Assembly: GCA_963695555.1 (NCBI GenBank) | Contig: CAVOGR010000001.1 | Span: 1,024,001-1,088,000, forward strand | Direction of reading: 5' to 3' | Length of the DNA stretch: 64,000 bases | Source of the DNA: an uncultured Gemmatimonadales bacterium | Lineage (GTDB): Bacteria; Gemmatimonadota; Gemmatimonadetes; Gemmatimonadales; GWC2-71-9 | Part shown: piece by piece, positions 1 through 64,000 of the stretch | Layout: each line of letters begins with the position of its first letter | Numbering within the stretch: position 1 is the stretch's first letter | Position numbers and translations under genes: made by a program | The notes under the pieces: model-generated | The model's database searches: none | The model's input: the letters and a program-made list of their open reading frames with translations, nothing else | Told to the model about the DNA's origin: nothing

Positions 1-636
1 TCGATCAACGGCCCGAAGTTGCAGCGCGATGGGCGCTCTGGCGTGCGGAGAAGGCCAAACGCGAAGCGGGAGCATCGCGGGAAGGGGATTGGATCCGCCG
101 CGGTTTTTGCCGCCCTGAACCGCAAGATCCCGGAGGATGCCATCATCGCCGTGGATGTCGGGAACAACACCTATTCCTTCGGGCGGTACTTCGAGTGCAC
201 CCGTCAGGCAGTTCTCATGTCCGGCTACCTCGGCTCGATCGGATTTGCCTTTCCGGCCGCGATGGGCGCCTGGGCCGCAACCCAGGACGACGATCCGCGG
301 TTCCACGGGCGGCCGGTCGTCGCCATTTCCGGTGACGGGGGCTTTGGGCAATACATGGCCGAGCTGACGACGGCCGTGAAATACGGCATGAACATCAAGC
401 ACGTCTTGATCAACAACCACGAGCTCGGGAAGATCAGCAAGGAGCAACGGGCTGGACGATGGGACGTCTGGCAGACCACGCTCCACAATCCGAACTTCTC
501 GGAATACGCGCGATTGTGTGGGGCAATGGGAGTGCGGGTTACCCATGTGGAGGAGCTCGACGATGCCCTGGCAGGCGCGATCGAGCATGACGGACCGAGC
601 CTGGTCGAGATCATCGCCGATCCGGAGCTGATCTAA
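1..636 (+). CDS. Thiamine-diphosphate-dependent enzyme (pyruvate oxidase/acetolactate synthase-like), C-terminal part, 5'-truncated by the window edge
   Basis: ThDP-binding motif GDGGF...(24 aa)...NN (SGDGGFGQY...INNHELG) and GSIGFAFPAAMGA. There is a probable 1-nt frameshift near 69: frame 3 reads DQRPEVAARWALWRAEKAKRE before joining the ORF. Confidence 0.85.
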   Translation, partial: SINGPKLQRDGRSGVRRRPNAKREHRGKGIGSAAVFAALNRKIPEDAIIAVDVGNNTYSFGRYFECTRQAVLMSGYLGSIGFAFPAAMGAWAATQDDDPRFHGRPVVAISGDGGFGQYMAELTTAVKYGMNIKHVLINNHELGKISKEQRAGRWDVWQTTLHNPNFSEYARLCGAMGVRVTHVEELDDALAGAIEHDGPSLVEIIADPELI

Positions 637-1506
637 GTGAGCGCCCTGGCTTGGGAGCAAGTTGGCCGTCCTCGGCCCCGGTCGTTGACCGAGGCCAGGC
701 TCCAGCTGCACTGGGCGGCACAGGTGCCGGCCGCGGTCGGCCACACCTTTGGAACCCCACAGCCGGATGACAGTCAGAGTTCGTTCCAGTGGGACGCCGT
801 CGGCCGGGTGTTGGCGGGTCAACCGGTTGGCGCGCCAGGCCCGGTGCGCGCCGCCCTTCGCCCGGCGGATCTCACCCTGCTGCTCATGAGCGACGCTGGG
901 GAAACGCTCGCCGAATATGCGTTGGACGGGAGGACCCTCGACCACGCCTACGCCTGGATGGAGCATGCTGTGGCAAGCTTCGCAGGTGAGCCGGCCGCGC
1001 GCTCGCTCGAGCGGCGAGACTACGACATGCCCACCCATGCCGTGTCCTCGGGTGAGCCGTTTCGGGCGAACCCTGTCCCGGCCCTCATGGAGCTCGTTCG
1101 GTGGTACGGTAATGCGCACGGAATGCTTATGCGGCTTCAGGCCGACGAACCAACCGTGTCCCCGGTGCGTTGCTGGCCCCACCACTTCGATATCGGGATG
1201 CTGATCCAGCTCGATCCGGGCTCGGATCCCGAGCATGCCCGCTCCATCGGCATCGGTCTGAGTCCGGGCGATGGAAGCTATGACGAGCCCTACTGGTACG
1301 TGAATCCATGGCCCCGACCCACCAACGATGCCGATCGGCCGACGCTGCCTCACGGGCATTGGCACACCGAAGGTTGGCTGGGAGCCGTGTTGCCCGGTAC
1401 CGATCTGGTCTCCCAGACGGCGGAAGGGCAGGCCACCGCGGTGCACGACTTCCTTCGCGCCGCTGTCCGTGCGGCCCGGACCATCCTGGGCGCGGACGCA
1501 CCATGA
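637..1506 (+). CDS. Hypothetical protein, DUF5996-like
   Basis: GTG directly after the upstream stop. LQLHWAAQ, SPVRCWPHHFD and G.SPGD..Y.EPYWY motifs resemble DUF5996 proteins (recall). Confidence 0.6.
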   Translation: MSALAWEQVGRPRPRSLTEARLQLHWAAQVPAAVGHTFGTPQPDDSQSSFQWDAVGRVLAGQPVGAPGPVRAALRPADLTLLLMSDAGETLAEYALDGRTLDHAYAWMEHAVASFAGEPAARSLERRDYDMPTHAVSSGEPFRANPVPALMELVRWYGNAHGMLMRLQADEPTVSPVRCWPHHFDIGMLIQLDPGSDPEHARSIGIGLSPGDGSYDEPYWYVNPWPRPTNDADRPTLPHGHWHTEGWLGAVLPGTDLVSQTAEGQATAVHDFLRAAVRAARTILGADAP

Positions 1507-1612
1507 GCCTCTCTCCGGCCCGGTCTACGATCGGGCCATTGGGATAGCTCCGCGCCGGCGCCGTTCGGAGCCACCTGCCACACCCGGTGATGGAAGGAGT
1601 GGTTGACCATCG

Positions 1613-3223
1613 ATGAAGATGTTTTCCCTCATGCCGTTCGATGCCCTCGGCCATCGGCAGCCGACCCACGCGCTGGTGGCCAACGTGGATCTCGTGGTGA
1701 TACGCGACGGCTCGGATGTCTCCGTCCTGTACGGGCGTTGTCTGCACCGCGGAGCGCTCTTGTCCGATGGCCGGATCGAGGGCAAGAACCTGATTTGCGG
1801 TCTGCACAATTGGGACTATCGGTTCGACAGCGGGGTGAGCGAATACAATACCGCCGAGCGTCTTCAGAAATTCACAGCGTGGATCGATGACGGAATGGTA
1901 GTGGTGGACGAGGAAGAGATCGCGGCGTGGGCGCGGGCCAATCCACAGCCGTACGTCCGAGACGACTACCAAGGCCAATACCAGGACCCTCACGGAACAG
2001 AGGATGAGCCGTTCGTTGGCTACATCAGGCAGTTGGCCGACAAGGGATTGCCCGAGGGCTCGCACGGCCCGGCGGCGGCGATGGGAGTTCCCCGGTCCGA
2101 GCTACCGTCGTGGGACGACCTTCAATTCCTGACCGCACAGCTCTGGAAGCTTCCGAAGCTGGACGGCGAGCGGGTGGGGACCGAGCTGATCATCGGGCCG
2201 CGAGCTAAGAAGCCGCTCACACTCGATCTGCCGATCTTCGTCTCGGACATGAGCTTCGGTGCGCTGTCGGCAGAGGCCAAGACGGCGCTGGCGCGTGGGG
2301 CCGAGTTGGCGGGCACCGGCATTTGCTCGGGCGAAGGCGGCATGCTCCCGGAGGAGCAAGCGGAAAACAGCCGGTACTTTTACGAGTTGGCCTCGGGTCG
2401 GTTCGGGTTCTCTTTTGAGAAGCTCGCCCGGGTCCAGGCGTTTCATTTCAAGGGTGGTCAGGGGGCCAAGACCGGCACCGGCGGCCATCTTCCCGGGGAG
2501 AAGGTCACCCCTGAGATCGCCAGGGTCCGAGGCCTCACACCGGGCCAGCCGGCCGTTTCTCCCGCGCGGTTTCCTGATTGGGATTCGATCGCCCACTACC
2601 GTGATTTTGCCGGAGAAGTCCGCGAGCGCACGGGCGGGATCCCCATCGGATTCAAACTCTCCGCCCAGCACGTCGAGCGTGACATCGATGCCGCGCTCGA
2701 GGTGGGGGTCGACTACATCATTCTCGATGGCCGCGGCGGCGGGACCGGCGCCGCTCCGCTGATCTTCCGCGATCACATCTCGGTTCCCACGCTGCCCGCC
2801 CTGGCGCGTGCCCGAAACCATCTCGATCGATGCGGTCACCCGGATGTCACCCTGATCGCAACCGGCGGGCTCCGGACGCCGGCCGATTTCGCCAAAGCCC
2901 TGGCCCTGGGAGCGAATGGGGTGGCGATTGCCAACGCCGCGATCCAGGCTATCGGCTGCCTTGGCATGCGGGCGTGCCACACCAACAACTGTCCGGTGGG
3001 TATCGCGACCCAGAAGGAGCACCTACGGGCCCGCCTGGCGGTCGATGAGGCGGCTGGGCGGTTGGATCGATTCCTCAAGGCGTCGGTGCACCTGATGCAG
3101 ACGCTCGCCCGCGCCTGCGGCCACGCCCACCTCAGTGAGTTTACCCGCGACGACCTCACGACCTGGAAACGAGAGGTCGCCTATCTGACGGGCGTCTCCT
3201 ATGGCGGCGCCGTGCCGCTCTAG
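1613..3223 (+). CDS. Rieske 2Fe-2S domain fused to FMN-binding glutamate synthase (GltB2/YerD-like) domain
   Basis: Rieske ligands CLH...CGLH; MSFGALS, SGEGG, KGGQGAKTGTGGHLPG, DGRGGGTG; 3Fe-4S motif CLGMRACHTNNCPVG. SD AAGGAG upstream. Confidence 0.85.
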   Translation: MKMFSLMPFDALGHRQPTHALVANVDLVVIRDGSDVSVLYGRCLHRGALLSDGRIEGKNLICGLHNWDYRFDSGVSEYNTAERLQKFTAWIDDGMVVVDEEEIAAWARANPQPYVRDDYQGQYQDPHGTEDEPFVGYIRQLADKGLPEGSHGPAAAMGVPRSELPSWDDLQFLTAQLWKLPKLDGERVGTELIIGPRAKKPLTLDLPIFVSDMSFGALSAEAKTALARGAELAGTGICSGEGGMLPEEQAENSRYFYELASGRFGFSFEKLARVQAFHFKGGQGAKTGTGGHLPGEKVTPEIARVRGLTPGQPAVSPARFPDWDSIAHYRDFAGEVRERTGGIPIGFKLSAQHVERDIDAALEVGVDYIILDGRGGGTGAAPLIFRDHISVPTLPALARARNHLDRCGHPDVTLIATGGLRTPADFAKALALGANGVAIANAAIQAIGCLGMRACHTNNCPVGIATQKEHLRARLAVDEAAGRLDRFLKASVHLMQTLARACGHAHLSEFTRDDLTTWKREVAYLTGVSYGGAVPL

Positions 3224-3289
3224 CCAGGTCGGGCCCCGCTGAGTCGGAACCCTTGTCTTTGGGCACCTGGGGCGGCGAGGTTCCATCGC

Positions 3290-4078
3290 ATGCGAACGTC
3301 CATTCTCCAGTGGAGGACCGGCATGAACCGAGCGATCCGCGGCGCCGTGGTCGCGGCGTGGGCGCTGTCGTTCGGCCCCGCCGCGCATCCGGCGGCGGCG
3401 CAATCCCCGGCCGCCCTGCACGGTCTGCACGTGAAGTACGTCCGCGACAGCGAGGAGTACGCGACGCTCACGCGACAGATCTATCGCACCGCCCTCGCCG
3501 CCGTGCTCGAAGCCAATCGAAGCAGTTCCGATCAGACGCCTTGGGTCGTCGTGCTGGATGTCGACGAGACGGCGCTGGATAATTCCGCCTACGAACTCGA
3601 GCGCGAGACCTATTGGGTCCCGTTCGATGACGAGACCTGGAACGCGTATGTCGCTCGGCGGGCATCGGGTGCGGTGCCCGGCGCGCGCGAGTTCGTTCGG
3701 AGCGTTCGAGCCGCGGGAGGACGCATCGCCTGGATCACCAACCGCGATGAGACCGTGCGCGAGGACACGCGCGAGAACCTCCGGCGGGTCGGCTTGTGGG
3801 AGGATTCCGATCGGCTCTGTCCGCGGTCGAGTCGCGAGGACACCAAGGCGGTTCGTCGCCGTGAAGTTGTGACCGGCACGGGCCGCTGCAGTTGGGACGG
3901 CCGGCCGGTTCGCATCCTCGCCTTCATCGGTGACGCGCTCGGCGACTTCCCCGCGGCCGGAGAGGACATGGCCGAGGCCGGCAATGACGCGGCATTCGGG
4001 AGCCGATTTTTTCTCATGCCAAATCCCATGTATGGAACCTGGACCCGCCGGGTCACCCGCCGGTGGGACTGGCAGTAA
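3290..4078 (+). CDS. Secreted HAD-family acid phosphatase / 5'-nucleotidase e(P4)-like (class C)
   Basis: Signal-peptide-like N-terminus; DVDETALDN, ITNR, IGDALGDF and PNPMYG motifs. Alternative start at 3323. Confidence 0.8.
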   Translation: MRTSILQWRTGMNRAIRGAVVAAWALSFGPAAHPAAAQSPAALHGLHVKYVRDSEEYATLTRQIYRTALAAVLEANRSSSDQTPWVVVLDVDETALDNSAYELERETYWVPFDDETWNAYVARRASGAVPGAREFVRSVRAAGGRIAWITNRDETVREDTRENLRRVGLWEDSDRLCPRSSREDTKAVRRREVVTGTGRCSWDGRPVRILAFIGDALGDFPAAGEDMAEAGNDAAFGSRFFLMPNPMYGTWTRRVTRRWDWQ

Positions 4079-4088
4079 TCGCGACACC

Positions 4089-4493
4089 GTGTCCGCTCCC
4101 TTCTTCTACAAGATGACGGACGCGATCCGGATATCGGTGCGTCCGGCGTATCTGGCCGATCGATCCAACCCGGATCAAGGACAGTTTGTGTTCGCGTATT
4201 TCGTCCGAATCGAGAATACCGGGGCCGCCGCCGCCAAACTGCTCTGGCGGCGGTGGGTGATTCGCGACTCGGTGGGAGAAGATCTCGAGGTGCAGGGCGA
4301 AGGCGTGGTCGGGCAGCAGCCAGACATCCAGCCCGGCGGTGTCCACGAATATCAGAGTTTCGTGGTCCTGAAGTCTCCCGAGGGAGCCATGGAGGGCTCC
4401 TATGACTTCGTTCGCCCCGACGGGTCGCGATTTCAGGCCGAGATCCCCAAGTTCGTCCTCGACGCTCGAACCCCGCCAGGACAGCTGCACTGA
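4089..4493 (+). CDS. apaG: ApaG protein
   Basis: FVFAYFVRIEN, RRWVIRD and GEGVVGQQP motifs; GTG start inferred. Confidence 0.9.
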   Translation: MSAPFFYKMTDAIRISVRPAYLADRSNPDQGQFVFAYFVRIENTGAAAAKLLWRRWVIRDSVGEDLEVQGEGVVGQQPDIQPGGVHEYQSFVVLKSPEGAMEGSYDFVRPDGSRFQAEIPKFVLDARTPPGQLH

Positions 4494-4530
4494 GGCGATC
4501 GCCCGCGCCATTTGGTTATCTTCCAGCACA

Positions 4531-5853
4531 ATGAGATTGGTTGATGCATTCCGGGATGCGCTCGCCTCACTGGAGCTCGAGCCTGGGCCGGCGCTCGTTG
4601 CCGTTTCCGGCGGCCGGGACTCCGTCGTCCTCCTGGATCTCCTGATGGCCACGCGGGAAAGTCACGACCTCGGCCTGACCGTCGCGCATGTCGATCACGG
4701 CATCCACCCGGACAGTTCCAGCGTCGCCGACGGTGTCGAGCGATTGGCCGGAGAGTATGGCGTCCCGTTCGCGCGGGCGCGGCTCACGCTCGGTCAAAGC
4801 GCCACGGAGACCCTGGCCCGGACGCGACGGTACCAGTGGCTCGAGCAGCAACGCGTGGCCCTCGGAGCGGACATCGTCGTCCTGGCGCATCATGCGGACG
4901 ATCAGGCGGAGACCGTGCTGATGCGGGCGTTGTGCGGATCAGGCCCCGCGGGACTTGCCGCGATGACGCTCAGGCAAGGCCCGTTCGTGAGGCCGTTGCT
5001 CGGATTTGACGGCGAGGAACTGGAGCGCTACGCCGTGGATCGGGGATTGTCCTGGTGGAACGATCCAGCCAACGGCGATACGCGCCACCTCAGGTCCTGG
5101 GTCCGTGCGTCGCTCATGCCCGTGCTCCGGGCGCGCATGCCCGATATCGACTCGCGTCTGCTCGAGCTCGGAGCACAGGCGGCGGCGGATCGCGCCGCAT
5201 GGGACTCGTTGCTGGATGCATTGCCGGAATTGGACATCCGGACCGAGCCCGATGGCTGCTCCGTTGCTGGCCCAATCCTGGCGCGGTATGATAGGGGCTT
5301 GGCTCTGACCTTGCTCCAAGCCGCCGCCCGACGCGTTGGGTGCGTCCTGGGGCGGACACGGGCGGCACGGGTCCTGGAGCTGGTCTGCCGCGGGACGTCG
5401 GGGAAGCTGATCGAGCTAGGCGGTGCGTGGCGGGCGGAACTCGCCTTCGACCGGTTACGGGTCGTCGCTGTCAGCAGGGTCCCGGGGCCGCGGGCCGTCC
5501 TCCCGCTGCCCAGGCAGGGCGATCTTCGATGGGGTGACTGGACGCTCCGGTGCCGCCCGGACACCGCGCCGGTCGAACAGCGGCGTGCCGCCCGGTCCGC
5601 CTGGTTCCGGCCGACGGAGCTCATGGTGGGCCCCGCTCGATCGGGCGAGCGCGTTCGTCCGCTGGGGGGAGTGGGCCGTCGGCAGGTGGTGCGGTGCTTT
5701 CAGGAGGCCCGCGTGCCGCGGAGCCGCCGTTGGGACTGGCCGGTCGTGTCGGCTGCGGGTGAGGTAGTCTGGATTCCTGAGGTGTGTCGCTCCGGCGCTC
5801 TCATGCCGGCAGCGGGAACGGAGGCTGTGCGTGTCGACGCCGACCACGACTGA
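4531..5853 (+). CDS. tilS: tRNA(Ile)-lysidine synthetase
   Basis: PP-loop AVSGGRDS, HVDHG, AHHADDQAET; lies upstream of hpt-ftsH. Confidence 0.95.
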   Translation: MRLVDAFRDALASLELEPGPALVAVSGGRDSVVLLDLLMATRESHDLGLTVAHVDHGIHPDSSSVADGVERLAGEYGVPFARARLTLGQSATETLARTRRYQWLEQQRVALGADIVVLAHHADDQAETVLMRALCGSGPAGLAAMTLRQGPFVRPLLGFDGEELERYAVDRGLSWWNDPANGDTRHLRSWVRASLMPVLRARMPDIDSRLLELGAQAAADRAAWDSLLDALPELDIRTEPDGCSVAGPILARYDRGLALTLLQAAARRVGCVLGRTRAARVLELVCRGTSGKLIELGGAWRAELAFDRLRVVAVSRVPGPRAVLPLPRQGDLRWGDWTLRCRPDTAPVEQRRAARSAWFRPTELMVGPARSGERVRPLGGVGRRQVVRCFQEARVPRSRRWDWPVVSAAGEVVWIPEVCRSGALMPAAGTEAVRVDADHD

Positions 5854-6391
5854 CGTGCTGCGCCGGACCGGTGGCAAAGCCATCAAGGCGATCGCCTACG
5901 ACGCGGGGGTGATCGCCCGTCGAGTGGAAGAATTGGGCACCGAGATCACGGCCGCCTACCCCGACGGCGATCTCCTGGTGCTCGGGCTGCTCAAGGGCAG
6001 TTTCATCTTCTTGAGCGATCTGGTGCGGCACATCCAGCGTCCGCTCCAGGTGGACTTCCTCGTGGCGAGCTCCTATGGCGCGGAGATGGTGTCGAGCGGG
6101 ATGGTGCGCCTCCTGTACGATCCCGAAACCGATCTCGCGGGGAAACACATCGTGCTGGTCGAGGATATTATTGACACGGGGAAGACGGTGCAGCGCCTGA
6201 TGAAGGTGCTGACGGAGCGCGAGCCCAAGAGCATCGCCATCTGCGCCCTGCTCGACAAGAAGCTGGCCCCGGACAGCCCGCCCGAGGTCCGATTCGTGGG
6301 CTTCACGGCGCCGCCGGCGTTTCTGGTTGGGTACGGATTGGATCACGCAGAGAACTATCGGCATTTGCCGTTCATTGCAGCACTGGAATAG
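5831..6391 (+). CDS. hpt: Hypoxanthine phosphoribosyltransferase
   Basis: [12 protein letters not shown] motif [18 protein letters not shown]. Confidence 0.95.
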
Positions 6392-6396
6392 ATCGC

Positions 6397-8391
6397 ATGG
6401 CAGATCGTAAGAGCCCGAAGACCCCGGGAGCTCCCGGTACCAATTGGACGAGCGTGTTCAAGAACCTGGCGTTGTGGCTCCTCGTCATTTTCGCGGGGCT
6501 GACCCTGTTCCAGGTGATGAACAACCAGCGAAATCCGACCCAGGAATTCTCGTACACCGAGTTCACGAAGCAGCTCGAATCCGGCAACGTGGCCAATGTG
6601 ACGGTGCTGGACGGGAAACGCCTGGAAGGAGACTTCCGGACCCCCGTCATGCAGAAGGAGCGCCAGGCGAAGCGGTACACGGTGCTGCTCCCCATCGCGG
6701 ATAGCGAGGAATTCCTCAAGCGGCTCGAGGACAGCGGGATTCCCATCAACGCGCGCGAGCCGCGGAGCGGCATCACGACACTGCTGATCACCGCCCTGCC
6801 GTGGGTGGTCATCTTCGGCCTCTGGGTGTTCCTGCTCCGGCAGTTGCAGGCCGGCGGCAGCCGGGCATTCTCCTTCGGAAAGTCGAAGGCCAAACTCCTC
6901 ACCGGCGACACGCCGAAAGTGACGTTCGCCGACGTGGCTGGTGCCGATGAGGCCAAAGTCGAGCTTGAGGAGATCATCGAATTCCTGAAGGACCCCCACA
7001 AGTTCACCCGCCTCGGCGGGCGTCTCCCCAAGGGCGCGTTGCTGGTGGGGCCGCCGGGCACGGGCAAGACCCTCCTCGCCAGGGCCGTCGCCGGCGAAGC
7101 CGGGCGCCCGTTCTTCTCGATGTCGGGGTCGGACTTCGTCGAGATGTTCGTCGGCGTCGGGGCAAGCCGAGTGCGCGATCTGTTCGACCAGGGCAAGACC
7201 CACGCGCCCTGTATCATCTTCATTGACGAAATCGATGCCGTGGGCCGCCATCGCGGCGCGGGGCTGGGCGGCGGTCATGATGAGCGCGAACAGACGCTGA
7301 ATCAACTTCTCGTCGAAATGGACGGGTTCGAATCGACCGAGGGCGTCATCCTCCTTGCGGCCACGAACCGGCCCGACGTGCTCGATCCGGCCTTGCTCCG
7401 GCCCGGACGATTCGACCGGCAAATCGTGGTCGATGCGCCCGACGTGCGGGGCCGGGAAGGGATCCTCCGCGTCCACACGCGAAAGATCCCGCTGGCCACC
7501 GATGTACGGCTCGAAGTGATCGCCAAGGGCACTCCGGGAATGGCCGGAGCGGATCTGGCCAACTTGGTGAACGAAGCCGCGGTCCTCGCGGCGCGGCGGA
7601 ACAAGTCCCAGGTAGAGATGGAAGATTTCGAGGACGCGAAGGACAAGGTGATGCTGGGCGTCGAGCGCCGAAGCCTGGTGCTGACCGAGGGCGAACGGGA
7701 GAACACGGCGTACCATGAAGGCGGACACGCGGTCGTGTCGCTGTTGATTCCCGGTGCCGATCCCGTGCACAAGCTCACCATCGTCCCGCGCGGCCGCGCC
7801 CTCGGGATGATGGCATCACTGCCCGAAGAAGACCGTCACGGCTACACCAAGCGGTGGCTCCAGGCCCGGCTCGCCATTACCTACGGCGGCCGTGTGGCCG
7901 AAGAGATCGTGTTCGGCCAGGACAAGATCACGACCGGCGCCGGCGACGACATCCAGCAGGCGACCGATCTGGCGCGCCGCATGGTGACCCAGTTCGGGAT
8001 GAGTGAACGAGTGGGTGTCATGGCCGTGGGCGACAAAGAGCAGGAGATCTTCTTGGGCCGCGAGTTCGCCCAGCGGCGCGAGGTTTCGGAGCGCACGGCG
8101 CAATTGGTCGACGACGAGGTCAAGTCGCTCCTGGATGAGGCGTATCGCCGTGCACATACGCTGATCAGCCAGAATCGCGCGCTGCTCGAGCGCGTGGCGA
8201 ATGCTCTACTCGAACGGGAAACGCTGGATCGAGAGGATCTCGAGCTGCTGCGTGAAGGCAAACCCCTGCCACCACTGCCGTCGCCGGCTGCGCCCCCGTC
8301 CCCGCCTCCGTCTAACCATGATGCCAAGGAGTCGGCGCCCAAGACGCCGCCGATTCTCGGCACACCACCCCCCGAGCCCGCCGGCGCGTGA
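6397..8391 (+). CDS. ftsH: ATP-dependent zinc metalloprotease FtsH
   Basis: Two TM segments, Walker [18 protein letters not shown] pore loop, HEGGH zinc motif. Confidence 0.98.
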
Positions 8392-9587
8392 GGGCCACGC
8401 CACTCGGCGTCCACAATCCGCGAACGGTGCGTGACCTGCTCCTGACCCATGGGTGGGAGATGGGTCAAGCCGAAGCGGCGGCGTCCGGGATCACCGGCGC
8501 CGCCGTTCACCTCACCGGGCTGACCCCCGCCACGCTCGAGCACCTTGTTTCCAGGAGCGGTCCGGCATACGGGCTCGATGTGGTGACCGGCGGTGATTGG
8601 GCCATTGTGGCAGGCAGCGTGGCCCGCCTCAGCGCCTTCGCCCGGCCGTGGTCCGCCCCGCCGGAGCTGGCGGAGCTCGCCTCAGTGACCGGTCGTGCCC
8701 TGGGGAGCGCCCTACCCACGTTGTGGCAGACGGCACGGGGCCCGGTGGACCTCGAGCGGCCCGTCATCCTCGGTGTGCTCAATGTGACGCCGGACAGCTT
8801 CAGCGATGGCGGTCGCTACTCCACCGAGGCGGCGGCGCTCGAGCAGGCGGAGCGACTCCTGGAAAACGGGGCTGACATCATCGATGTCGGTGGGGAGTCC
8901 ACCAGGCCCGGCCGGCCCGATGCCGTACCCGTCGACGAAGAGCGCCGCCGCGTCGTCCCTATCGTCGAAGAGTTGACCCGACGCCACGCCGATCTCCTGA
9001 TCTCGGTCGACACCGTCAAGGCGGACGTCGCCAAAGCCGCGCTCGAGGCCGGGGCCGCCATCGTGAACGATGTCTCCGCCCTGCGGTTGGATGCGGGCAT
9101 GGCGAAGGTTGTGGCGGACACGAAGGCGGGGGTCGTCCTCATGCATTCGCGGGGCACCATCTCGGACATGGCCAGCCTCGATCATGCGGACTACGGGGAT
9201 ACGCTTCTCGGGGATATCGTCGCGGAACTCGGCTCGGCTCTCGACCGCGCGGCTCGATCCGGCATTGCGCTCGAGCGCGTGGTAGTCGATCCGGGCCTCG
9301 GGTTCGCCAAGGCCACGGCAGACAACCTCCGCGTCCTCGACCAGCTCATCGCCCTCACCGTGCTGGGCCGGCCCATTCTGGTCGGGCCGTCACGGAAGCG
9401 ATTTCTGGGTGCCGCGACCGGACGCGACGTCGACCAGCGCGATGTGGCCACGGCCGCGGCCTGTGCGCTCGCATACGAGCGCGGCGCACGGCTGTTCCGT
9501 GTCCACGAACCGGGCACCGTGCGCGACGCGCTCTTGCTGGCCCATGCCATGGCTGCCGGCGCACCGCAACGAGAACCGGCGGTGTGA
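8388..9587 (+). CDS. folP: Dihydropteroate synthase with N-terminal extension
   Basis: GVLNVTPDSFSDGG, GGESTRPG, DPGLGFAK, SRKRF, FRVHE. Confidence 0.95.
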   Translation: MRATPLGVHNPRTVRDLLLTHGWEMGQAEAAASGITGAAVHLTGLTPATLEHLVSRSGPAYGLDVVTGGDWAIVAGSVARLSAFARPWSAPPELAELASVTGRALGSALPTLWQTARGPVDLERPVILGVLNVTPDSFSDGGRYSTEAAALEQAERLLENGADIIDVGGESTRPGRPDAVPVDEERRRVVPIVEELTRRHADLLISVDTVKADVAKAALEAGAAIVNDVSALRLDAGMAKVVADTKAGVVLMHSRGTISDMASLDHADYGDTLLGDIVAELGSALDRAARSGIALERVVVDPGLGFAKATADNLRVLDQLIALTVLGRPILVGPSRKRFLGAATGRDVDQRDVATAAACALAYERGARLFRVHEPGTVRDALLLAHAMAAGAPQREPAV

Positions 9588-9642
9588 TCCCGCACGCTGG
9601 TCAACCGTCTATTCTTTGCCCCTGGACCGAGAACCGCACCTC

Positions 9643-12036
9643 ATGAACGACGTGACCGCTCCGCGACCTCCATACCTTGCTGCGCTTGCCGCCTTTCTCT
9701 TGGTATTCGTCGGCTACATCCTCACCCTTGCGCCGTCGGTCACGTTCTGGGACGCGGGTGAGTTGATTGCGGCGGCGCACATCCTCGGCATCCCACACCC
9801 GCCGGGCACGCCGCTCTTCGTCATGCTGGGCCATGTGTGGCGCATGCTGGTGCCGGTGGGCGAGGTGGCGTACCGGCTGAATCTGATGAGTGCCTTCTTC
9901 AGCGCACTCGGCGCGGGGCTCTTCTTTCTGGTTGCCCATCACACGCTCGCGCAGCGAATGGCGGATCTCGAGCAAGGCGCCGGACGGGTCCTCGCGCTGG
10001 GCGGCGCGGCCGCGGCCGTGGTCATCGGCGCGTTCACGTTTACCGTGTGGCAAAACTCCAACGAGACCGAAGTCTACGCAGTGGCCACGTTCATCATCGC
10101 AGGCCTGTGTTGGGCCGCGCACATGTGGAGGATGGAGCGGCCCTCGCCGCGCGCGGCGCGGTGGCTTCTCCTGATCATCTACCTCGGCGGCGTGTCGATG
10201 GGCAACCACTTGCTTGCCCTCTTGGCGGGTCCCGCGGTGATCGTATTTGCCGGTTACACGGTGTGGCAGCACCCGGTGCGCGATCCGCTCCACCGCAAGA
10301 CCGAGTGGGCCCAGGTCGCGGTGCTCGCTGGAGTCTGGGCGCTCCTCATCGGCACCGGACTCGGGAGCACCAGCCTCATCATTGTCGGCGGGCTTTGCTT
10401 CGTTGCCGCTGCGGCATTCGCGGCCGGCGCCCACGCGCTGCCCTTCGCGTTGCTGAGCCTCGCCATCGCCTCGATCGGGGTGACGACGTATCTCTTCCTC
10501 TACATCCGGGCGGGGCAGGGTCCGGTCCTGAACGAAGCGGACCCTTCCACGTGGGAATCCCTGCTGGCCGTGATTCGACGCGCGCAGTACCCGGTCCGTA
10601 CGCCATTCGACGACCCCACCGTTCCCCACGGCCCCGGAAACCCCGGTCGCAGCCTCACGATCATGTGGCTGCAGCTGCTCAACTACCTGCAGTACTTCGA
10701 TTGGCAGTGGGCGCAGTCGGTGGGTGGGCGGCTGTTCGACGTCTTTCCCATCCGGACGTTCGCCACCCTCCTGTTCACCGGGCTGGGGCTCAAGGGCTTG
10801 CGAGACCAGTGGCGCACCGACCGGGCTGCATGGTGGTTGTTCTTCGTCCTCTGGCTCACGACCGGGTTGGGGCTCATGGCATACATGAACTTCAAGCCGG
10901 GCTTCAGCTTGCGGTATGACCTCTTTCCCGGCCTCGACCAGCACGAAGTGCGTGAACGTGACTACTTCTTCCTGGTCAGTTTCTCCGTATGGGGACTCTG
11001 GGCGGGCATGGGCCTCGCGTCCCTGGCCCGTTCGGTTGTGAGACGCTGGCGCGGCCGAGGCGGGCGGGCACTGGCGGTGGCGGTTCTGGCGTTGGCCCTG
11101 GTGCCGGTGTTGGGCAATGCCCGCGCGGCGTCCCGGCGCCACGGGCCCGATGCCCGATTGGCGGCGGATTTTTCCTATGACCTGCTCAACTCAGTGCCGC
11201 CGTACGGCATTCTCTTCACCTACGGAGACAACGATACGTTCCCGCTGTGGTGGGCGCAGGAAGTCGAAGGCATTCGACAGGACGTGACCGTCGTCTGCAT
11301 CGCCTTGTCCCACACCACCTGGTACGCCCGCCAGGTGCGGGACAATCCAGTCCGGCCCTTCGACCCGGCTCGTGCCCCGGCTATTTGGCAAGAAGGAAAC
11401 TGGACCATGCCCACCTGGCCGGTTCACACCATGACCGATGCCGAGATTGCGGCGGCGGCGCCGGGGACGTTGCTCGATCGCGAAGTCGAGATCCCGCTTG
11501 GTCCCATCCGCACCGTGGTGCCCGCGGGAACACCGCTCTATCTGGCAGATGTCACGGTGCTCAGGGTGCTGCAACAGAACCTCGGACGTCGGCCCCTGGC
11601 ATGGTCGATCACGGCGGGGACGAATTTCTACGGCCTCAACCGAAATCTGGTCCAGCAGGGACTGGTCCGCCGGGTCCGGCCCGTGCCGGTCGACTCGGCC
11701 GCGATGACCCTGCCGGTGGGCCTGCAGGGCATTGCCCTCGATCGAGACACCACCGAGCGGCTGGCGTGGGAGACCTACCGCTACGCCAGCCTGCTCGCGC
11801 GTGGACCCGCCGGCCTCGACCCGACGGGTCAGAGCTTTGCGGCGAGTCTGGCCGAGCCGTTCGTTCAGCTCGCGGTCGCGTACCAGGACGCCGGCAACAT
11901 TCCCGAAACGTTCCGGAATCTCGATCGCGCGGCGCAGCTCTCCCCAAACCCGGCGCTCCGGACGGCGCTGGAGCAGATGCGGCTCGAGGTGCTGCAGGGG
12001 GTGGATTCGCCACCAGTGGAGGAGAGCAGGAACTAG
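9643..12036 (+). CDS. DUF2723 (TMEM260-like) polytopic membrane protein, putative GT-C glycosyltransferase
   Basis: TFWDAGE...LGIPHPPGTP, ERDYFF and GDNDTFPLW motifs; many hydrophobic segments. Confidence 0.8.
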   Translation: MNDVTAPRPPYLAALAAFLLVFVGYILTLAPSVTFWDAGELIAAAHILGIPHPPGTPLFVMLGHVWRMLVPVGEVAYRLNLMSAFFSALGAGLFFLVAHHTLAQRMADLEQGAGRVLALGGAAAAVVIGAFTFTVWQNSNETEVYAVATFIIAGLCWAAHMWRMERPSPRAARWLLLIIYLGGVSMGNHLLALLAGPAVIVFAGYTVWQHPVRDPLHRKTEWAQVAVLAGVWALLIGTGLGSTSLIIVGGLCFVAAAAFAAGAHALPFALLSLAIASIGVTTYLFLYIRAGQGPVLNEADPSTWESLLAVIRRAQYPVRTPFDDPTVPHGPGNPGRSLTIMWLQLLNYLQYFDWQWAQSVGGRLFDVFPIRTFATLLFTGLGLKGLRDQWRTDRAAWWLFFVLWLTTGLGLMAYMNFKPGFSLRYDLFPGLDQHEVRERDYFFLVSFSVWGLWAGMGLASLARSVVRRWRGRGGRALAVAVLALALVPVLGNARAASRRHGPDARLAADFSYDLLNSVPPYGILFTYGDNDTFPLWWAQEVEGIRQDVTVVCIALSHTTWYARQVRDNPVRPFDPARAPAIWQEGNWTMPTWPVHTMTDAEIAAAAPGTLLDREVEIPLGPIRTVVPAGTPLYLADVTVLRVLQQNLGRRPLAWSITAGTNFYGLNRNLVQQGLVRRVRPVPVDSAAMTLPVGLQGIALDRDTTERLAWETYRYASLLARGPAGLDPTGQSFAASLAEPFVQLAVAYQDAGNIPETFRNLDRAAQLSPNPALRTALEQMRLEVLQGVDSPPVEESRN

Positions 12037-12046
12037 GGCGTGTCCC

Positions 12047-12075
12047 TTCATTTAGGCCGAACCGAGTCCTAGATT
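12047..12075 (+). promoter_or_regulatory. Candidate sigma70 promoter for yggS (possibly leaderless)
   Basis: TTCATT-17 nt-TAGATT in an AT-rich gap; ATG 8 nt downstream and no SD. Confidence 0.4.
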
Positions 12076-12083
12076 TATAGGTT

Positions 12084-12773
12084 ATGGCGTTTCCGGAACT
12101 CCCAATCCGACTGGCCGAGGTCCGGGGGGCCGTGGAGGTCCACCAGCGTCGGGGCGGATGGTCGCACCCGGTCCGTGTCGTAGCCGTCACCAAGACGCAT
12201 GGCCCGGAAGCCGTCCGGGCCGCCGTGGCCGCAGGGATCGATGCCATCGGCGAGAATCGGATCCAGGAAGCGCTGGCCAAGCAGGATGCGCTTGCCGAGG
12301 TGCAGATCGAATGGCACTTCATCGGGCGTTTGCAGCGCAACAAGGTCCGGCGGGCGGTCGGTCGGTTCGCCTGGATTCACTCGGTGGACCGGAATGACTT
12401 GGCCCGAGAACTCGAGCGGCGAGTCCCGCCGGAGGCACCACGGCAGCGCGTATTGGTCGAAGTGAATTGTTCGCGGGAGCCTCAAAAGGGAGGCGTGGAG
12501 CCGGAGGAGTTGCCTGGGCTGTTGGACACGCTGGCCGGGTACGACAGGTTGGATGTCCGAGGTCTCATGACGATGGCCGAGTACACGACCGACCAGCAGG
12601 TGCAGCGGCAGACGTTTCAGCGTCTCCGCTCCCTTCGGGATGAGGCACAGTCCCGCGGGCACGCACTGCCGGAGCTGTCGATGGGCATGTCGGGGGACTA
12701 CACCGTTGCGGTAGAAGAAGGGGCGACAATGATCCGCCTGGGGACCCTGCTCTTTGGAGGACGCAGCGCATGA
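12084..12773 (+). CDS. yggS: PLP homeostasis protein YggS
   Basis: VAVTKT, GENRIQE, WHFIGRLQRNK, LSMGMSGD. Confidence 0.95.
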   Translation: MAFPELPIRLAEVRGAVEVHQRRGGWSHPVRVVAVTKTHGPEAVRAAVAAGIDAIGENRIQEALAKQDALAEVQIEWHFIGRLQRNKVRRAVGRFAWIHSVDRNDLARELERRVPPEAPRQRVLVEVNCSREPQKGGVEPEELPGLLDTLAGYDRLDVRGLMTMAEYTTDQQVQRQTFQRLRSLRDEAQSRGHALPELSMGMSGDYTVAVEEGATMIRLGTLLFGGRSA

Positions 12774-13282
12774 AGGACGACGCGTTTTATCTCACACCGC
12801 ACGACGTGCGGGGGCAGGAGTTCCGCACCGCCTTCCGGGGTTTCAACCCGAGAGAGGTGGAGGACTTTCAGCTGCGGGTCTCGGAGGAGTTGGAGCGCCT
12901 GTTGCGTGAGCGGGCGCAGCTCGAGGAGCGGCTGCGCAACTTCCAAGAACAGTTGCGCGCCTTCCGCGATCGCGAGCGCGCCATGAACGAGGCCCTGCTG
13001 GCGGCGCAGCAGCTGCGGGTGGATGCCGCGAAAGAAGCGGACAGCGAATCGGAAGAGATCATTCGGCGGGCCAAGACCGAGGCGCTGAGAATCCTGGCCG
13101 AGGCCAAACAGAACGAGCGGCTGGTCCGGGAGCGCACCGAGGCGGGACGGCGCCAGTTTGCTGCCTTCCTGGCGAACTTCCGCGGCTTGCTCGAGCGGCA
13201 CCTCGGCGAGGTGGAGGGTCTCGAAGAGAATATCCGGAGCGCAACCGAGGCCCAGACGGAAGCCGTGCAGCGAAGGGCATGA
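12770..13282 (+). CDS. divIVA: DivIVA domain protein
   Basis: LTPHDV...EF..AFRGFN..EVEDF N-terminal motif followed by a coiled coil; yggS-divIVA-ileS context. Confidence 0.85.
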   Translation: MKDDAFYLTPHDVRGQEFRTAFRGFNPREVEDFQLRVSEELERLLRERAQLEERLRNFQEQLRAFRDRERAMNEALLAAQQLRVDAAKEADSESEEIIRRAKTEALRILAEAKQNERLVRERTEAGRRQFAAFLANFRGLLERHLGEVEGLEENIRSATEAQTEAVQRRA

Positions 13283-14112
13283 CCGTCGTCGTCGATACCA
13301 TCGCGGTCCAAGCCGCCGAGGACGCCGTTCGCCGCGTCACACCCTTCGAGCCGGCCATCGGCATCATTCTGGGCACGGGGTTGGGGCAGCTCGCCCGTGA
13401 GATCGAGGTTGCGGCCACCGTCCCATACGACCGAATTCCCGGGTTTCCCGTGCCGACGGTCGAGTCGCATGCCGGCCGCCTCCTGTTCGGCACTCTCGGA
13501 GGGAAGCCCGTTGCGGCGCTCCAGGGTCGATTCCACCGCTACGAAGGCTATGACCTGGCCCAAGTGACGTTTCCGGTCCGGGTCCTCCGGACCTTGGGGT
13601 GCCAGGTCCTCATCGTGTCCAACGCGTGCGGTGGGATGCACCCGCTGTGGCCGGCCGGGGACCTGGTCCTGCTCACGGATCACATCAACCTGCTGGGCGA
13701 CAGCCCGCTCGTCGGCCGCAATGACGACGCAACGGGCCCGCGGTTTCCCGACATGTCGGAGGCGTACGATCCGGAACTCCGCCGCCTCGCCCGCGAGGCG
13801 GCCGTGACGCTCGGCATCCCGCTCCGTGAGGGGGTGTATGCCGCGGTGCCGGGTCCCAGTCTCGAAACACCGGCCGAGTACCGCATGCTCCGCGCGGTCG
13901 GCGCCGATGTGGTCGGCATGTCCACCGTGCCCGAGGTGATCGTCGCCGTCCATGCGGGGCTGCGCGTGCTCGGGGTGTCCCTGATCACGGATCGCTGCCT
14001 GCCCGACGCGCTCGAACCCGTCTCCCTGGAGCAGATTCTCGCCGTCGCCGCCAAGGCGGAGCCGAACTTGACGCGGTTGATTCAACGCGTGGTCGAGCGG
14101 TGGGCGGCATGA
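13279..14112 (+). CDS. punA: Purine-nucleoside phosphorylase (trimeric type)
   Basis: IILGTGLG, QGRFHRYEG, GPSLETPAE, VGMSTVPE. Confidence 0.9.
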   Translation: MTVVVDTIAVQAAEDAVRRVTPFEPAIGIILGTGLGQLAREIEVAATVPYDRIPGFPVPTVESHAGRLLFGTLGGKPVAALQGRFHRYEGYDLAQVTFPVRVLRTLGCQVLIVSNACGGMHPLWPAGDLVLLTDHINLLGDSPLVGRNDDATGPRFPDMSEAYDPELRRLAREAAVTLGIPLREGVYAAVPGPSLETPAEYRMLRAVGADVVGMSTVPEVIVAVHAGLRVLGVSLITDRCLPDALEPVSLEQILAVAAKAEPNLTRLIQRVVERWAA

Positions 14113-17100
14113 CCTTCCGGAAATGGCCGGCGCTGACCCAGGCGCAGTTGGAGGAAGAGCTCTTGGCGCTCTGGAGCGCCGAGGACCTGTTTCACCGGAT
14201 CCAGCGTCGCGCCGACGGCGCCGAGTCGTTCGTGTTCTACGAGGGGCCGCCGACGGCCAACGGCCGTCCGGGGATCCATCACGTCTTCGCCCGGACCATC
14301 AAGGATCTGATCTGCCGGTTCCACGCCATGCTGGGAAGCGGGTGACGCGGATCGCCGGATGGGACACGCACGGATTGCCCGTCGAAATCGAGGTGGAGAA
14401 GGCGCTCGGCCTGAACGGGAAGCAGGACATCGAACGGTTCGGGGTCGCGAAGTTCAACGGCCGCTGCCGCGAGAGCGTGTTCGCGTACAAGTCGGAATGG
14501 GAGCGGTTGTCGGATCGGATCGGGTTACTGGCTGGATTACGACCATCCGTACGTCACGTACAGCGAACGACTACGTCGAGACCGTCTGGTGGTTGCTCGC
14601 GCCGGCTGTACGACCGTGGGCTGCTACGCGCGGGCACAAGGTGCTGCCGTACTGCCCCCGCTGCGGGACGGTGCTCTCGAGCCACGAGCTGGCTCTGGGC
14701 TACGGGACGTCACCACCCGCTCCGTCTACGTCCAGCTTCCGCTCCTGGACGATCCCACCCGCAAACTGCTGGTCTGGACGACGACGCCGTGGACGCTCCT
14801 GTCCAACGTCGCGGTCGCCGTCAATCCGGACCTCGGTACGTGGAGTACATGGACGGCTCGCGGCTCATCCTCGTCGAGCGGGCGGCGCCATTCAGCTCGA
14901 GGCGGCCCGGGTGGCGACGTGGGTCCCACCGCGACGTTGGCCGACCGGCCGTGCGGGCGGTGTCGACCATGCGCGGCCGCGCCTGGTCGGCGCGCGGTAC
15001 GCCGCCCGTTCGATGTGGTGACCGTACCGAGGGTGACGCCGCATCGGTGTGGTGCCCGGCGATTTTGTCTCGGCCGAGGATGGCTCGGGCTTGGTGCACC
15101 TGGCGCCGGCGTTCGGTGCCGACGACTACGCCGCCGGAACGCGAGCACGGTCTCGCGTTCGTCAATCCCGTTCAGGCGGATGGGACCATTCCGAGGCACC
15201 GCCTGGCCGACCTCGAGGGGCGGCAGGTCACGGCAAGGAAACCAACGCGCTGATCATCGAGCGACTGGAAGACGACGGCACGTGGCACCGACCGAGGCGT
15301 ACGAGCATGCGTATCCGCACTGCTGGCGCTGCCGCAGCCATTGATCTACTATGCGCGCGACTCGTGGTTCGTTCGCACCTCGGCGGTCACGGACCGGATG
15401 CTCAGGCCAACGCGTCGGTCGGGTGGCATCCGCCGGAGGTCGGCTTCGGGCGGTTTGGGGCCTGGCTCGAAAACAACATGGATTGGGCCCTGTCGCGGGA
15501 CCGGTATTGGGGCACGCCGCTGCCGGTGTGGGTGTGCGATGCCGACCCCGAGCACACCGAGGTCATCGGGAGCTACGATCAGTTGTCGGAGCGGTGGGGC
15601 AGGCCCCTGCCGGCGGGCTTCGATCCGCACAAGCCGTTCATCGACTCGGTCACCTGGATGTGCGCATGTGGGGGTACCATGCGCCGCACACCGGAGGTCA
15701 TCGACACGTGGTTCGATTCGGGCGCCATGCCGTACGCGCAGTGGCACTATCCGTTCGAGCACGAGTCGGAATTCGAGTCACACTTTCCCGCCGACTTCAT
15801 CTGTGAAGGGATCGACCAGACGCGGGGATGGTTCTACTCGCTCCTGGCGATCGCCGTGACGGCGTTCGAGCAGGCGCCGTATCGCAATGTCGTCGTCAAC
15901 GAGCTGGTGCTCGACTCGGACGGCCAGAAGATGTCGAAGAGTCGCGGCAACGTGGTGGAGCCGTGGGACGTTATCCAGACATTTGGCGCCGACACGGTGC
16001 GGCTCTACCTCATCGCCTCGAGCCAGGTGTGGTTGCCCAAACGATTCGACGCGCGGACCATTGCCGAAGTCGCGGGTGGGTTCTTCGAGACGCTCAAGCA
16101 CACGTACACGTTCTTTGCGCTGTACGCGGGCGACTGGAGCCCGGCACCGGCGCCGTCCGATCGCCCGCTGGTGGACCGGTGGCTCGCGAGCCGCCTTGCC
16201 GCAACGGTTGAGGCGGTAACCGCGAGCTGGGCGGCGTATGACGTCACCACGGGCCTCCGGGCCCTGATGGATTTCGTGGTCGATGATCTCTCCAACTGGT
16301 ACGTCCGGATCAACCGCGACCGCTTCTGGGCCCCCGACACCACGCCCGATCCGGCGGCGCTTGCCACCCTCTACGAGGCCCTGCTCACCACGGCCCGGCT
16401 GTTGGCGCCCGCCGCACCGTTCGTGAGCGATTGGCTGCACCGCGCGCTCGGGGACGGCTCGGTGCACCTCGCACGATTCCCCGATGCGGGAGCGGCACGT
16501 GATCCGGGGCTCGAACAGGCCATGGCCGCCATCCGGCAGCTGGTCTCGCTCGGCCGGGCCGGCAGGGAGTCCGCCGGCCTCCGAGTCACGGCAACCGCTC
16601 GCGCGTATGCAGGTTGCCGTGCCGGCCGGCGTGTTGGGACAGTACGAGAACGAGTTGCTGGAACTGCTCCGAACCGAGGTCAACGTCAAATCGGTGGGGG
16701 TGGTGGCGTCGGACGCCGATCTCGTTCGCCTGAAGGGCAAGCCCAATTTTCGGGCCCTCGGCAAGCGGTTCGGGAACGAGACGCCGGAAGTCGCCAAGGC
16801 GGTGTCACGACTCACCCCGGAGCAGCTGCGTCAGCTGGAAGAGGGTGAGGAAGTGAGCGTGGAGGTGAACGGGGCCCGATACTGTTATCTTCCTGGGGAC
16901 CTCGTGGTCGAGCGTGAGGTCGTGAGTGACTGGCTGGTCCAGAGCAGCGGGCAATGCGTGGCGGCGCTCGATCCGACCCTGTCGCCCGAATTACGCCGGG
17001 AAGGCGTGGCACGGGAGTTGATCCATCGGATCCAGCGGCTCCGAAAAGAGGCCGGCTACGAGTACACGACGCGGATCGCTCTGAGCATCGCGGGCCCCGA

Positions 17101-17272
17101 AGAGGTGCTGGAAGCCGTGCGGACGCATGAGGCCTTCATTCGCGGGGAGACATTGGCCCGCGAGCTCCATGTCGGCGGCTCCCTCCACGCGCCCGACGTC
17201 GAGCGGGAAATCGACATCGATCAAACACGTGCGATCGTTGGCCTCAAGGCCCACGCGACGCCCACTGAGTAA
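14109..17272 (+). CDS. ileS: Isoleucine--tRNA ligase (type 2), interrupted by multiple frameshifts (likely assembly errors)
   Basis: EGPPTANGRPGIHH, GWDTHGLPVE, WTTTPWTL, GSGLVHLAP, WALSRDRYWGTP, EGIDQTRGWFY and KMSKS are spread over several reading frames. Confidence 0.9.
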
Positions 17273-17300
17273 GAGGCATCGACTAAGGACATCTGAGCGC

Positions 17301-17684
17301 ATGAAGAAGAAGCAACTGGCCCATATCGAGCAGCGCCTGCTCGAGGAGCGGGCGCGAGTGATGAAGGAGTTGGGATTCTACGACGAATCGTTCGCCTCGA
17401 GCCTTCAGTCCTCGGATGGCGACCTTTCGTCCTATTCGTTCCATATGGCAGACCAAGGCACGGATGCGATGGAACGGGAAAAGCAATTCCTGATGGCCTC
17501 GAAGGAAGGCCGGTATTTGTGGCACGTGAACCAAGCGCTCCGGCGCTTGTACGGCGAGCCCAAATCATTCGGCACGTGCCACAGTTGCGGTACGGAGATC
17601 GATTTCGAACGGCTCGACGCACTGCCGCACGCCCGTCTGTGCATCACCTGCAAGGAAAAGGAAGAGGATGGCGAGCGGCGCTGA
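17301..17684 (+). CDS. TraR/DksA C4-type zinc finger protein
   Basis: HMADQGTD coiled-coil tip; CHSC...ERLDALP.ARLCITC. Confidence 0.9.
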   Translation: MKKKQLAHIEQRLLEERARVMKELGFYDESFASSLQSSDGDLSSYSFHMADQGTDAMEREKQFLMASKEGRYLWHVNQALRRLYGEPKSFGTCHSCGTEIDFERLDALPHARLCITCKEKEEDGERR

Positions 17685-18177
17685 GCGACGCCTCTTCTGG
17701 GTTGTGCTGCTGCTGGTCGTGGTGCTCGATGCATCGACCAAACTGATCGCCGAGACATTCCTCCTCAGGACAGCGGCAACCCCAGTCGTAGGAGACTGGT
17801 TTCAGCTCCGCCTGGTGTATAACCAGGGGGCTGCCTTCGGGTTGCACGTGGGTCCATACTCTCGCTGGATCTTCTTCGCGGTCGCCGTTATAGCCGTCAT
17901 CGTGTTGCTGCGGATGTCCCGCCAGGGCGCCAGCGGTGACTGGTTCCGCCAGGGTGCCTTGGGCCTGGTGGCCGGCGGGGCAGCCGGCAATCTCATCGAT
18001 CGTATCCGAAGCGCCCGCGGTGTCGTGGATTTCCTCGATGTCGGCATCGGCACCCTGCGGTGGCCCACATTCAACGTCGCCGACATCGCCGTGAGTCTCG
18101 GTGCCATCGCCTTGGCCATCTCCCTCTGGCGGGAAGACGCTCGCCGGGCCCAGCCGGAGTCCGCCAGCGTCTCGTAA
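17668..18177 (+). CDS. lspA: Lipoprotein signal peptidase II
   Basis: NQGAAFG, GNLIDR, VVDF, FNVAD. Confidence 0.95.
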   Translation: MASGAERRLFWVVLLLVVVLDASTKLIAETFLLRTAATPVVGDWFQLRLVYNQGAAFGLHVGPYSRWIFFAVAVIAVIVLLRMSRQGASGDWFRQGALGLVAGGAAGNLIDRIRSARGVVDFLDVGIGTLRWPTFNVADIAVSLGAIALAISLWREDARRAQPESASVS

Positions 18178-18217
18178 CCCGCCTGCCCCCGCCGGCTCGT
18201 CCGGCGTCCACCTGTCG

Positions 18218-19204
18218 GTGCTCGTCGCGACGACGGAACGGCTCGACCGGTTCCTTGCTGATCAACTTGGCCTCTCCCGGACCCGTGCGGCTCGGCTCGT
18301 CGCCGGAGGCCATGTGTCCGTGGACGGGGTTCGCGCACGCGCGTCGCGCCGGTTGATCCGCGGGGAGCAGGTCACGGTGGAGGTTGCCGAGTCCGAGCCC
18401 CTGACAACGCTCAAGCCGGCGTCGATTCCCCTCACGGTGGTGTACGAAGACGAGGCGCTGGCGGTCATCGATAAGCCCGCCGGACTCGTCGTCCACCCTG
18501 CGCCTGGACATTGGGACGATACGTTGCTCAACGCATTGGTGGCGCGCGGGACGCCGTTGGCCGGTGGGGCGGAGGGCCGCCCCGGCATCGTGCATCGCCT
18601 GGATCGGGACACGTCGGGCCTCATGCTCGTGGCCAAGACGGAACAGGCACACCGGCGCTTGTCGAAGGCGTTGGCCTCCCGCCGGGTCTCCCGTTGCTAC
18701 GCGGCGATGACCTGGGGGCACCTGACCCAAAGCCCTACCACCATCGATGGCCCCATCGCTCGACATCCGGAGGATCGGAAGCGCATGACGGTGCTTGCCG
18801 GGGGCCGGTCGGCGCAGACCACCGCATGGGTCGTCGCACGCTACGGCCCCGTCGAACTGCTCCGCGTTGAACTCGGGACGGGCCGAACCCACCAGATCCG
18901 GGTCCACCTCAGCTACATCGGGCATCCGATCGTGGGTGACCCGGTCTACGGTGGTGGCGGAAGCCGGCGCATCTCGGGCCCCGATCGGAAGACCGCGGAG
19001 GCTATCGAGCGAGCGGCGCCACGCCAGGCACTCCACGCGGCGCTGCTCGGCTTCCGGCATCCGCTGACCGATGAGGAACTCGTGTTCACGTCCGAGTGGC
19101 CGGTCGATCTGAGGCCCGCGCTCGATGTGGCGGCAGATGACGCAAGTCTGGTTGCTGAAAGAGAACCGCTTCGGTATCTTCGTTTCTTCAATAGAGATGG
19201 CTAG
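18218..19204 (+). CDS. RluA/RluD-family pseudouridine synthase with S4 domain (start uncertain)
   Basis: ERLDRFL S4 domain, DKPAGLVVHP, HRLDRDTSG, GRTHQIRVH. Confidence 0.92.
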   Translation: MLVATTERLDRFLADQLGLSRTRAARLVAGGHVSVDGVRARASRRLIRGEQVTVEVAESEPLTTLKPASIPLTVVYEDEALAVIDKPAGLVVHPAPGHWDDTLLNALVARGTPLAGGAEGRPGIVHRLDRDTSGLMLVAKTEQAHRRLSKALASRRVSRCYAAMTWGHLTQSPTTIDGPIARHPEDRKRMTVLAGGRSAQTTAWVVARYGPVELLRVELGTGRTHQIRVHLSYIGHPIVGDPVYGGGGSRRISGPDRKTAEAIERAAPRQALHAALLGFRHPLTDEELVFTSEWPVDLRPALDVAADDASLVAEREPLRYLRFFNRDG

Positions 19205-19625
19205 TTCCGACCCGATGCGTGTGCTCGTCTTTCAGGTTGGAGACCTGGCATGCGGGATACCCGCCGAGTGGGTTCGCGAGGTCCTCCCGGCAGCCACGGC
19301 GACGCGAATCCCCGGTGCACACCCGGTCGTGGACGGCCTGGTCAACGTCCGCGGCAGGATTCTCACTGTGATCGACGGGCACCGCCTACTCAACCGAGCA
19401 CCGCTGCCCGAGCAAGAGGGGGTCACCATCATGGTGGACCTCGCCGGACACTCGTACGGTCTGCGGGTCAGCCAAGTGGACGATCTGTACGAAGTACGCG
19501 AGCAGGACCTCGAAGCGGCCACCGATGCGGCCGCAGGGCACGGTCATGTCGTGCAGGTCGAGGATGGCCCGCAGTTCGTTCTTCTCGGCATCGAATCCCT
19601 CCTGGCGCCGGTTGCCGGGACGTGA
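19197..19625 (+). CDS. cheW: Chemotaxis adaptor CheW
   Basis: VLVFQVG...VREV, TRIPGA..VVDGLVNVRGRILTVID. Confidence 0.85.
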   Translation: MASSDPMRVLVFQVGDLACGIPAEWVREVLPAATATRIPGAHPVVDGLVNVRGRILTVIDGHRLLNRAPLPEQEGVTIMVDLAGHSYGLRVSQVDDLYEVREQDLEAATDAAAGHGHVVQVEDGPQFVLLGIESLLAPVAGT

Positions 19626-19686
19626 CCAACGACCGGGTTCCAGCGTTGTTTCCGTTGCAGTGTCCCGTTCTCCGTGGAGGCAGTCT

Positions 19687-20049
19687 GTGAGCCACACCAT
19701 CCTCGTGTGCGATGACGCGATCTTCATGCGGACGATGATCGGCGATATCCTCACCGGAGCCGGGTATGAGGTCGTCGGCGAGGCGGAGACCGGCGTCCAA
19801 GCGGTGGAGCAGTACTCTCGGCTGAAGCCCGATCTCGTCACGATGGACATCGTCATGCCCGAAATGGGGGGGATCGACGCCGTTCGCGAGATCCGGCGCC
19901 TGGACCCCGACGCCAAGATCCTGATGTGCAGCGCTATGGGACAACAGGCACTCGTGGTCGAGGCGATCCAAGCCGGAGCCAAGGACTTTGTCGTCAAGCC
20001 ATTCCAGCCGTCCCGTGTGCTCGAGGCCGTTCAGCGCGTGTTGGGGTGA
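19687..20049 (+). CDS. cheY: Single-domain response regulator CheY (Bacillus/Thermotoga-like)
   Basis: DDAIFMR, PDLVTMDIVMP, MCSAMGQ, FVVKPF; SD GGAGG before the GTG. Confidence 0.92.
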   Translation: MSHTILVCDDAIFMRTMIGDILTGAGYEVVGEAETGVQAVEQYSRLKPDLVTMDIVMPEMGGIDAVREIRRLDPDAKILMCSAMGQQALVVEAIQAGAKDFVVKPFQPSRVLEAVQRVLG

Positions 20050-20052
20050 GTC

Positions 20053-21918
20053 ATGGACCGTGCCCGGTATACGGACTTGTTCCTGACGGAGGGTCGCGAG
20101 CATCTCGTGACATGCGCCCACCTTCTGCTCGAATTGGAGCAGGCACCCCGTGAGCTGGAACCGGTCCATGGCCTCTTCCGTGCCATGCATACGCTCAAGG
20201 GAATGGCAGCCACGATGGGGTATTCGCAAGTCACCGATCTGTCCCACCAGATGGAAACCGTGCTCGACGCGGTGCGTCAGGGAGAGCGCCGGGTAAACCG
20301 CCCGCTCATCGATGTTCTTCTCGAGACGGTGGATGCGCTGACGGCGGGTATCGAAACCGCTGTTGCAGGCCAGGACGCCGAGTTGGATTTTCGGGACCTC
20401 CTGGCCCGGCTGAACAAGAGGCCGCGCACGCGCAAACGGGTATCGGGCGATGCCGTGATACCCGAGACGAAGCCATCGCCTGCCGGTATGTGGGTCGAGG
20501 TCGTGATCGATCCGGCCGCTCCGATGCGCGGAGGCCGAGCGGCGGTGCTTCTCCGCGAGGCCGAAGCACTTGGCGCCGTCAGCACAGTCACGCCCTCAGC
20601 CAGCGAACTCGAGCGCGAGTCCTTCACGGGCCAATTTGGGTTCCATTTGGCGTCGGACGCCGCGCCGGCAGCTATTGCGACGCGGCTGCGAACCGTTGGT
20701 GACGTGCTCGAAGTCACGTGTGTTCCCCGTTCACCGGGGAGCCGGACGCCAGGCCCCGCCGAACGGGACGCAGCCAAGCGGTCGACACCGACTGTTCGCG
20801 TCGATCGCCGCCGGCTGGATGCCCTGATGAATCAGATCGGTGAACTCGTCGTGACCAAGAACCGGCTGGCATCGCTGGCGGCCGCCGGCGGTGGGGAGTT
20901 CTCGGCGGCCATTGATAGGATGGCCCGTTTGGTGTCGGAGATGCAGGCAGAGGTCATGTTGGCCCGATTGACTCCGGTTGCGGAGGTTGTCGATCGGTTC
21001 CCTCGGATGGTGCGGGACTTGTCGCGCGTAGTGGGCAAAGAAGTGTCGCTCAACGTGGAGGGGCGCCACATCGAGGTCGATCGCTCGATCCTGGAACAAA
21101 TCGGCGAGCCGCTGCTTCACCTCCTCCGCAACGCTATGGATCACGGCATCGAGTCAGTGGAGGCTCGAGTGAAGGCGGGGAAGCCGCGCGCGGGACAGTT
21201 ATCGCTCATTGCGGCGCGCGAACGCAATAGCGTGACGTTCGAAGTGCGCGATGACGGTGCAGGAATCGACCGCGCGGCGATCCTGGAGAAGGCCAGGCGA
21301 GAGGGATCCGTGGCTGAGCCCGTGACCTCGTTGACGGACGAACAACTGCTCGAGGTGCTTGCACGCCCCGGCTTCAGTACGGCCGAGCGGGTGACGAGCG
21401 TGTCGGGGCGCGGTGTCGGTGTGGATGTGGTCCTCACGCGCATTCGGGCGTTAGGGGGGTCGGTCGAGATTCGATCGGAGGTCGGCCACGGAACGTCGGT
21501 AACCTTGCGGCTTCCACTCACGGTCGTCCTGTTGCGTGCCCTCCTGGCCCGGGTCGGGCAGGAACGGTATGTGATTCCGGTGACCCATGTCGCGGAAACG
21601 GTGTTCCTCGACTCGCGGAGCGCCACGACCCTCGACGGGCGGCAGGCGCTCACTCTGCGCGATCAAGTTATTCCCACGGTGCGGCTGCGCGATCTGGCAG
21701 GATTTCCCAACGAGCCCACCCCGGCACGGCAACCGTGCGTGGTGTTCGAGGTCGGTTCGCGGCGCACCGCCTTGGTGGTCGATGCCCTCCTCGGCCAGGA
21801 GGAGATCGTGGTCGAGCCCTTCGAGCCACCGAGTGGCACGCCGGCAGTGTTTAGCGGAGCAACCATCCTATCGGACGGAGTACCGTCCCTGATTCTCGAC
21901 GCCGCAGCCGTGGTATAA
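20053..21918 (+). CDS. cheA: Chemotaxis histidine kinase CheA (P1-P2-P3-P4-P5)
   Basis: FRAMHTLKG (His46), HLLRNAMDHG, DDGAG, SGRGVG, C-terminal CheW-like domain. Confidence 0.95.
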   Translation: MDRARYTDLFLTEGREHLVTCAHLLLELEQAPRELEPVHGLFRAMHTLKGMAATMGYSQVTDLSHQMETVLDAVRQGERRVNRPLIDVLLETVDALTAGIETAVAGQDAELDFRDLLARLNKRPRTRKRVSGDAVIPETKPSPAGMWVEVVIDPAAPMRGGRAAVLLREAEALGAVSTVTPSASELERESFTGQFGFHLASDAAPAAIATRLRTVGDVLEVTCVPRSPGSRTPGPAERDAAKRSTPTVRVDRRRLDALMNQIGELVVTKNRLASLAAAGGGEFSAAIDRMARLVSEMQAEVMLARLTPVAEVVDRFPRMVRDLSRVVGKEVSLNVEGRHIEVDRSILEQIGEPLLHLLRNAMDHGIESVEARVKAGKPRAGQLSLIAARERNSVTFEVRDDGAGIDRAAILEKARREGSVAEPVTSLTDEQLLEVLARPGFSTAERVTSVSGRGVGVDVVLTRIRALGGSVEIRSEVGHGTSVTLRLPLTVVLLRALLARVGQERYVIPVTHVAETVFLDSRSATTLDGRQALTLRDQVIPTVRLRDLAGFPNEPTPARQPCVVFEVGSRRTALVVDALLGQEEIVVEPFEPPSGTPAVFSGATILSDGVPSLILDAAAVV

Positions 21919-21927
21919 GGAGGCCTG

Positions 21928-22548
21928 ATGGCGGATCTGCGACAGCTCACGGATCTGGAAATCGACGCGCTACGTGAGGTTGCCAGCATCGGAGCCGGCC
22001 ACGCCGCGACGGCACTGTCGCAAATGATTGAGCGCACCGTCATGATCAGTGTGCCGACGGTGCGCGTTGTCCCGCTCGAGGAGGTCGGGCAGCTCGTAGG
22101 ACGCCCGGACGACATCGTAGCCGCCGTGTTGATGCACATGATGGGCGATCTCACGGGGCGCACCCTCCTGGTCTTTCCCGAGAGCGCCGCCAAGCAGCTC
22201 TGCGACATCTTGTTGCGACGAACCGGCGGGTCCACCCTGACATTCGCCGTCATGGAACAATCGGGTCTCAAGGAGGTCGGGAACATCCTCAGCAGCGCCT
22301 ATTTCAACGCGCTGAGCGATTTTATGGGCATGATGCTCATGCCATCGATTCCCAGCTTGGTGATTGACTATTCCGCGGCAGTGTTGACCAGCACCACCTT
22401 GAATTTTGGGCACGCGCGTGATTCCGTCCTGTGTGTGGAGACCGACCTCAGGGTGCGAGATTCCGGGGAAAAGGTGACGGGCCACTTCATGCTCATGCCG
22501 GATCTCCCGTCCTTGCAGGCCATCTTCGACGCCGTCCGCCTTGCGTAG
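21928..22548 (+). CDS. cheC: CheY-P phosphatase CheC
   Basis: DALREVASIGAGHAATALS and SGLKEVGNIL repeats. Confidence 0.9.
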   Translation: MADLRQLTDLEIDALREVASIGAGHAATALSQMIERTVMISVPTVRVVPLEEVGQLVGRPDDIVAAVLMHMMGDLTGRTLLVFPESAAKQLCDILLRRTGGSTLTFAVMEQSGLKEVGNILSSAYFNALSDFMGMMLMPSIPSLVIDYSAAVLTSTTLNFGHARDSVLCVETDLRVRDSGEKVTGHFMLMPDLPSLQAIFDAVRLA

Positions 22549-22551
22549 CGC

Positions 22552-25269
22552 ATGGATGTTTCTGCGCTGTCCGACCGCGACCTCTCCATCCTCCGCGCCT
22601 TCGCGTCGCGGGTCGATCCATCCGATGCGGGCGGCCACAACAATCTGGGCGTGCTGTATTTTCGCAAAGGCCTGATTCCGGAAGCCATCGCCCAGTTCAC
22701 TCACGCGCTCGAACTCGATCCTCGAATGCAGGTGGCGCAGGACAATCTGCGCCTGGCGTACCACGGCACCGGATACTACGATCGCCGAGTCACCGAACTC
22801 CGGGAACATCTGCGCCGCGAACCGGAGGACCGGGACGCCCGGTGGGAGTTGGGCAAGGTGTACGCCTCGTTGAGACAGTACGATGCGGCCGCGGCCGAAT
22901 TCGAAGCCTTGCTCGCTCGGCATCCGTACGACGTGCGCGCGGTCGTGCAGCTTGGCCTGTGTGAAAAGGCGCGCGGCAACATTCCCCGGGCCGAGGAGTG
23001 GTTCAGCCGGGCGTGTCGGCTCGATCCCGAGAGTCCGGTGGCACGGTTCTACCTCGGTGAGGCTCTCTACAACCGGGGGCTGAACGAGCAAGCCTTGGTC
23101 GAACTGTCGCAGTCGGTTAGCCTGAATTCCGATAACGCCGAGGCCCAATACATTCTCGGCTTCGTCTATGGCGATCTCGGCCGGCATGAGGAGGCGCGGC
23201 GTGCGACCCGCCGGGCCATCGAGCTGAACCCGACCCTTGGCCGCGCGCATGCCAACTTGTCGCTCCGCCCTGACGAGGGCAGCGAGGCGGGCCGGTCCGC
23301 TGCCGCACCGGGTGACGCGAACGACCTTGCGGTTGCCGAGAACACGGCGCTTGCCCACTACAATTTGGGACTGGCCTTCCGCCAAAAAGGATACCATGCG
23401 GAGGCCCTCCGCGAGTATCGGCTCGCCCTCGAACACGGGGAAGAGCGCCAGCTCGTCCTCCAAGCCATGGCCGAGGTCCACCTGCTCAAGCGCGACCTGA
23501 GCGCCGCGCTCGAATTGTACGACCGGTTGGTGGTGGATTATCCGGACTCTCCAAAGCTCTGGAATGAACGAGGCGTCTGCCTCCAACAGGCCGGCCGCCG
23601 AGAGGCCGCCCTCGAGTCCTATCAGAGCGCCGTCGGTACGGACGAGACCTACGCCCTCGCCTGGAACAACCTCGGCGTGGCCCAGGCCCAGGTGCCCGAC
23701 TTCGATGCCGCGTCCGACGCCTTCCGGGCGGCGATCCGCCATAAGTCGGATCTTCTCGCCGCGCGGCTCAACCTCGCACTGCTGCTCTTTCAGCGTCGCC
23801 GTTTCCAGCTCGCGCTGGAGGCCTACCGGCATGCGCTGGCGGACGATCCGGACAATGCGGTCGCCTGGAACGGTGTGGGCCTGATTCTCATGGAATTGAA
23901 GCGATACGCCGACGCCAAGAATGCTTTCGCCAGAGCCGTCGAGACAGACCCCGAGCACGCCCCGGCCCACTATAACCTGAGCTTCGTCTTGAGCCAGCTC
24001 GGCGATTTCGACGGTGCGCTGCGCGAAACCAAACATGCGCTCGAATTGGAATCGTACTATGTACCTCAGCGGTACGATTTGACGATCGACCTCCAGTACG
24101 AGCATACAACCATTTCTGTGGCCCCGGTGCTCTCGGGCGACGAAGTCGCGGGTGAATTGCCGGACGACTTCGTCTTCGACGAGCGATTACTCGACGATCT
24201 CTTTGCGACGTTGGCGCCGGATGCGGATCAGTCGGATGACACGGCTCCCCAGCCGGGGCGTGAGCTGTCGCTCGCCCTGGCGCGCGACTACATCAGCAAA
24301 GGCCTCTTGGAGCTGGCCACGGCCGAACTGAATCGAGCGCGCCGGCGGGGCGCTTCCGCTGGCCAAGTGGCCGCGCTGTTAGGCGACATTTTTGCCAGAC
24401 GAGGGCTGCACGGCGAGGCACTGGAACGCTACCGCGAGGCGATCGACCTGGATCACCGCGATCTGGACGCCCGGGTTGGCGAGGTGCAGAGCCTCCTCGC
24501 CCTCGATCGTCTTGGTGAAGCGGCGCAGTCAGCGTCCGATCTCGAACCCATGGCAGCCGGAAGCGTCGACGCCTTGATGGTCTGCGCCAAGGTGCGCGTG
24601 CGCGTGGGGGAGCTGGTCCCGGCCCTCGATCTGCTCAAGGCGGCGCAGGCCTCCGCCCCGGAACGGGGTGAACTCTACCAACTGCAAGCCCAAGCAGCTG
24701 TGAAACTCGGCGACCTGGAAGCGGCCAGCGACGCATACCGGCACGCGCTCGCGCTGGACCCCAACCTGGTCATGGTGTGGCATGAGGTCGGCCAGTTGGA
24801 AGAGGCCCGACGCGACTGGACCGCGGCACGGGCGGCTTATGCGCAGGCGCTGGATCTGCTCCCCACCTTCATGGACGCGACGCTGGCACTCGCGGACGGC
24901 ATGCGTCGGCACGAATCGCCGCGTCAAGCGGTGAGCTATTTGGTCGAAGTCCTGGCCAGCGACCCCTATGAGTTCGAGGCCCTGGTGCTGCTCGGCCGCA
25001 GCCTGCTCGACGACGGCCGCCCGGATCGTGCCATCGAGGCATTCGATCGCGTCCTCAGGTTTGTGCCAGATCATGCCGACGCGTTGTATTTTCGAGGGCT
25101 CGCGTTGGAGCGGCAGCGGCGATTGGCAGAGGCCGTGGAATCCTGGCACCAGGCCATCCAATCCAATCCCGCCGGCCAGTACGCCCAGGCTGCCCGCCTC
25201 AGGATGCGGTCGGCCCGGGACCTCTCCGAAATCTTCAAGGTGCCGAGTGGAGTGAACGGTGGCGATTGA
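22552..25269 (+). CDS. Large tetratricopeptide-repeat protein (905 aa)
   Basis: Many TPR consensus units (e.g. HNNLGVLY...A..QF..ALELDP; AWNNLG; AHYNL); acidic central linker; no signal peptide. Confidence 0.9.
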   Translation: MDVSALSDRDLSILRAFASRVDPSDAGGHNNLGVLYFRKGLIPEAIAQFTHALELDPRMQVAQDNLRLAYHGTGYYDRRVTELREHLRREPEDRDARWELGKVYASLRQYDAAAAEFEALLARHPYDVRAVVQLGLCEKARGNIPRAEEWFSRACRLDPESPVARFYLGEALYNRGLNEQALVELSQSVSLNSDNAEAQYILGFVYGDLGRHEEARRATRRAIELNPTLGRAHANLSLRPDEGSEAGRSAAAPGDANDLAVAENTALAHYNLGLAFRQKGYHAEALREYRLALEHGEERQLVLQAMAEVHLLKRDLSAALELYDRLVVDYPDSPKLWNERGVCLQQAGRREAALESYQSAVGTDETYALAWNNLGVAQAQVPDFDAASDAFRAAIRHKSDLLAARLNLALLLFQRRRFQLALEAYRHALADDPDNAVAWNGVGLILMELKRYADAKNAFARAVETDPEHAPAHYNLSFVLSQLGDFDGALRETKHALELESYYVPQRYDLTIDLQYEHTTISVAPVLSGDEVAGELPDDFVFDERLLDDLFATLAPDADQSDDTAPQPGRELSLALARDYISKGLLELATAELNRARRRGASAGQVAALLGDIFARRGLHGEALERYREAIDLDHRDLDARVGEVQSLLALDRLGEAAQSASDLEPMAAGSVDALMVCAKVRVRVGELVPALDLLKAAQASAPERGELYQLQAQAAVKLGDLEAASDAYRHALALDPNLVMVWHEVGQLEEARRDWTAARAAYAQALDLLPTFMDATLALADGMRRHESPRQAVSYLVEVLASDPYEFEALVLLGRSLLDDGRPDRAIEAFDRVLRFVPDHADALYFRGLALERQRRLAEAVESWHQAIQSNPAGQYAQAARLRMRSARDLSEIFKVPSGVNGGD

Positions 25270-26407
25270 AGGGCCGCTAAAAGAACTCCACATCGACGAC
25301 GTCTTCCAGCTCATGGACTTGGGCCGAAAGACCGGCGTCCTGCACGTCACGTCCGAGCTGCGGGAAAACGCAGGCACCGTGTTCTTCGAGAACGGGTGGG
25401 TGGTGGGTGCCATGATCGCGACCAATCCGCATCCACTCGGGGAGCTGTTGATCCGGACGGGGAAAGTGGCCGAAGAAGACGTCGTCCGTGCACGGACCCT
25501 TCAGACAAGCCGCCCAGGCCGGCGCTTGGGGGAGCTGTTAGTGGAGATCGGAGCGATTTCCCGTCGGGAACTCGACCGACACATCCGTGCGCAGGTCGAG
25601 GAAGTCGTCTTCGAGTTGATGAGTTGGTCCGAGGGATACTTCCGCTTCGAGGAGGGAGAGCCGGGGCAGACTCCGGCCGAAGCCTCGTTTCGAATCGCAC
25701 CGGAGGCGCTGCTCATGGAGGCGGCGCGACGAATCGATGAATGGAGTCGGATCGTCGCCAAGATTCCGCATCAGGGGGTAGTGCCGGGGCTCAATCCGGA
25801 ACAGGCCACCGCCACCGCCGCGCTGGAACTGGTCCCGTTCGAGTGGGAAGTGCTTGCGGCCGTCGATGGAACGGCCACGGTTCGCGACGTGGCCCGGCGG
25901 GTTCGACAGCCCGAGTTCGACGTCGCCAAGACGCTCTTTGGACTCGCGTCGGCCGGCATCATCATCATCCGCGATGCGACGACCGACGGCGGCAACGGTG
26001 CCGGCCGGGGAGTGGAGGTGCTGTCGGCCCAGGCCGATGACCACCTCCAGGCTGGGGACCTGGCCGGAGCCCACCTCGTGGCCCAGGACGCCGTCCTCGC
26101 CTATCCCGACGACGGGGAGGCCTTTCTCGTCCTCGCCCGGGTGTCCCTTGCCAACGGGCGATTCGGCGAAGCCCTGGATGCCGCTCATCGGGCGCTTGCC
26201 CTCCAAGGTCAAACGGGGCCTGGACTTCGGCTGCTCGGTCTGGCTCTTGCAGGGGCAGGTCGTTTTGGGGACGCCTTGGGAGCGTGGGACCGCTGGAAGG
26301 GCTTGGAGACCATGGATCCAGCCGAACGAAGACATTGGGACACGATCGATCGCCTGGAGGATGCGGCGAAGCTCTTGAATAATGCGGTCCGTGGGCGCCA
26401 TGAGTGA
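25259..26407 (+). CDS. DUF4388 (PatA-N-like) protein with MshEN-like repeats and C-terminal TPRs
   Basis: MAIEGPLKEL..DDVFQL...KTGVL; LMSWSEGYFRF; LLMEAARRIDEW. Confidence 0.8.
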   Translation: MAIEGPLKELHIDDVFQLMDLGRKTGVLHVTSELRENAGTVFFENGWVVGAMIATNPHPLGELLIRTGKVAEEDVVRARTLQTSRPGRRLGELLVEIGAISRRELDRHIRAQVEEVVFELMSWSEGYFRFEEGEPGQTPAEASFRIAPEALLMEAARRIDEWSRIVAKIPHQGVVPGLNPEQATATAALELVPFEWEVLAAVDGTATVRDVARRVRQPEFDVAKTLFGLASAGIIIIRDATTDGGNGAGRGVEVLSAQADDHLQAGDLAGAHLVAQDAVLAYPDDGEAFLVLARVSLANGRFGEALDAAHRALALQGQTGPGLRLLGLALAGAGRFGDALGAWDRWKGLETMDPAERRHWDTIDRLEDAAKLLNNAVRGRHE

Positions 26408-27248
26408 CAGTATCCGGGCCATGACGGCCCAGCTGGTCAGCGATCCCGCCAGCATGATCTTCCTGCCGCTGGGAGAGGCCCTGCGCCAGCGCGGACAGCT
26501 CGACGCCGCCGAGAAAGTGGCGCTGGCTGGCCTTGGGCGCTACTCCGAATCGGCCGATGCGCACGACCTGTACGCCAGGATTCTCGGGGATCGCGGTCAA
26601 CTCGAATTGGCATTCGATGAGTGGGACATCGCCCTCCGGCTGGAGCCGGACCACGTCGGGGCGCACAAAGGCATCGGGTTCCTGTATTTCGTGGCTGGCG
26701 AGCTCGACCGGGCATTGGCCCACCTCGAGACGGCCGCCCGGAAGCTGCCGGACGATGATGGGGCCCAAACAGCCCTGGCTCGGGTCAAGGAGGCTCTCGC
26801 TCGCCGAGCGGCGGCAGGGAATGGGGCCGGACGGGAGACAGATACGGCGGTGCTGACTGAGGAGCAGGCGGTGGTACCCGGTGCCGACCCATCCCGGCTG
26901 TTCCTGGGCTTGGAAGGAGCCGAGGACGGCCTCCTGCTTCTCGATACGAGGGGACTTCGCCTCGGTGGTGGATTGACCAGTCCCGAGGGCGACGACGTAG
27001 CCGATGCCGTCTCGGCCCACCTCGCGGGCGTGTCGCAGGAAGCTTCCCGCACTGCCCGGCTACTCGGGCTGGGGGCGTGGATCAGCCTGGCTGCAGAGTC
27101 GCCGGATGGTCATCTGTTCGTGGTGGCTCCAACGCCGGAGACTCTGTTGCTTCTCGTTCGGGAGCAGAGCGTTCCCTTGGGACGCCTGGGCGTGGTTGCC
27201 GACCATGCGGCCGGGGTCGCGCGGGCTTGGCTCGAGGGATTGCAGTGA
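26400..27248 (+). CDS. TPR protein with C-terminal roadblock/LC7-like domain
   Basis: N-terminal TPRs (FLPLGEALR, AHKGIGFLY); C-terminal LLLLDTRGL...AVSAHLAGVS...LGLG...LLLLV..SVPLG roadblock pattern. Confidence 0.7.
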   Translation: MSDSIRAMTAQLVSDPASMIFLPLGEALRQRGQLDAAEKVALAGLGRYSESADAHDLYARILGDRGQLELAFDEWDIALRLEPDHVGAHKGIGFLYFVAGELDRALAHLETAARKLPDDDGAQTALARVKEALARRAAAGNGAGRETDTAVLTEEQAVVPGADPSRLFLGLEGAEDGLLLLDTRGLRLGGGLTSPEGDDVADAVSAHLAGVSQEASRTARLLGLGAWISLAAESPDGHLFVVAPTPETLLLLVREQSVPLGRLGVVADHAAGVARAWLEGLQ

Positions 27249-27595
27249 TGCCGGAGTTCGCAACTGCACTCGACTTGATCACCCGGGTCCACGGCGTCCG
27301 CGGCGCCATGCTGGTGTCAGTCTCAGACGGACTCGTTGTCGCCGAATCGTCCATGGACGGTGTGGACGGCGCGCCGGTCGCGGCGCTCACCGCAAGCCTT
27401 GCCGGCCGGCTGCGGCGCACCACTGAAGCGGCGGGACGACGACTGCCGACCTTCATCCACCTCCGGGCGGCAACAGGGACCGTGCTCGCGGTGCCGTCCA
27501 ACGACGACCTGCTCGTCGTGACGATTGGCGCTCCGGACATCAATGTCGGCCTGGCTCGGTTGGAAATGCTCCACGTCGCGGAGCGAGGGATTTGA
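27248..27595 (+). CDS. Roadblock/LC7 domain protein (MglC-like)
   Basis: GVRGAMLVS.SDGLVV, VAALTASL, INVGLARLEM. Confidence 0.85.
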   Translation: MPEFATALDLITRVHGVRGAMLVSVSDGLVVAESSMDGVDGAPVAALTASLAGRLRRTTEAAGRRLPTFIHLRAATGTVLAVPSNDDLLVVTIGAPDINVGLARLEMLHVAERGI

Positions 27596-28056
27596 TGCGA
27601 GCCGTTGAGCCATGGGTGGAAGGTCCGCTCGCGGCGTTCCTGGATGAGTCGGCTGCGCGGCTCACGCTGTTGATGACCTCGGCTGGCCAGGTACTGGCCC
27701 AGCATGGGTTCACGCGCGCCTTCGACGTCATGTCTGCCGCGGCGTTGGGCGCTGGGATCATGGCGTCGACCGACGAGCTTGCGCGTCTGATGGACGCGCC
27801 GCCCTTTCGCGCCTTGGCGCACCAGGGAGTCCATCACGGCTTGTTCCTTTCCGGCTTCGACACGCCCCAAGGACGGTGGATCGGACTCGTGGTCTTCGGG
27901 CCTGAGAGTTCACTCGGGCTGGTTCAGCTGTTCTTCCAGCGCCTCGTGGCGGACTTGGCCAAGCAGGCCCCGACCGAAGCTCCAAGCAACCGGGTGTTGG
28001 GATCAGATTTCGAGGACGAGCTCAACGCCAGCCTGCGAACCCTTTTCGGTCAGTAG
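27595..28056 (+). CDS. mglB: MglB-like roadblock protein (putative GAP of MglA)
   Basis: AAALGAGIMAST.ELARL...F..LAHQG and SLGLV resemble MglB; lies directly upstream of mglA. Confidence 0.75.
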   Translation: MRAVEPWVEGPLAAFLDESAARLTLLMTSAGQVLAQHGFTRAFDVMSAAALGAGIMASTDELARLMDAPPFRALAHQGVHHGLFLSGFDTPQGRWIGLVVFGPESSLGLVQLFFQRLVADLAKQAPTEAPSNRVLGSDFEDELNASLRTLFGQ

Positions 28057-28059
28057 CAT

Positions 28060-28662
28060 ATGTCGCTTGTCAACTTCACGTCCCGCGAGATCACCTGTAA
28101 GATCGTCTATTACGGACCAGGCCGATCCGGCAAGACGAGCAATCTTCAGTACATCTATGGTCGGGTTCCGGAAGCGCGCCGGGGCCGCATGGTGTCGCTC
28201 GCCACCAAAGGCGACCGCACGCTGTTTTTCGATTTTCTCCCGCTCGAGCTCGGGACAATCTCAGGATTCGTCACACGATTCCAGTTGTACACCGTGCCCG
28301 GGCAGGTGTACTACAATGCGACCCGGAAGCTGGTGTTGCAGGGTGCAGACGGTATCGTTTTTGTGGCCGACAGCCAAGCCCGGCGATTCGACGATAACCT
28401 CGAGAGCCTCCAGAACCTGCAAGAGAATTTGCTCGCGCACGGTGTCGATATTCGGGAATTGCCCCTCGTCTACCAATACAACAAGCAGGATCTCCCTGCG
28501 GATCTCATCCTCGGGCCGGACGAACTCGATGATGCCTTGAATTTTCGAGCGGTCCAGAGCTTCGGCGCCGATTGTCTGAGCGGGAACGGCGTGTTTGAGA
28601 CATTGCGGGGCATTTCAGAGCTCGTGTTGAAGCGCCTGGCCGCGGGGAGCCGGGTTGCGTGA
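28060..28662 (+). CDS. mglA: MglA small Ras-like GTPase
   Basis: KIVYYGPGRSGKTSNL, DRTLFFDFLP, LYTVPGQ, YNKQDLP. Confidence 0.95.
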   Translation: MSLVNFTSREITCKIVYYGPGRSGKTSNLQYIYGRVPEARRGRMVSLATKGDRTLFFDFLPLELGTISGFVTRFQLYTVPGQVYYNATRKLVLQGADGIVFVADSQARRFDDNLESLQNLQENLLAHGVDIRELPLVYQYNKQDLPADLILGPDELDDALNFRAVQSFGADCLSGNGVFETLRGISELVLKRLAAGSRVA

Positions 28663-30611
28663 TCTCGCTGCTCAAGCCCTCGTGTCGCTTCACCACGTTG
28701 GTGGTGGCACCCACCAACCAACTTGCGGTGACCGCGGCCCGGGCCGTGGCGGACTCTCCGGGCCGCATCTATAACCCGCTCTACATTTACGGTGGGCCAG
28801 GACTGGGCAAGACCCACCTGCTGATGGCCATTGGGCACTCGGTGTTGGACATCGACCCCTCGTGCACCGTGGAATACCTGAGCATCGAGGACTTCGCCTC
28901 TGCCTGGCCCACTGCGAGGAATGCCGGCGAAGAGGAAGCCTACCGCCGGCACTATGTCGAGGCCGAGGTGCTGCTGCTGGATGACATTCACCTCCTCGCC
29001 TATCGTCGCGACCTGCAGCTGGAAATTCTCCGGGTTCTCGACAGTGTGCTCGAGCGGAATCACCAGGTCGTCATGGCATCTGATCGGGCGCCGAACCGGA
29101 TCGACGGATTGGACGAGCGTCTGGCACGGCGTTGTGCCGCTGGCTTGGTGACCGATGTAGCTACCCCGGCGCCCGAGACCCGGCTCGAGGTCGTGCGCCG
29201 CAGGGTGCAGGAGCGCGGCGCGGTGTTCCACCCGGACATCCTCGAACTGCTGGCCGGCGCCGGCCAATCGGATCTCCGACAGCTGCTCGCTCTCGTGGAC
29301 AAGTTTCAAGAGGTGCAGCGGCGCACGCATCTGCCGCTCACCGTCGAGGCGGCCCGGGGACTCCTCAACGACATGGGCCTGGCAGAGGCCACCGGTCCAG
29401 CCGGTGACGGTCAAAGTCTTCGGCCTCACGCCGACGAGTTCGGAACCTTTCTTAGCGATGTGACCACCACCGTGGCCGGACAGCTCGAAGCGTGGCGAAG
29501 TCGAGTGGCCGAGGCCATCCTCCGGTGGGAGGGGGAAGGATTCCGCACTCGCCGCCTCGAGGCGTTGCTCCAGGCCGATCTTCCAGCGGATCCCAACGCG
29601 ATTCTCGAATCTTTCACGGCCGATGTGGAACGGCTGCGCGGTCTCGAATCAGAAGCCCAGACCGTATCGCCCGACCTGGTCGGGTCGCCGTTGTTCCGGG
29701 ATCCGGACCAGGTGGCCGCCGCCGCCGCCTTGGTCGAGCATGCGAGGCAAGGCCGGCATCCGCTTCCGGCGCCTTCTCGCATGTGGCGCCTAGAGGACCT
29801 CGTCGAGGCGCCGGGCAATCTGGACGCGCTCAGCTCGGCGTGGCGTGTCATAGACCAACCGGGAACCCGTCACAACCCGCTCGCTGTCGTTGCGCCGAGC
29901 GGGTGTGGGAAGACCCATGTGCTCCATGGCATCGCCAACAAGCTCGCGGAGGCACCCAACGCGACGATCGCATGTCTCACCGCCAGCGACTTCATCGCGG
30001 ACCTCGAGGCGGCGCGCGAGGCCAACCGGCTCTCGGCCTGGCAATCACGGTATCGCGGGGTAACCGGGCTCCTGATCGACGACATCCACCGGTGGGCCGA
30101 CCACCCGCCGCTCGGCGCCGAGCTGGTGGAGCTGCTCGACGCACTGCTCGAGGCCCGCGCCCAACTGGTGGTCAGCTCGGTCGTTCCCCTGCCGCAGTTG
30201 GCGCTGGACCGGGGCATCATGGACCGCCTCCAGGGCGGCCTCGTTGTGGCCCTCGCTCCTCCAGACCGTGACATCCGGTCCCGCGTCGTCGAGCGACTCC
30301 TGGCCGCCAAGCTCAGTCTGGTGGATCCCGAGCTGACATCCTACCTGGCGAATCGACCGGCGGAGTCGGTGCGAAGTCTGCAAGGCCTGGTGCACCGGTT
30401 GCTCAACAACGCCGAGGTCCAAGGGAAAACGCCGACGGTGGCGTTTGCCCGCGAGCTCCTGGAGGGAATGCCGCAGGCGCCGCCCGCCCGCGAGCAGAGA
30501 ACCCGGCTGAGCGGTGTTGTGGTGCCTGTGGCCGGCGGCCTCCGGAGCCGCGAGAAAATGGTCTGGCATTGGCCCGATGCCGGTGACCGGGTAGTGGAGG
30601 AGTGGAGCTGA
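28659..30611 (+). CDS. Protein with two tandem DnaA/Hda-like AAA+ modules and no DNA-binding domain IV
   Basis: NPLYIYGGPGLGKTHL / LLLDDIH and NPLAVVAPSGCGKTHV / LLIDDIH. Confidence 0.85.
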   Translation: MISLLKPSCRFTTLVVAPTNQLAVTAARAVADSPGRIYNPLYIYGGPGLGKTHLLMAIGHSVLDIDPSCTVEYLSIEDFASAWPTARNAGEEEAYRRHYVEAEVLLLDDIHLLAYRRDLQLEILRVLDSVLERNHQVVMASDRAPNRIDGLDERLARRCAAGLVTDVATPAPETRLEVVRRRVQERGAVFHPDILELLAGAGQSDLRQLLALVDKFQEVQRRTHLPLTVEAARGLLNDMGLAEATGPAGDGQSLRPHADEFGTFLSDVTTTVAGQLEAWRSRVAEAILRWEGEGFRTRRLEALLQADLPADPNAILESFTADVERLRGLESEAQTVSPDLVGSPLFRDPDQVAAAAALVEHARQGRHPLPAPSRMWRLEDLVEAPGNLDALSSAWRVIDQPGTRHNPLAVVAPSGCGKTHVLHGIANKLAEAPNATIACLTASDFIADLEAAREANRLSAWQSRYRGVTGLLIDDIHRWADHPPLGAELVELLDALLEARAQLVVSSVVPLPQLALDRGIMDRLQGGLVVALAPPDRDIRSRVVERLLAAKLSLVDPELTSYLANRPAESVRSLQGLVHRLLNNAEVQGKTPTVAFARELLEGMPQAPPAREQRTRLSGVVVPVAGGLRSREKMVWHWPDAGDRVVEEWS

Positions 30612-32230
30612 TGGCCATCAAGGGCAGCCTCAAAGAGGCCAGTCTTCCCGATGTGATTCAGCTTCTGGCCATGGGCCAGAAGACGGGCTGCTTGGCCGTC
30701 GCCCACCGCCACAATTTCGGCTACGTCTACTTCCGAAACGGCCGCATCATCTACGCCTCCATTGTCAACCGGCGCGATCGGCTCGGCGATATCCTGGTGA
30801 ACAGCGGTCGAATCTCCCCCGAGCAATTGGCGCAAGCCATCGACCTGCAAGGCACATTCGATGACAAGAAGCTCGGCCAGATATTGGTCGATACCGGAGC
30901 GATTTCGCGCGAGGAATTGGTGCAGTACGTGGCCTTACAAATCGAGGAGGCCGTCTATTTCCTCTTCACGTGGAACTCGGGAACATTCAATTTCGAAGTC
31001 GATGTGCAGCCTGCAAGTCAGGATGTGCTCGTCTCCATCGCCCCGGAAACATTGCTGCTCGAGGGCGCCAGGCGGGTCGACGAGTGGAGTCTCATCCAAC
31101 ACAAGATCCCGAGCTTCGATCTCATCTTCGAAGTCCGCGAGAGCCGGATCGCCGCGTCGACAGCCACGCTCTCTCCAGAACAAGAGCGGTTGCTCCCCCT
31201 TCTCGACGGACAGCGCGACGTCAGCCAATTGATCGACGCGGCCGGCATGGGTGAATTCGAGGTGGGCAAGGCACTCTTCGGGCTGATCACGGCCGGCTTC
31301 GTTCACCGTGTCGGCACGTCGGCCACGAGTGAAGTCAGCCGGGCCAACGAGGGGCGGATCGAGGAGCACCGCAATCTCGGAATCGCCTTCTACCGGGCCA
31401 GCATGTTGGAGGAGGCCGAGAGGGAATTCCGGCGCGTGGCGGAACTGCGCCCCGCCGATGGGAACGCACCTTTTCATCTCGGACTCATTGCTGTCAAGCA
31501 CGGACGGTGGGAGGAAGCGATCGCGATGTTCCAACGTGCGGTGGAGAAGGGAGGACCGCGTGCGAGTGCGCTCCACAACTTGGCATTCGCCATGGAGCGA
31601 CTCGGGCGGCTGACCGAAGCCGAAGCCACCTATGCGGCGGCCGTCGACAGGGCGCGGGACAATCCGCGCATCATGCTGGGGTGGGGGATCTCGGCACTGC
31701 TGCGCGAAGACCACGCGCTGGCGTCCGCGCGCCTGATCCGGGCGCGGGAACTCATGGGCGAGGCGGATCCGCCCGCTACCTGGTACTGGGCGGCGACACT
31801 GGCGCATGCCGGGTCCGGCAACCAGGCCGCGGCATTGGAGGTGGCTCAGGCAGGAGTGGCGTCCTATCCGGCGAGCGCCGTGTTGAACAACAATCTCGCG
31901 GTGCTCTTGGAGTTGAACGGGGACATCGCCGGCGCCGAGACGCAGCTCGACCGCGCGTTTACCGAGGAGCCCACGCTGCCGCAGATCTCGAAGAACATGG
32001 CGGATTTGTTGTATCGGGCCGGCAAATACGACGAGGCCGGTGCGGCCTACGAGCGAGTCATCAAACTGAATCCCGATCTGGGTGACGATCTCTATTTCAA
32101 ATTGGGGAACATTTCGTTCAAGCGACGGGACTTCGCGCAGGCCAAGGCCTATTGGCAGCGGGCTACCGAACTCAATGCTGGGCACGAACTCGCGCGGTCG
32201 AATCTCGAAATGCTGGCATCGGTATCGTGA
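30611..32230 (+). CDS. DUF4388 protein with tandem MshEN-like motifs and TPRs
   Basis: MAIKGSLKEASLPDVIQLL; RLGDILVNSG...; LLLEGARRVDEW; C-terminal TPRs. Confidence 0.82.
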   Translation: MAIKGSLKEASLPDVIQLLAMGQKTGCLAVAHRHNFGYVYFRNGRIIYASIVNRRDRLGDILVNSGRISPEQLAQAIDLQGTFDDKKLGQILVDTGAISREELVQYVALQIEEAVYFLFTWNSGTFNFEVDVQPASQDVLVSIAPETLLLEGARRVDEWSLIQHKIPSFDLIFEVRESRIAASTATLSPEQERLLPLLDGQRDVSQLIDAAGMGEFEVGKALFGLITAGFVHRVGTSATSEVSRANEGRIEEHRNLGIAFYRASMLEEAEREFRRVAELRPADGNAPFHLGLIAVKHGRWEEAIAMFQRAVEKGGPRASALHNLAFAMERLGRLTEAEATYAAAVDRARDNPRIMLGWGISALLREDHALASARLIRARELMGEADPPATWYWAATLAHAGSGNQAAALEVAQAGVASYPASAVLNNNLAVLLELNGDIAGAETQLDRAFTEEPTLPQISKNMADLLYRAGKYDEAGAAYERVIKLNPDLGDDLYFKLGNISFKRRDFAQAKAYWQRATELNAGHELARSNLEMLASVS

Positions 32231-32243
32231 TCCGCGACGACGC

Positions 32244-32735
32244 ATGACGGATCCACACGAGGTCCTCGTCGACATCGCCGAGTATCGGGTGGGGGCCGGT
32301 GTCGACATCCTCGTTGCATTGGGACTCAGCAGCTGCGTGGCCGTGGCGGTGCACGATCCCGTGACCAACATTGGAGGTCTCGCTCACATTCTTCTTCCGT
32401 CGCCGTCGCTCACGGGGGAGCGTGGCAAGCCCGGCAAATTCCCCCAAACCGCCATCCCCCTCCTCGTCGAGGGCATGGTTGAGGCCGGGGCCGGACGGCG
32501 GCGGCTCCACGCGCGGCTGATCGGCGGGGCAAGCATGTTTGGTGCCTTGCAGCAGGGTCGGACCATGCCAATGGGAGAGCGCAATCTGGCCGCGGCGCGG
32601 GCCGTATTGCGGGCGGAGCGAATTCCGGTGAGTGGTGAGGCAACGGGCGGCGACTTCGGCCGGTCGCTTCGTTTTTCGGTCGATGGCGGCCGCATCGAGA
32701 TCCGCGCCGTGGGTCGCGATCTCACTGCCCTGTGA
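32244..32735 (+). CDS. cheD: Chemoreceptor glutamine deamidase CheD
   Basis: LGLSSCVAV, GGLAHILLP, ARLIGGASMF, GERN, TGGDFGRS. Confidence 0.9.
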   Translation: MTDPHEVLVDIAEYRVGAGVDILVALGLSSCVAVAVHDPVTNIGGLAHILLPSPSLTGERGKPGKFPQTAIPLLVEGMVEAGAGRRRLHARLIGGASMFGALQQGRTMPMGERNLAAARAVLRAERIPVSGEATGGDFGRSLRFSVDGGRIEIRAVGRDLTAL

Positions 32736-32909
32736 CGTGACATTGACTCTCGTAGCGGACGATGTCGCGCCGAGCTGGACCAGTGAGGGTTCATCGCCCG
32801 GCGGATGCCTCACGCCGCGCGCATGCGGTCGACGACGGCTCGAAGCAGGGGAAACGAATACTCGCGTGTCGGCAATCCACCGACAGTTCGAACAGCACGG
32901 AGTAAGCCG

Positions 32910-33782
32910 ATGACGGAAGAGTGGCTGGCGCAGTTGCGGACCCAGGGAGCCGAGATCGCCGCGCGGTTGGAGCAGGCGAGCTCACCCGGGGAACGGGAGG
33001 CGCTCAAGCGCGACATCATTGCGTATTTCAAGCTGGTCGATGGGGCGCTCCTCGAGTTGACCGATGTCAAGGAGTCGATCCGTGGGCTGGTGGAGCGGTA
33101 CAAACAGGTGGCAGGCACGCCGGACCCTCGGCAGAGCCCGCACTTCTCCGGAGACCGGCCGGCAATTCGGGCTGATCACTTGGGCGCGTCCACCTACATC
33201 GACAAGGGATGGAACCTCATTGCCTTGGGCGACCACGAAGGTGCCATTCAGGCACTGACGAAGGCGCTCAGTCTCTCGCCCGAAGACTCGCAGGCACGCT
33301 CGCTGCTCGGCTGGGCGCAGATGCTCAGCGAGACCTACGACGACGCGCTCGCCACCTTCTCCAAGGTGTTGTCGAAGGAGCCCGCAAATTCGTTGGCTCG
33401 CATCAATGTGGGCTACGTCTGCCTCAAGAAGGGAATTTTTGGCGAAGCCATCGAGCATTTGTCCAAAGCCATCCGCCTGGACAACGATCGCAAGGCGACG
33501 CTCTACGCGCACTATTACCTTGGGTTGGTATACTTAGACCGCGAAATGTACGAGGACGCCGTCACCTTCTTTCGCAAGACCATCGATCTCGGGCCAAACT
33601 TGATCGAGGCCCACTACGAGCTCGGACGGGCACTTTGGTTTTCGGACGACCAGGAAGCCGCCGTCGCTGCGTGGGAAACGGGCGTCGCCACCAACCGGTT
33701 CAATCCATGGGGGAAGCGGTGTCAGGACATGCTCGATCTCGTCCGAGCGGGAGGTGATGTCCCTCGCACGCCTTCCTCCTAG
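32910..33782 (+). CDS. Coiled-coil plus TPR protein
   Basis: N-terminal heptad helix followed by about 5 TPR units; SD GGAG upstream. Confidence 0.85.
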   Translation: MTEEWLAQLRTQGAEIAARLEQASSPGEREALKRDIIAYFKLVDGALLELTDVKESIRGLVERYKQVAGTPDPRQSPHFSGDRPAIRADHLGASTYIDKGWNLIALGDHEGAIQALTKALSLSPEDSQARSLLGWAQMLSETYDDALATFSKVLSKEPANSLARINVGYVCLKKGIFGEAIEHLSKAIRLDNDRKATLYAHYYLGLVYLDREMYEDAVTFFRKTIDLGPNLIEAHYELGRALWFSDDQEAAVAAWETGVATNRFNPWGKRCQDMLDLVRAGGDVPRTPSS

Positions 33783-33850
33783 CTCTCGCCCTCGCCGCCG
33801 CGGTCCATCAACAACAGCCGAGCGCCGTCCAGGTCGGGCAGGTCACGGCG

Positions 33851-34648
33851 GTGGCTTGGCCCGAGGAGATGGATCTCGCCCTCGCGCTCGCCGAGGTCGC
33901 GAGCCGGCCGGTGGTATGGCCGGGCCTCGGACGGCAATCACCCGGGCCGCTCCGGCTCATCGTCCTCGCGCCCGGTCGCGATCTCGACTCGTTGTCGCGC
34001 CGCCGGCTTCCCCGCTGGACGGCTGGGCTCGCGTATCCCGCCGCGCGAACGATCATGGTGCGGTCGCGGGGCTCGAGTGCATTCACCGTCCTGCGCCACG
34101 AACTCGCCCACCTCGCCCTCCACGACGCGGTGCGTTCCCGGCTTCCACTGTGGTTTGACGAAGGGTACGCGTCCTGGGCGGCTGGGGAGTTCGACCGGCT
34201 GCAACAGCTGAACGTGAATCTGGCGGTGCTCCGGGGGCGCATTCCCGATTTCGATCAGCTGGATCGAGCCTTGCGCGGACCCCCGACGACTGCGGAGGCA
34301 GCCTACGCGCTCGCGGCGACGGCTGTGATCGATCTGGCCCAGCGAACCCGCGGTGGGCAGCTTGCGCCCCTGTTCCAGGAGCTCCAGGGCGGCGTGGGTT
34401 TCGATAGCGCGGTTCGGAGCACGGTTGGGCTCACGGTGGATCAGTTCGAGGTGCGGTGGAGCCAAGCGATCCGGCGGCGCTACAATCTGCTTACCTGGCT
34501 CGCGGCCGGCGGGCTTTGGACCCTGTTGGGCGGGCTGGTCCTGGTGGCGCATTTCCTCCGCCGCCGCCGTGACCTCCCGCGCCGCCAGGCCTTGGACGAC
34601 GGGTGGGTCATTCCGGAACCGGAAGAGGAGGAATCCGCGGCGTTCTAG
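33851..34648 (+). CDS. Peptidase MA-like (gluzincin) protein with C-terminal TM helix; true start probably about 33764
   Basis: HELAH followed by PLWFDEGYA; hydrophobic C-terminal segment followed by RRRR. Confidence 0.7.
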   Translation: MAWPEEMDLALALAEVASRPVVWPGLGRQSPGPLRLIVLAPGRDLDSLSRRRLPRWTAGLAYPAARTIMVRSRGSSAFTVLRHELAHLALHDAVRSRLPLWFDEGYASWAAGEFDRLQQLNVNLAVLRGRIPDFDQLDRALRGPPTTAEAAYALAATAVIDLAQRTRGGQLAPLFQELQGGVGFDSAVRSTVGLTVDQFEVRWSQAIRRRYNLLTWLAAGGLWTLLGGLVLVAHFLRRRRDLPRRQALDDGWVIPEPEEEESAAF

Positions 34649-34850
34649 CCCGGATCGAAGCACCTCCTGTCCATGATAGGTGACATCGCGATTGAGAGCC
34701 GCCCTGAGATTGCCGCTCAAGTCGAGGGGTGACAAGCGGATGTGCCTCTCTTCCCGGCTGGCACGTCCGTTGCCTTTGAGGGGTGTGAGATGGTTGGGCC
34801 TCGCGGAATGGTGGGATCGGGAACGCGGCCGGCGGGAGGCTGTCGCCTGG

Positions 34851-34879
34851 TTGACCGATCCCGACCAGGGGGGTATCGT
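34851..34879 (+). promoter_or_regulatory. Candidate sigma70 promoter for the small ORF and tRNA-Val
   Basis: TTGACC-17 nt-TATCGT; ATG 8 nt downstream. Confidence 0.55.
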
Positions 34880-34887
34880 CAACGATT

Positions 34888-35079
34888 ATGCCCACTTCGC
34901 AACCGCCCGCCACCCGTGAGCGCGGCCCTCTCGCGCGCCGGAACGTTTTCCTCCTCGGCGCGGCACTGCTATCATTAGGGGTTGGGTACGGACTCCTGGT
35001 GTCAGGAGAGGCAAGCGCGGCGGCGGTGTTCCTGGTGCTCGGGTATTGCGTGCTCTTTCCCTTGGGCATTGCGCTCTAG
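34888..35079 (+). CDS. Small two-TM membrane protein, DUF3098-like
   Basis: 63 aa: RNVFLLG...GYGLL...A.VFLVLGY.V.FP.GI pattern. Confidence 0.6.
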   Translation: MPTSQPPATRERGPLARRNVFLLGAALLSLGVGYGLLVSGEASAAAVFLVLGYCVLFPLGIAL

Positions 35080-35112
35080 GGCGTATTCGTCGGGCGCCAA
35101 AGCTGGGTTGTT

Positions 35113-35187
35113 GGGCGAATAGCTCAGCTGGTTCAGAGCGCCTGCTTTACACGCAGGAAGTCGGGGGTTCGAATCCCTCTTCGCCCA
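35113..35187 (+). tRNA. tRNA-Val(TAC)
   Basis: Acceptor GGGCGAA/TTCGCCC, anticodon arm CCTGC-TTTACAC-GCAGG, T-loop GTTCGAATC; CCA not encoded. Confidence 0.97.
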
Positions 35188-35266
35188 TTAGGCTGCTACC
35201 GCTCTCCCTCGGGCGAGCATACTCTAGGGCCGGTGGCCCGCGTTTCTTGCTGGAGGCCAATTGGCT

Positions 35267-36976
35267 ATGCACGTGATCCGCTCACTCGTCTTGGCCGCAC
35301 TCGCCGGTGCGGTGGCGACTCCCGCCGTCGGCCAAATTCCGGCCGGGGCCGGTCGTGCGTCGCCCTCCCAGGCGGCTCCGAAACTCCTAGTGGCGAATCC
35401 GTACGTCTTCACTTCCGAAGACTCGGCCTCCGCGGTTGAAGCCGGCACCGGGCTCCGGGAACGGCTGGACCGGGTGGTCGGCAACAAGTTCCGTATCGTG
35501 GGCCGGGACCAGATGAATGAGGCGCTCGCTACGTGGGGCTACCCAGCGGACGCGATTCTCGCCGCGCCGGTCGCCCGGCGGTTTGCGAACGAGTTGCGCG
35601 CCTGGACCTTCATAAGCTCCGCCATGGCGCACCGAGGCGGGGGCGACTACTCGCTGACGGCACGTTTGGCCGGTGTCAACGACAAGGCGGGCCTGGTGGT
35701 GTCGGTCTCGCGCGAACCCGGGCAGACCTTCAAGGCCATGGGTGAAGCGACGGCTGAACTCCTGCGCGAGGGGATTCGGGCGTACGAGGATGCCAAGGAC
35801 TGCATCGACCAGATGGCCGACAAGCCGGACAAAGCCGCGGCCTCGGCCGAAAAGGCTATTCGGCGCGTGCCGAACCACGGCCTTGCCAATTATTGTCTGG
35901 CTCAGATCTCCATCGCCAAGAAGGAGAGCGCCAGCACCACGATTGCCCTGCTTGACAAGGCGGTTGAAGGGGATCCGCAGAGCCTGCCGGCGTGGACCGA
36001 CCTGGCCACCCAGTACGAAGCCTCGGGTGACAGCGCCAAAGTCATCGACGCCTTCCAGCAAATGCTCCTGATCGCGCCGACCAACCAGCAGCTCCGGGAA
36101 ACCGCGATTCGCCTGTTCAATCAGTACGGTCAACCTGGCGCGGCGGTAGACATCGCCAAGAACGGTCTGGAACTCGATCCGACCAATGCCGATCTCTGGG
36201 ACCTCCTGAGCAATGCCTACGCCGTGTCCGGCAACTTCGGCGGCGCGATCGACGCGCTCGAGCAAGTCTACCAGAACGACTCGACCAAGGCCGATTCCCT
36301 GTACTTCCTCAAGGTCATGGTGTTCGCCGACGAGCAGCCGGATACGGCGCGGCTGCTCAAGTGGGCCCGGATTGGAGTCGACAAGTATCCCACGAACGTC
36401 AATCTGTTGGGCTTCTTGGCCAAGAGCTACGGTCTGGTCGGAGAACTCGACAGCGCGCTCGCCGTCACCTCCCGCCTGCTCGAGATCGACTCCACCAGCG
36501 TTCCGACGGCATTGACCGTAATGAAGACCTTTGCCGACGCGCGCCGCGCGCCCGAGGCGATGCCGCTGATCGACTTCGTACTGGGTAGTGAGGACGAGCA
36601 GGCGAAACAGAGTGCCGCTGTCATTCTGACGAACGGCGCCTTGCCACTCCTGCGGGAGCCGCAGGACCTGGAGGGGGCAGCGGCGATCACTCGGAAGGCC
36701 ATTGCGCTCATAGGGTCTTCCAATACCCAGCTCGTCACGACCGCCAACTACGTGCTCGGTATCGCGACCTTCCTGCAGGTGCCGAAGCTCGACCCGCAGG
36801 CGGAGCAAGAAAAGTCGTGCGACATCGCCCGGCAGATGGATGCCTTGATGAAGGAGTCCGAGGTGGCCCTCTCACTGGGCCGAGAGACCAACCCGGAGCA
36901 GACGGGCGTCTACGATGGATACCTACGCCAGTACAAGCCGCGGGTGAGGTCCATGATCACGGCCTACTGCCGTTGA
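35267..36976 (+). CDS. Secreted/periplasmic TPR-containing protein
   Basis: Signal peptide (SLVLAALAGAVATPAVG), TPR-like helical repeats; SD GGAGG; alternative TTG start at 35261. Confidence 0.8.
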   Translation: MHVIRSLVLAALAGAVATPAVGQIPAGAGRASPSQAAPKLLVANPYVFTSEDSASAVEAGTGLRERLDRVVGNKFRIVGRDQMNEALATWGYPADAILAAPVARRFANELRAWTFISSAMAHRGGGDYSLTARLAGVNDKAGLVVSVSREPGQTFKAMGEATAELLREGIRAYEDAKDCIDQMADKPDKAAASAEKAIRRVPNHGLANYCLAQISIAKKESASTTIALLDKAVEGDPQSLPAWTDLATQYEASGDSAKVIDAFQQMLLIAPTNQQLRETAIRLFNQYGQPGAAVDIAKNGLELDPTNADLWDLLSNAYAVSGNFGGAIDALEQVYQNDSTKADSLYFLKVMVFADEQPDTARLLKWARIGVDKYPTNVNLLGFLAKSYGLVGELDSALAVTSRLLEIDSTSVPTALTVMKTFADARRAPEAMPLIDFVLGSEDEQAKQSAAVILTNGALPLLREPQDLEGAAAITRKAIALIGSSNTQLVTTANYVLGIATFLQVPKLDPQAEQEKSCDIARQMDALMKESEVALSLGRETNPEQTGVYDGYLRQYKPRVRSMITAYCR

Positions 36977-37026
36977 GGGCCTTCCTCAGGAGGAAGCCGC
37001 TCTCTATATTGCGGTGCTCGAAACCG

Positions 37027-37101
37027 GGGGCTGTAGCTCAGTTTGGTTAGAGTGCCGCACTGTCACTGCGGAAGTCGCGGGTTCGAGTCCCGTCAGCCCC
37101 G
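37027..37101 (+). tRNA. tRNA-Asp(GTC)
   Basis: Acceptor GGGGCTG/CAGCCCC, anticodon arm CCGCA-CTGTCAC-TGCGG, T-loop GTTCGAGTC; CCA not encoded. Confidence 0.97.
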
Positions 37102-37115
37102 CTCCCGACATTCCA

Positions 37116-37152
37116 ACGACACCCCGTTCCCCACTGGCGAGCGGGGTGTCGT
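37116..37152 (+). terminator. Hairpin after tRNA-Asp (terminator-like)
   Basis: Perfect 11-bp inverted repeat ACGACACCCCG / CGGGGTGTCGT; no U-tract. Confidence 0.5.
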
Positions 37153-37179
37153 CGTAATCAACCTCGTGCCCGGCGTCTC

Positions 37180-38088
37180 GTGACGAGCCACCACGACCCA
37201 GTCATGCTCCCGCAGGTGCTGGAAGCGCTCGGGACCGCCCGGCGAGTCGCCGATGTCACCCTCGGGGATGGCGGCTACGCCGAGGCGCTGCTCGGCTATG
37301 GCGTCGCGCTCCTGGGCATCGACCGGGACGCCGAGGCGCTGCAGCGCGCCCGGGCCCGATTGGGTGCCTCCACGTGTAGCTACCTTCATGCCAGTTTCGG
37401 ATCGCCCGAGGCGCTCCGAGCCGTTACCGAGTTTCACCCCGCTGGGGTGGTCGCGGATCTCGGAGTCTCCTCGCGGCTCCTGGATGATCCCGCCCGGGGC
37501 TTCAGCTTCCGACCCGGCGTGCCGCTCGACATGCGAATGGACCCCGAGGGACCGACCGCCGCCGAGGTGCTCAACCGGGCGGACCCAGAGCGACTCGTCC
37601 GCATCTTCGCGGACTATGGTGACGAGCGGCGTGCCCACCGGCTGGCTCGGGAAGTCGTGCGCCGCCGGGTCACCAGCCCGCTCCGCACCAGCGATGATTT
37701 GGTCAACGCCATCCGGGCCGTGTTGGGCCCCAGATCCGGGCCGGGCGACTTCGCGCGGTTGTTCCAAGCCGTTCGGATCGAGGTCAATGCCGAATTGACC
37801 CAGCTCGACACTGCGCTTCCGGTTTGGCGTGACGCCCTGACCCCCGGTGGGTGCGTGGTAGTGATCAGTTATCATTCAGGGGAGGATCGCCTGGTCAAAC
37901 ATGCTTTCCGGGAGTGGAGCAAGGCGTGTGTCTGTCCCACCGAACAGCCGATGTGTACCTGCCGGGGCCGGTCGTACGGGAAGGCGGTGCCGCGGAAGCC
38001 CATCCGGCCGACCGCGGAAGAAATCGCACGAAATCCCAGGGCCCGCAGTGCCAGGCTCAGAGTGTTCCGGGTAACTGATGGAGCTTAG
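37180..38088 (+). CDS. rsmH: 16S rRNA m4C1402 methyltransferase RsmH
   Basis: HDPVML, DLGVSS, RGFSF, PLDMRM, FQAVRIEVN, SYHSGEDR, NPRARSA. Confidence 0.95.
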   Translation: MTSHHDPVMLPQVLEALGTARRVADVTLGDGGYAEALLGYGVALLGIDRDAEALQRARARLGASTCSYLHASFGSPEALRAVTEFHPAGVVADLGVSSRLLDDPARGFSFRPGVPLDMRMDPEGPTAAEVLNRADPERLVRIFADYGDERRAHRLAREVVRRRVTSPLRTSDDLVNAIRAVLGPRSGPGDFARLFQAVRIEVNAELTQLDTALPVWRDALTPGGCVVVISYHSGEDRLVKHAFREWSKACVCPTEQPMCTCRGRSYGKAVPRKPIRPTAEEIARNPRARSARLRVFRVTDGA

Positions 38089-38377
38089 AGGACGATACTG
38101 GGTCCTATTCTGGTTGCTGGTGTTCTTGGTCGTCACCACCGTGGTCGTGGCGCGCCAGAGCGATGCGATCCGGACCGCCCGGCGATTGGAGACCTTGCGG
38201 AATGAACGGGTCGTGCTCGAAGCCAAACACGCCGAGTTCGTTCGGCGGGTGCGCCAGGCATCGGGTCGGAAAGTTCTGATGCCCCGGGTCGAGAAGGCGC
38301 TGGGTTTGCGCGAGCCGACGGACGCGGAGTGGGAAAATTTCTCCCCGGGAGATACCGGCACGGAAGGCCAGCGCTAG
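38078..38377 (+). CDS. ftsL: Cell division protein FtsL-like
   Basis: Single TM plus coiled coil, positioned between rsmH and ftsI. Confidence 0.7.
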   Translation: MELRGRYWVLFWLLVFLVVTTVVVARQSDAIRTARRLETLRNERVVLEAKHAEFVRRVRQASGRKVLMPRVEKALGLREPTDAEWENFSPGDTGTEGQR

Positions 38378-40362
38378 TGGCCCGGTCGGTGGCGCGGATC
38401 GGCGCGCTCGAGTTCATCCTCGGCCTGGCCCTCGCGGCGGTGGTGATTCGGGCTGCCCAGATTCAGGTGGTGCGGGGCGGTCATTATGCGGCCATCGCCG
38501 AACGGCAGCGCACCAGTACCGAGCAGGTACCCGCTCGCCGCGGGACCGTCTACGATCGTCATGGGCAGCCGCTCGTCGTGACCCAAGAGGAATACGCCGT
38601 CGGGATTGCCCCGAACGAGGTGACTGATGTCCGGGGCACGGCGCGCCTCGTCGCCAAGCATCTCGGGATCGCGGCCCGCCCGCTGGAGCAGGCGATCCGT
38701 GGATCGAAGCGCTATCGGTGGCTAGCGGGGCCCTTTCCGGCCACCAGAGTCGAGCCGCTTCGGGACGTCCGCGGCATTCACCTCCATCGGCGGCTCGAGC
38801 GGACCTATCCTTCCGGCGACCTCGCCGGCCCGATCTTGGGACGCTTGAACGCCGAGGGGACTGGCGCCACCGGCCTCGAGCTCTTGCTGGATTCGCTCCT
38901 CCAGGGCCAGCCCGGGGAGGCCGTGGTGTTGAAGGACCATCTCGGCCGACGGTACGAGTCGCCGTCACGTCGGCGCCGCGCACCGGTTGCGGGCGACGAT
39001 GTCTACCTGACGCTGGACGTCGAGCTTCAAGACATCGCCGAACGGGGCTTGGAAGACGCCATCGCCGCCTCGGATGCGGAAGGCGGCGACGTGGTCCTCC
39101 TCCATCCCGAAACCGGTGAGGTTTTGGCCCTCGCGTCGCGTGTGACCCAGAACGGCAGGCTCGTCTCATCGCCCGCCGCCATTCACACCACCTTCGAGCC
39201 GGGCTCCACGGCCAAGATCTTCACGGCGGCCGCGTTGCTCATGCGAGGGCTGGTGGACAGTACCGACACCGAAAACGTGGTCGACGGCCGGTGGCGAATG
39301 CCTATCGTCGAACAGCCGACGCGGCCATCGCAATACCGGACGATCGAAGACTCTCATCGCGAGCTCGGGGTCCATCCCTTGACCCTGGCAGACGCCATCC
39401 GGGTATCGAGCAATGTGGCCATGGCCAAGTTCGCGACCCGGCTCACCCCCGAACAGCAATACGAGACCCTCCGAGGGTTCGGGTTCGGCAACCGGACCGG
39501 CATCGAGTTTCCTTCGGAATCCGAAGGCCGCCTCTATCCGCCACACCAGTGGACGCTTCGCATGACCCCAGCGAGCCTCGCCATGGGCTACGAACTCGCG
39601 GTCACACCACTCCAACTGGCGGTGGCCTACGCCGCGATCGCGAACGACGGCATCGTGCTGAGTCCTGCGATCGTAAAGGAAATCCGTGACGCGGAAGGCG
39701 AGGTGATCTACCAGCACGTCCCAGAGCCGGTGCGCCGCGCTGTTTCGCCGACCGTGGCGGCCAGGCTGCGGGAGTTCCTGCGCGGCGCGGTGGAACAAGG
39801 CGGCACCGGCGAACGGGCCCAGCTCGGCAAGTACTTTCTCATGGGCAAGACCGGAACGGCCAGGCGATTCCGCGATGGTCGCTACGTGGATGAATACACC
39901 GGGTCCTTTGCCGCACTCTTCCCGCAGGACAATCCCGAGCTGGTGGTCGTCGTGAAGATCGACAATCCTCGGGCCGGGAGCTACTACGGTGCGCAGACGG
40001 CGGCTCCGGCGACCAAAGACATGCTGAACCATGCCTTGGCCGCGGGGCTCCTGCCGTTCACACCGGCCGAGACACAGGGTCGGCCTCGGCCGAGGCCGCG
40101 ACGAAACGAACCTGAGGCGGAAGGCCGCGTCAGCGCTCCGCCGGTCGTCATTCCGTGGCCCCCGGCCGCGGCGGACTCCGCCGCCCCTCCGCCGCGACCG
40201 GTGCCAAAGGTCGTCGCCTTGCCGGTACGGGAAGCCGTGCTTGCCCTCCATCAGCGTGGGTTCCAGGTCCAGCTGCGCGGGCTCGGTATCGTTGAACGCA
40301 CCTGGCCGAGCGCCGGGACCGTCATGGCCCGAGGCCGCATCGTCACCGTGTGGGCCAGATGA
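38377..40362 (+). CDS. ftsI: Peptidoglycan transpeptidase FtsI/PBP3 with C-terminal PASTA-like domain
   Basis: ARRGTVYDR; SxxK (EPGSTAK), SxN (SSN) and KTG motifs. Confidence 0.93.
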   Translation: MARSVARIGALEFILGLALAAVVIRAAQIQVVRGGHYAAIAERQRTSTEQVPARRGTVYDRHGQPLVVTQEEYAVGIAPNEVTDVRGTARLVAKHLGIAARPLEQAIRGSKRYRWLAGPFPATRVEPLRDVRGIHLHRRLERTYPSGDLAGPILGRLNAEGTGATGLELLLDSLLQGQPGEAVVLKDHLGRRYESPSRRRRAPVAGDDVYLTLDVELQDIAERGLEDAIAASDAEGGDVVLLHPETGEVLALASRVTQNGRLVSSPAAIHTTFEPGSTAKIFTAAALLMRGLVDSTDTENVVDGRWRMPIVEQPTRPSQYRTIEDSHRELGVHPLTLADAIRVSSNVAMAKFATRLTPEQQYETLRGFGFGNRTGIEFPSESEGRLYPPHQWTLRMTPASLAMGYELAVTPLQLAVAYAAIANDGIVLSPAIVKEIRDAEGEVIYQHVPEPVRRAVSPTVAARLREFLRGAVEQGGTGERAQLGKYFLMGKTGTARRFRDGRYVDEYTGSFAALFPQDNPELVVVVKIDNPRAGSYYGAQTAAPATKDMLNHALAAGLLPFTPAETQGRPRPRPRRNEPEAEGRVSAPPVVIPWPPAAADSAAPPPRPVPKVVALPVREAVLALHQRGFQVQLRGLGIVERTWPSAGTVMARGRIVTVWAR

Positions 40363-41819
40363 CACGGCGGATGCTTGACGAGCTCGTCACTGCTTTCCGG
40401 AGAGAAGGGCCGGTGATCTCGGCTCCTTCGGACCAGGTCGTCATCACGGGAGTGCGCGGCGATAGCCGAGCGGTGATGCCGGGTGATGTCTTTTGTGCGG
40501 TGCGCGGCACCGAGTCTGACGGCCACGACTTCGCCGCCGATGCAGTCGCCCGGGGCGCCTCCGCCATCGTGGCTGAACGCACGCTGGATGTGCCGGTACC
40601 CGTGGTCATCGTCTTGCAGGGACGGACGGCCGCCAGAATTGCGGGGGAAACGTGGTACGGCCGCCCGGCGGATCGCCTGTCATTGATTGGCGTGACCGGA
40701 ACGAACGGAAAGACCACGACCACGGCGTTGATCCGCCACCTCCTAAATGACGGAGGCACGGCGGGAAGCATCGGCACCCTCGGAGCACTCGACGGTAAGG
40801 GCTCTGCCGTGCCGTCCACGGCCGGCACACTCACAACGCCCGGACCCATCGACCTGCAGGCCACGCTGGCCGAGTTCGTGCGGCGCGGCACGACACATGT
40901 GGTTCTGGAGGCATCTTCCCACAGCCTCGACCAAGGCCGGCTGGACGGACTGCACTTTGCCGCCGCCGTGTTCACCAACCTGTCACGCGACCACCTCGAC
41001 TATCACGCCTCGATGGACGATTACCTGAACGCCAAGCTCCGGCTCGGCGCACACCTCGGACTCGACGGGGTCGAGGTCGTCAATCGGGACGATGCGGCCT
41101 GGAGTGCGCTGCCGCGACGCGGGCGCCGGGTAACCTTCGGCCTGGAGCGGGGTGCCGATGTCTGTGCACCCACCCGCGAACTGAGCGCCGCTGGGAGCCG
41201 ATTCCTCCTGGAAGGACGGTTCGGGGCATCCTGGGCTCAGGTGCCCTTGCTTGGAGAGTTCAACGTCTCGAACGCCCTCGCCGCCATTGCCAGCGCCGTG
41301 GCACTCGGAGTGCCGCTCGAGCGGGTCGTCGAGCGACTGCGGCACGCGCCTGCCGTTCCTGGCCGGATGGAGGTATTGACCGAGCACCCGTGCACGGTCA
41401 TCCGGGACTATGCCCATACTCCCGATGCGCTGGCGCGGGCACTGGGGGCGCTCCGGCCACTGACGCGTGGGCGCCTGATTGCACTGTTCGGGTGCGGCGG
41501 CGACCGGGATCCCGGCAAGCGTCCGATGATGGGGCAGGTAGCGGCGACGCACGCCGATTATGCGGTCGTCACGTCGGACAACCCGCGAAGGGAAGACCCC
41601 GATCGCATCATTGACGACATCGAGCGGGGCATGGGCAACGCGCCACACCGCCGCATCACGGACCGGGCGGAAGCCATCCGCACCATGTTGCAGGAGGTCG
41701 AGCAGGGCGATGTCCTGGTGCTGGCCGGCAAGGGGCACGAGACCTACCAGGTCATCGGCACGACCAAAGTGGACTTCGACGAGCGTCGTATCGTTACCGA
41801 GGCGCTGAGGCCGGCGTGA
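40359..41819 (+). CDS. murE: UDP-MurNAc-tripeptide synthetase (mDAP-type)
   Basis: GVTGTNGKTT, EASSH, DYAHTPD, SDNPR, AGKGHE. Confidence 0.96.
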   Translation: MTRRMLDELVTAFRREGPVISAPSDQVVITGVRGDSRAVMPGDVFCAVRGTESDGHDFAADAVARGASAIVAERTLDVPVPVVIVLQGRTAARIAGETWYGRPADRLSLIGVTGTNGKTTTTALIRHLLNDGGTAGSIGTLGALDGKGSAVPSTAGTLTTPGPIDLQATLAEFVRRGTTHVVLEASSHSLDQGRLDGLHFAAAVFTNLSRDHLDYHASMDDYLNAKLRLGAHLGLDGVEVVNRDDAAWSALPRRGRRVTFGLERGADVCAPTRELSAAGSRFLLEGRFGASWAQVPLLGEFNVSNALAAIASAVALGVPLERVVERLRHAPAVPGRMEVLTEHPCTVIRDYAHTPDALARALGALRPLTRGRLIALFGCGGDRDPGKRPMMGQVAATHADYAVVTSDNPRREDPDRIIDDIERGMGNAPHRRITDRAEAIRTMLQEVEQGDVLVLAGKGHETYQVIGTTKVDFDERRIVTEALRPA

Positions 41820-43174
41820 CCCGGTGGTCTGATGCCTTCGTACGTGAAGCTCTCACCGGCTCGCCCCGAGGAGCCGATACCCGGCAGCGCTACAGCGAGA
41901 TTTCCACGGACACCAGGGCGCTCCGTCCCGGCGCGCTCTTCGTGGCGCTCGAAGGACCGCGATTCAACGGCCACGACTACCTAAGCGCGGCCCGCGCCGG
42001 CGGTGCCACGGGTGCGGTGGTCCGCCGGGGGACTCAGGCGGTGGACGGGCTCGAGTGCTACGAGGTCGAGGACACGCTCCACGCGCTCGGTGCGCTCGCC
42101 GCCGCGGTGCGGCACGAGATCCACGGACCGGTGGTGGCGGTGACAGGAACCAATGGCAAGACGAGCACCAAGGAGATGCTCGCCGCGGTGCTCAGGACTC
42201 GATTCGTAACCCACGCAACACCGGAGAACCTCAATAATCTCATCGGGGTCCCCCTTACCATCGTGTCGGCGCCGGAGGGCACCGAGGCGCTGGTGCTCGA
42301 AGCCGGCGCCAACGAGCCGGGTGAACTGGCTCGGCATCGCGCCATCATCGATCCGACCGTGACGGTGATAACGAACGTGGGCGCGGGACACCTCGAGGGC
42401 TTCGGGTCGGTCGAGATGGTACTTCACGAGAAGTTGGAGCTGGCGCGCGACGTGCCGCTGGCGGTGGTCGGCACCGCGCCGCCGGAGCTGGCAGCCGGAG
42501 TGCAACTCCGCGCGCGACGCAGCCTCACCGCGGGTGTGGCGGATGCCGACGTTGTACCCGAAGCGGTGACTGTCGGGCCGGATGGCAGGGCGCGGATCTC
42601 GGTCGATGGTGTCACGTTCACGCTGCCTTATGCCGGCCTGCACCTTGCCGCGAACGCGATGCTGGCCTGGGCATTGGTCCGCTCGCTCGATCTGGATCGG
42701 TCCCGCTCCGCCCGGGCGCTCGAATCGGTGACCTTCCCGGGCGGGCGCTCGGAAGTCGTGACTCGCGGCGGCATGACCATCGTCAACGACGCCTACAACG
42801 CCAATCCGGAGTCCTTCGCGGCGGCCATTGCGACGGCCCGTGCCATGCGTGCCGGCCGGCCGCTGGTGTTCGTTGCCGGCACTATGCGGGAACTCGGTCC
42901 GCGATCCCCGGCACTGCACGCGGAAGTGATGCGGCAGCTGGTCGAGCTCGAGCCCGCCATCCTGGCCGTCGTTGGCGACTTTGTGGAGGCCAGCACAGCC
43001 TATGCGGGGCGGCTTGGCGACCGTCTCCTGGCCGCTGCCGATCCGGTAGAACTGGGGCCGGCCCTGGCCGCGCGGTTGACCGGAAACGAGCTGGTGTTCC
43101 TCAAGGCATCCCGTGGTGTGGCGCTCGAACGTATACTTCCGTTCTTGTTCACCGGTTCCGACCAGCGTCGCTGA
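41816..43174 (+). CDS. murF: UDP-MurNAc-tripeptide--D-Ala-D-Ala ligase
   Basis: TGTNGKTSTKE, NNLIGVP, DAYNANP, LKASRG. Confidence 0.95.
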   Translation: MTRWSDAFVREALTGSPRGADTRQRYSEISTDTRALRPGALFVALEGPRFNGHDYLSAARAGGATGAVVRRGTQAVDGLECYEVEDTLHALGALAAAVRHEIHGPVVAVTGTNGKTSTKEMLAAVLRTRFVTHATPENLNNLIGVPLTIVSAPEGTEALVLEAGANEPGELARHRAIIDPTVTVITNVGAGHLEGFGSVEMVLHEKLELARDVPLAVVGTAPPELAAGVQLRARRSLTAGVADADVVPEAVTVGPDGRARISVDGVTFTLPYAGLHLAANAMLAWALVRSLDLDRSRSARALESVTFPGGRSEVVTRGGMTIVNDAYNANPESFAAAIATARAMRAGRPLVFVAGTMRELGPRSPALHAEVMRQLVELEPAILAVVGDFVEASTAYAGRLGDRLLAAADPVELGPALAARLTGNELVFLKASRGVALERILPFLFTGSDQRR

Positions 43175-43180
43175 GGTTCC

Positions 43181-44308
43181 ATGTTCTATCATTGGCTCGC
43201 TCCGCTCAGCAGCACGCACATCATCTTCAATCTCTTCAATTACATCAGCTTCCGCGCCGCCGGCGCCACGGTGACGGCGCTGATGGTGGCCTTCTTGGCG
43301 GGCCCAAGTGTCATCCGGCGGCTCCAAGCACGGAAGGTGGGACAGGTGATTCGGGCCGACGGACCGGCCGCCCATCAGGAGAAGCGGGGCACGCCGACGA
43401 TGGGTGGGCTTCTGATCATTGTCGCCACCATCGTGCCGACGCTGCTCTGGGCGCAGCTTTCCAACCGGTTCGTTCAGGTGGCTATGGTGGCGACCGTGTG
43501 GATGGGGGCCATCGGATTCGTCGATGACTATCTCAAGGTCGTGCAAGGGAAGCCACGCGGCCTCGTCGCCAAGTGGAAGCTCGCCGGGCAAGTATCGTTT
43601 GGCCTGGCGCTTGCCCTGTTGTTGCTCTTCTTTCCCTTGGTCCCGCGCGAGACGATTCCCGCCACTGGGACGACGCTCCCCTTCTTCAAATATCTGATTC
43701 TCAATTTCTCGCCCGTGGTCTTCGTGCTCTTCGTCACGTTTATCATCACGGGCAGCACCAATGCCGTGAACTTGACCGACGGGCTCGACGGGCTCGCTAC
43801 CGGACTGGCCGCCATCGCCGCCTCCGCGTTTGGCGCGTTTGCCTACCTGCTCGGGCGGACCGACGCCACCGCGTATTTGAATCTGTATTACCTCCCCGGT
43901 GCCGGAGAGTTGACCATCTTTTGCGGGGCCTTGATGGGCGGGACGCTCGGGTTCCTCTGGTTCAATGCGCATCCGGCACGGGTATTCATGGGAGACACCG
44001 GGAGCCTGGCTATCGGCGGCGCGTTGGGGACCGTCTCGATTCTCCTCAAGTCCGAGTTCCTCCTGTTGTTGATCGGCGGCGTGTTCGTGGCGGAGACGGT
44101 CTCGGTGTTGCTGCAGACTGGCGTGTACAAGTGGTTCAAACGCACCCGGGGCCGGGAATACGCCGATGCGCATCGCGTGTTCCGGATGGCACCACTGCAT
44201 CATCATTTCGAGAAGCTCGGATGGGAGGAGACAACAGTCGTCACCCGGTTCTACGTCCTGGCCATCCTTTGCGCGCTCGTGGCCCTTTCGACGCTCAAGC
44301 TCAGGTGA
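43181..44308 (+). CDS. mraY: Phospho-MurNAc-pentapeptide transferase
   Basis: KRGTPTMGG, NAVNLTDGLDG, FMGDTG, APLHHHF. Confidence 0.97.
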   Translation: MFYHWLAPLSSTHIIFNLFNYISFRAAGATVTALMVAFLAGPSVIRRLQARKVGQVIRADGPAAHQEKRGTPTMGGLLIIVATIVPTLLWAQLSNRFVQVAMVATVWMGAIGFVDDYLKVVQGKPRGLVAKWKLAGQVSFGLALALLLLFFPLVPRETIPATGTTLPFFKYLILNFSPVVFVLFVTFIITGSTNAVNLTDGLDGLATGLAAIAASAFGAFAYLLGRTDATAYLNLYYLPGAGELTIFCGALMGGTLGFLWFNAHPARVFMGDTGSLAIGGALGTVSILLKSEFLLLLIGGVFVAETVSVLLQTGVYKWFKRTRGREYADAHRVFRMAPLHHHFEKLGWEETTVVTRFYVLAILCALVALSTLKLR

Positions 44309-45654
44309 TGTTCGACCGGTGGCGAACGAGTGACACGGAGGTTGCCGTGCTGGGCCTCGGCGCGAGCGGCACCTCGGCCACCCGGCTGCTGCGGCAGCAC
44401 GGGGTACGGGTGTACGCCTCCGACAGTTCCACCAACGACGACTTGGCGGCCGCCGCGGAGGCGCTCCGCGCTGACGGAGTCGAGGTCGACCTCGGCCGGC
44501 ACGATGTCGCCCGGGTCATGCGTGCGGCCGCGGTCATCGTCTCGCCCGGCGTGCCACCCGACGTCCCGGCCGTCGCGCGCGCGCGCGCGGCGGGAATCGA
44601 GCTCCTCGCCGAAGTCGACCTCGCAGCCCAGGTTCTCCGAGGCACACGCTGGGTCGGTATCACCGGCACCAATGGGAAGACGACCACCACCACGCTCACG
44701 GCCCTGGTGCTGACCGCGTGCGGGTTCCGCGCGGAAGCCGTTGGCAACATTGGGCGGCCCGTGAGCGAGGTGGCCTTCGAGGACCCCGCGCCCGAGTGGC
44801 TGGCGGTTGAATTGTCGTCGTTTCAGCTTCACGACGCGCCGCATCTCGATCTCGCGATCGGGGTCGTGACCAACCTGTCGCCCGACCACCTCGATCGCTA
44901 TCCGTCGCTCGACGCCTACTACGCGGACAAGGCACTCTTGTTCCGGAACGCCGGCCCCAAGAGCTGCTGGATATTGAATGGAGACGATGACGCGGTGGCA
45001 CGGTTGGCTCGCGGCGTACCGGGCATTCACCAGCACTGGAGTCTCCTCGGGCCAGCGGACGCGTGGTATCGCCGGTCGGACCGGATGCTCATGCTTGGGG
45101 ACCGACCGGTGCTGGAGCGCACCGAGTTCACCCTGCTCGGTGATCATAACGTGAGCAACGCGCTTGCCGCGGTGCTGGTGGCGGCTCGAGCGGGTGGGTC
45201 AGCGAAAGCCATTGCGGAGGGACTGCGCCGTGCCGGCCCCTTACCGCATCGGCTCGAGGTGGTGCGCGAGGTGAACGGAGTGCTGTGGATCAACGACTCC
45301 AAGGCCACCAACCTTGGCTCGACATCGGTTGCGGTGACGGCCTTGGACCGCCCTTTCGTGCTGCTCCTGGGCGGGCGCCACAAAGGGGAGCCCTATTCGC
45401 GGCTGGTGCCGCTCTTGAAGGGGTGCCGTGCCGTCGTTGCCTACGGGGAGTCACGGTCGATCATCGAACGCGACCTCGCCGACGCGGTTCCGGTGGTCGG
45501 GGTGGACTCCTTCGCGGACGTCTTGGACGAGGCAGCCCGGCTCGCCCGTCCGGGCGACGCCGTCTTGCTGTCCCCTGCGTGCTCCAGCTACGACATGTTC
45601 AAGAATTACCAGGAGCGTGGGGCCCAGTTTCGCGCCGCGGTGGAGGCCATGTGA
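44308..45654 (+). CDS. murD: UDP-MurNAc-L-Ala--D-Glu ligase
   Basis: SPGVP, ITGTNGKTTT, ELSSFQL, NDSKATN, LSPACSSYD. Confidence 0.96.
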   Translation: MFDRWRTSDTEVAVLGLGASGTSATRLLRQHGVRVYASDSSTNDDLAAAAEALRADGVEVDLGRHDVARVMRAAAVIVSPGVPPDVPAVARARAAGIELLAEVDLAAQVLRGTRWVGITGTNGKTTTTTLTALVLTACGFRAEAVGNIGRPVSEVAFEDPAPEWLAVELSSFQLHDAPHLDLAIGVVTNLSPDHLDRYPSLDAYYADKALLFRNAGPKSCWILNGDDDAVARLARGVPGIHQHWSLLGPADAWYRRSDRMLMLGDRPVLERTEFTLLGDHNVSNALAAVLVAARAGGSAKAIAEGLRRAGPLPHRLEVVREVNGVLWINDSKATNLGSTSVAVTALDRPFVLLLGGRHKGEPYSRLVPLLKGCRAVVAYGESRSIIERDLADAVPVVGVDSFADVLDEAARLARPGDAVLLSPACSSYDMFKNYQERGAQFRAAVEAM

Positions 45655-46805
45655 GCCGAGAACGTCCCATCGTCCACCCCGGCGACTTCCGCTGGGAGAC
45701 TCATCTTCTCTTGATTGTCACGGCAGCCCTGGTGGTATTCGGACTGGCCAGCATGTACGGCGCGTCCAGCATCGTGTCGGGGAATCAGGGGTTTGCCGGC
45801 TCGAGTCTGGCCCTGCGTCAACTCGCAGGGGCGGTGGTCGGCACCATCTTGTTGCTGGTGGCTGCCCGGGTGGACTACCACTTCTGGCGGGCAATGGCAT
45901 GGCCGATCCTGCTGGCGACAATTGCCCTGCTGCTGATCTTGGTTCTGCCGTTCACGACTGCCGTCGCCCCGTCCTCCCACGGCGCCAGGCGGTGGATCCG
46001 TTTCGGTGTCCTGAGCTTCCAACCCTCCGAAGTCGCCCGGCTGGCTGTCGTGGTGTGGTGTGCCATGCTCGCGGCCAAGAAGGGACCACAAGTGCGCCGG
46101 TTCAAGAAAGGCGTGCTGCCGTTTCTCGTGATCCTGGGTCTGGTGTCGGGCTTGATCATGCTCGAGCCCGATCTGTCCATGGCCACGCTCGTGGCGCTTG
46201 TCGGAGGCATTGTGCTGTTCACCGCGGGCGCCAAGATTGGCCACTTTCTCTTGCTCGGCATGGGCGGCATCCTCCTGGTCTTCCACCAGATTCGCGATGC
46301 GCAGTACCGGTTGGCACGATTCACCACCTTTCTCAATCCCGGAGAAGGTGGCAGCGACGCCGCGCTCCAGATCCAGCAATCGCTGATCGGGATGGGGTCG
46401 GGCAGGATCATGGGCGTTGGATTCGGTGAGGGGCAACAGAAGCTGGGCTTCCTCCCATTGGCCTACTCCGACTTCCTGTTCAGCACCATCGGCGAAGAGT
46501 GGGGATTTCTCGGAGTCGTACTGGTGGTGCTGCTCTTCGGGCTCTTCGCCTGGCTCGGATTCCGGATCGCGCGGACGGCCTCGGATCCGTTTGGGCAGTA
46601 TCTCGCGGCAGGCATCACCGCGTCGGTCGTCGTCACCGCGGCCATGCACATGGCCGTGACCCTCGGTCTCATGCCCACGACGGGCCTGACTCTGCCGTTC
46701 ATGTCCCACGGCAGAACCAGCCTCGTGGTCGCGCTGCTCGGTACCGGAATCCTGATCAACATTGGGGCGCGGCGAGGGCGGCCGCCCAAACCCAGGTCAC
46801 GGTGA
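45651..46805 (+). CDS. ftsW: SEDS peptidoglycan glycosyltransferase FtsW
   Basis: GARRWI...FQPSE, EPDL, SDFLFSTIGEEWG, PTTGLTLPFMS. Confidence 0.94.
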   Translation: MSRERPIVHPGDFRWETHLLLIVTAALVVFGLASMYGASSIVSGNQGFAGSSLALRQLAGAVVGTILLLVAARVDYHFWRAMAWPILLATIALLLILVLPFTTAVAPSSHGARRWIRFGVLSFQPSEVARLAVVVWCAMLAAKKGPQVRRFKKGVLPFLVILGLVSGLIMLEPDLSMATLVALVGGIVLFTAGAKIGHFLLLGMGGILLVFHQIRDAQYRLARFTTFLNPGEGGSDAALQIQQSLIGMGSGRIMGVGFGEGQQKLGFLPLAYSDFLFSTIGEEWGFLGVVLVVLLFGLFAWLGFRIARTASDPFGQYLAAGITASVVVTAAMHMAVTLGLMPTTGLTLPFMSHGRTSLVVALLGTGILINIGARRGRPPKPRSR

Positions 46806-47959
46806 CCGGCTCCTCCGGGGCTCGCACCGACGGTCGCGAACGACGCGTCGTCATTGCCGGGGGAGGAACGGGCGGACACCTCATGCCCGCGCTGGCCATC
46901 GCCGCTCTGCTTCGGGAGCAGGCTCCAGATGTGGAGCCGGTGCTGGTTGGAGCACGCCGTGGCATCGAGGCCGAACTGCTGCGGCGGAGGCCGTTCCGAT
47001 ACCATCTGTTGCCGGCCCAGCCGATCTACCGCCGTCAGTGGTGGAAGAACGCCAGGTGGCCCTTGGTGCTTCCGGGTCTCTGGCGTGGTCTCCGCGCGAT
47101 TTTCGCGCTGGAGCGTCCGGCGGCGGTCCTCGGGACCGGTGGGTACGCCTCGGCCCCGGTGGTGTGGTGGGCCCTGCGTTCAGGCGTTCCCGTCGCGATC
47201 CAGGAACAGAACGCCTTTCCCGGCCTGGTCACGCGGCGATTTGCCGCGCGGGCGCGTCACGTCTATCTCGGACTTCCCGAGGCTGAGCGGCACCTCCGCC
47301 TCGGGTCCCACACCGAGCTCTTCGTGACGGGGAATCCGATCGCGCCTCCGACGCCCGAGGATCGCCCGGCCGCCCGGCGCCGATGGGGCATCGAGGACGA
47401 TGAATTTACCGTGCTCGTGACGGGTGGGAGCCAGGGCGCGCACGCCATCAACCAGGCCGTGAGCGCGTGGCTCGACGCGACAGGAGCCGCCGGGGTTACT
47501 CTCCTTTGGGTGACCGGTCGTGCGGGTTGGGATCGATTCAAGCGGTACCACGCGCCACCACGCGTCCGGGTGATCGATTTTCTCGACCCGATGGGGCATG
47601 GCTACGCCGCCGCCGATGCTGTGGTCAGCCGGGCCGGCGCGCTCACCGTGGCGGAACTCTGTGCCTGGGGTCTACCGAGTGTGCTCATCCCGTTGCCAAG
47701 TGCGGCAGCAGACCATCAGGCGAGAAACGCTGCGGCCATGGAGCAGGCTGGAGCGGCGTGGCACCTCAATCAGGAACGCCTCGATGGTGTGAGCCTCGGC
47801 GCGGCCATCGAACGGCTGCAATCGCAGCCAGAAACCCGGCAGGCAATGGGGCGGGCGGCCCGCGAGCGCGGCAGGCCGGATGCCGCCATGGAGATCGTGT
47901 CCCATCTGCGAACGCTCTTGGAACCGGTTGGGGTTTCGCAACTTACCGAACCTTCTTAG
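46802..47959 (+). CDS. murG: Lipid II GlcNAc transferase MurG
   Basis: GGGTGGH, GTGGY, EQNAFPG, GGSQGA, RAGALT, HQARNA. Confidence 0.96.
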   Translation: MTGSSGARTDGRERRVVIAGGGTGGHLMPALAIAALLREQAPDVEPVLVGARRGIEAELLRRRPFRYHLLPAQPIYRRQWWKNARWPLVLPGLWRGLRAIFALERPAAVLGTGGYASAPVVWWALRSGVPVAIQEQNAFPGLVTRRFAARARHVYLGLPEAERHLRLGSHTELFVTGNPIAPPTPEDRPAARRRWGIEDDEFTVLVTGGSQGAHAINQAVSAWLDATGAAGVTLLWVTGRAGWDRFKRYHAPPRVRVIDFLDPMGHGYAAADAVVSRAGALTVAELCAWGLPSVLIPLPSAAADHQARNAAAMEQAGAAWHLNQERLDGVSLGAAIERLQSQPETRQAMGRAARERGRPDAAMEIVSHLRTLLEPVGVSQLTEPS

Positions 47960-47974
47960 ATTAGCGCATTCGTA

Positions 47975-49345
47975 ATGAATCTTTTCGACGCTTCGGACCC
48001 GCGCCCAGTGCACTTCATGGGAGTTGGCGGCGCTGGGATGAACCCGTTGGCCGCCATCGTGCATGCGAATGGGATGTCGGTCACGGGGTGTGATCTCGAT
48101 CCGGCCGGCGCCGCCGATTTGGCCGCTCGCGGAATTCCAGTCGCCACAGGCCACGACCCGTCACATGTGGATGGGGCGCAGGCGGTGGTTGTCACAGCGG
48201 CGGTTGCGTCGGATCATCCCGAGCTTGGGCGCGCGCACGACCTTGGGGTGCGGGTGATTCAACGCAAGCGGCTCTTGGCGGAACTCGTTGCCGGATCACG
48301 GGTTGTGGGCATTTCCGGAACCCACGGCAAGACCACCACCACCACCATGGTCACGGAAGCACTGAGTGCCGCTGGCCTCGAGCCCACGGGAATTACCGGC
48401 GGCAGGGTTCGCGCCTGGCGGGGGAACGTCAAGATCGGAAGTCCGGAACTCTACGTGGTCGAGGCCGATGAGTACGATCAAGCGCTGCTCGAGTTGTATC
48501 CAACCATTGCCGTCGTGACGAACGTGGAGCCGGATCACCTCGATTCGTACGGGTCGGTTGCCGCGATGGAGTCGGCCTTTGTCCGGTTTGCCGAGCGGGC
48601 GGAGGTGGTCATTGCCGGCACCGACGATGCCGGCGCCAATCGTGTGGCACAGCAGCTGGCAGGAACGGTCTGGTCGTTCGGACTCGGCCGGGGCGACCTG
48701 GCGATCACCGAGGTCGATCACTCACCGACCGGAACGAGCGCCACGCTGTCGGTTCCGAATCGGGGAGCAGTCCGGCTGCGACTGCGTGTGCCTGGGCTCC
48801 ACAATGTGCGGAACGCCGCCGCTGCGGTTGGAGTTGTTGCGGCGCTCGACGCTCCACTCGAGCTCGCGCTGGAGGCCCTTGCCGAGTTCGAGGGAGTCGG
48901 CCGCCGCTTCGAGCGGGTGGGCGAGGTGGGCGGTGTCGTGGTGGTGGACGACTACGCGCACCATCCGACGGAGATCCTGGCGACGATCCAAGCTGCGCGC
49001 CAAGCGTTCCCCGGCCGACGCCTGGTGGCCGTCTTCCAGCCGCATCTCTACTCGAGGACCAAGCGGCTCGGGGACGCCCTAGGCGAGGCGTTGAGCGGCG
49101 CGGATCTCGTGGTGGTAACCGATGTCTATGCCGCTCGCGAGCTGCCGGTTGCGGGCGTCAGCGGCGAACAGGTGGCCAATGCAGCCACCCGCGCTGGGGT
49201 TCGGACGATCTATGAGCCGGAGCGTGATCGCCTCGGTCCTCGGGTGCGCGAAGTAATCCAATCGGGCGATGTCGTGCTGACCCTCGGGGCCGGAGACATC
49301 ACCCGGGTGGGCCGGGAACTGGTGGAATGGCCGGCCGTCGCGTGA
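47975..49345 (+). CDS. murC: UDP-MurNAc--L-alanine ligase
   Basis: GVGGAGM, SGTHGKTTT, EADEYD, DDYAHHP, FQPHLYSRT. Confidence 0.96.
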   Translation: MNLFDASDPRPVHFMGVGGAGMNPLAAIVHANGMSVTGCDLDPAGAADLAARGIPVATGHDPSHVDGAQAVVVTAAVASDHPELGRAHDLGVRVIQRKRLLAELVAGSRVVGISGTHGKTTTTTMVTEALSAAGLEPTGITGGRVRAWRGNVKIGSPELYVVEADEYDQALLELYPTIAVVTNVEPDHLDSYGSVAAMESAFVRFAERAEVVIAGTDDAGANRVAQQLAGTVWSFGLGRGDLAITEVDHSPTGTSATLSVPNRGAVRLRLRVPGLHNVRNAAAAVGVVAALDAPLELALEALAEFEGVGRRFERVGEVGGVVVVDDYAHHPTEILATIQAARQAFPGRRLVAVFQPHLYSRTKRLGDALGEALSGADLVVVTDVYAARELPVAGVSGEQVANAATRAGVRTIYEPERDRLGPRVREVIQSGDVVLTLGAGDITRVGRELVEWPAVA

Positions 49346-50016
49346 AGCGCGGCTGGTGGGTGGTGGGCGGCGCGGCCGTCGCCGCGGGCGTCTGGTTCGG
49401 CACACCTCAGGTATTTCGACACTTTCGATTTTTCGACGTACGCCGGATCGAGATCGTGGGGGCTCGCCACTTGTCGGCCGACATCGTCCTCGACGCGCTG
49501 GCACTGCCGGCCGACGCCAACGTGTTCGACGGTTTCAAGCGGGCGGGGCATCGGATTCGCGAGATACCGGGCGTGATCGATGCCCGGATCGGACGCCGGA
49601 TTCCTGGGACCCTCCGGGTCGTGGTGAGCGAGGCCGAACCGGTAGCCCTCTCACCCACGCGGGATGGACTCGCATTGCTCGACGTGTCAGGCGTTGCCTT
49701 GCCGTTCGATCCGGCACGCTCCGCGCCCGATTTGCCGGTCATCGCTGAAACGGATTCCGTGTTGACCACCCTGCTCGCCCGCGTGCGAAGCGCCGACCCC
49801 GATCTGTTCAGCCGGGTGTCGGCGGCGTCGCGCCGCGCCGGTGATGTCGTACTCGACCTCGGCCAATGGCGCTTGTGGCTGAGAAGCGATACCGAACCCG
49901 AGGTACTGATCGCAGCCATGGATGTGGCGCGCGACTTGACGCGACGAGGATGGAAATTCCAGGAACTCGACGCCCGCTTCGCCGGGCAGGTCATCGTCAG
50001 GGGCCGGGTCGCGTGA
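49327..50016 (+). CDS. ftsQ: Cell division protein FtsQ/DivIB
   Basis: TM plus POTRA (FDVRRIEIVG...RRIPGTLRV) and C-terminal LDARF; positioned before ftsA. Confidence 0.85.
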   Translation: MAGRRVKRGWWVVGGAAVAAGVWFGTPQVFRHFRFFDVRRIEIVGARHLSADIVLDALALPADANVFDGFKRAGHRIREIPGVIDARIGRRIPGTLRVVVSEAEPVALSPTRDGLALLDVSGVALPFDPARSAPDLPVIAETDSVLTTLLARVRSADPDLFSRVSAASRRAGDVVLDLGQWRLWLRSDTEPEVLIAAMDVARDLTRRGWKFQELDARFAGQVIVRGRVA

Positions 50017-51263
50017 GCGGCGCGCCGCAGCGGCTCGTCGCCGGTCTCGACTTGGGCTCCACCAAGGTCGTTGGGGTCATCGCGGACGCCTCCGGGAGTG
50101 CCAGAGAGCCGCTCGTCAAGATTCTGGGCGTGGGGTCGGCGCGCAGCAGCGGGGTCCGCCGCGGCGTGGTGCGAGACATTGAAGAGACCACCCGAGCCAT
50201 CGTCAAGGCGATGCAAGATGCGGAGCGCATGGCGGGGGTCGAAGTGGGAACCGTGTATGCCGGCATCGCCGGTGAGCACGTGGCGGGGAAGAGCTCTCAC
50301 GGTGTCGTGTCCGTGACCGGTGACGAGATCCGTACGGCCGACGTTGCCCGGGTCAATGATGTGGCGAGCAACATTTCCTATGGCCGCGATCACGAGTTGT
50401 TGCATGCGATCCCGCAAGACTACCTGATCGATCAGCAGGCGGGAATCAACGAGCCGATCGGAATGACCGGCTCCCGGCTCGAGGCAGAGGTGTATCTGGT
50501 GACGGTCTTGTCCAGCATCCTGCACAACTTGGGCAAGTGCGTCGAACGTGCCGGCTACCGTGTGGGCGAGTTCGTGCTCGAGCCCCTGGCGGCGTCGCTG
50601 GCGGTCCTGACCACTGATGAGCGCGAGCTGGGGTGCGCGTTGGTGGATCTCGGCGGCGGCTCGACCAACGTGGCCATCTTTCAGGGCGGCAAGATCCGCC
50701 ATACGGGGTCGCTCCTGTGCTCCGGCGGCTATGTGACGGCCGACATCGTGCAGGGGCTGCAGGTGACCCAGCAGGACGCCGAGCGACTGAAGGAACACCA
50801 CGGCTCGGCCTACGAGCCGGGGATGTCCGAGGGCGAGTCCATCGAGCTTCCCGGCACCCCCGGGCAAGGATCCCGTGCGGCTGACCGTCGGGTGCTCGCC
50901 CACATCATGCAGGCCCGCCTGCAGGAGGTGATGGAGTTCGCGCAAAACGAGATTGCCCAGGCGGGGTTCCACCAACGGTTGCCTGCCGGGGTGATTCTGA
51001 CGGGCGGTGGCGCGCTCACGCCGGGCATCGTGGAGCTGGGCCGAGAGATCTTCGCGATGCCCGTGCGGGTCGGTGCGCCCGGGCAGGGACTCACCGGCCT
51101 GGCGGATAGCGTGGAGTCGCCACGGATGGCGCTGGCCGCGGGCTTGGTATACTACGGGGCGAGGCAGGTGTGGCAGACCGGCTTTGGGACCGGGGGGCGG
51201 CGGTCGCCGGCCGTCGACAAGTGGTTTGGACCGGTGAAGCGTTGGCTCCAGGACTTCTTTTGA
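50013..51263 (+). CDS. ftsA: Cell division protein FtsA
   Basis: GLDLGSTKV, VDLGGGST, LTGGGA, C-terminal amphipathic helix (KRWLQDFF). Confidence 0.96.
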   Translation: MSGAPQRLVAGLDLGSTKVVGVIADASGSAREPLVKILGVGSARSSGVRRGVVRDIEETTRAIVKAMQDAERMAGVEVGTVYAGIAGEHVAGKSSHGVVSVTGDEIRTADVARVNDVASNISYGRDHELLHAIPQDYLIDQQAGINEPIGMTGSRLEAEVYLVTVLSSILHNLGKCVERAGYRVGEFVLEPLAASLAVLTTDERELGCALVDLGGGSTNVAIFQGGKIRHTGSLLCSGGYVTADIVQGLQVTQQDAERLKEHHGSAYEPGMSEGESIELPGTPGQGSRAADRRVLAHIMQARLQEVMEFAQNEIAQAGFHQRLPAGVILTGGGALTPGIVELGREIFAMPVRVGAPGQGLTGLADSVESPRMALAAGLVYYGARQVWQTGFGTGGRRSPAVDKWFGPVKRWLQDFF

Positions 51264-51284
51264 TGCGGGCGTGAGAGGCTAACC

Positions 51285-52439
51285 ATGATTTTCGAGCTGG
51301 AAGAGAGCGTCGCACAGCGGGCGCGGATGAAAGTCGTCGGAGTCGGCGGCGGTGGTGGTAATGCGGTAAACCGGATGATCGAGGAACAACTGGCCGGCGT
51401 CCAGTTCATCTCGATCAACACGGATGCGCAGGCCCTTCAGGCCTCGAAGTCCGATCTCAAGGTGCAGATCGGCAAGAAGCTGACGCGGGGCCTCGGCGCA
51501 GGCGCTCGACCGGAGATCGGACGCCAGGCAATCGAGGAGAACAAGGACGAGGTTCTCCAGACCGTCCAGGAATCCGACCTGGTGTTCGTGACCTGCGGCA
51601 TGGGCGGCGGCACCGGCACCGGGGCGGCCCCGATCGTGTCCCAGTTGGCCCGTGACGTGGGCGCGCTCACCGTAGGGATCGTGACCAAGCCGTTCCTGTT
51701 CGAGGGCCGGAAGCGGATGCGCCAGGCCGAAACCGGCATCGCCGAAATGCGGAAGCACGTCGACACCATGATTGTGGTGCCCAACGAACGGCTCCTCGCC
51801 GTGGTCGGGAAGGGGATTCCGTTCCAGGACGCGTTGAAGAAGGCCGACGAAGTCCTGCTCCACGCGACGCAAGGGATCGCCAGCCTGATCACGTCCACCG
51901 GCATCATCAACGTCGACTTTGCGGATGTACGGACGATCATGCAAAACGGCGGTGCGGCGCTCATGGGAACGGGGATCGGCCGCGGTGAGAACCGCGCGAT
52001 GGAAGCTGCGCAACAGTCCATCTCGAGCCCGCTCCTCGACAACGTGTCCATCGCCGGTGCGACGGGCGTGCTCATCAACATTATGGGAGGCGAGGACCTG
52101 ACCCTGGGCGAGGCGACGCAAATCAGCGAGATCATTCACGATGCGGCCGGCGACGAGGCTGAGATCATCTTCGGGGCGACCACCGATCCCGCAATGCAGG
52201 GCGAAATCCGAGTTACCGTCATCGCCACCGGCTTCGACAAGGCCGTGACCGGCGAGCCGGTCAGCCGCCAAGTGGGCGGTGCCGTGCTCAGCTTCCCGAC
52301 TCCACGGCGGCACGCGACCCCGGTGGTCCCGCTGCCGACTCCCGGCAAGGTCGCGCCCAAACGACCCGCCGCCGACCCGGCCGGAGGTGAAATCTCGGAG
52401 ATGGAGATTCCAACCTTCATCCGCCGTCAAATGGACTGA
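51285..52439 (+). CDS. ftsZ: Cell division protein FtsZ
   Basis: GVGGGGGNA, GMGGGTGTG, NVDFAD, C-terminal IPTFIR. Confidence 0.99.
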   Translation: MIFELEESVAQRARMKVVGVGGGGGNAVNRMIEEQLAGVQFISINTDAQALQASKSDLKVQIGKKLTRGLGAGARPEIGRQAIEENKDEVLQTVQESDLVFVTCGMGGGTGTGAAPIVSQLARDVGALTVGIVTKPFLFEGRKRMRQAETGIAEMRKHVDTMIVVPNERLLAVVGKGIPFQDALKKADEVLLHATQGIASLITSTGIINVDFADVRTIMQNGGAALMGTGIGRGENRAMEAAQQSISSPLLDNVSIAGATGVLINIMGGEDLTLGEATQISEIIHDAAGDEAEIIFGATTDPAMQGEIRVTVIATGFDKAVTGEPVSRQVGGAVLSFPTPRRHATPVVPLPTPGKVAPKRPAADPAGGEISEMEIPTFIRRQMD

Positions 52440-53692
52440 TGTACGCTCGGGCCGCGTTCCTCGGGTTGGTGGTGCTCGGCGCCTCGGTTCTCGCGGTGGC
52501 GTCGGGCTCCTGGCTCTCGAGCAAACCGGTCGTGGCCCCCCCCATCCTGGTCCGCGAGGCCTTTCGCGAAACGGTCGATACCCTGCAATCCGGCGAGACA
52601 CTCTCCGAACTGTTTGCCCGGCACGGAGTAGTGAATTTCGATTTCGGCGCGTTCAACCCGGATAGCACCCTCGATCCGCGGCGCGCCCGCGCGGGACTGG
52701 TGTTCTCGTTTCGGCGGCTGGTTACCGACTCGGTCCCTTCCCGCATATCAGTCCGCCGCGGCCCGGAGGAGCGGCTCCACTATGAGCGCATGGGAGCGGA
52801 ATGGCTGTCCCGCAGTGAACCGATCACATGGTCCTCGGAAACCGTCCGAGTCGAAGGGCCCATCGGCGACGCCCTGTACCTGGCCTTGGACGCGAACGTG
52901 CCGGAGGACGTGCTCGGATCGGGCGAGCGGATCCGCATGGCCGGTAACCTCGCGGAAATTTACGACTGGACCGTTGACTTCACGCGTGACATCAGGCCCG
53001 GAGATTACTTCCGTGTGCTGATGGAGCGGCGCGTGTCGGAAGAAGGAGAAGTGCGATTGGGGCGGATCCTCGCGGCCGACCTCACGGTCACTGGTACGCG
53101 TCTGCCGGCGTACCGGTTCGAAGCCGAGGATGGTACCACCGGCTATTTCGATGCTCAGGGGCGCTCGCTACGCCGCGCATTTCTGCGGGCTCCGCTCGAG
53201 TTCCGCCGGGTTTCATCGCGGTTCAGCTCGGCCAGGCGGCACCCCGTGCTCGGCCGGATCCGGAAGCACGCCGGGACCGACTACGCGGCTGACCGTGGCA
53301 CGCCGGTACGCGCAACTGCGGATGGGGTTGTCCTGCGCGCCGGCCGAGTGAGCACCTATGGCAACCTAGTGGAGCTTCGACACGCCAAGGGGATCACGAC
53401 CCGGTACGGGCACCTGCAGCGCGTTGCGGTGCGGTCCGGCGCCCGGGTCACCCAGGGTCAGGTTATCGGGTACGTCGGCGCGACGGGATTGGCCAACGGC
53501 CCGCACCTGCATTATGAGTTTCGAGTGAATGGTGTGGCCAAGGACCACCGGCGAGTTGACCTCGGCACCGGGGACCCGGTGCCCGAGAAAGATCGGGCCG
53601 CGTTCGAGCGCGAGCGGGACCGGTTGGATGCACTCATCAATCCTGCCGCGCCGGCTCCGGCCGTTTCTGATCCGCCTCTCCCTGCTGAGTGA
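52439..53692 (+). CDS. M23 family peptidoglycan endopeptidase (MepM-like)
   Basis: N-terminal TM/signal; HAGTD and GPHLHYE zinc ligands. Confidence 0.9.
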   Translation: MYARAAFLGLVVLGASVLAVASGSWLSSKPVVAPPILVREAFRETVDTLQSGETLSELFARHGVVNFDFGAFNPDSTLDPRRARAGLVFSFRRLVTDSVPSRISVRRGPEERLHYERMGAEWLSRSEPITWSSETVRVEGPIGDALYLALDANVPEDVLGSGERIRMAGNLAEIYDWTVDFTRDIRPGDYFRVLMERRVSEEGEVRLGRILAADLTVTGTRLPAYRFEAEDGTTGYFDAQGRSLRRAFLRAPLEFRRVSSRFSSARRHPVLGRIRKHAGTDYAADRGTPVRATADGVVLRAGRVSTYGNLVELRHAKGITTRYGHLQRVAVRSGARVTQGQVIGYVGATGLANGPHLHYEFRVNGVAKDHRRVDLGTGDPVPEKDRAAFERERDRLDALINPAAPAPAVSDPPLPAE

Positions 53693-53746
53693 GGCAGGCG
53701 CCGTTAGCCGCAAGCATCCCCTTCCTCATCGTGCCATCTTAAGTCC

Positions 53747-55543
53747 ATGACGCTGGTCTTGATTCTCCTCGGTGCGGTGGGGATGGCCGTCGCCACCTAC
53801 TGGTGGCTGGAACGCATCGGTCGTCGAGCCTGGCTTGCCGCGGCATTCCGGGCACTCGCCTGGAGTGCTCTCGGCGTGCTTGTCCTCAACCTGAGCTGCG
53901 CCACACGCCGACCGGCCGGCCCGCCGATCGCACTGCTCGATGCCTCGCTGAGCTACTCCGGCTCGGCGCGGTGGACGGCGTTGCGGGACAGTCTGTCTGG
54001 TGTCGCGGACGTGTGGTACTTCGGCGACCAGCGCCCGGCGCGAGACTCGAGCGCGCGCGGTACGTCGCGGCTCGGCCCCGCCCTCAGCACCGCCGCTGCC
54101 ACCAACCGGTCCATCGTGGTCTATACCGACGGCGAGCTGGACGATGTGCAGGATATCCCTGCCGACATCCTCGCCCGCGCCCGCGTGAACGTGCTGGCCC
54201 GGGAGCCTGAAGGCGATGTAGCCCTGGTTCGAATTCGGGGGCCGGAGCGGGTCACGCAAGGCGACACGCTCACGCTCGAAGCGGAGGTTCTCGCTTCGCC
54301 AACCAGCCAGGTCCAACGGATCGGCGTGGTGTTGGGCGCCGGATCCATCCGTCTCGCGAGAGCCTCCGTTGACATCGAGCCCGGCGGACGCACGCGAGTC
54401 CAGCTCCGGGCGCCGACCACCCGGCTCCCTGTCGGCGAGCAGCTGGTCACGATCGCACTCGATGGCGTTGTGGACAGCGAGTCGCGCACCGACATGAGGC
54501 TCCACCACGTCGAGATCGTCCCGACCCCGGGCGTGGTCATCTTGGCCAGTCCGCCGGATTGGGACGCGAAGTTCCTTTACCGTGCACTCAAGGAAGTCTC
54601 TGACCTCCCGGTTCGCGGGTACAGCCGCGTGACCGATGGCGCGTGGCATGGCATGCACGACCTCGGGTTGGTATCCGAGTCGGTCGTGCGCCGCGCCGCC
54701 CTGGGGGCCGACCTGCTGATCCTCAAGGGACGCGACGAGGGTCTGGGTCCTGGCCCGGGCACCAGGGCCGTGTGGCGATGGCCAAGCGGCGAGAATGGCG
54801 TGACGACGCTGGAGGGGGATTGGTACGTGACGCCTGAACCCGGCTCTCCCGTGTCCGAAGCCTTCCTTGGACTCCCCGTCGATTCCTTTCCCCCGGCAAC
54901 ACAGGTGACGCCGATCGATACGGTAACCGGCGGATGGACCGCTCTGACTGCCCAAGCGGGGCGGCGCGGAGCGTCCCGGAGCATCGTCACGGGCTTCGAC
55001 GACGGCCGGCGGAGACGGCTCGTGGTTGGGGCAGACGGCTTCTGGCGCTGGACCTTTCGAGGAGGGAGCAGCGAGCAAGGGTACCGATCCTTCGTGGCGT
55101 CGGCCGCCACCTGGCTCCTCGGCGGGGCAGATTCGGCGCGCGGCCCTGCCGTGGTGGTGCACGCGGTGGTAGAGCGCGGCCGTCCCGTGGTGTTCCGTGC
55201 TGCGGTGAGGGACTCATCATCCGCCCTGCCCGTTCACTTGAGCGGGCCCGCTGGTGCCAGGACCGACACGCTCAGGTGGGACGGCATCGGCGAGGCGAAG
55301 GTATGGCTGGCTCCGGGGGAATATCGTTACCACTTTGCGTCGGGCGGTCCCGAGCATGTGATCGGGGTGGAGGAGTATTCCACTGAATGGCTGGTGCGCC
55401 CTCCCACGCTTGCCAGCGCCGCAGCCGGCGTGACGCGGCAGACCGGCCGGGCCTCCGCCCGCGAAGCGCTCTGGCTGTTCGGCCTGGGCATCTTGGGATT
55501 GGTCGGCGAGTGGACCGTTCGGCGCCGGTTGGGGCTCCGATGA
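53747..55543 (+). CDS. Membrane-anchored VWA-like domain protein
   Basis: Two N-terminal TMs, MIDAS-like DASLS...TDGE, Ig-like segment, C-terminal TM ending EW..RRR.GL. Confidence 0.6.
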   Translation: MTLVLILLGAVGMAVATYWWLERIGRRAWLAAAFRALAWSALGVLVLNLSCATRRPAGPPIALLDASLSYSGSARWTALRDSLSGVADVWYFGDQRPARDSSARGTSRLGPALSTAAATNRSIVVYTDGELDDVQDIPADILARARVNVLAREPEGDVALVRIRGPERVTQGDTLTLEAEVLASPTSQVQRIGVVLGAGSIRLARASVDIEPGGRTRVQLRAPTTRLPVGEQLVTIALDGVVDSESRTDMRLHHVEIVPTPGVVILASPPDWDAKFLYRALKEVSDLPVRGYSRVTDGAWHGMHDLGLVSESVVRRAALGADLLILKGRDEGLGPGPGTRAVWRWPSGENGVTTLEGDWYVTPEPGSPVSEAFLGLPVDSFPPATQVTPIDTVTGGWTALTAQAGRRGASRSIVTGFDDGRRRRLVVGADGFWRWTFRGGSSEQGYRSFVASAATWLLGGADSARGPAVVVHAVVERGRPVVFRAAVRDSSSALPVHLSGPAGARTDTLRWDGIGEAKVWLAPGEYRYHFASGGPEHVIGVEEYSTEWLVRPPTLASAAAGVTRQTGRASAREALWLFGLGILGLVGEWTVRRRLGLR

Positions 55544-56469
55544 GCGACAAACGACTCGGGGCGTCACAGAACCGTGGCGTGTGGCAGCGGATCAAACGGC
55601 TGGCCCTCACCGATGTGGGTGCCCTGGTCCGGCGCTTGAATGCCGACGATCTCGAGGCTATCGAACGCATTCTGATCGAGGCGGACTTCGGAGTGCAGGC
55701 TACCGTCGAGCTCACCGAGGCATTGGAAGATGAGGTGCGGCGAGGGAAGGCCAAGACGGAGGCCGACCTCAAGGCCTCGCTCCGGCAGCGGTTGGTGGAC
55801 GTGTTAACCGGCCCACCCAATCCCGGGCAGATTGCGGTAGCGGAAGGCGGCGGGGCCACCGTCGTCCTCTTGGTCGGTGTCAACGGCGTCGGGAAGACGA
55901 CCACGCTGGCCAAACTCGCGGCCCGGCTTACCGGTGAAGGCCGGCGGGTGCTCGTCGCCGCGGCCGACACGTACCGTGCTGGTGCCATCGAGCAATTGGA
56001 AGCATGGGCGGAGCGGCTCGGCGTAGACTGCGTGTCCGGCCGTCCAGGTGGCGACCCGGCCGCCGTCGCATTCGACGCTGTGGATGCGGCGGCGGCCCGC
56101 GGCGCGGACACGGTGCTGATCGACACCGCGGGGCGGCTCCATACCCAAGACGATCTCATGGAGGAACTCCGTAAGGTGAGCCGCGTCGTGGCCCGCCGGG
56201 CGCCGGGAGCGCCACACGAGACACTCTTGGTGTTGGACGGAACGGTTGGCCAGAATGCTGTCCAGCAAGGAAAGATGTTCCGCGATGCGGTTGCCCCAAC
56301 CGGTCTCATCGTGACCAAACTCGATGGCAGTGCGCGAGGTGGCGCCGTCGTGGCCCTCCGTCGCGAGTTGGACCTCCCGATTCGTTTTATCGGCGTGGGC
56401 GAAGGACTGGACGACCTGGAGCCGTTCGATCCCGGCCGCTACGCCGATCTCCTGCTCGCGGAGGCCTGA
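55540..56469 (+). CDS. ftsY: SRP receptor FtsY
   Basis: GVNGVGKTTT, DTYRAGA, DTAGR, TKLDGSARGG. Confidence 0.97.
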   Translation: MSDKRLGASQNRGVWQRIKRLALTDVGALVRRLNADDLEAIERILIEADFGVQATVELTEALEDEVRRGKAKTEADLKASLRQRLVDVLTGPPNPGQIAVAEGGGATVVLLVGVNGVGKTTTLAKLAARLTGEGRRVLVAAADTYRAGAIEQLEAWAERLGVDCVSGRPGGDPAAVAFDAVDAAAARGADTVLIDTAGRLHTQDDLMEELRKVSRVVARRAPGAPHETLLVLDGTVGQNAVQQGKMFRDAVAPTGLIVTKLDGSARGGAVVALRRELDLPIRFIGVGEGLDDLEPFDPGRYADLLLAEA

Positions 56470-56475
56470 CCGGCC

Positions 56476-58545
56476 GTGACGGTCCGGCTCGATACCAGCG
56501 TCCAATTCCTCAAGGGCATCGGTGCCCGCCGGGCCGAGTCCTTGAGCCGACTCGGCATCCGAACCGCGCGGGATCTGCTGTGGCATCTGCCCCATCGATA
56601 CGTCGACGCGTCGACGGTCACTCCCCTGGCCAAGGCACGGGTGGGTGACGATGTGGCCTGTGTTGGTCGCGTGGTCGACACGGGTGTGCAGCCTACCCGG
56701 CGCGGCCTTCGGATCTTTCGGGCGGTACTCCGCGACGACTCCGGTGTGCTGGAATGTGCCTGGCCGGGCCAAGCGTTTCTCGACCGGAGCATCCGAGTTG
56801 GGCAACTCCTCCTCGTGGCGGGTCCGGTGCGGTTCTATCATGGGCGGCAGATGGCTCCCCGCGAGTTCGTGGTCTTGGGCGACGCCGACGGTGAGGACAC
56901 TGAAGGCACAGACGCGGGAAAGATCCTCCCGGTGTACCCGGCAACCGAGGGGTTGAGCCACAAGATCATTCGCAGCTTGATCGATCGGCATCTGGAAGCG
57001 TTGCTCGCCCTGAGTCATGATCACATGCCCGATCCGCTGCGCCACCGGCTTGGGTTGCCGACCCTGCCGGACGCATTGCGGGCGGTCCATCGGCCTCGAT
57101 CGCTCGACGAGGCCGAGCAAGGACGCCGTCGGCTTGCGTTCGATGAATTGTTTGATTTGCAGCTTACCTTGGTCCGGGCACGCGCTGTGGCCAAACGGGC
57201 ACGCGGTGGAATCGCGTTTGAGATCCGCCGTGAGCTTACCTCACGGTTGAAGAACCACCTGCCGTTCAGCCTGACTGCCGACCAGCGACAGGCGATTCGC
57301 GAAATTACCGCGGACATGACGGCGCCCGACCGGATGCACCGGTTGTTGATGGGCGACGTCGGGACCGGGAAGACCATCGTTGCGCTCTTCGCCATGCTCC
57401 TGGCCGTCGAGAACGACTACCAAGCGGCGATGATGGCGCCGACCGAACTCCTGGCCGAGCAACATGCTGCCACGCTCGAGCGACTCTTGGAGCCGCTCGC
57501 CATCGCGCCCGAGCTGATCCTTGGCCGTCAGACATCGAGTGAGAAGGCAGCCTCGCGGGAGCGCCTCGCCGACGGACGCTCGCGGATCGTCGTAGGGACA
57601 CATGCGCTGCTCCAGGATACGGTGTCATTCCACCGGTTGGGCCTCGTGGTCATCGACGAGCAACACCGTTTCGGGGTCGAGCAGCGCGCCACGCTGATCG
57701 GCAAGGGCGATACCCCGGATGTCTTGCTGCTCTCCGCCACCCCCATTCCCCGCTCGCTGGCCCTCACGCTCTATGGGGATCTCGATATCTCGACGCTTCG
57801 GGAGCGCCCACCCGGACGCGGGGACGTCCGCACCGCGATTCGAACGCCGGCTGAACGGAACCGCGTGCTCGACTTCGTCCGGGAGCGTTGCGTGGCTGGC
57901 GGTCAGGCATACGTGGTCCTCCCGGTCATCGAGGAATCGGAACGCGCCGACCTTCGCGCCGCGACGACCATGGCCCAGCGCCTGGCCGCGCGCTGGCCCG
58001 ATTTGCGGGTCGGCCTGGTCCACGGCCGGTTGAAGCCTGATGAACGAGACCAGGTCATGCGCGATTTCCGGGCAGGGAACGTCGATTTGTTGGTTGCCAC
58101 CAGCGTTATCGAGGTCGGGATCGACGTGCCCAATGCCACCGTCATGTTGGTGGAGCATCCCGAACGGTTCGGGCTCGCCCAGCTCCACCAGCTTCGGGGG
58201 CGGGTGGGGCGCGGTGCGGCCGAGAGTCACTGCATTCTTCAGATCGAGGACCGCATTCTCCCACGGCTCGAGGCGTTCGCCGCCACCAACGACGGTTTTA
58301 CGGTGGCCGAATTGGACCTGGCGGAGCGAGGGATGGGAGACCTCATCGGGGCGCGGCAAAGCGGTGGATTCGAGCTACGCCATGCCCGCCTGCCGCAAGA
58401 TGCCGAGCTGCTTGGCCAGGCACGGGCCCTCGCATCCGAGATCATCGCGGCCGACCCCGAACTCCAAAAGCCCGCCGGGCGCGCCATGCGTGAGCGGGCC
58501 GTAGCCCGCTACCCCAAAGCGATGGAACTGTTTCGGGTTGGTTGA
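56476..58545 (+). CDS. recG: ATP-dependent DNA helicase RecG
   Basis: GDVGTGKT, DEQHRFG, SATPIPR, QLRGRVGRG. Confidence 0.97.
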   Translation: MTVRLDTSVQFLKGIGARRAESLSRLGIRTARDLLWHLPHRYVDASTVTPLAKARVGDDVACVGRVVDTGVQPTRRGLRIFRAVLRDDSGVLECAWPGQAFLDRSIRVGQLLLVAGPVRFYHGRQMAPREFVVLGDADGEDTEGTDAGKILPVYPATEGLSHKIIRSLIDRHLEALLALSHDHMPDPLRHRLGLPTLPDALRAVHRPRSLDEAEQGRRRLAFDELFDLQLTLVRARAVAKRARGGIAFEIRRELTSRLKNHLPFSLTADQRQAIREITADMTAPDRMHRLLMGDVGTGKTIVALFAMLLAVENDYQAAMMAPTELLAEQHAATLERLLEPLAIAPELILGRQTSSEKAASRERLADGRSRIVVGTHALLQDTVSFHRLGLVVIDEQHRFGVEQRATLIGKGDTPDVLLLSATPIPRSLALTLYGDLDISTLRERPPGRGDVRTAIRTPAERNRVLDFVRERCVAGGQAYVVLPVIEESERADLRAATTMAQRLAARWPDLRVGLVHGRLKPDERDQVMRDFRAGNVDLLVATSVIEVGIDVPNATVMLVEHPERFGLAQLHQLRGRVGRGAAESHCILQIEDRILPRLEAFAATNDGFTVAELDLAERGMGDLIGARQSGGFELRHARLPQDAELLGQARALASEIIAADPELQKPAGRAMRERAVARYPKAMELFRVG

Positions 58546-58555
58546 CTGAGCTGAT

Positions 58556-59017
58556 TCAGAACCGGATCTGGAACCCCAGCCCGACCCCGTTCGAGAATTG
58601 CTGGACGACGGGCGCGAACGGCTCATTTTCCGGCGGCGAGTCGACGGACCGCGTCAGCTCCCAGACGAACAATGCGGTGGCACCGAGTAACGCGGCTTCG
58701 CCCGCGATGAGCCAGCGCGTGGCCTTCTCGTCGAGGGCCAGGGTTTCCTGATACAGCTGTTCGGTGACGGGGTCCATATAGCGTCCTGACTGTTCGAGCT
58801 CACATCGGAGTGCATTCGGCGCCGCACAGCGGGCATCGATGCGATCGAAGGAACGGTTGGCGTCGTTGTGGGCATCGGCAGCCGCGATGTTGAACCCGAT
58901 CGAGGCGGCCAGTGCCACCCACTTGCCATACTTGACGAGCGGGCGCGACATCTGTGCGGCGGCCGACGTCGGGGCGACGACGAGCATGGCAAGGAGGAAG
59001 GGCAGGGCGCGGTTCAT
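58556..59017 (-). CDS. Hypothetical exported protein
   Basis: Signal peptide MNRALPFLLAMLVVAPTSAAA; start overlaps the upstream stop (TAATG); C-terminal LGFQIRF. Confidence 0.7.
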   Translation of the reverse strand: MNRALPFLLAMLVVAPTSAAAQMSRPLVKYGKWVALAASIGFNIAAADAHNDANRSFDRIDARCAAPNALRCELEQSGRYMDPVTEQLYQETLALDEKATRWLIAGEAALLGATALFVWELTRSVDSPPENEPFAPVVQQFSNGVGLGFQIRF

Positions 59018-60111
59018 TATTGCTGGTAGCGAGAGAAATCTCCGATTCCACCGATCACCACAATGCCGTCCTCAAGCACAACCGGTGCCATTCGGATGGG
59101 TTGCCACATGACGAGGCGCCAGTCCTCGGTGCCGTTGGCTCCGATGGCTCGTATGACCCCGTCGGCTCCGCCCACCAAGACCCATTGGCGAAACTGAACG
59201 GGCGGGGCGGTAACCGGCGAATGGAGCGCCGCCATGACTCTGGCCCGGGGGCTGGGAGCGGGCCCGAGGTCGATCTCGTACAGGGTCCCGCTGCGGCTGA
59301 CGACGAATGCGGTGTCGCCGTGCACAGCCGGGGGTTCCAGGATCGCGGCATCGAGCGCCACTCGCCAGACAATCGCCAGGTCGCGCGGGCGGAGCCCGAT
59401 GAGTAGCGAGTCTGTGGTGCCGGCAACGAGGAGCTCGCCGGAGCGGCGCCAGCCACCCAGCACGGCCCCCGGCGAGGCGGCGCGGTGCAGCACGTGGCCG
59501 TCACCCGTGGTGAGGCAATAGATCGAATCCGTCGTGGCAAAGACCGTGGTGTCGATCCCGCTCTGGTAGGCCGCCGCGCGCGATGAGCCGAGCCGCCGCT
59601 CCCACACCTTTACTCCGGTCTTGGCGTCGAGACCGACGAGTCGACCGTCGAACGTCGGAACGAGAATGCGACCGTCCGCAAGCGTGATCGGGGCGCTAGG
59701 CTTTCCCGCATCGTGCTCCCACAGAATGTCGCCGTCTGCTGCTCGAAGGGCCACGACGCGACTGTTTGGTCGGTCGGTCACGGCGTAGAGCGTGTCGCCG
59801 GAACGGACGACGCCCCCGAACACCGATCCAGGGAGCCGCTTGCTCCAGCGCGTCTCCCCGGTGGCAAGGTCGATCGCGTACACCCGGCGATCGGCGTCTC
59901 CGACGAACATGATCGAATCCACCATGGCCACTGCACCCGAGGCGCCGCGCCCCGTCTTGGCGTTCCAGCGCTCTGCCAAGGGGATGGTGCCGGCATTCTC
60001 CGGCATGGGCTGGAGCTTCGGGCGGTAATTCAGGCACGCCGCGTTGACGAGGCTCAGGAGCACGGCTAGACTGAAGCCGCCGCCGGACCATCGAACCTTC
60101 AGCGCGAGCAC
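59017..60111 (-). CDS. PQQ-like beta-propeller repeat protein (BamB-like), possible lipoprotein; start uncertain
   Basis: Repeated AID.ATG.TRW, ALRAADG.ILW and GLDAKTG.KVW propeller motifs; NAAC lipobox-like. Confidence 0.8.
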   Translation of the reverse strand: MLALKVRWSGGGFSLAVLLSLVNAACLNYRPKLQPMPENAGTIPLAERWNAKTGRGASGAVAMVDSIMFVGDADRRVYAIDLATGETRWSKRLPGSVFGGVVRSGDTLYAVTDRPNSRVVALRAADGDILWEHDAGKPSAPITLADGRILVPTFDGRLVGLDAKTGVKVWERRLGSSRAAAYQSGIDTTVFATTDSIYCLTTGDGHVLHRAASPGAVLGGWRRSGELLVAGTTDSLLIGLRPRDLAIVWRVALDAAILEPPAVHGDTAFVVSRSGTLYEIDLGPAPSPRARVMAALHSPVTAPPVQFRQWVLVGGADGVIRAIGANGTEDWRLVMWQPIRMAPVVLEDGIVVIGGIGDFSRYQQ

Positions 60112-60114
60112 GGC

Positions 60115-61410
<1,296 letters not shown>

Positions 61411-61429
61411 GCCCGCCGCGCCCCGCGGC

Positions 61430-62191
61430 TCATGGTTCGTTTTTCGATTCGTCCCAGAGCCGGTCGAGCACCTCCAGCCCCGCCGCATGCACGTTGATGT
61501 GCCGCGTCTCCGCCAGGCGCTCCATCGCGGTGAACCGGCGCCGGAACTTGCGATTGGCCGCATCCAACGCCACCCCGGGGGGCACGCCGGCCTTGCGTGC
61601 CAGATTCACCACCGCAAACAGCAAATCGCCGATCTCTTCGCTCACGCGGTGACCGCGTTCGGCGTCGCCTGACTCGGCAAACTCCGCCTCGCATTCGGCG
61701 AGTTCTTCGCGGACCTTGTCGGCCGGCCCCGCGGTATCGGGCCAATCGAACCCGACGGCGGCGGCGCGTTCTTGGAGGCGTTGGGCCATGAGAAGCGGCG
61801 GCAAGGTAGGTGGCAGCCCGTCCAACAGGCTCCCATCCTGCCCGCGCTCGCGATGTTTGATGACCTCCCAGGACTCCTTCGGCCCACCGTCGAACAGGTG
61901 CGGGTGCCGTCGCTGAATCTTCCGCTCCAACGTCTCGGCGACGTCTGCGGCCGTGAACTCACCGGACTCCTCCGCCAGCACCAATTGGAAAGCGACGTTG
62001 AGCAACACGTCTGCGAGTTCATGCCGGATCTCCTCGGCCGATCCGCGGGCGAGCGCGTCATCGAGCTCGAGCGCCTCTTCGACCAAGTAGGGCCGAAGCG
62101 TCTCGCGCGTTTGGGCCCCGTCCCATGGGCACCGTTCGCGGAGGTCGGCCACCAGGGCCATGGCGCGCCCAAGCGCTGAATTGTCTTGCAT
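61430..62191 (-). CDS. mazG: Nucleoside triphosphate pyrophosphohydrolase MazG
   Basis: CPWDGAQT, EEALE, RRHPHLF, GFDWP, EEIGDLLF; SD GGAGGA. Confidence 0.95.
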   Translation of the reverse strand: MQDNSALGRAMALVADLRERCPWDGAQTRETLRPYLVEEALELDDALARGSAEEIRHELADVLLNVAFQLVLAEESGEFTAADVAETLERKIQRRHPHLFDGGPKESWEVIKHRERGQDGSLLDGLPPTLPPLLMAQRLQERAAAVGFDWPDTAGPADKVREELAECEAEFAESGDAERGHRVSEEIGDLLFAVVNLARKAGVPPGVALDAANRKFRRRFTAMERLAETRHINVHAAGLEVLDRLWDESKNEP

Positions 62192-62214
62192 TTATCCTCC
62201 TTGGCCCATATGAT
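62186..62214 (+). promoter_or_regulatory. Candidate sigma70 promoter for alr, overlapping the mazG start
   Basis: TTGCAT-17 nt-TATGAT. Confidence 0.6.
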
Positions 62215-62226
62215 ACGCGCCGTCTT

Positions 62227-63309
62227 GTGAGCCAGTCAAACCAGCGGCCGGTCGCCCGTGCCTGGGCGGATGTCGATCTCGGCGCGATCGTCGCCAACGC
62301 GAACACCGTGGCCTCCGTTTCCCAGAGCCGCCTCTTGCCGATGGTCAAGGCCAACGGCTATGGGCTGGGTGCGGTCCAGGTCGCCGGGGCGCTCGAGTCG
62401 CTCGACCCCTGGGGATACGGCGTCGCCACGCTGGCCGAGGGGGCCGAACTTCGGTCGGCAGGCATCGATCGGCCTGTCGCCGTGTTCAGTCCGCTCGTGC
62501 CGGAGGACGTCGCTGATGTGCTCCGGCACGATCTCCGCCCCGCGATCGGCGACCTTCCGGCATTAGAGGCGTGGATCGGTGCCACTGACCGGCCATTCCA
62601 CCTCGAGATCGATACCGGCATGGCTCGCGCCGGACTGCGCTGGCACGACGCCGACGCGTTGGCCCACGCGCTCCGGCTGGTGGCATCGGCACCCGGGTGG
62701 GAAGGGGTCTTCACGCACTTCCACTCAGCCGACACCGACGACTCGGCGACGACCACGCAGTGGGAACGGTTTCACAGCGTGCTCCAAAAACTGCCCCGGC
62801 GGCCGGCCTTGATTCACGCGGCCAACAGCGCCGCCGCACTCCGTGGCACCCGCTTTTCGGGCGACCTGGTCCGCCCCGGGATCTTCCTTTATGGCGGAGC
62901 GGTGGGCGGTCACGAGCCGGCGGTGGCGGTTCGATTGCAGGCTCCCGTGGTGTCGCTGCGAACGATCAGGGCTGGCGATACGGTGAGCTACGGCGCGACC
63001 TGGACCGCACCGGCTTCGACTGAGATCGCAACGATTGGGATTGGGTACGCCGATGGCGTGCCCCGCGTGCTGGGCGGTCGGACCGATGTCGAATTGGCCG
63101 GCGCCCGCCGTCCGCTCGTAGGTCGAGTCACCATGGACCTCTCCATGGTTGCGGTCCCGGCCGGCACGGTCCAATGTGGCGATGTGGCGACGGTCTACGG
63201 GGGACTCGTCTCCCTCAGTGAGCAAGCTGAGCGAGCGGGAACCATTTCGTATGAACTGCTGACCGCCCTCGGAGGGCGGGTACCTCGACTCTACCGGCAC
63301 CGATCATGA
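62227..63309 (+). CDS. alr: Alanine racemase
   Basis: MVKANGYG, EIDTGMAR, HAANSA, RPGIFLYG, GYADG, GRVTMD. Confidence 0.96.
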   Translation: MSQSNQRPVARAWADVDLGAIVANANTVASVSQSRLLPMVKANGYGLGAVQVAGALESLDPWGYGVATLAEGAELRSAGIDRPVAVFSPLVPEDVADVLRHDLRPAIGDLPALEAWIGATDRPFHLEIDTGMARAGLRWHDADALAHALRLVASAPGWEGVFTHFHSADTDDSATTTQWERFHSVLQKLPRRPALIHAANSAAALRGTRFSGDLVRPGIFLYGGAVGGHEPAVAVRLQAPVVSLRTIRAGDTVSYGATWTAPASTEIATIGIGYADGVPRVLGGRTDVELAGARRPLVGRVTMDLSMVAVPAGTVQCGDVATVYGGLVSLSEQAERAGTISYELLTALGGRVPRLYRHRS

Positions 63310-63560
63310 ATCCACACTTTGCATCGTTGGTCTTGGGATTGGCACAACAGGCACAGGCCGCACTCGACGGCCAGCTCCCGCCGGGCGCCGAGCAATTGGG
63401 TGCACCCGACCCCAAAGACGTGGCTCAAGCCCTGATCGATACCCTCGGCATGCTGGAGCAAAAGACCACCGGGCAGCTCGACGCCGAGGAACACGCGCTC
63501 CTCACCCAGACGCTCACGTCCCTCCGGTTCCGCTTCGTTCAGGCTTCTTCCGCACAGTGA
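63306..63560 (+). CDS. DUF1844 domain protein
   Basis: F..LV..LA..A...LG; A..LID.LGML..KT.G.L..EE...L...L..LR..FV pattern. Confidence 0.8.
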   Translation: MNPHFASLVLGLAQQAQAALDGQLPPGAEQLGAPDPKDVAQALIDTLGMLEQKTTGQLDAEEHALLTQTLTSLRFRFVQASSAQ

Positions 63561-64000
63561 CGCGACGGGCTGCAATCGTCGTGCTGGACGGACTTGGCAT
63601 CGGACCGGCCCACGACACCGACCAGTACGGTGACTCGGGAAGCCACACCCTGGGCAACGTGGTGCGGTCGGCGTCCGACCTCCGACTGCCGAACCTCGAG
63701 GCGCTGGGCCTGGGACGCACCGCGGACTTGGGGTCGATCCGGTCGGTGAGCACTCCCCAGGCCGCGCACGGGAGCTGCGAGCCGGCGAGCCCGGGCAAGG
63801 ACAGCACCACCGGGCATTGGGAAATCTGTGGGCTCGTGCTACCTGAGCCTTTCCCCACGTTTCCCAAAGGATTTCCCGAGGACCTGCTTCGAGAATTTTC
63901 CCGGCAGACCGGTCGCGGTGTGCTCGCGAACAAGGCAGGCTCGGGCACGGCGCTCCTAAAGGAATTTGGGGCGGCGCACGTGGCGTCCGGCGACTGGATC
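63557..64000 (+). CDS. deoB: Phosphopentomutase, 3'-truncated by the window edge
   Basis: Own translation: MTRRAAIVVLDGLGIG...YGDSGSHTLG...LPNLEALGLG...GKDSTTGHWEICG...PFPTFPKGFP. Confidence 0.93.
   Translation, partial: MTRRAAIVVLDGLGIGPAHDTDQYGDSGSHTLGNVVRSASDLRLPNLEALGLGRTADLGSIRSVSTPQAAHGSCEPASPGKDSTTGHWEICGLVLPEPFPTFPKGFPEDLLREFSRQTGRGVLANKAGSGTALLKEFGAAHVASGDWI

Follow-up and report, generated by a model that had tools for sequence, protein, structure and literature searches.

The 64,000-nt stretch of DNA that we analysed (the window) comes from an uncultured Gemmatimonadales bacterium, and between 19197 and 33782 it carries 14 co-oriented genes on the plus strand in the order cheW-cheY-cheA-cheC-TPR905-DUF4388/TPR-TPR/Roadblock-Roadblock-mglB-mglA-2x DnaA-DUF4388/TPR-cheD-TPR (Table 1). 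Pfam and NCBIfam searches recovered the domains that the initial annotation had listed for these genes, and the tight spacing it described was also borne out. Using the likeliest starts, 11 of the 13 junctions were overlaps or gaps of at most 13 nt, the exceptions being cheW-cheY, at 34 or 61 nt according to which GTG is used, and cheD-TPR, at 69 or 174 nt. For four genes, namely cheY, the 172-aa Roadblock, the terminal TPR gene and cheD, the longest open reading frame was too long at the 5' end. For cheY we placed the start at the GTG at 19687, which follows a GGAGG; an alternative GTG lies at 19660 and the longest frame begins at 19525. The start of cheW overlaps the rluD stop by 8 nt. From 5' to 3' the neighbourhood in the window reads yggS-divIVA-...-ileS-lspA-rluD, the cluster, and then peptidase-TPR-mraW-ftsI-murE-murF-mraY. 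A literature search found no published description of this cluster composition, in agreement with the earlier statement that no such system had been characterised.

Table 1. Genes of the cluster, with positions counted from the first nucleotide of the window.
Feature	Position	Strand	Length and matches
cheW	19197..19625	+	142 aa; PF01584 CheW 84.8 bits; longer ORF from 19125
cheY, single-domain response regulator	19687..20049	+	PF00072 105.8 bits
cheA	20053..21918	+	621 aa; Hpt, P2, H-kinase_dim, HATPase_c, CheW domains
cheC, CheY-P phosphatase family	21928..22548	+	PF04509 54.7 bits
All-TPR protein	22552..25269	+	905 aa; TPR families
PATAN protein with MshEN-type insertion and C-terminal TPR	25259..26407	+	382 aa; PF14332 114.7 bits
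TPR protein with C-terminal Roadblock-like domain	26400..27248	+	288 aa; TPR families; kept in relatives
Roadblock/LC7 protein	27248..27595	+	115 aa from ATG 27248; PF03259 38.9 bits
MglB-like Roadblock	27592..28056	+	154 aa; phmmer E 1.1e-7 to M. xanthus MglB chains
mglA-family small GTPase, cluster-specific paralogue	28060..28662	+	200 aa; E 1.5e-69 to M. xanthus MglA
Tandem DnaA domain III ATPase	28659..30611	+	650 aa; 2 PF00308 stretches
PATAN protein with tandem MshEN-type motif and ~290 aa TPR	30602..32230	+	542 aa; PF14332 133.1 bits, 2 DUF4388 stretches
cheD	32244..32735	+	163 aa from ATG 32244; PF03975 89.3 bits
Terminal TPR protein	32910..33782	+	290 aa from ATG 32910; TPR families

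The initial annotation had proposed a synteny survey across the phylum, and for the mglA and 542-aa PATAN genes the same order recurred in all 36 related loci that we compared, a hand-picked and non-random set from four Gemmatimonadota families (f1-f4). An eight-gene core, with the 905-aa TPR gene at its 5' end and the 542-aa PATAN (DUF4388) gene at its 3' end, lies together with the terminal TPR gene between rluD and the peptidase/dcw region in all four families, and this gene order is ancient. Both mglA and the 542-aa PATAN gene were observed in 36 of the 36 loci, a recurrence far beyond chance, and the tandem ATPase gene and mglB were each observed in 34, with the order unchanged. The tandem ATPase was also found at full length (E <= 1e-70) in 121 of 125 sampled f1 genomes. 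Among the 33 loci whose 5' flank was visible, the 905-aa TPR gene was present in 30, with a fragment in 2 others, and cheA was present in 26. The dcw region adjoined the cluster in every locus, with divIVA upstream, and the downstream side was kept in those loci that reached that far.

The che genes flank the core on both sides, and their ancestral layout is cheW-cheY-cheA-cheC, then the core, then cheR-cheD-cheB-cheW-cheW. The initial annotation had read the inner genes as nested between cheC and cheD, normally neighbours and binding partners; since relatives carry cheR before cheD and cheB-cheW-cheW after it, that partnership is not the bracket, and the nesting seen in the window results from a deletion in its lineage. 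The window holds a reduced form of the cluster: a deletion removed the genes of methylation-based adaptation (cheR, cheB, two cheW) and left cheD as the sole 3' che gene. CheR (PF01739) and CheB (PF01339) gave no match in the window's own genome (87% complete), and both genes are present in the clusters of relatives.

The proposal that the eight inner genes form one unit was upheld, as they are conserved together and physically tied to the che genes across the order. Linkage of the che and mgl halves, on which that reading had been made to depend, gave a mixed result: the halves were never observed relocated apart in related loci, but the che half is dispensable. Because the core survives in six loci from three genera that have lost all che genes (L068, L069, L071, L074-L076), and in two others the che genes are decaying (fragments in L072 and L073), the core is functional without che and the Che pathway is an optional input. 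The terminal TPR gene travels with the core even in the che-less loci, and two of five che-less genomes retain MCP genes. Together these loci provide a natural deletion series, from the full cluster to forms without the methylation arm, without che or without the ATPase, which reveals the dependencies between the parts.

A chemosensory pathway was recognised from CheA (Hpt, dimerisation, HATPase and CheW-like domains), CheW, CheY and chemoreceptors, the last encoded by two MCP genes outside the cluster. In NCBIfam, CheA, CheY, CheC and CheD matched archaeal and Thermotoga-type models best, not models of a pilus-type class. These included the CheY model for CheY (129 bits, below cut-off), NF041093 for CheC (178 bits, below the cut-off of 250) and the Thermotoga-type CheD model for CheD (134 bits, below cut-off). 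In eight f1 loci (L046, L048, L049, L050, L051, L052, L053, L056) CheY was 82-89% identical to that of the window over the aligned REC part, MglA 78-91% and CheA 49-55%.

A target instead of, or in addition to, a flagellar motor had been suggested for this pathway. The cluster copy is the only CheA found in its genome (one PF02895 match) and FlhA gave no hit there (87% complete), so the pathway cannot serve a flagellar motor in this organism. Within f1, the CheA dimerisation domain was found in 114 and FlhA in 24 of 125 genomes. On the correlation with flagellar and type IV pilus genes that the initial annotation had called for, 90 of the 101 f1 genomes lacking an FlhA hit retained a CheA hit. 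PilT was found in 289 of 301 sampled phylum genomes whether or not the cluster was present, and its co-occurrence is therefore non-discriminating. Eight of the 24 flagellated f1 genomes showed a single CheA match, and in these the cluster kinase may also serve flagella. The window's own genome encodes pilB (MshEN and T2SSE), pilT, pilC and PilS/PilR-like genes.

The cluster GTPase aligned with M. xanthus MglA at 237 bits (residues 1-197 against 1-195) and with T. thermophilus MglA at E 1.1e-66. Its P-loop, DRTLFFDF and TVPGQ stretches are identical to those of M. xanthus MglA in the alignment, and across 32 aligned rows G19, G24, K25 and Q82 were invariant and R53 was found in at least 90%. 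We rejected the cluster GTPase as the genome's canonical MglA orthologue, as a second MglA beside an mglB at C1:845345-846022 scored higher against M. xanthus MglA (289 bits). From these sequence comparisons the cluster copy is assigned as a second MglA paralogue. The adjacent MglB-like protein scored below the cut-offs for NF052242 (35.6 bits against 200) and Robl_LC7 (20.7 against 23) and is probably the GAP of the cluster GTPase. Of the two other Roadblock-type proteins, the Roadblock/LC7 protein matched Robl_LC7 structures at E 1.4e-4, and the TPR/Roadblock protein gave a Robl_LC7 score of 17.5 bits, below cut-off. By analogy with SgmX of Myxococcus, the 905-aa TPR protein is a candidate scaffold or effector.

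Both PATAN proteins passed the PF14332 gathering cut-off of 25. The initial annotation had described them as DUF4388-MshEN proteins, and this was supported by motif, curated-model and homology evidence but not by Pfam, as MshEN (PF05157) gave no hit on either protein at E <= 0.01. By the definition of the tandem 24-residue MshEN motif (PMC5013675), the 542-aa protein carries two copies, 60-83 and 90-113, separated by 6 residues, and the 382-aa protein carries one at 89-112 and a looser copy at about 60-83. Model NF053729 (cut-off 38) was matched by the 542-aa protein at 53.3 bits and by the 382-aa protein at 34.0 bits, just below cut-off. The 542-aa protein also matched PilF of T. thermophilus (6f8l) at E 3.2e-7, and its structure model contains a four-helix insertion at 60-122. 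Both motif copies were kept in 19 of 32 orthologue rows under a near-strict pattern and were degenerate in L060 and L062. The two proteins are likely c-di-GMP-sensing adaptors.

The 650-aa tandem ATPase lies invariably between mglA and a PATAN gene. It has a conserved helical linker and a conserved C-terminal motif, matched 8bv3 at E 1.1e-42, with PDB matches covering domain III only, and aligned with DnaA domain III in Foldseek at a TMt of 0.95. The TIGR00362 cut-off was passed as the sum of two stretches. Of the domains of a DnaA replication initiator, domain III is present, and domains I and IV were not detected among the 14 Pfam families listed at E <= 0.01; the structure model has a second AAA+ module in their stead. 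Complex prediction for the ATPase and MglA gave a score of 0.47, against 0.00 for the best of three controls. Of 157 solved complexes 116 reach the mark, as do 2 of 215 mismatched pairs, and at scores of 0.60 or less it is reached by only 18 of these complexes and by both passing mismatches. The runs agreed in at least 79% of contacts with a partner pLDDT of at least 77, and weakly suggest that the ATPase contacts MglA.

Parts of this inventory are shared with several known systems. The Myxococcus xanthus network of Frz, MglA-MglB-MglC-RomR-RomX and SgmX (described in PMC11580455 and PMC4316618) has a Che-type kinase, a single-domain response regulator, MglA, an MglB-type GAP, extra Roadblocks and a large TPR protein. 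However, frz and mgl are described there as unlinked (PMC4316618), whereas here the genes form one string. The cluster encodes no RomR, RomX or FrzS-type gene by Pfam, its GTPase is a paralogue in a genome that also holds a canonical pair, and it has cheC and cheD together with the added PATAN-MshEN proteins and tandem DnaA-type ATPase. The cyanobacterial Tax/Pix systems likewise couple a Che-like pathway to PATAN, through PatA-type (PATAN-REC) regulators on PilB1/PilC, and the cyanobacterial PATAN domain is reported to hold a two-unit alpha-helical insertion like the pilus ATPase N-terminus (10.1101/2021.06.11.447907). In the cluster, by contrast, CheY stands apart as its own protein, and PATAN is fused to TPR with no receiver domain, so that phosphorylation cannot reach it directly; MglA, Roadblocks and the ATPase come in addition.

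PATAN-MglA-MglB neighbourhoods were catalogued by Wuichet and Sogaard-Andersen (2014), e.g. '<PATAN<MglA<MglB<MglB' in Chloroflexus and 'PATAN>MglA>-PATAN>' at GAU_1409 of Gemmatimonas aurantiaca. These entries show the same core adjacency, and the '-' that stands for a nameless gene after MglA and before the second PATAN agrees with the tandem ATPase. The gene order in L060 and L062 is consistent with the GAU_1409 entry, and as G. aurantiaca is cultured, the core could be tested in culture. The catalogue's table gives immediate neighbours only and describes neither the che bracket nor the TPR genes nor the ATPase; supplementary file 3 contains no mention of CheA or CheW. The actinobacterial conservon (CvnA, CvnB, CvnC, CvnD) also joins a histidine kinase, a Roadblock and an MglA-family GTPase as one signalling unit (PMC4316618), but its kinase is a membrane sensor kinase instead of a CheA with chemoreceptors, its GTPase belongs to another MglA group, and it is without PATAN, TPR scaffolds or an AAA+ protein.

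We consider it somewhat more probable than its negation that the cluster is a modular polarity-control supercluster of Gemmatimonadales, in which chemosensory and c-di-GMP inputs act on a polarity switch for type IV pili. Two orphan chemoreceptors would signal via CheW and CheA to CheY, phosphorylated CheY would act on the core, and CheC and CheD would reset the signal. The core, with the terminal TPR protein, would be an autonomous switch built from the MglA paralogue, the MglB-like GAP and two Roadblocks, the two PATAN proteins, TPR scaffolds and the tandem DnaA domain III protein, which would be driven by ATP and may bind MglA. Its output would be analogous to Frz-MglA-SgmX-PilB in Myxococcus, where MglA recruits the 14-TPR SgmX, which brings PilB to the pole (PMC11580455), and to PATAN regulators on PilB1/PilC in cyanobacteria, where PATAN is the output domain in Synechocystis and binds PilB1 and the PilC N-terminal domain (10.1101/2021.06.11.447907). 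The STRING co-occurrence list given for SgmX includes two PATAN proteins (PMC11580455). The pilus output is limited by the second mglB-mglA pair, which is closer to M. xanthus MglA and could be the pilus polarity switch, freeing the cluster paralogue. Myxococcus has its genes scattered, and the chemosensory route to the MglA switch is still being traced there by indirect means; in the cluster the parts list stands in one operon-like string, with PATAN-MshEN adaptors, extra Roadblocks, TPR scaffolds and a double DnaA-type ATPase as candidate missing links.

Another reading is that the core sets polarity for growth, budding or division, with the MglA paralogue, Roadblocks, TPR scaffolds and ATPase marking a pole or division site and perhaps tying replication to pole identity, while Che and c-di-GMP bias the choice. 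We regard this as unlikely. In its favour, the canonical MglAB pair would be available for motility, loss of the che genes leaves the core in place, the ATPase is made up of two DnaA oligomerisation modules, and Gemmatimonas divides by budding. The first PATAN protein to be described, PatA, has a role in heterocyst patterning and is reported to interact with the divisome (PMC7380572). The fixed place of the cluster between yggS-divIVA-...-rluD and the peptidase-TPR-mraW-ftsI-murE-murF-mraY genes points the same way but may be just inherited gene order. Against this reading, the cluster encodes no division protein by Pfam, fast control of behaviour is what chemoreceptors and CheA typically serve, and experiments tie PATAN, MshEN motifs, MglA and large TPR partners to the pilus motor.

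A bolder possibility, which we hold to be quite improbable, is that the tandem ATPase is a new kind of polar hub gated by nucleotide. Driven by ATP, it would self-assemble as DnaA does in its filaments, under the control of MglA-GTP and of PATAN proteins bound to c-di-GMP; the assembly would mark one pole and link chemosensory input to the replication of the chromosome or to asymmetric (budding) division, beside the dcw genes. If true, this would be a bacterial polarity mechanism derived from a replication-initiator fold.

There is only a slim chance that the che genes are an old flagellar-type pathway, sharing a transcription unit with an unrelated MglA module and being lost as relics in a non-flagellated lineage. 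Their stepwise loss (the window without cheR, cheB and two cheW, then fragments, then none), their archaeal and Thermotoga-type matches and the flagellated f1 genomes with a single CheA fit this account. It sits poorly with the many FlhA-negative f1 genomes that keep CheA, with the high identity of CheY in the eight f1 loci and with che genes bracketing the core on both sides in four families. Moreover, cheD was precisely kept while both its neighbours were excised, and in the five flagellated relatives with listed positions (G165, G122, G045, G257, G010) another CheA match lies within 10-23 kb of flhA.

Very doubtful, finally, is the tandem DnaA-like protein as a regulator of replication initiation (Hda-like or DnaA-capping) modulated by the rest of the cluster, since its fold and ATP motifs agree with such a role (N-terminal half 35% identical to DnaA domain III, rmsd 1.5 A; C-terminal half matching Hda structures at E 3e-5; Walker A and B ATP-binding motifs invariant in both halves over 29 rows) but the DNA-binding domain IV and domain I went undetected, the gene is missing from L077 and L078 with the rest of the cluster kept, its place beside mglA never varies and its predicted contact, though weak, is with MglA. 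Compared with DnaA and Hda, each half has the domain III fold, but the protein joins two such modules in one chain by a helical linker, adds a C-terminal motif and is set in a signalling cluster. Public pipelines label this protein as replication initiator DnaA, an annotation trap. A separate dnaA-like locus lies at C2:397803-398555.

The cluster lies within an unbroken series of long open reading frames on the plus strand (19125-33782) of this 66% G+C window, and its Pfam assignments are collected in the table below. With the most plausible starts taken, 11 of the 13 junctions showed an overlap or a gap of no more than 13 nt; rluD overlaps the cheW start by 8 nt, and for four cluster genes the longest open reading frame was too long at the 5' side. 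Both the domain order and the tight junctions were recovered, and the 14-gene string was therefore described correctly in the initial annotation.

Pfam assignments of the 14 cluster genes, window positions 19197-33782 (plus strand)
Gene	Position in window	Assignment
1		CheW
2		Receiver domain (CheY)
3		CheA, five domains
4		CheC
5		TPR protein, 905 aa
6		DUF4388 (PATAN) + TPR, 382 aa
7		TPR + weak Roadblock tail, 288 aa
8		Roadblock protein
9		Weak Roadblock match, 154 aa
10		Small GTPase, 200 aa
11	28659-30611	Two Bac_DnaA ATPase stretches, 650 aa (tandem ATPase)
12		Two DUF4388 stretches + TPR, 542 aa
13		CheD
14		TPR protein

A scan of the sequence for transcription signals was uninformative, with one promoter-like site (shuffle mean 2.0) and 11 terminator-like sites (shuffle mean 9.8). 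The metatranscriptome library X1 covered 30 of 30 bins between window positions 16500 and 36000 at a uniform depth of roughly 4-14, with contigs spanning several cluster gene junctions, and libraries X2, X4 and X5 gave short pieces only. Such libraries may contain DNA and a contig over two genes does not equal one transcript; since X1 covers the stretch and its flanks evenly, RNA is indistinguishable from DNA and co-transcription is not deducible.

We used the tandem ATPase as a probe for the cluster in 301 sampled genomes of the phylum, counting matches by hand from the table and taking E <= 1e-70 as full-length; one unpublished genome (G157) is included in the ATPase, CheA/FlhA, MglA and PilT tallies and nowhere else. 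Such full-length matches occurred in 121 of 125 genomes of f1, the family of the window, in about two thirds of the f2 genomes, in all 3 from f3 and in 3 of the 6 from f4. Outside these families, matches among the 301 genomes reached only about 1e-35 to 1e-49, the level of true DnaA. A related-locus search with the same query returned only four loci. Gene order was scored in 36 loci (34 fetched plus two more), with the window proteins and four proteins of locus L047 as queries. The 34 were chosen by hand: 20 for a long contig and a good match, nine for lack of a CheA match, two for lack of an ATPase match, and three as flagellated genomes with one CheA match. Among the 36 chosen loci, whose proportions are not population frequencies, all 36 contained mglA and the 542-aa PATAN gene, and 34 each contained the ATPase and mglB. 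The order rluD-[che]-TPR905-PATAN-TPR/Roadblock-Roadblock-mglB-mglA-ATPase-PATAN-[che]-TPR-peptidase was constant throughout. In relatives the 542-aa PATAN gene is followed by cheR (273 aa), cheD (162 aa), cheB (358 aa) and two cheW genes (143 and 154 aa), before the TPR gene is reached. From these comparisons the ancestral layout is cheW-Y-A-C / core / cheR-D-B-W-W / TPR, the core being the eight genes from TPR905 to the 542-aa PATAN gene.

In three genera, six loci (L068, L069, L075, L076; L071; L074) kept the core in full, along with the terminal TPR gene, but had no che gene on either side. Because the core persists without che genes, it is autonomous, with Che as an accessory input. In the 36 loci the che genes and the core were never found relocated away from each other. 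MCP genes were absent from three of five che-less genomes, and the other two had two adjacent copies. Locus L072 had no cheA; what remained were cheW, cheY and pieces of cheC, cheR and cheB. In L073, a shortened cheA, cheY and a portion of cheC remained. In these decaying loci cheY is full length (66% identical in L072, 74% in L073) with cheA gone or shortened, and loss of cheY may come last among the che genes. In L055 and L081, among other reduced forms, TPR905 was largely missing, mglA was divergent (35-36% identical) and the 3' side was free of che genes; L060 and L062 gave no match to Roadblock, mglB or cheR. Both L077 and L078, which represent one lineage, were without the ATPase and cheD. 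In this lineage (L077:16177-18299 and L078) the PATAN gene directly follows mglA, and the whole MshEN-type insertion is missing from that PATAN protein, as seen in L077.

The window and a 97% identical locus (L012) carry a trimmed form in which cheD directly follows the PATAN gene (13-nt gap) and is itself followed by the TPR gene, whereas cheR, cheB and one cheW are still present in G153, a genome of the same genus. The window's own genome (G000; 3.57 Mb, 14 contigs, 87% complete) gave no match to CheR or CheB, and no CheW domain other than in cheW and CheA. Two clean deletions, seen against the relatives, have thus taken out methylation-based adaptation and left cheD. The conserved Cys and His stretch, which we take to hold the catalytic residues, is present in the cheD sequence. 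Nesting of the core between cheC and cheD, as initially annotated, holds for the window's lineage, but relatives have cheR before cheD; with cheR-D-B-W-W there and the deletions here, the nesting is a feature of this lineage only.

The 200-aa GTPase aligned along its whole length with M. xanthus MglA (E 1.5e-69), the P-loop, DRTLFFDF and TVPGQ stretches being identical. The 154-aa protein matched MglB structures (E 1.1e-7), but its scores with curated models lay under their cut-offs. Elsewhere in the genome, flanked by dnaX-recR and pgsA-cinA, there is another mglB-mglA pair (G000:C1:844898-846022; L085:6613-8019), whose 224-aa MglA is nearer to M. xanthus MglA (289 bits vs 237 for the cluster copy). 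Two MglA matches were found in most f1 and f2 genomes, and mostly one (about 1e-63) in genomes without the ATPase. The closer copy elsewhere and the paired matches therefore mark the cluster GTPase as a dedicated MglA paralogue. According to Wuichet and Sogaard-Andersen 2014 (PMC4316618), Gemmatimonadetes have Group 1 MglA, PATAN neighbours of MglA are occasional, and Myxococcus and Bdellovibrio encode mglA away from its partners. Its supplementary file 3 gives GAU_1409 as 'PATAN>MglA>-PATAN>' and GAU_1115 as 'MglB>MglA>', and the words CheA and CheW are absent from that file.

The N-terminal half of the tandem ATPase matched DnaA domain III (E 1.1e-42; Foldseek TMt 0.95, rmsd 1.5 A, 35% identity), with a weaker match of the C-terminal half to Hda (E 3e-5). 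Walker A and B were invariant in both halves across 29 rows, and conservation extended to a helical linker and to a motif at the C terminus. The model had a pLDDT of 85 and a pTM of 0.44, making the relative placement of the halves uncertain. Foldseek hits to it were limited to DnaA and to generic double-ring AAA+ proteins, e.g. p97, and left the linker domain unassigned. A predicted complex with MglA scored 0.47 (best of three controls 0.00), with at least 79% of contacts in agreement between runs and a partner pLDDT of at least 77. The score mark is reached by 116 of 157 solved complexes vs 2 of 215 mismatched pairs, and at 0.60 or less by just 18 of the 157 and by both passing mismatches, so that the prediction weakly supports an ATPase-MglA association.

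PMC5013675 defines a 24-residue motif for MshEN. Within its DUF4388 domain the 542-aa PATAN protein carries this motif at 60-83 and 90-113, and the 382-aa protein likewise at 89-112 with one looser copy. Against the NCBIfam model for an MshE-related c-di-GMP motif (cut-off 38) they scored 53.3 and 34.0 bits, respectively, and the Pfam MshEN model matched neither. Residues 56-107 of the 542-aa protein matched PilF of T. thermophilus (E 3.2e-7), and its AlphaFold model (pLDDT 86.6) has a beta-rich domain with a four-helix insertion at 60-122, then TPR. With a near-strict pattern, 19 of 32 rows of its orthologues had both motifs, seven had one and six had none, the last including L060, L062 and L077, which is without the entire insertion. 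The PATAN proteins are likely c-di-GMP sensors, with binding predicted from sequence.

The reading we prefer, to which we give a little better than an even chance, is that chemosensory and c-di-GMP inputs act through an MglA-paralogue polar complex on the pilus motor. Chemoreceptors would signal through CheA to CheY, with reset by CheC and CheD, and c-di-GMP would enter via the PATAN proteins. Both inputs would set the state or place of the dedicated MglA paralogue, which would form a polar complex with its GAP and Roadblock partners, TPR scaffolds and the ATP-driven tandem ATPase, and this complex would direct the pilus motor. The window's genome encodes a pilB (Pfam MshEN + T2SSE)-pilT-pilC string (G000:C7:618485-632089; L082), and PMC11580455 describes an MglA-SgmX-PilB pathway with two PATAN proteins co-occurring with SgmX. 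PilT was detected in 289 of the 301 genomes; this agrees with a pilus output, and co-occurrence so near to universal is no test of this reading. Close to pilB-pilT-pilC are also genes for a sensor kinase resembling PilS and a PilR-like sigma-54 response regulator.

An output in polarity for growth, budding or division is a less likely alternative, for which the location beside the dcw genes speaks. Downstream of the cluster are a peptidase MA gene, a 571-aa TPR gene and then mraW-ftsI-murE-murF-mraY, and upstream are ftsH, folP, a TMEM260-like transferase gene, yggS, divIVA, a phosphorylase gene, ileS, a dksA-type gene, lspA and rluD. The peptidase MA and 571-aa TPR genes (window 33851-36976) lay between the cluster and mraW in every locus reaching that far; they may be part of the unit or just of a conserved neighbourhood.

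A flagellar-type Che pathway in decay, merely co-located with an MglA module, we regard as improbable. FlhA had no match in the window's genome, which has one CheA and, elsewhere, two MCPs (one GAF-MCP, one dCache MCP). Among the 125 f1 genomes, FlhA was found in 24 and a CheA domain in 114, and by hand count CheA was kept in 90 of the 101 without FlhA; the cluster's Che pathway is therefore retained in the absence of flagella. At least two CheA matches were present in 16 of the 24 flagellated genomes and only one in eight; the listed positions place an additional CheA match at 10-23 kb from flhA in five (G165, G122, G045, G257, G010). The GAF-MCP gene lies directly 3' of HEAT-repeat and HD_5 (HD-GYP-like) genes (G000:C5:150309-155768; L083:2309-7768), a possible tie between receptor and c-di-GMP turnover.

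We give similarly little weight to a replication regulator. The tandem ATPase passed the cut-off of TIGR00362, the NCBIfam DnaA equivalog (349.2 bits vs 343.9), via two stretches, and Pfam detected neither DnaA domain I nor IV. Public names of relatives are 'chromosomal replication initiator protein DnaA' or 'DnaA/Hda family protein', an annotation trap. The gene was ruled out as the chromosomal dnaA by the missing domain IV and by another dnaA-like locus in the genome (G000:C2:397803-398555).

We found no description of the cluster in the openly accessible literature searched and, for PMC4316618, in its supplementary file 3. Chemosensory control of MglA polarity is a known theme, and what is new here is a variant with one component of unassigned role.

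Reading of ileS in the window is split over three frames (14123-15253, 15049-16848 and 16484-17272; overall 14123-17272). Contigs of two public runs have one base fewer at 16588/16589, and indel errors in the assembly are therefore probable. Further split genes in the same genome are an aldehyde dehydrogenase gene (L082:10511-11942) and dnaX (L085:3465-5778).

Follow-up and report, generated by a model that had tools for sequence, protein, structure and literature searches.

The described proteins closest to the one reported here are the initiator DnaA and its paralogue Hda, and the closest described gene sets are those of MglA-SgmX in Myxococcus and the PATAN proteins in cyanobacteria. Domain III of DnaA (PF00308; 8bv3/8btg, T. 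maritima 2z4r, A. aeolicus 1l8q/2hcb/3r8f) combines an AAA+ fold with Walker A and B motifs, box VII arginines, sensor II and the ISM helices, all of which are common to it and the present protein. DnaA-trios are captured in B. subtilis DnaA by residues that include Asn187 and Ile190 (PMC10721633). Hda (TIGR03420), the RIDA factor of E. coli, is likewise a DnaA paralogue that lacks domains I and IV and has an arginine finger in box VII, and it requires an N-terminal clamp-binding motif (PMC5397184). In Myxococcus the TPR protein SgmX connects MglA to pili (PMC7668184), PATAN domains (= DUF4388) bind PilB1 in Synechocystis (10.1101/2021.06.11.447907), and PATAN genes have been noted close to mglA (PMC4316618, whose main text, in its available part, does not contain DnaA). 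For these systems, the available parts of the same three sources name neither a DnaA-type ATPase nor a tail-bearing partner.

The protein described here is encoded in a 64,000-nucleotide stretch of Gemmatimonadales DNA, called the window below. In contrast to DnaA, it has two copies of domain III, no domain I or IV, and an extra helical unit and tail, and its gene is dispensable and lies away from the dnaA-dnaN locus. Unlike Hda, it has two modules, a canonical Walker A lysine and no N-terminal clamp-binding motif, and it is encoded in a signalling operon. MglA, Roadblock, TPR and PATAN/DUF4388 proteins are found together here, as in the Myxococcus and cyanobacterial systems, in a piliated, apparently non-flagellated cell; however, the pair formed by the ATPase and its partner persists here without mglA. 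No published description of the tandem protein was found in a search over titles, abstracts and main texts, largely of open-access papers; the gene could still appear in the neighbourhood tables of PMC4316618. It is apparently an undescribed variant of the DnaA clade, and it probably works outside replication.

Gene array

The tandem ATPase gene belongs to an array that is closely followed by rsmH and the dcw cluster, with the following order on the forward (+) strand.

19125..22548, +: cheW-like gene (from sequence reading alone), cheY, cheA and cheC
22552..26407, +: 905-aa TPR protein, then the first DUF4388/TPR protein
26400..27595, +: TPR-Roadblock gene (26400-27248) and second Roadblock gene (27248-27595)
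27595..28056, +: Roadblock protein, MglB-like, under the NCBIfam cut-off
28060..28662, +: small GTPase with Arf/small_GTP matches in the scans, which we take from its context to be MglA-like
28659..30611, +: tandem DnaA-type AAA+ protein, 650 aa, GTG start
30611..32230, +: downstream partner, 539 aa, with DUF4388/PATAN and an MshE-related c-di-GMP motif, then TPRs
32082..34648, +: cheD, TPR protein and peptidase MA gene, the end of the array before rsmH

The GTG of the ATPase gene overlaps the stop codon of mglA, as had been read from the sequence, and this overlap is 4 nt long; the stop of the ATPase gene overlaps the ATG of the partner by 1 nt. The MshE-related c-di-GMP motif of the partner covers residues 57-110 (53.3 bits, cut-off 38). 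At 32230-32910 of the window cheD follows directly after the partner, and most relatives have an array about 3 kb longer. No match to CheR or CheB was found in this 87% complete genome. A second MglA-like gene lies elsewhere in the genome (G000 C1:845345-845788; 61% identical over 148 aa), and most relatives also have two. Further upstream in the window (14123-17272), a gene that is presumably isoleucyl-tRNA-synthetase-like appears to be broken over several frames, probably by sequence errors in the assembly. One RNA run (X1) covers 18500-38400 at a flat depth of 4-14, the pattern expected of DNA carry-over, and its contigs span both junctions of the ATPase gene independently of the assembly.

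Architecture and fold of the tandem protein

The 650-aa protein can be divided into five parts, all on the same strand.

28668..29378, +: AAA+ module 1 (residues 4-240), with Walker A/B, sensor I, both box VII arginines and sensor II, and with altered DnaA-trio pocket residues
29433..29498, +: helix A (residues 259-280), retained in ATPase-less mini forms, a predicted docking motif
29472..29753, +: helical unit of about 95 aa (residues ~272-365), without a Pfam family for this copy
29781..30467, +: AAA+ module 2 (residues 375-603), with Walker A/B, R285 and sensor II; sensor I Asp replaced, and R281 replaced in this copy
30543..30611, +: C-terminal tail (residues 629-650) behind a disordered spacer, a predicted docking motif

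Pfam scans (E≤0.01) found PF00308 twice and neither DnaA_N (domain I, PF11638) nor Bac_DnaA_C (the domain IV helix-turn-helix, PF08299), with the AAA+ region beginning at residue 4-6; this is the result that an earlier reading of the DNA without database searches (the sequence-only reading) had predicted. The two modules share 34% identity over 233 aa. An AlphaFold2 model built from 83 rows (mean pLDDT 88.6, pTM 0.48) contains two DnaA-type AAA+ folds whose mutual position is not fixed, a helical middle at 260-363, and disorder at residues 246-261 and 609-630. The top fold match is domain III of B. subtilis DnaA (8bv3; rmsd 1.4 Å, TM 0.96 by target). The proposal of two DnaA domain III-like modules joined by a helical linker is thus borne out, and the Walker A motifs (28791-28814, 29892-29915) and the two Walker B motifs all lie where they had been placed. 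A misassembled duplication, which that reading had named as a possible objection, is excluded because the gene is full-length in many genomes across much of Gemmatimonadota, the phylum being assigned from the source names of homologues. Within the tail, W638 is invariant (62/62 rows). Conservation scores are 0.66 for the tail and 0.62 for the helix, next to 0.70 and 0.60 for the ATPase cores and 0.20 and 0.34 for the spacers.

The way in which the protein scores also explains its 'DnaA' names in databases. TIGR00362 has a cut-off of 343.9, which the whole protein passes at 349.2 only by the addition of two stretches; the modules singly score 213 and 140.8, whereas the true DnaA of the genome scores 511.2. 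Hence the 'DnaA' names arise from summed stretches. Some databases label homologues 'DnaA/Hda family protein'.

Nucleotide, arginine and single-stranded DNA residues

Residues were surveyed in 68 proteins, which came from 70 loci (two of them out of frame) and gave 65 unique sequences. Four were dropped (one each unpublished, near-identical, truncated and with a frameshifted tail) and two single-module forms were set apart, leaving 59 tandem proteins. In E. coli numbering, module 1 retains K178 and D235/D236 in all 59, D269 in 55, R281 in 58, R334 in 55 and the Hda-type arginine finger R285 in 54. Module 2 retains K178 in 56, D236 in 53, R281 in 58, R285 in 58 and R334 in 46, and D269 in only 14. 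Every tandem protein has at least one module with the complete set of K, T/S, DD, R281, R285 and R334 (both modules in 41, module 1 alone in 12, module 2 alone in 6, neither in 0). In this copy, module 2 carries Gly at the R281 position (Arg in 58 of 59 tandem homologues), and its sensor I residue is Val. These two residues are the one correction to the motifs that had been proposed. At three of the loci the reading frame is interrupted, with module 1 out of frame with the remainder in L066 and L067 and the tail out of frame in L054, by assembly error or natural split.

The DnaA-trio pocket was followed at five positions of B. subtilis DnaA (E183, N187, I190, R202, E228). All 31 Gemmatimonadota DnaAs examined have N187 and I/V190. 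Module 1 (n=59), by comparison with the B. subtilis protein (PMC10721633), has Glu in place of Asn187 in 50 and His in place of Ile190 in 40. In module 2 (n=59), D, G or E replaces N187, and I/V (51), R (57) and E (58) are kept. The full pocket is thus not found in the tandem protein, and this copy reads S,P and A,E. Judged by these residues, the single-stranded DNA pocket of module 1 is decayed and module 2 retains part of it.

In quick trees with SH-aLRT support only, modules 1 and 2 and the single-module forms separate from 37 canonical DnaAs (SH-aLRT 96; 93 in a second tree), and the single-module forms cluster beside module 1. A single duplication is a plausible source of both modules on this basis, although fast evolution might also pull the modules together.

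A canonical dnaA was expected elsewhere in the genome and is present on contig C2, where a 465-aa DnaA carries the sole Bac_DnaA_C of the genome and is followed by a clamp-like ORF, taken as dnaN from its own sequence. Domain II of this DnaA holds a clamp-binding-like pentapeptide (L001:5462-6859 on G000 C2, residues 92-96; further cases in L074-L084), which occurs in 12/12 genomes of this order and 0/19 outside it, and could allow DnaA of this order to bind the clamp directly. The pentapeptide is still present in one genome in which the tandem gene was not found (G043) and in two with mini forms (G036 and G072), and it is missing from families whose tandem protein has intact ATPases. That the clamp-like motif of DnaA makes the tandem protein an Hda substitute was rejected on the distribution of both.

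Distribution and the constant partner

The DUF4388-TPR partner lies directly after the ATPase gene in all of 40 hand-picked wide loci, two of which have no upstream mglA. A class sample of 201 genomes was then covered with profiles for the partner, the linker and the helix/tail. The partner was found in 83 and the linker in 75, all inside the 83; the other 8 partner genomes have a mini or short-linker form. The helix/tail profile matched 81 genomes, 80 of them inside the 83. In total, 84 genomes hold some form of the gene, 83 of them with the partner (the one extra being a tail match only), and neither any form of the gene nor the partner was found in 117, several of them single-contig. These tallies count two unpublished genomes (G057, G097), without which they are 82, 81 and 117 of 199 and on which no claim depends, and the counted genomes are kin, so that co-occurrence is to be read as a pattern and not as statistics.

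Co-occurrence with operon MglA is not obligate for the tandem ATPase. Of the 83 pair genomes, at least 14 have no operon mglA, namely 10 of family f7 and G210, G052, G072 and G074. In f7, the identical 10 of 45 genomes hold both genes and one non-operon MglA, and rluD is directly upstream of the pair in the four loci read. The ATPase-partner pair stays put where che and mgl genes are lost. In genus g10 (L055, L071) the operon mglA is strongly diverged (35-41%), the 905-aa TPR gene is mostly gone and the pair is intact. Another class shows, in 5/5 loci, a single ATPase, an acidic spacer, a tail that is similar by eye, and then a TPR-only gene; the fetched DNA of these loci gave no match to MglA. 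The tail HMM (8 bits) missed the tails of nine single-module homologues of that class, where likeness is again by eye. The constant neighbour of the ATPase gene is the overlapping downstream DUF4388/MshEN-like/TPR gene, rather than mglA, and the stress that the sequence-only reading laid on mglA was misplaced.

Mini forms without ATPases

Five genomes that gave no match to the linker profile hold an ORF of 60-70 aa, built from the linker's first helix plus the tail, that abuts the partner. A family search for such minis gave 26 matches out of 151, and 7 of the 12 loci opened were further minis, which brings the total to 12 genomes in 5 genera, all of family f2. The stop-start overlap with the partner is preserved, and pN is lower than pS in 6/6 mini pairs (e.g., 0.057 vs 0.456), which indicates purifying selection and thus maintained genes. 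Among the 10 complete mini partners, the c-di-GMP-like insert is missing in 9 and the last TPRs in all 10, while TPR1 and the DUF4388 halves remain. The mini forms, being confined to one family, may derive from one or a few events of origin.

Other lineages have one ATPase only, or two ATPases with the helix alone. Furthermore, in G050 and P0373 helix, linker and tail follow an unrelated N-terminal domain that resembles a hydrogenase. Three proteins (L188:6363-8363 in G050, P0373 and P0385) begin with a region like the Fe-hydrogenase large subunit, followed by a Pro-rich spacer and then helix and linker, with the tail in L188 and P0373. This deletion series, together with the helix and tail on an unrelated domain, argues that the motifs form an autonomous mobile unit to which the ATPases are accessory. 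The helix and tail are the irreducible part, and they likely dock on the adaptor.

The helical unit in other proteins

The linker of this copy has no Pfam family and no Foldseek match at E≤0.001, and its fold gave no usable match in Atlas. Its profile matched 498 representatives at E≤0.001, and in about 28 of the best 150 of these the unit of about 95 aa is repeated 4-19 times. The names of the repeat-bearing clusters include three Thermoplasmata or Thermoplasmatota and one Methylacidiphilaceae; the others carry no taxon. Five proteins (P0245, P0252, P0259, P0274, P0371) resemble the tandem protein in that the same unit is fused to DnaA domain III without a match to Bac_DnaA_C. They differ from it in that they have 6-8 repeats and a single ATPase, frequently with zinc ribbons, and gave no tail match. 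Their ssDNA-pocket residues are intact and their ATPases group with canonical DnaA and apart from modules 1 and 2, so the pairing with the helical unit may be independent. These proteins are probably archaeal.

A search for linker fusions in proteins of 1139-3250 aa found none among 1772 candidates and was insensitive, as such proteins were found later. An apparent linker-DUF4388 fusion (P0260) is out of frame and an artefact. The N-terminus of the repeat-fused DnaA proteins looked like PATAN by eye; this likeness was rejected on an HHalign probability of 1.6% (E 0.032, 45 columns), a comparison that beat 10/10 shuffles and is not significant, and Pfam shows no DUF4388 there.

Proposed mechanism and alternatives

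The protein is proposed to be a two-headed, DnaA-derived AAA+ ATPase whose helix and tail dock on the partner, and whose ATPases cluster or tune this adaptor in a chemosensory/MglA/c-di-GMP pathway, probably one for pili; we rate this reading as evenly poised between right and wrong. Helix 259-280 and tail 629-650 would dock on the co-translated DUF4388/MshEN-like/TPR adaptor, most likely on its TPR part, since this is the only region common to all partners. The ATPase modules, to judge from their residues, may assemble head-to-tail and ATP-dependently in the manner of DnaA domain III, and the assembly could then cluster or reset the adaptor. The adaptor would read c-di-GMP as its input, and the output would be type IV pili rather than replication. 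The genome encodes PilB, four PilT and two MCP matches and 14 GGDEF matches above cut-off, and gave no match to flagellin, an absence made weak by its 87% completeness. Adjacency of the ATPase and partner genes can mean co-regulation only, and the helix and tail could instead pack against one another or have a third protein as their target. The part of the ssDNA pocket that module 2 retains also speaks against this reading. The sequence-only reading had suggested a repurposed initiator-clade ATPase, which agrees with modules that keep their nucleotide and oligomer residues and lie outside canonical DnaA in two trees; the filament scaffold it offered as one option is compatible with the same residues.

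Its other option was regulation of DnaA, in an Hda-like manner or by co-assembly, and this link to replication is not supported. That the modules co-assemble with DnaA as cap, spacer or arginine-finger donor and so couple signalling to initiation, with the docking motifs just localising them, is a minority possibility. The conservation of R281, R285 and R334 in both modules and a fold nearly identical to DnaA domain III would suit it, the pentapeptide in DnaA of this order (12/12 genomes) could stand in for the motif of Hda, and adaptor docking is compatible with it. However, the gene was not found in 117/201 class genomes and is ATPase-less in 12, so the ATPases can be deleted; the pentapeptide does not track intact ATPases (G043, G036, G072); and, as a weak point, no DnaA-box match with ≤1 mismatch occurs in window 17000-39000, where about 0.9 are expected. 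A true Hda, acting as a clamp-loaded inactivator of DnaA, is highly improbable. It would account for a DnaA-like AAA+ protein with an arginine finger and no domains I and IV, and for the database names that mention Hda, but a clamp-motif pattern that recovers E. coli Hda at residue 6 gave 7 internal and no N-terminal matches in 71 family proteins, and the TIGR03420 score of 144 is under the cut-off of 194.8, with the protein nearer to DnaA than to Hda.

Three further alternatives keep the signalling context. With the same docking, the output might be cell division or the polarity of budding, by way of the adjacent dcw cluster, and not pili, since rsmH is about 8-11 kb downstream in many loci, including those of mini-bearing genomes, and the pair holds its position when che/mgl genes go. 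This seems rather unlikely, as the pair is wholly missing in many lineages, dcw adjacency may be inherited synteny, and pili are the target of the characterised PATAN and MglA-TPR proteins in the available parts of the sources cited above. It is distinctly unlikely that the tandem ATPase is a direct effector of operon MglA-GTP: translational coupling speaks for it, with the overlap of 4 nt here and a start ≤17 nt from the mglA stop in 65/66 loci with both calls, but operon mglA is missing in at least 14/83 pair genomes and 5 other-class loci, whereas the first downstream gene is never lost in the examined loci. Finally, the target of helix and tail could lie outside the locus, in PilB/PilC, a receptor array or the membrane, with the downstream gene merely co-regulated. 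G050 has a second helix/tail protein whose adjoining ORFs, as read, show no DUF4388/TPR-like ORF, although that protein can reach the partner in trans; given gain and loss together with the partner in 83/84 positive genomes and the stop-start overlap kept in minis, such a target is improbable.

Significance

Docking on the downstream adaptor, the preferred reading, lends itself to direct test, because nature provides a deletion series that ends in a 60-aa protein with a 438-aa partner. DnaA domain III has its known role in the control of replication, and a phylum-wide paralogue that can shed its ATPases and still retain two short motifs suggests that signalling has reused the motor of the initiator. 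This work also flags as misnamed thousands of proteins called DnaA, and it defines a helical repeat without a name, common to Thermoplasmata-named proteins. More tentatively, the DnaA filament motor may be a plug-in signalling polymer, joined by a mobile helix-tail tag to a c-di-GMP-responsive PATAN/TPR adaptor, such that assembly of the DnaA type, driven by ATP, would build or reset a polar hub for signalling, with a second pairing in the probably archaeal repeat proteins; this is possible rather than likely. If true, the second pairing of a DnaA motor with the helical unit would point to a wider, replication-independent role of DnaA domain III.
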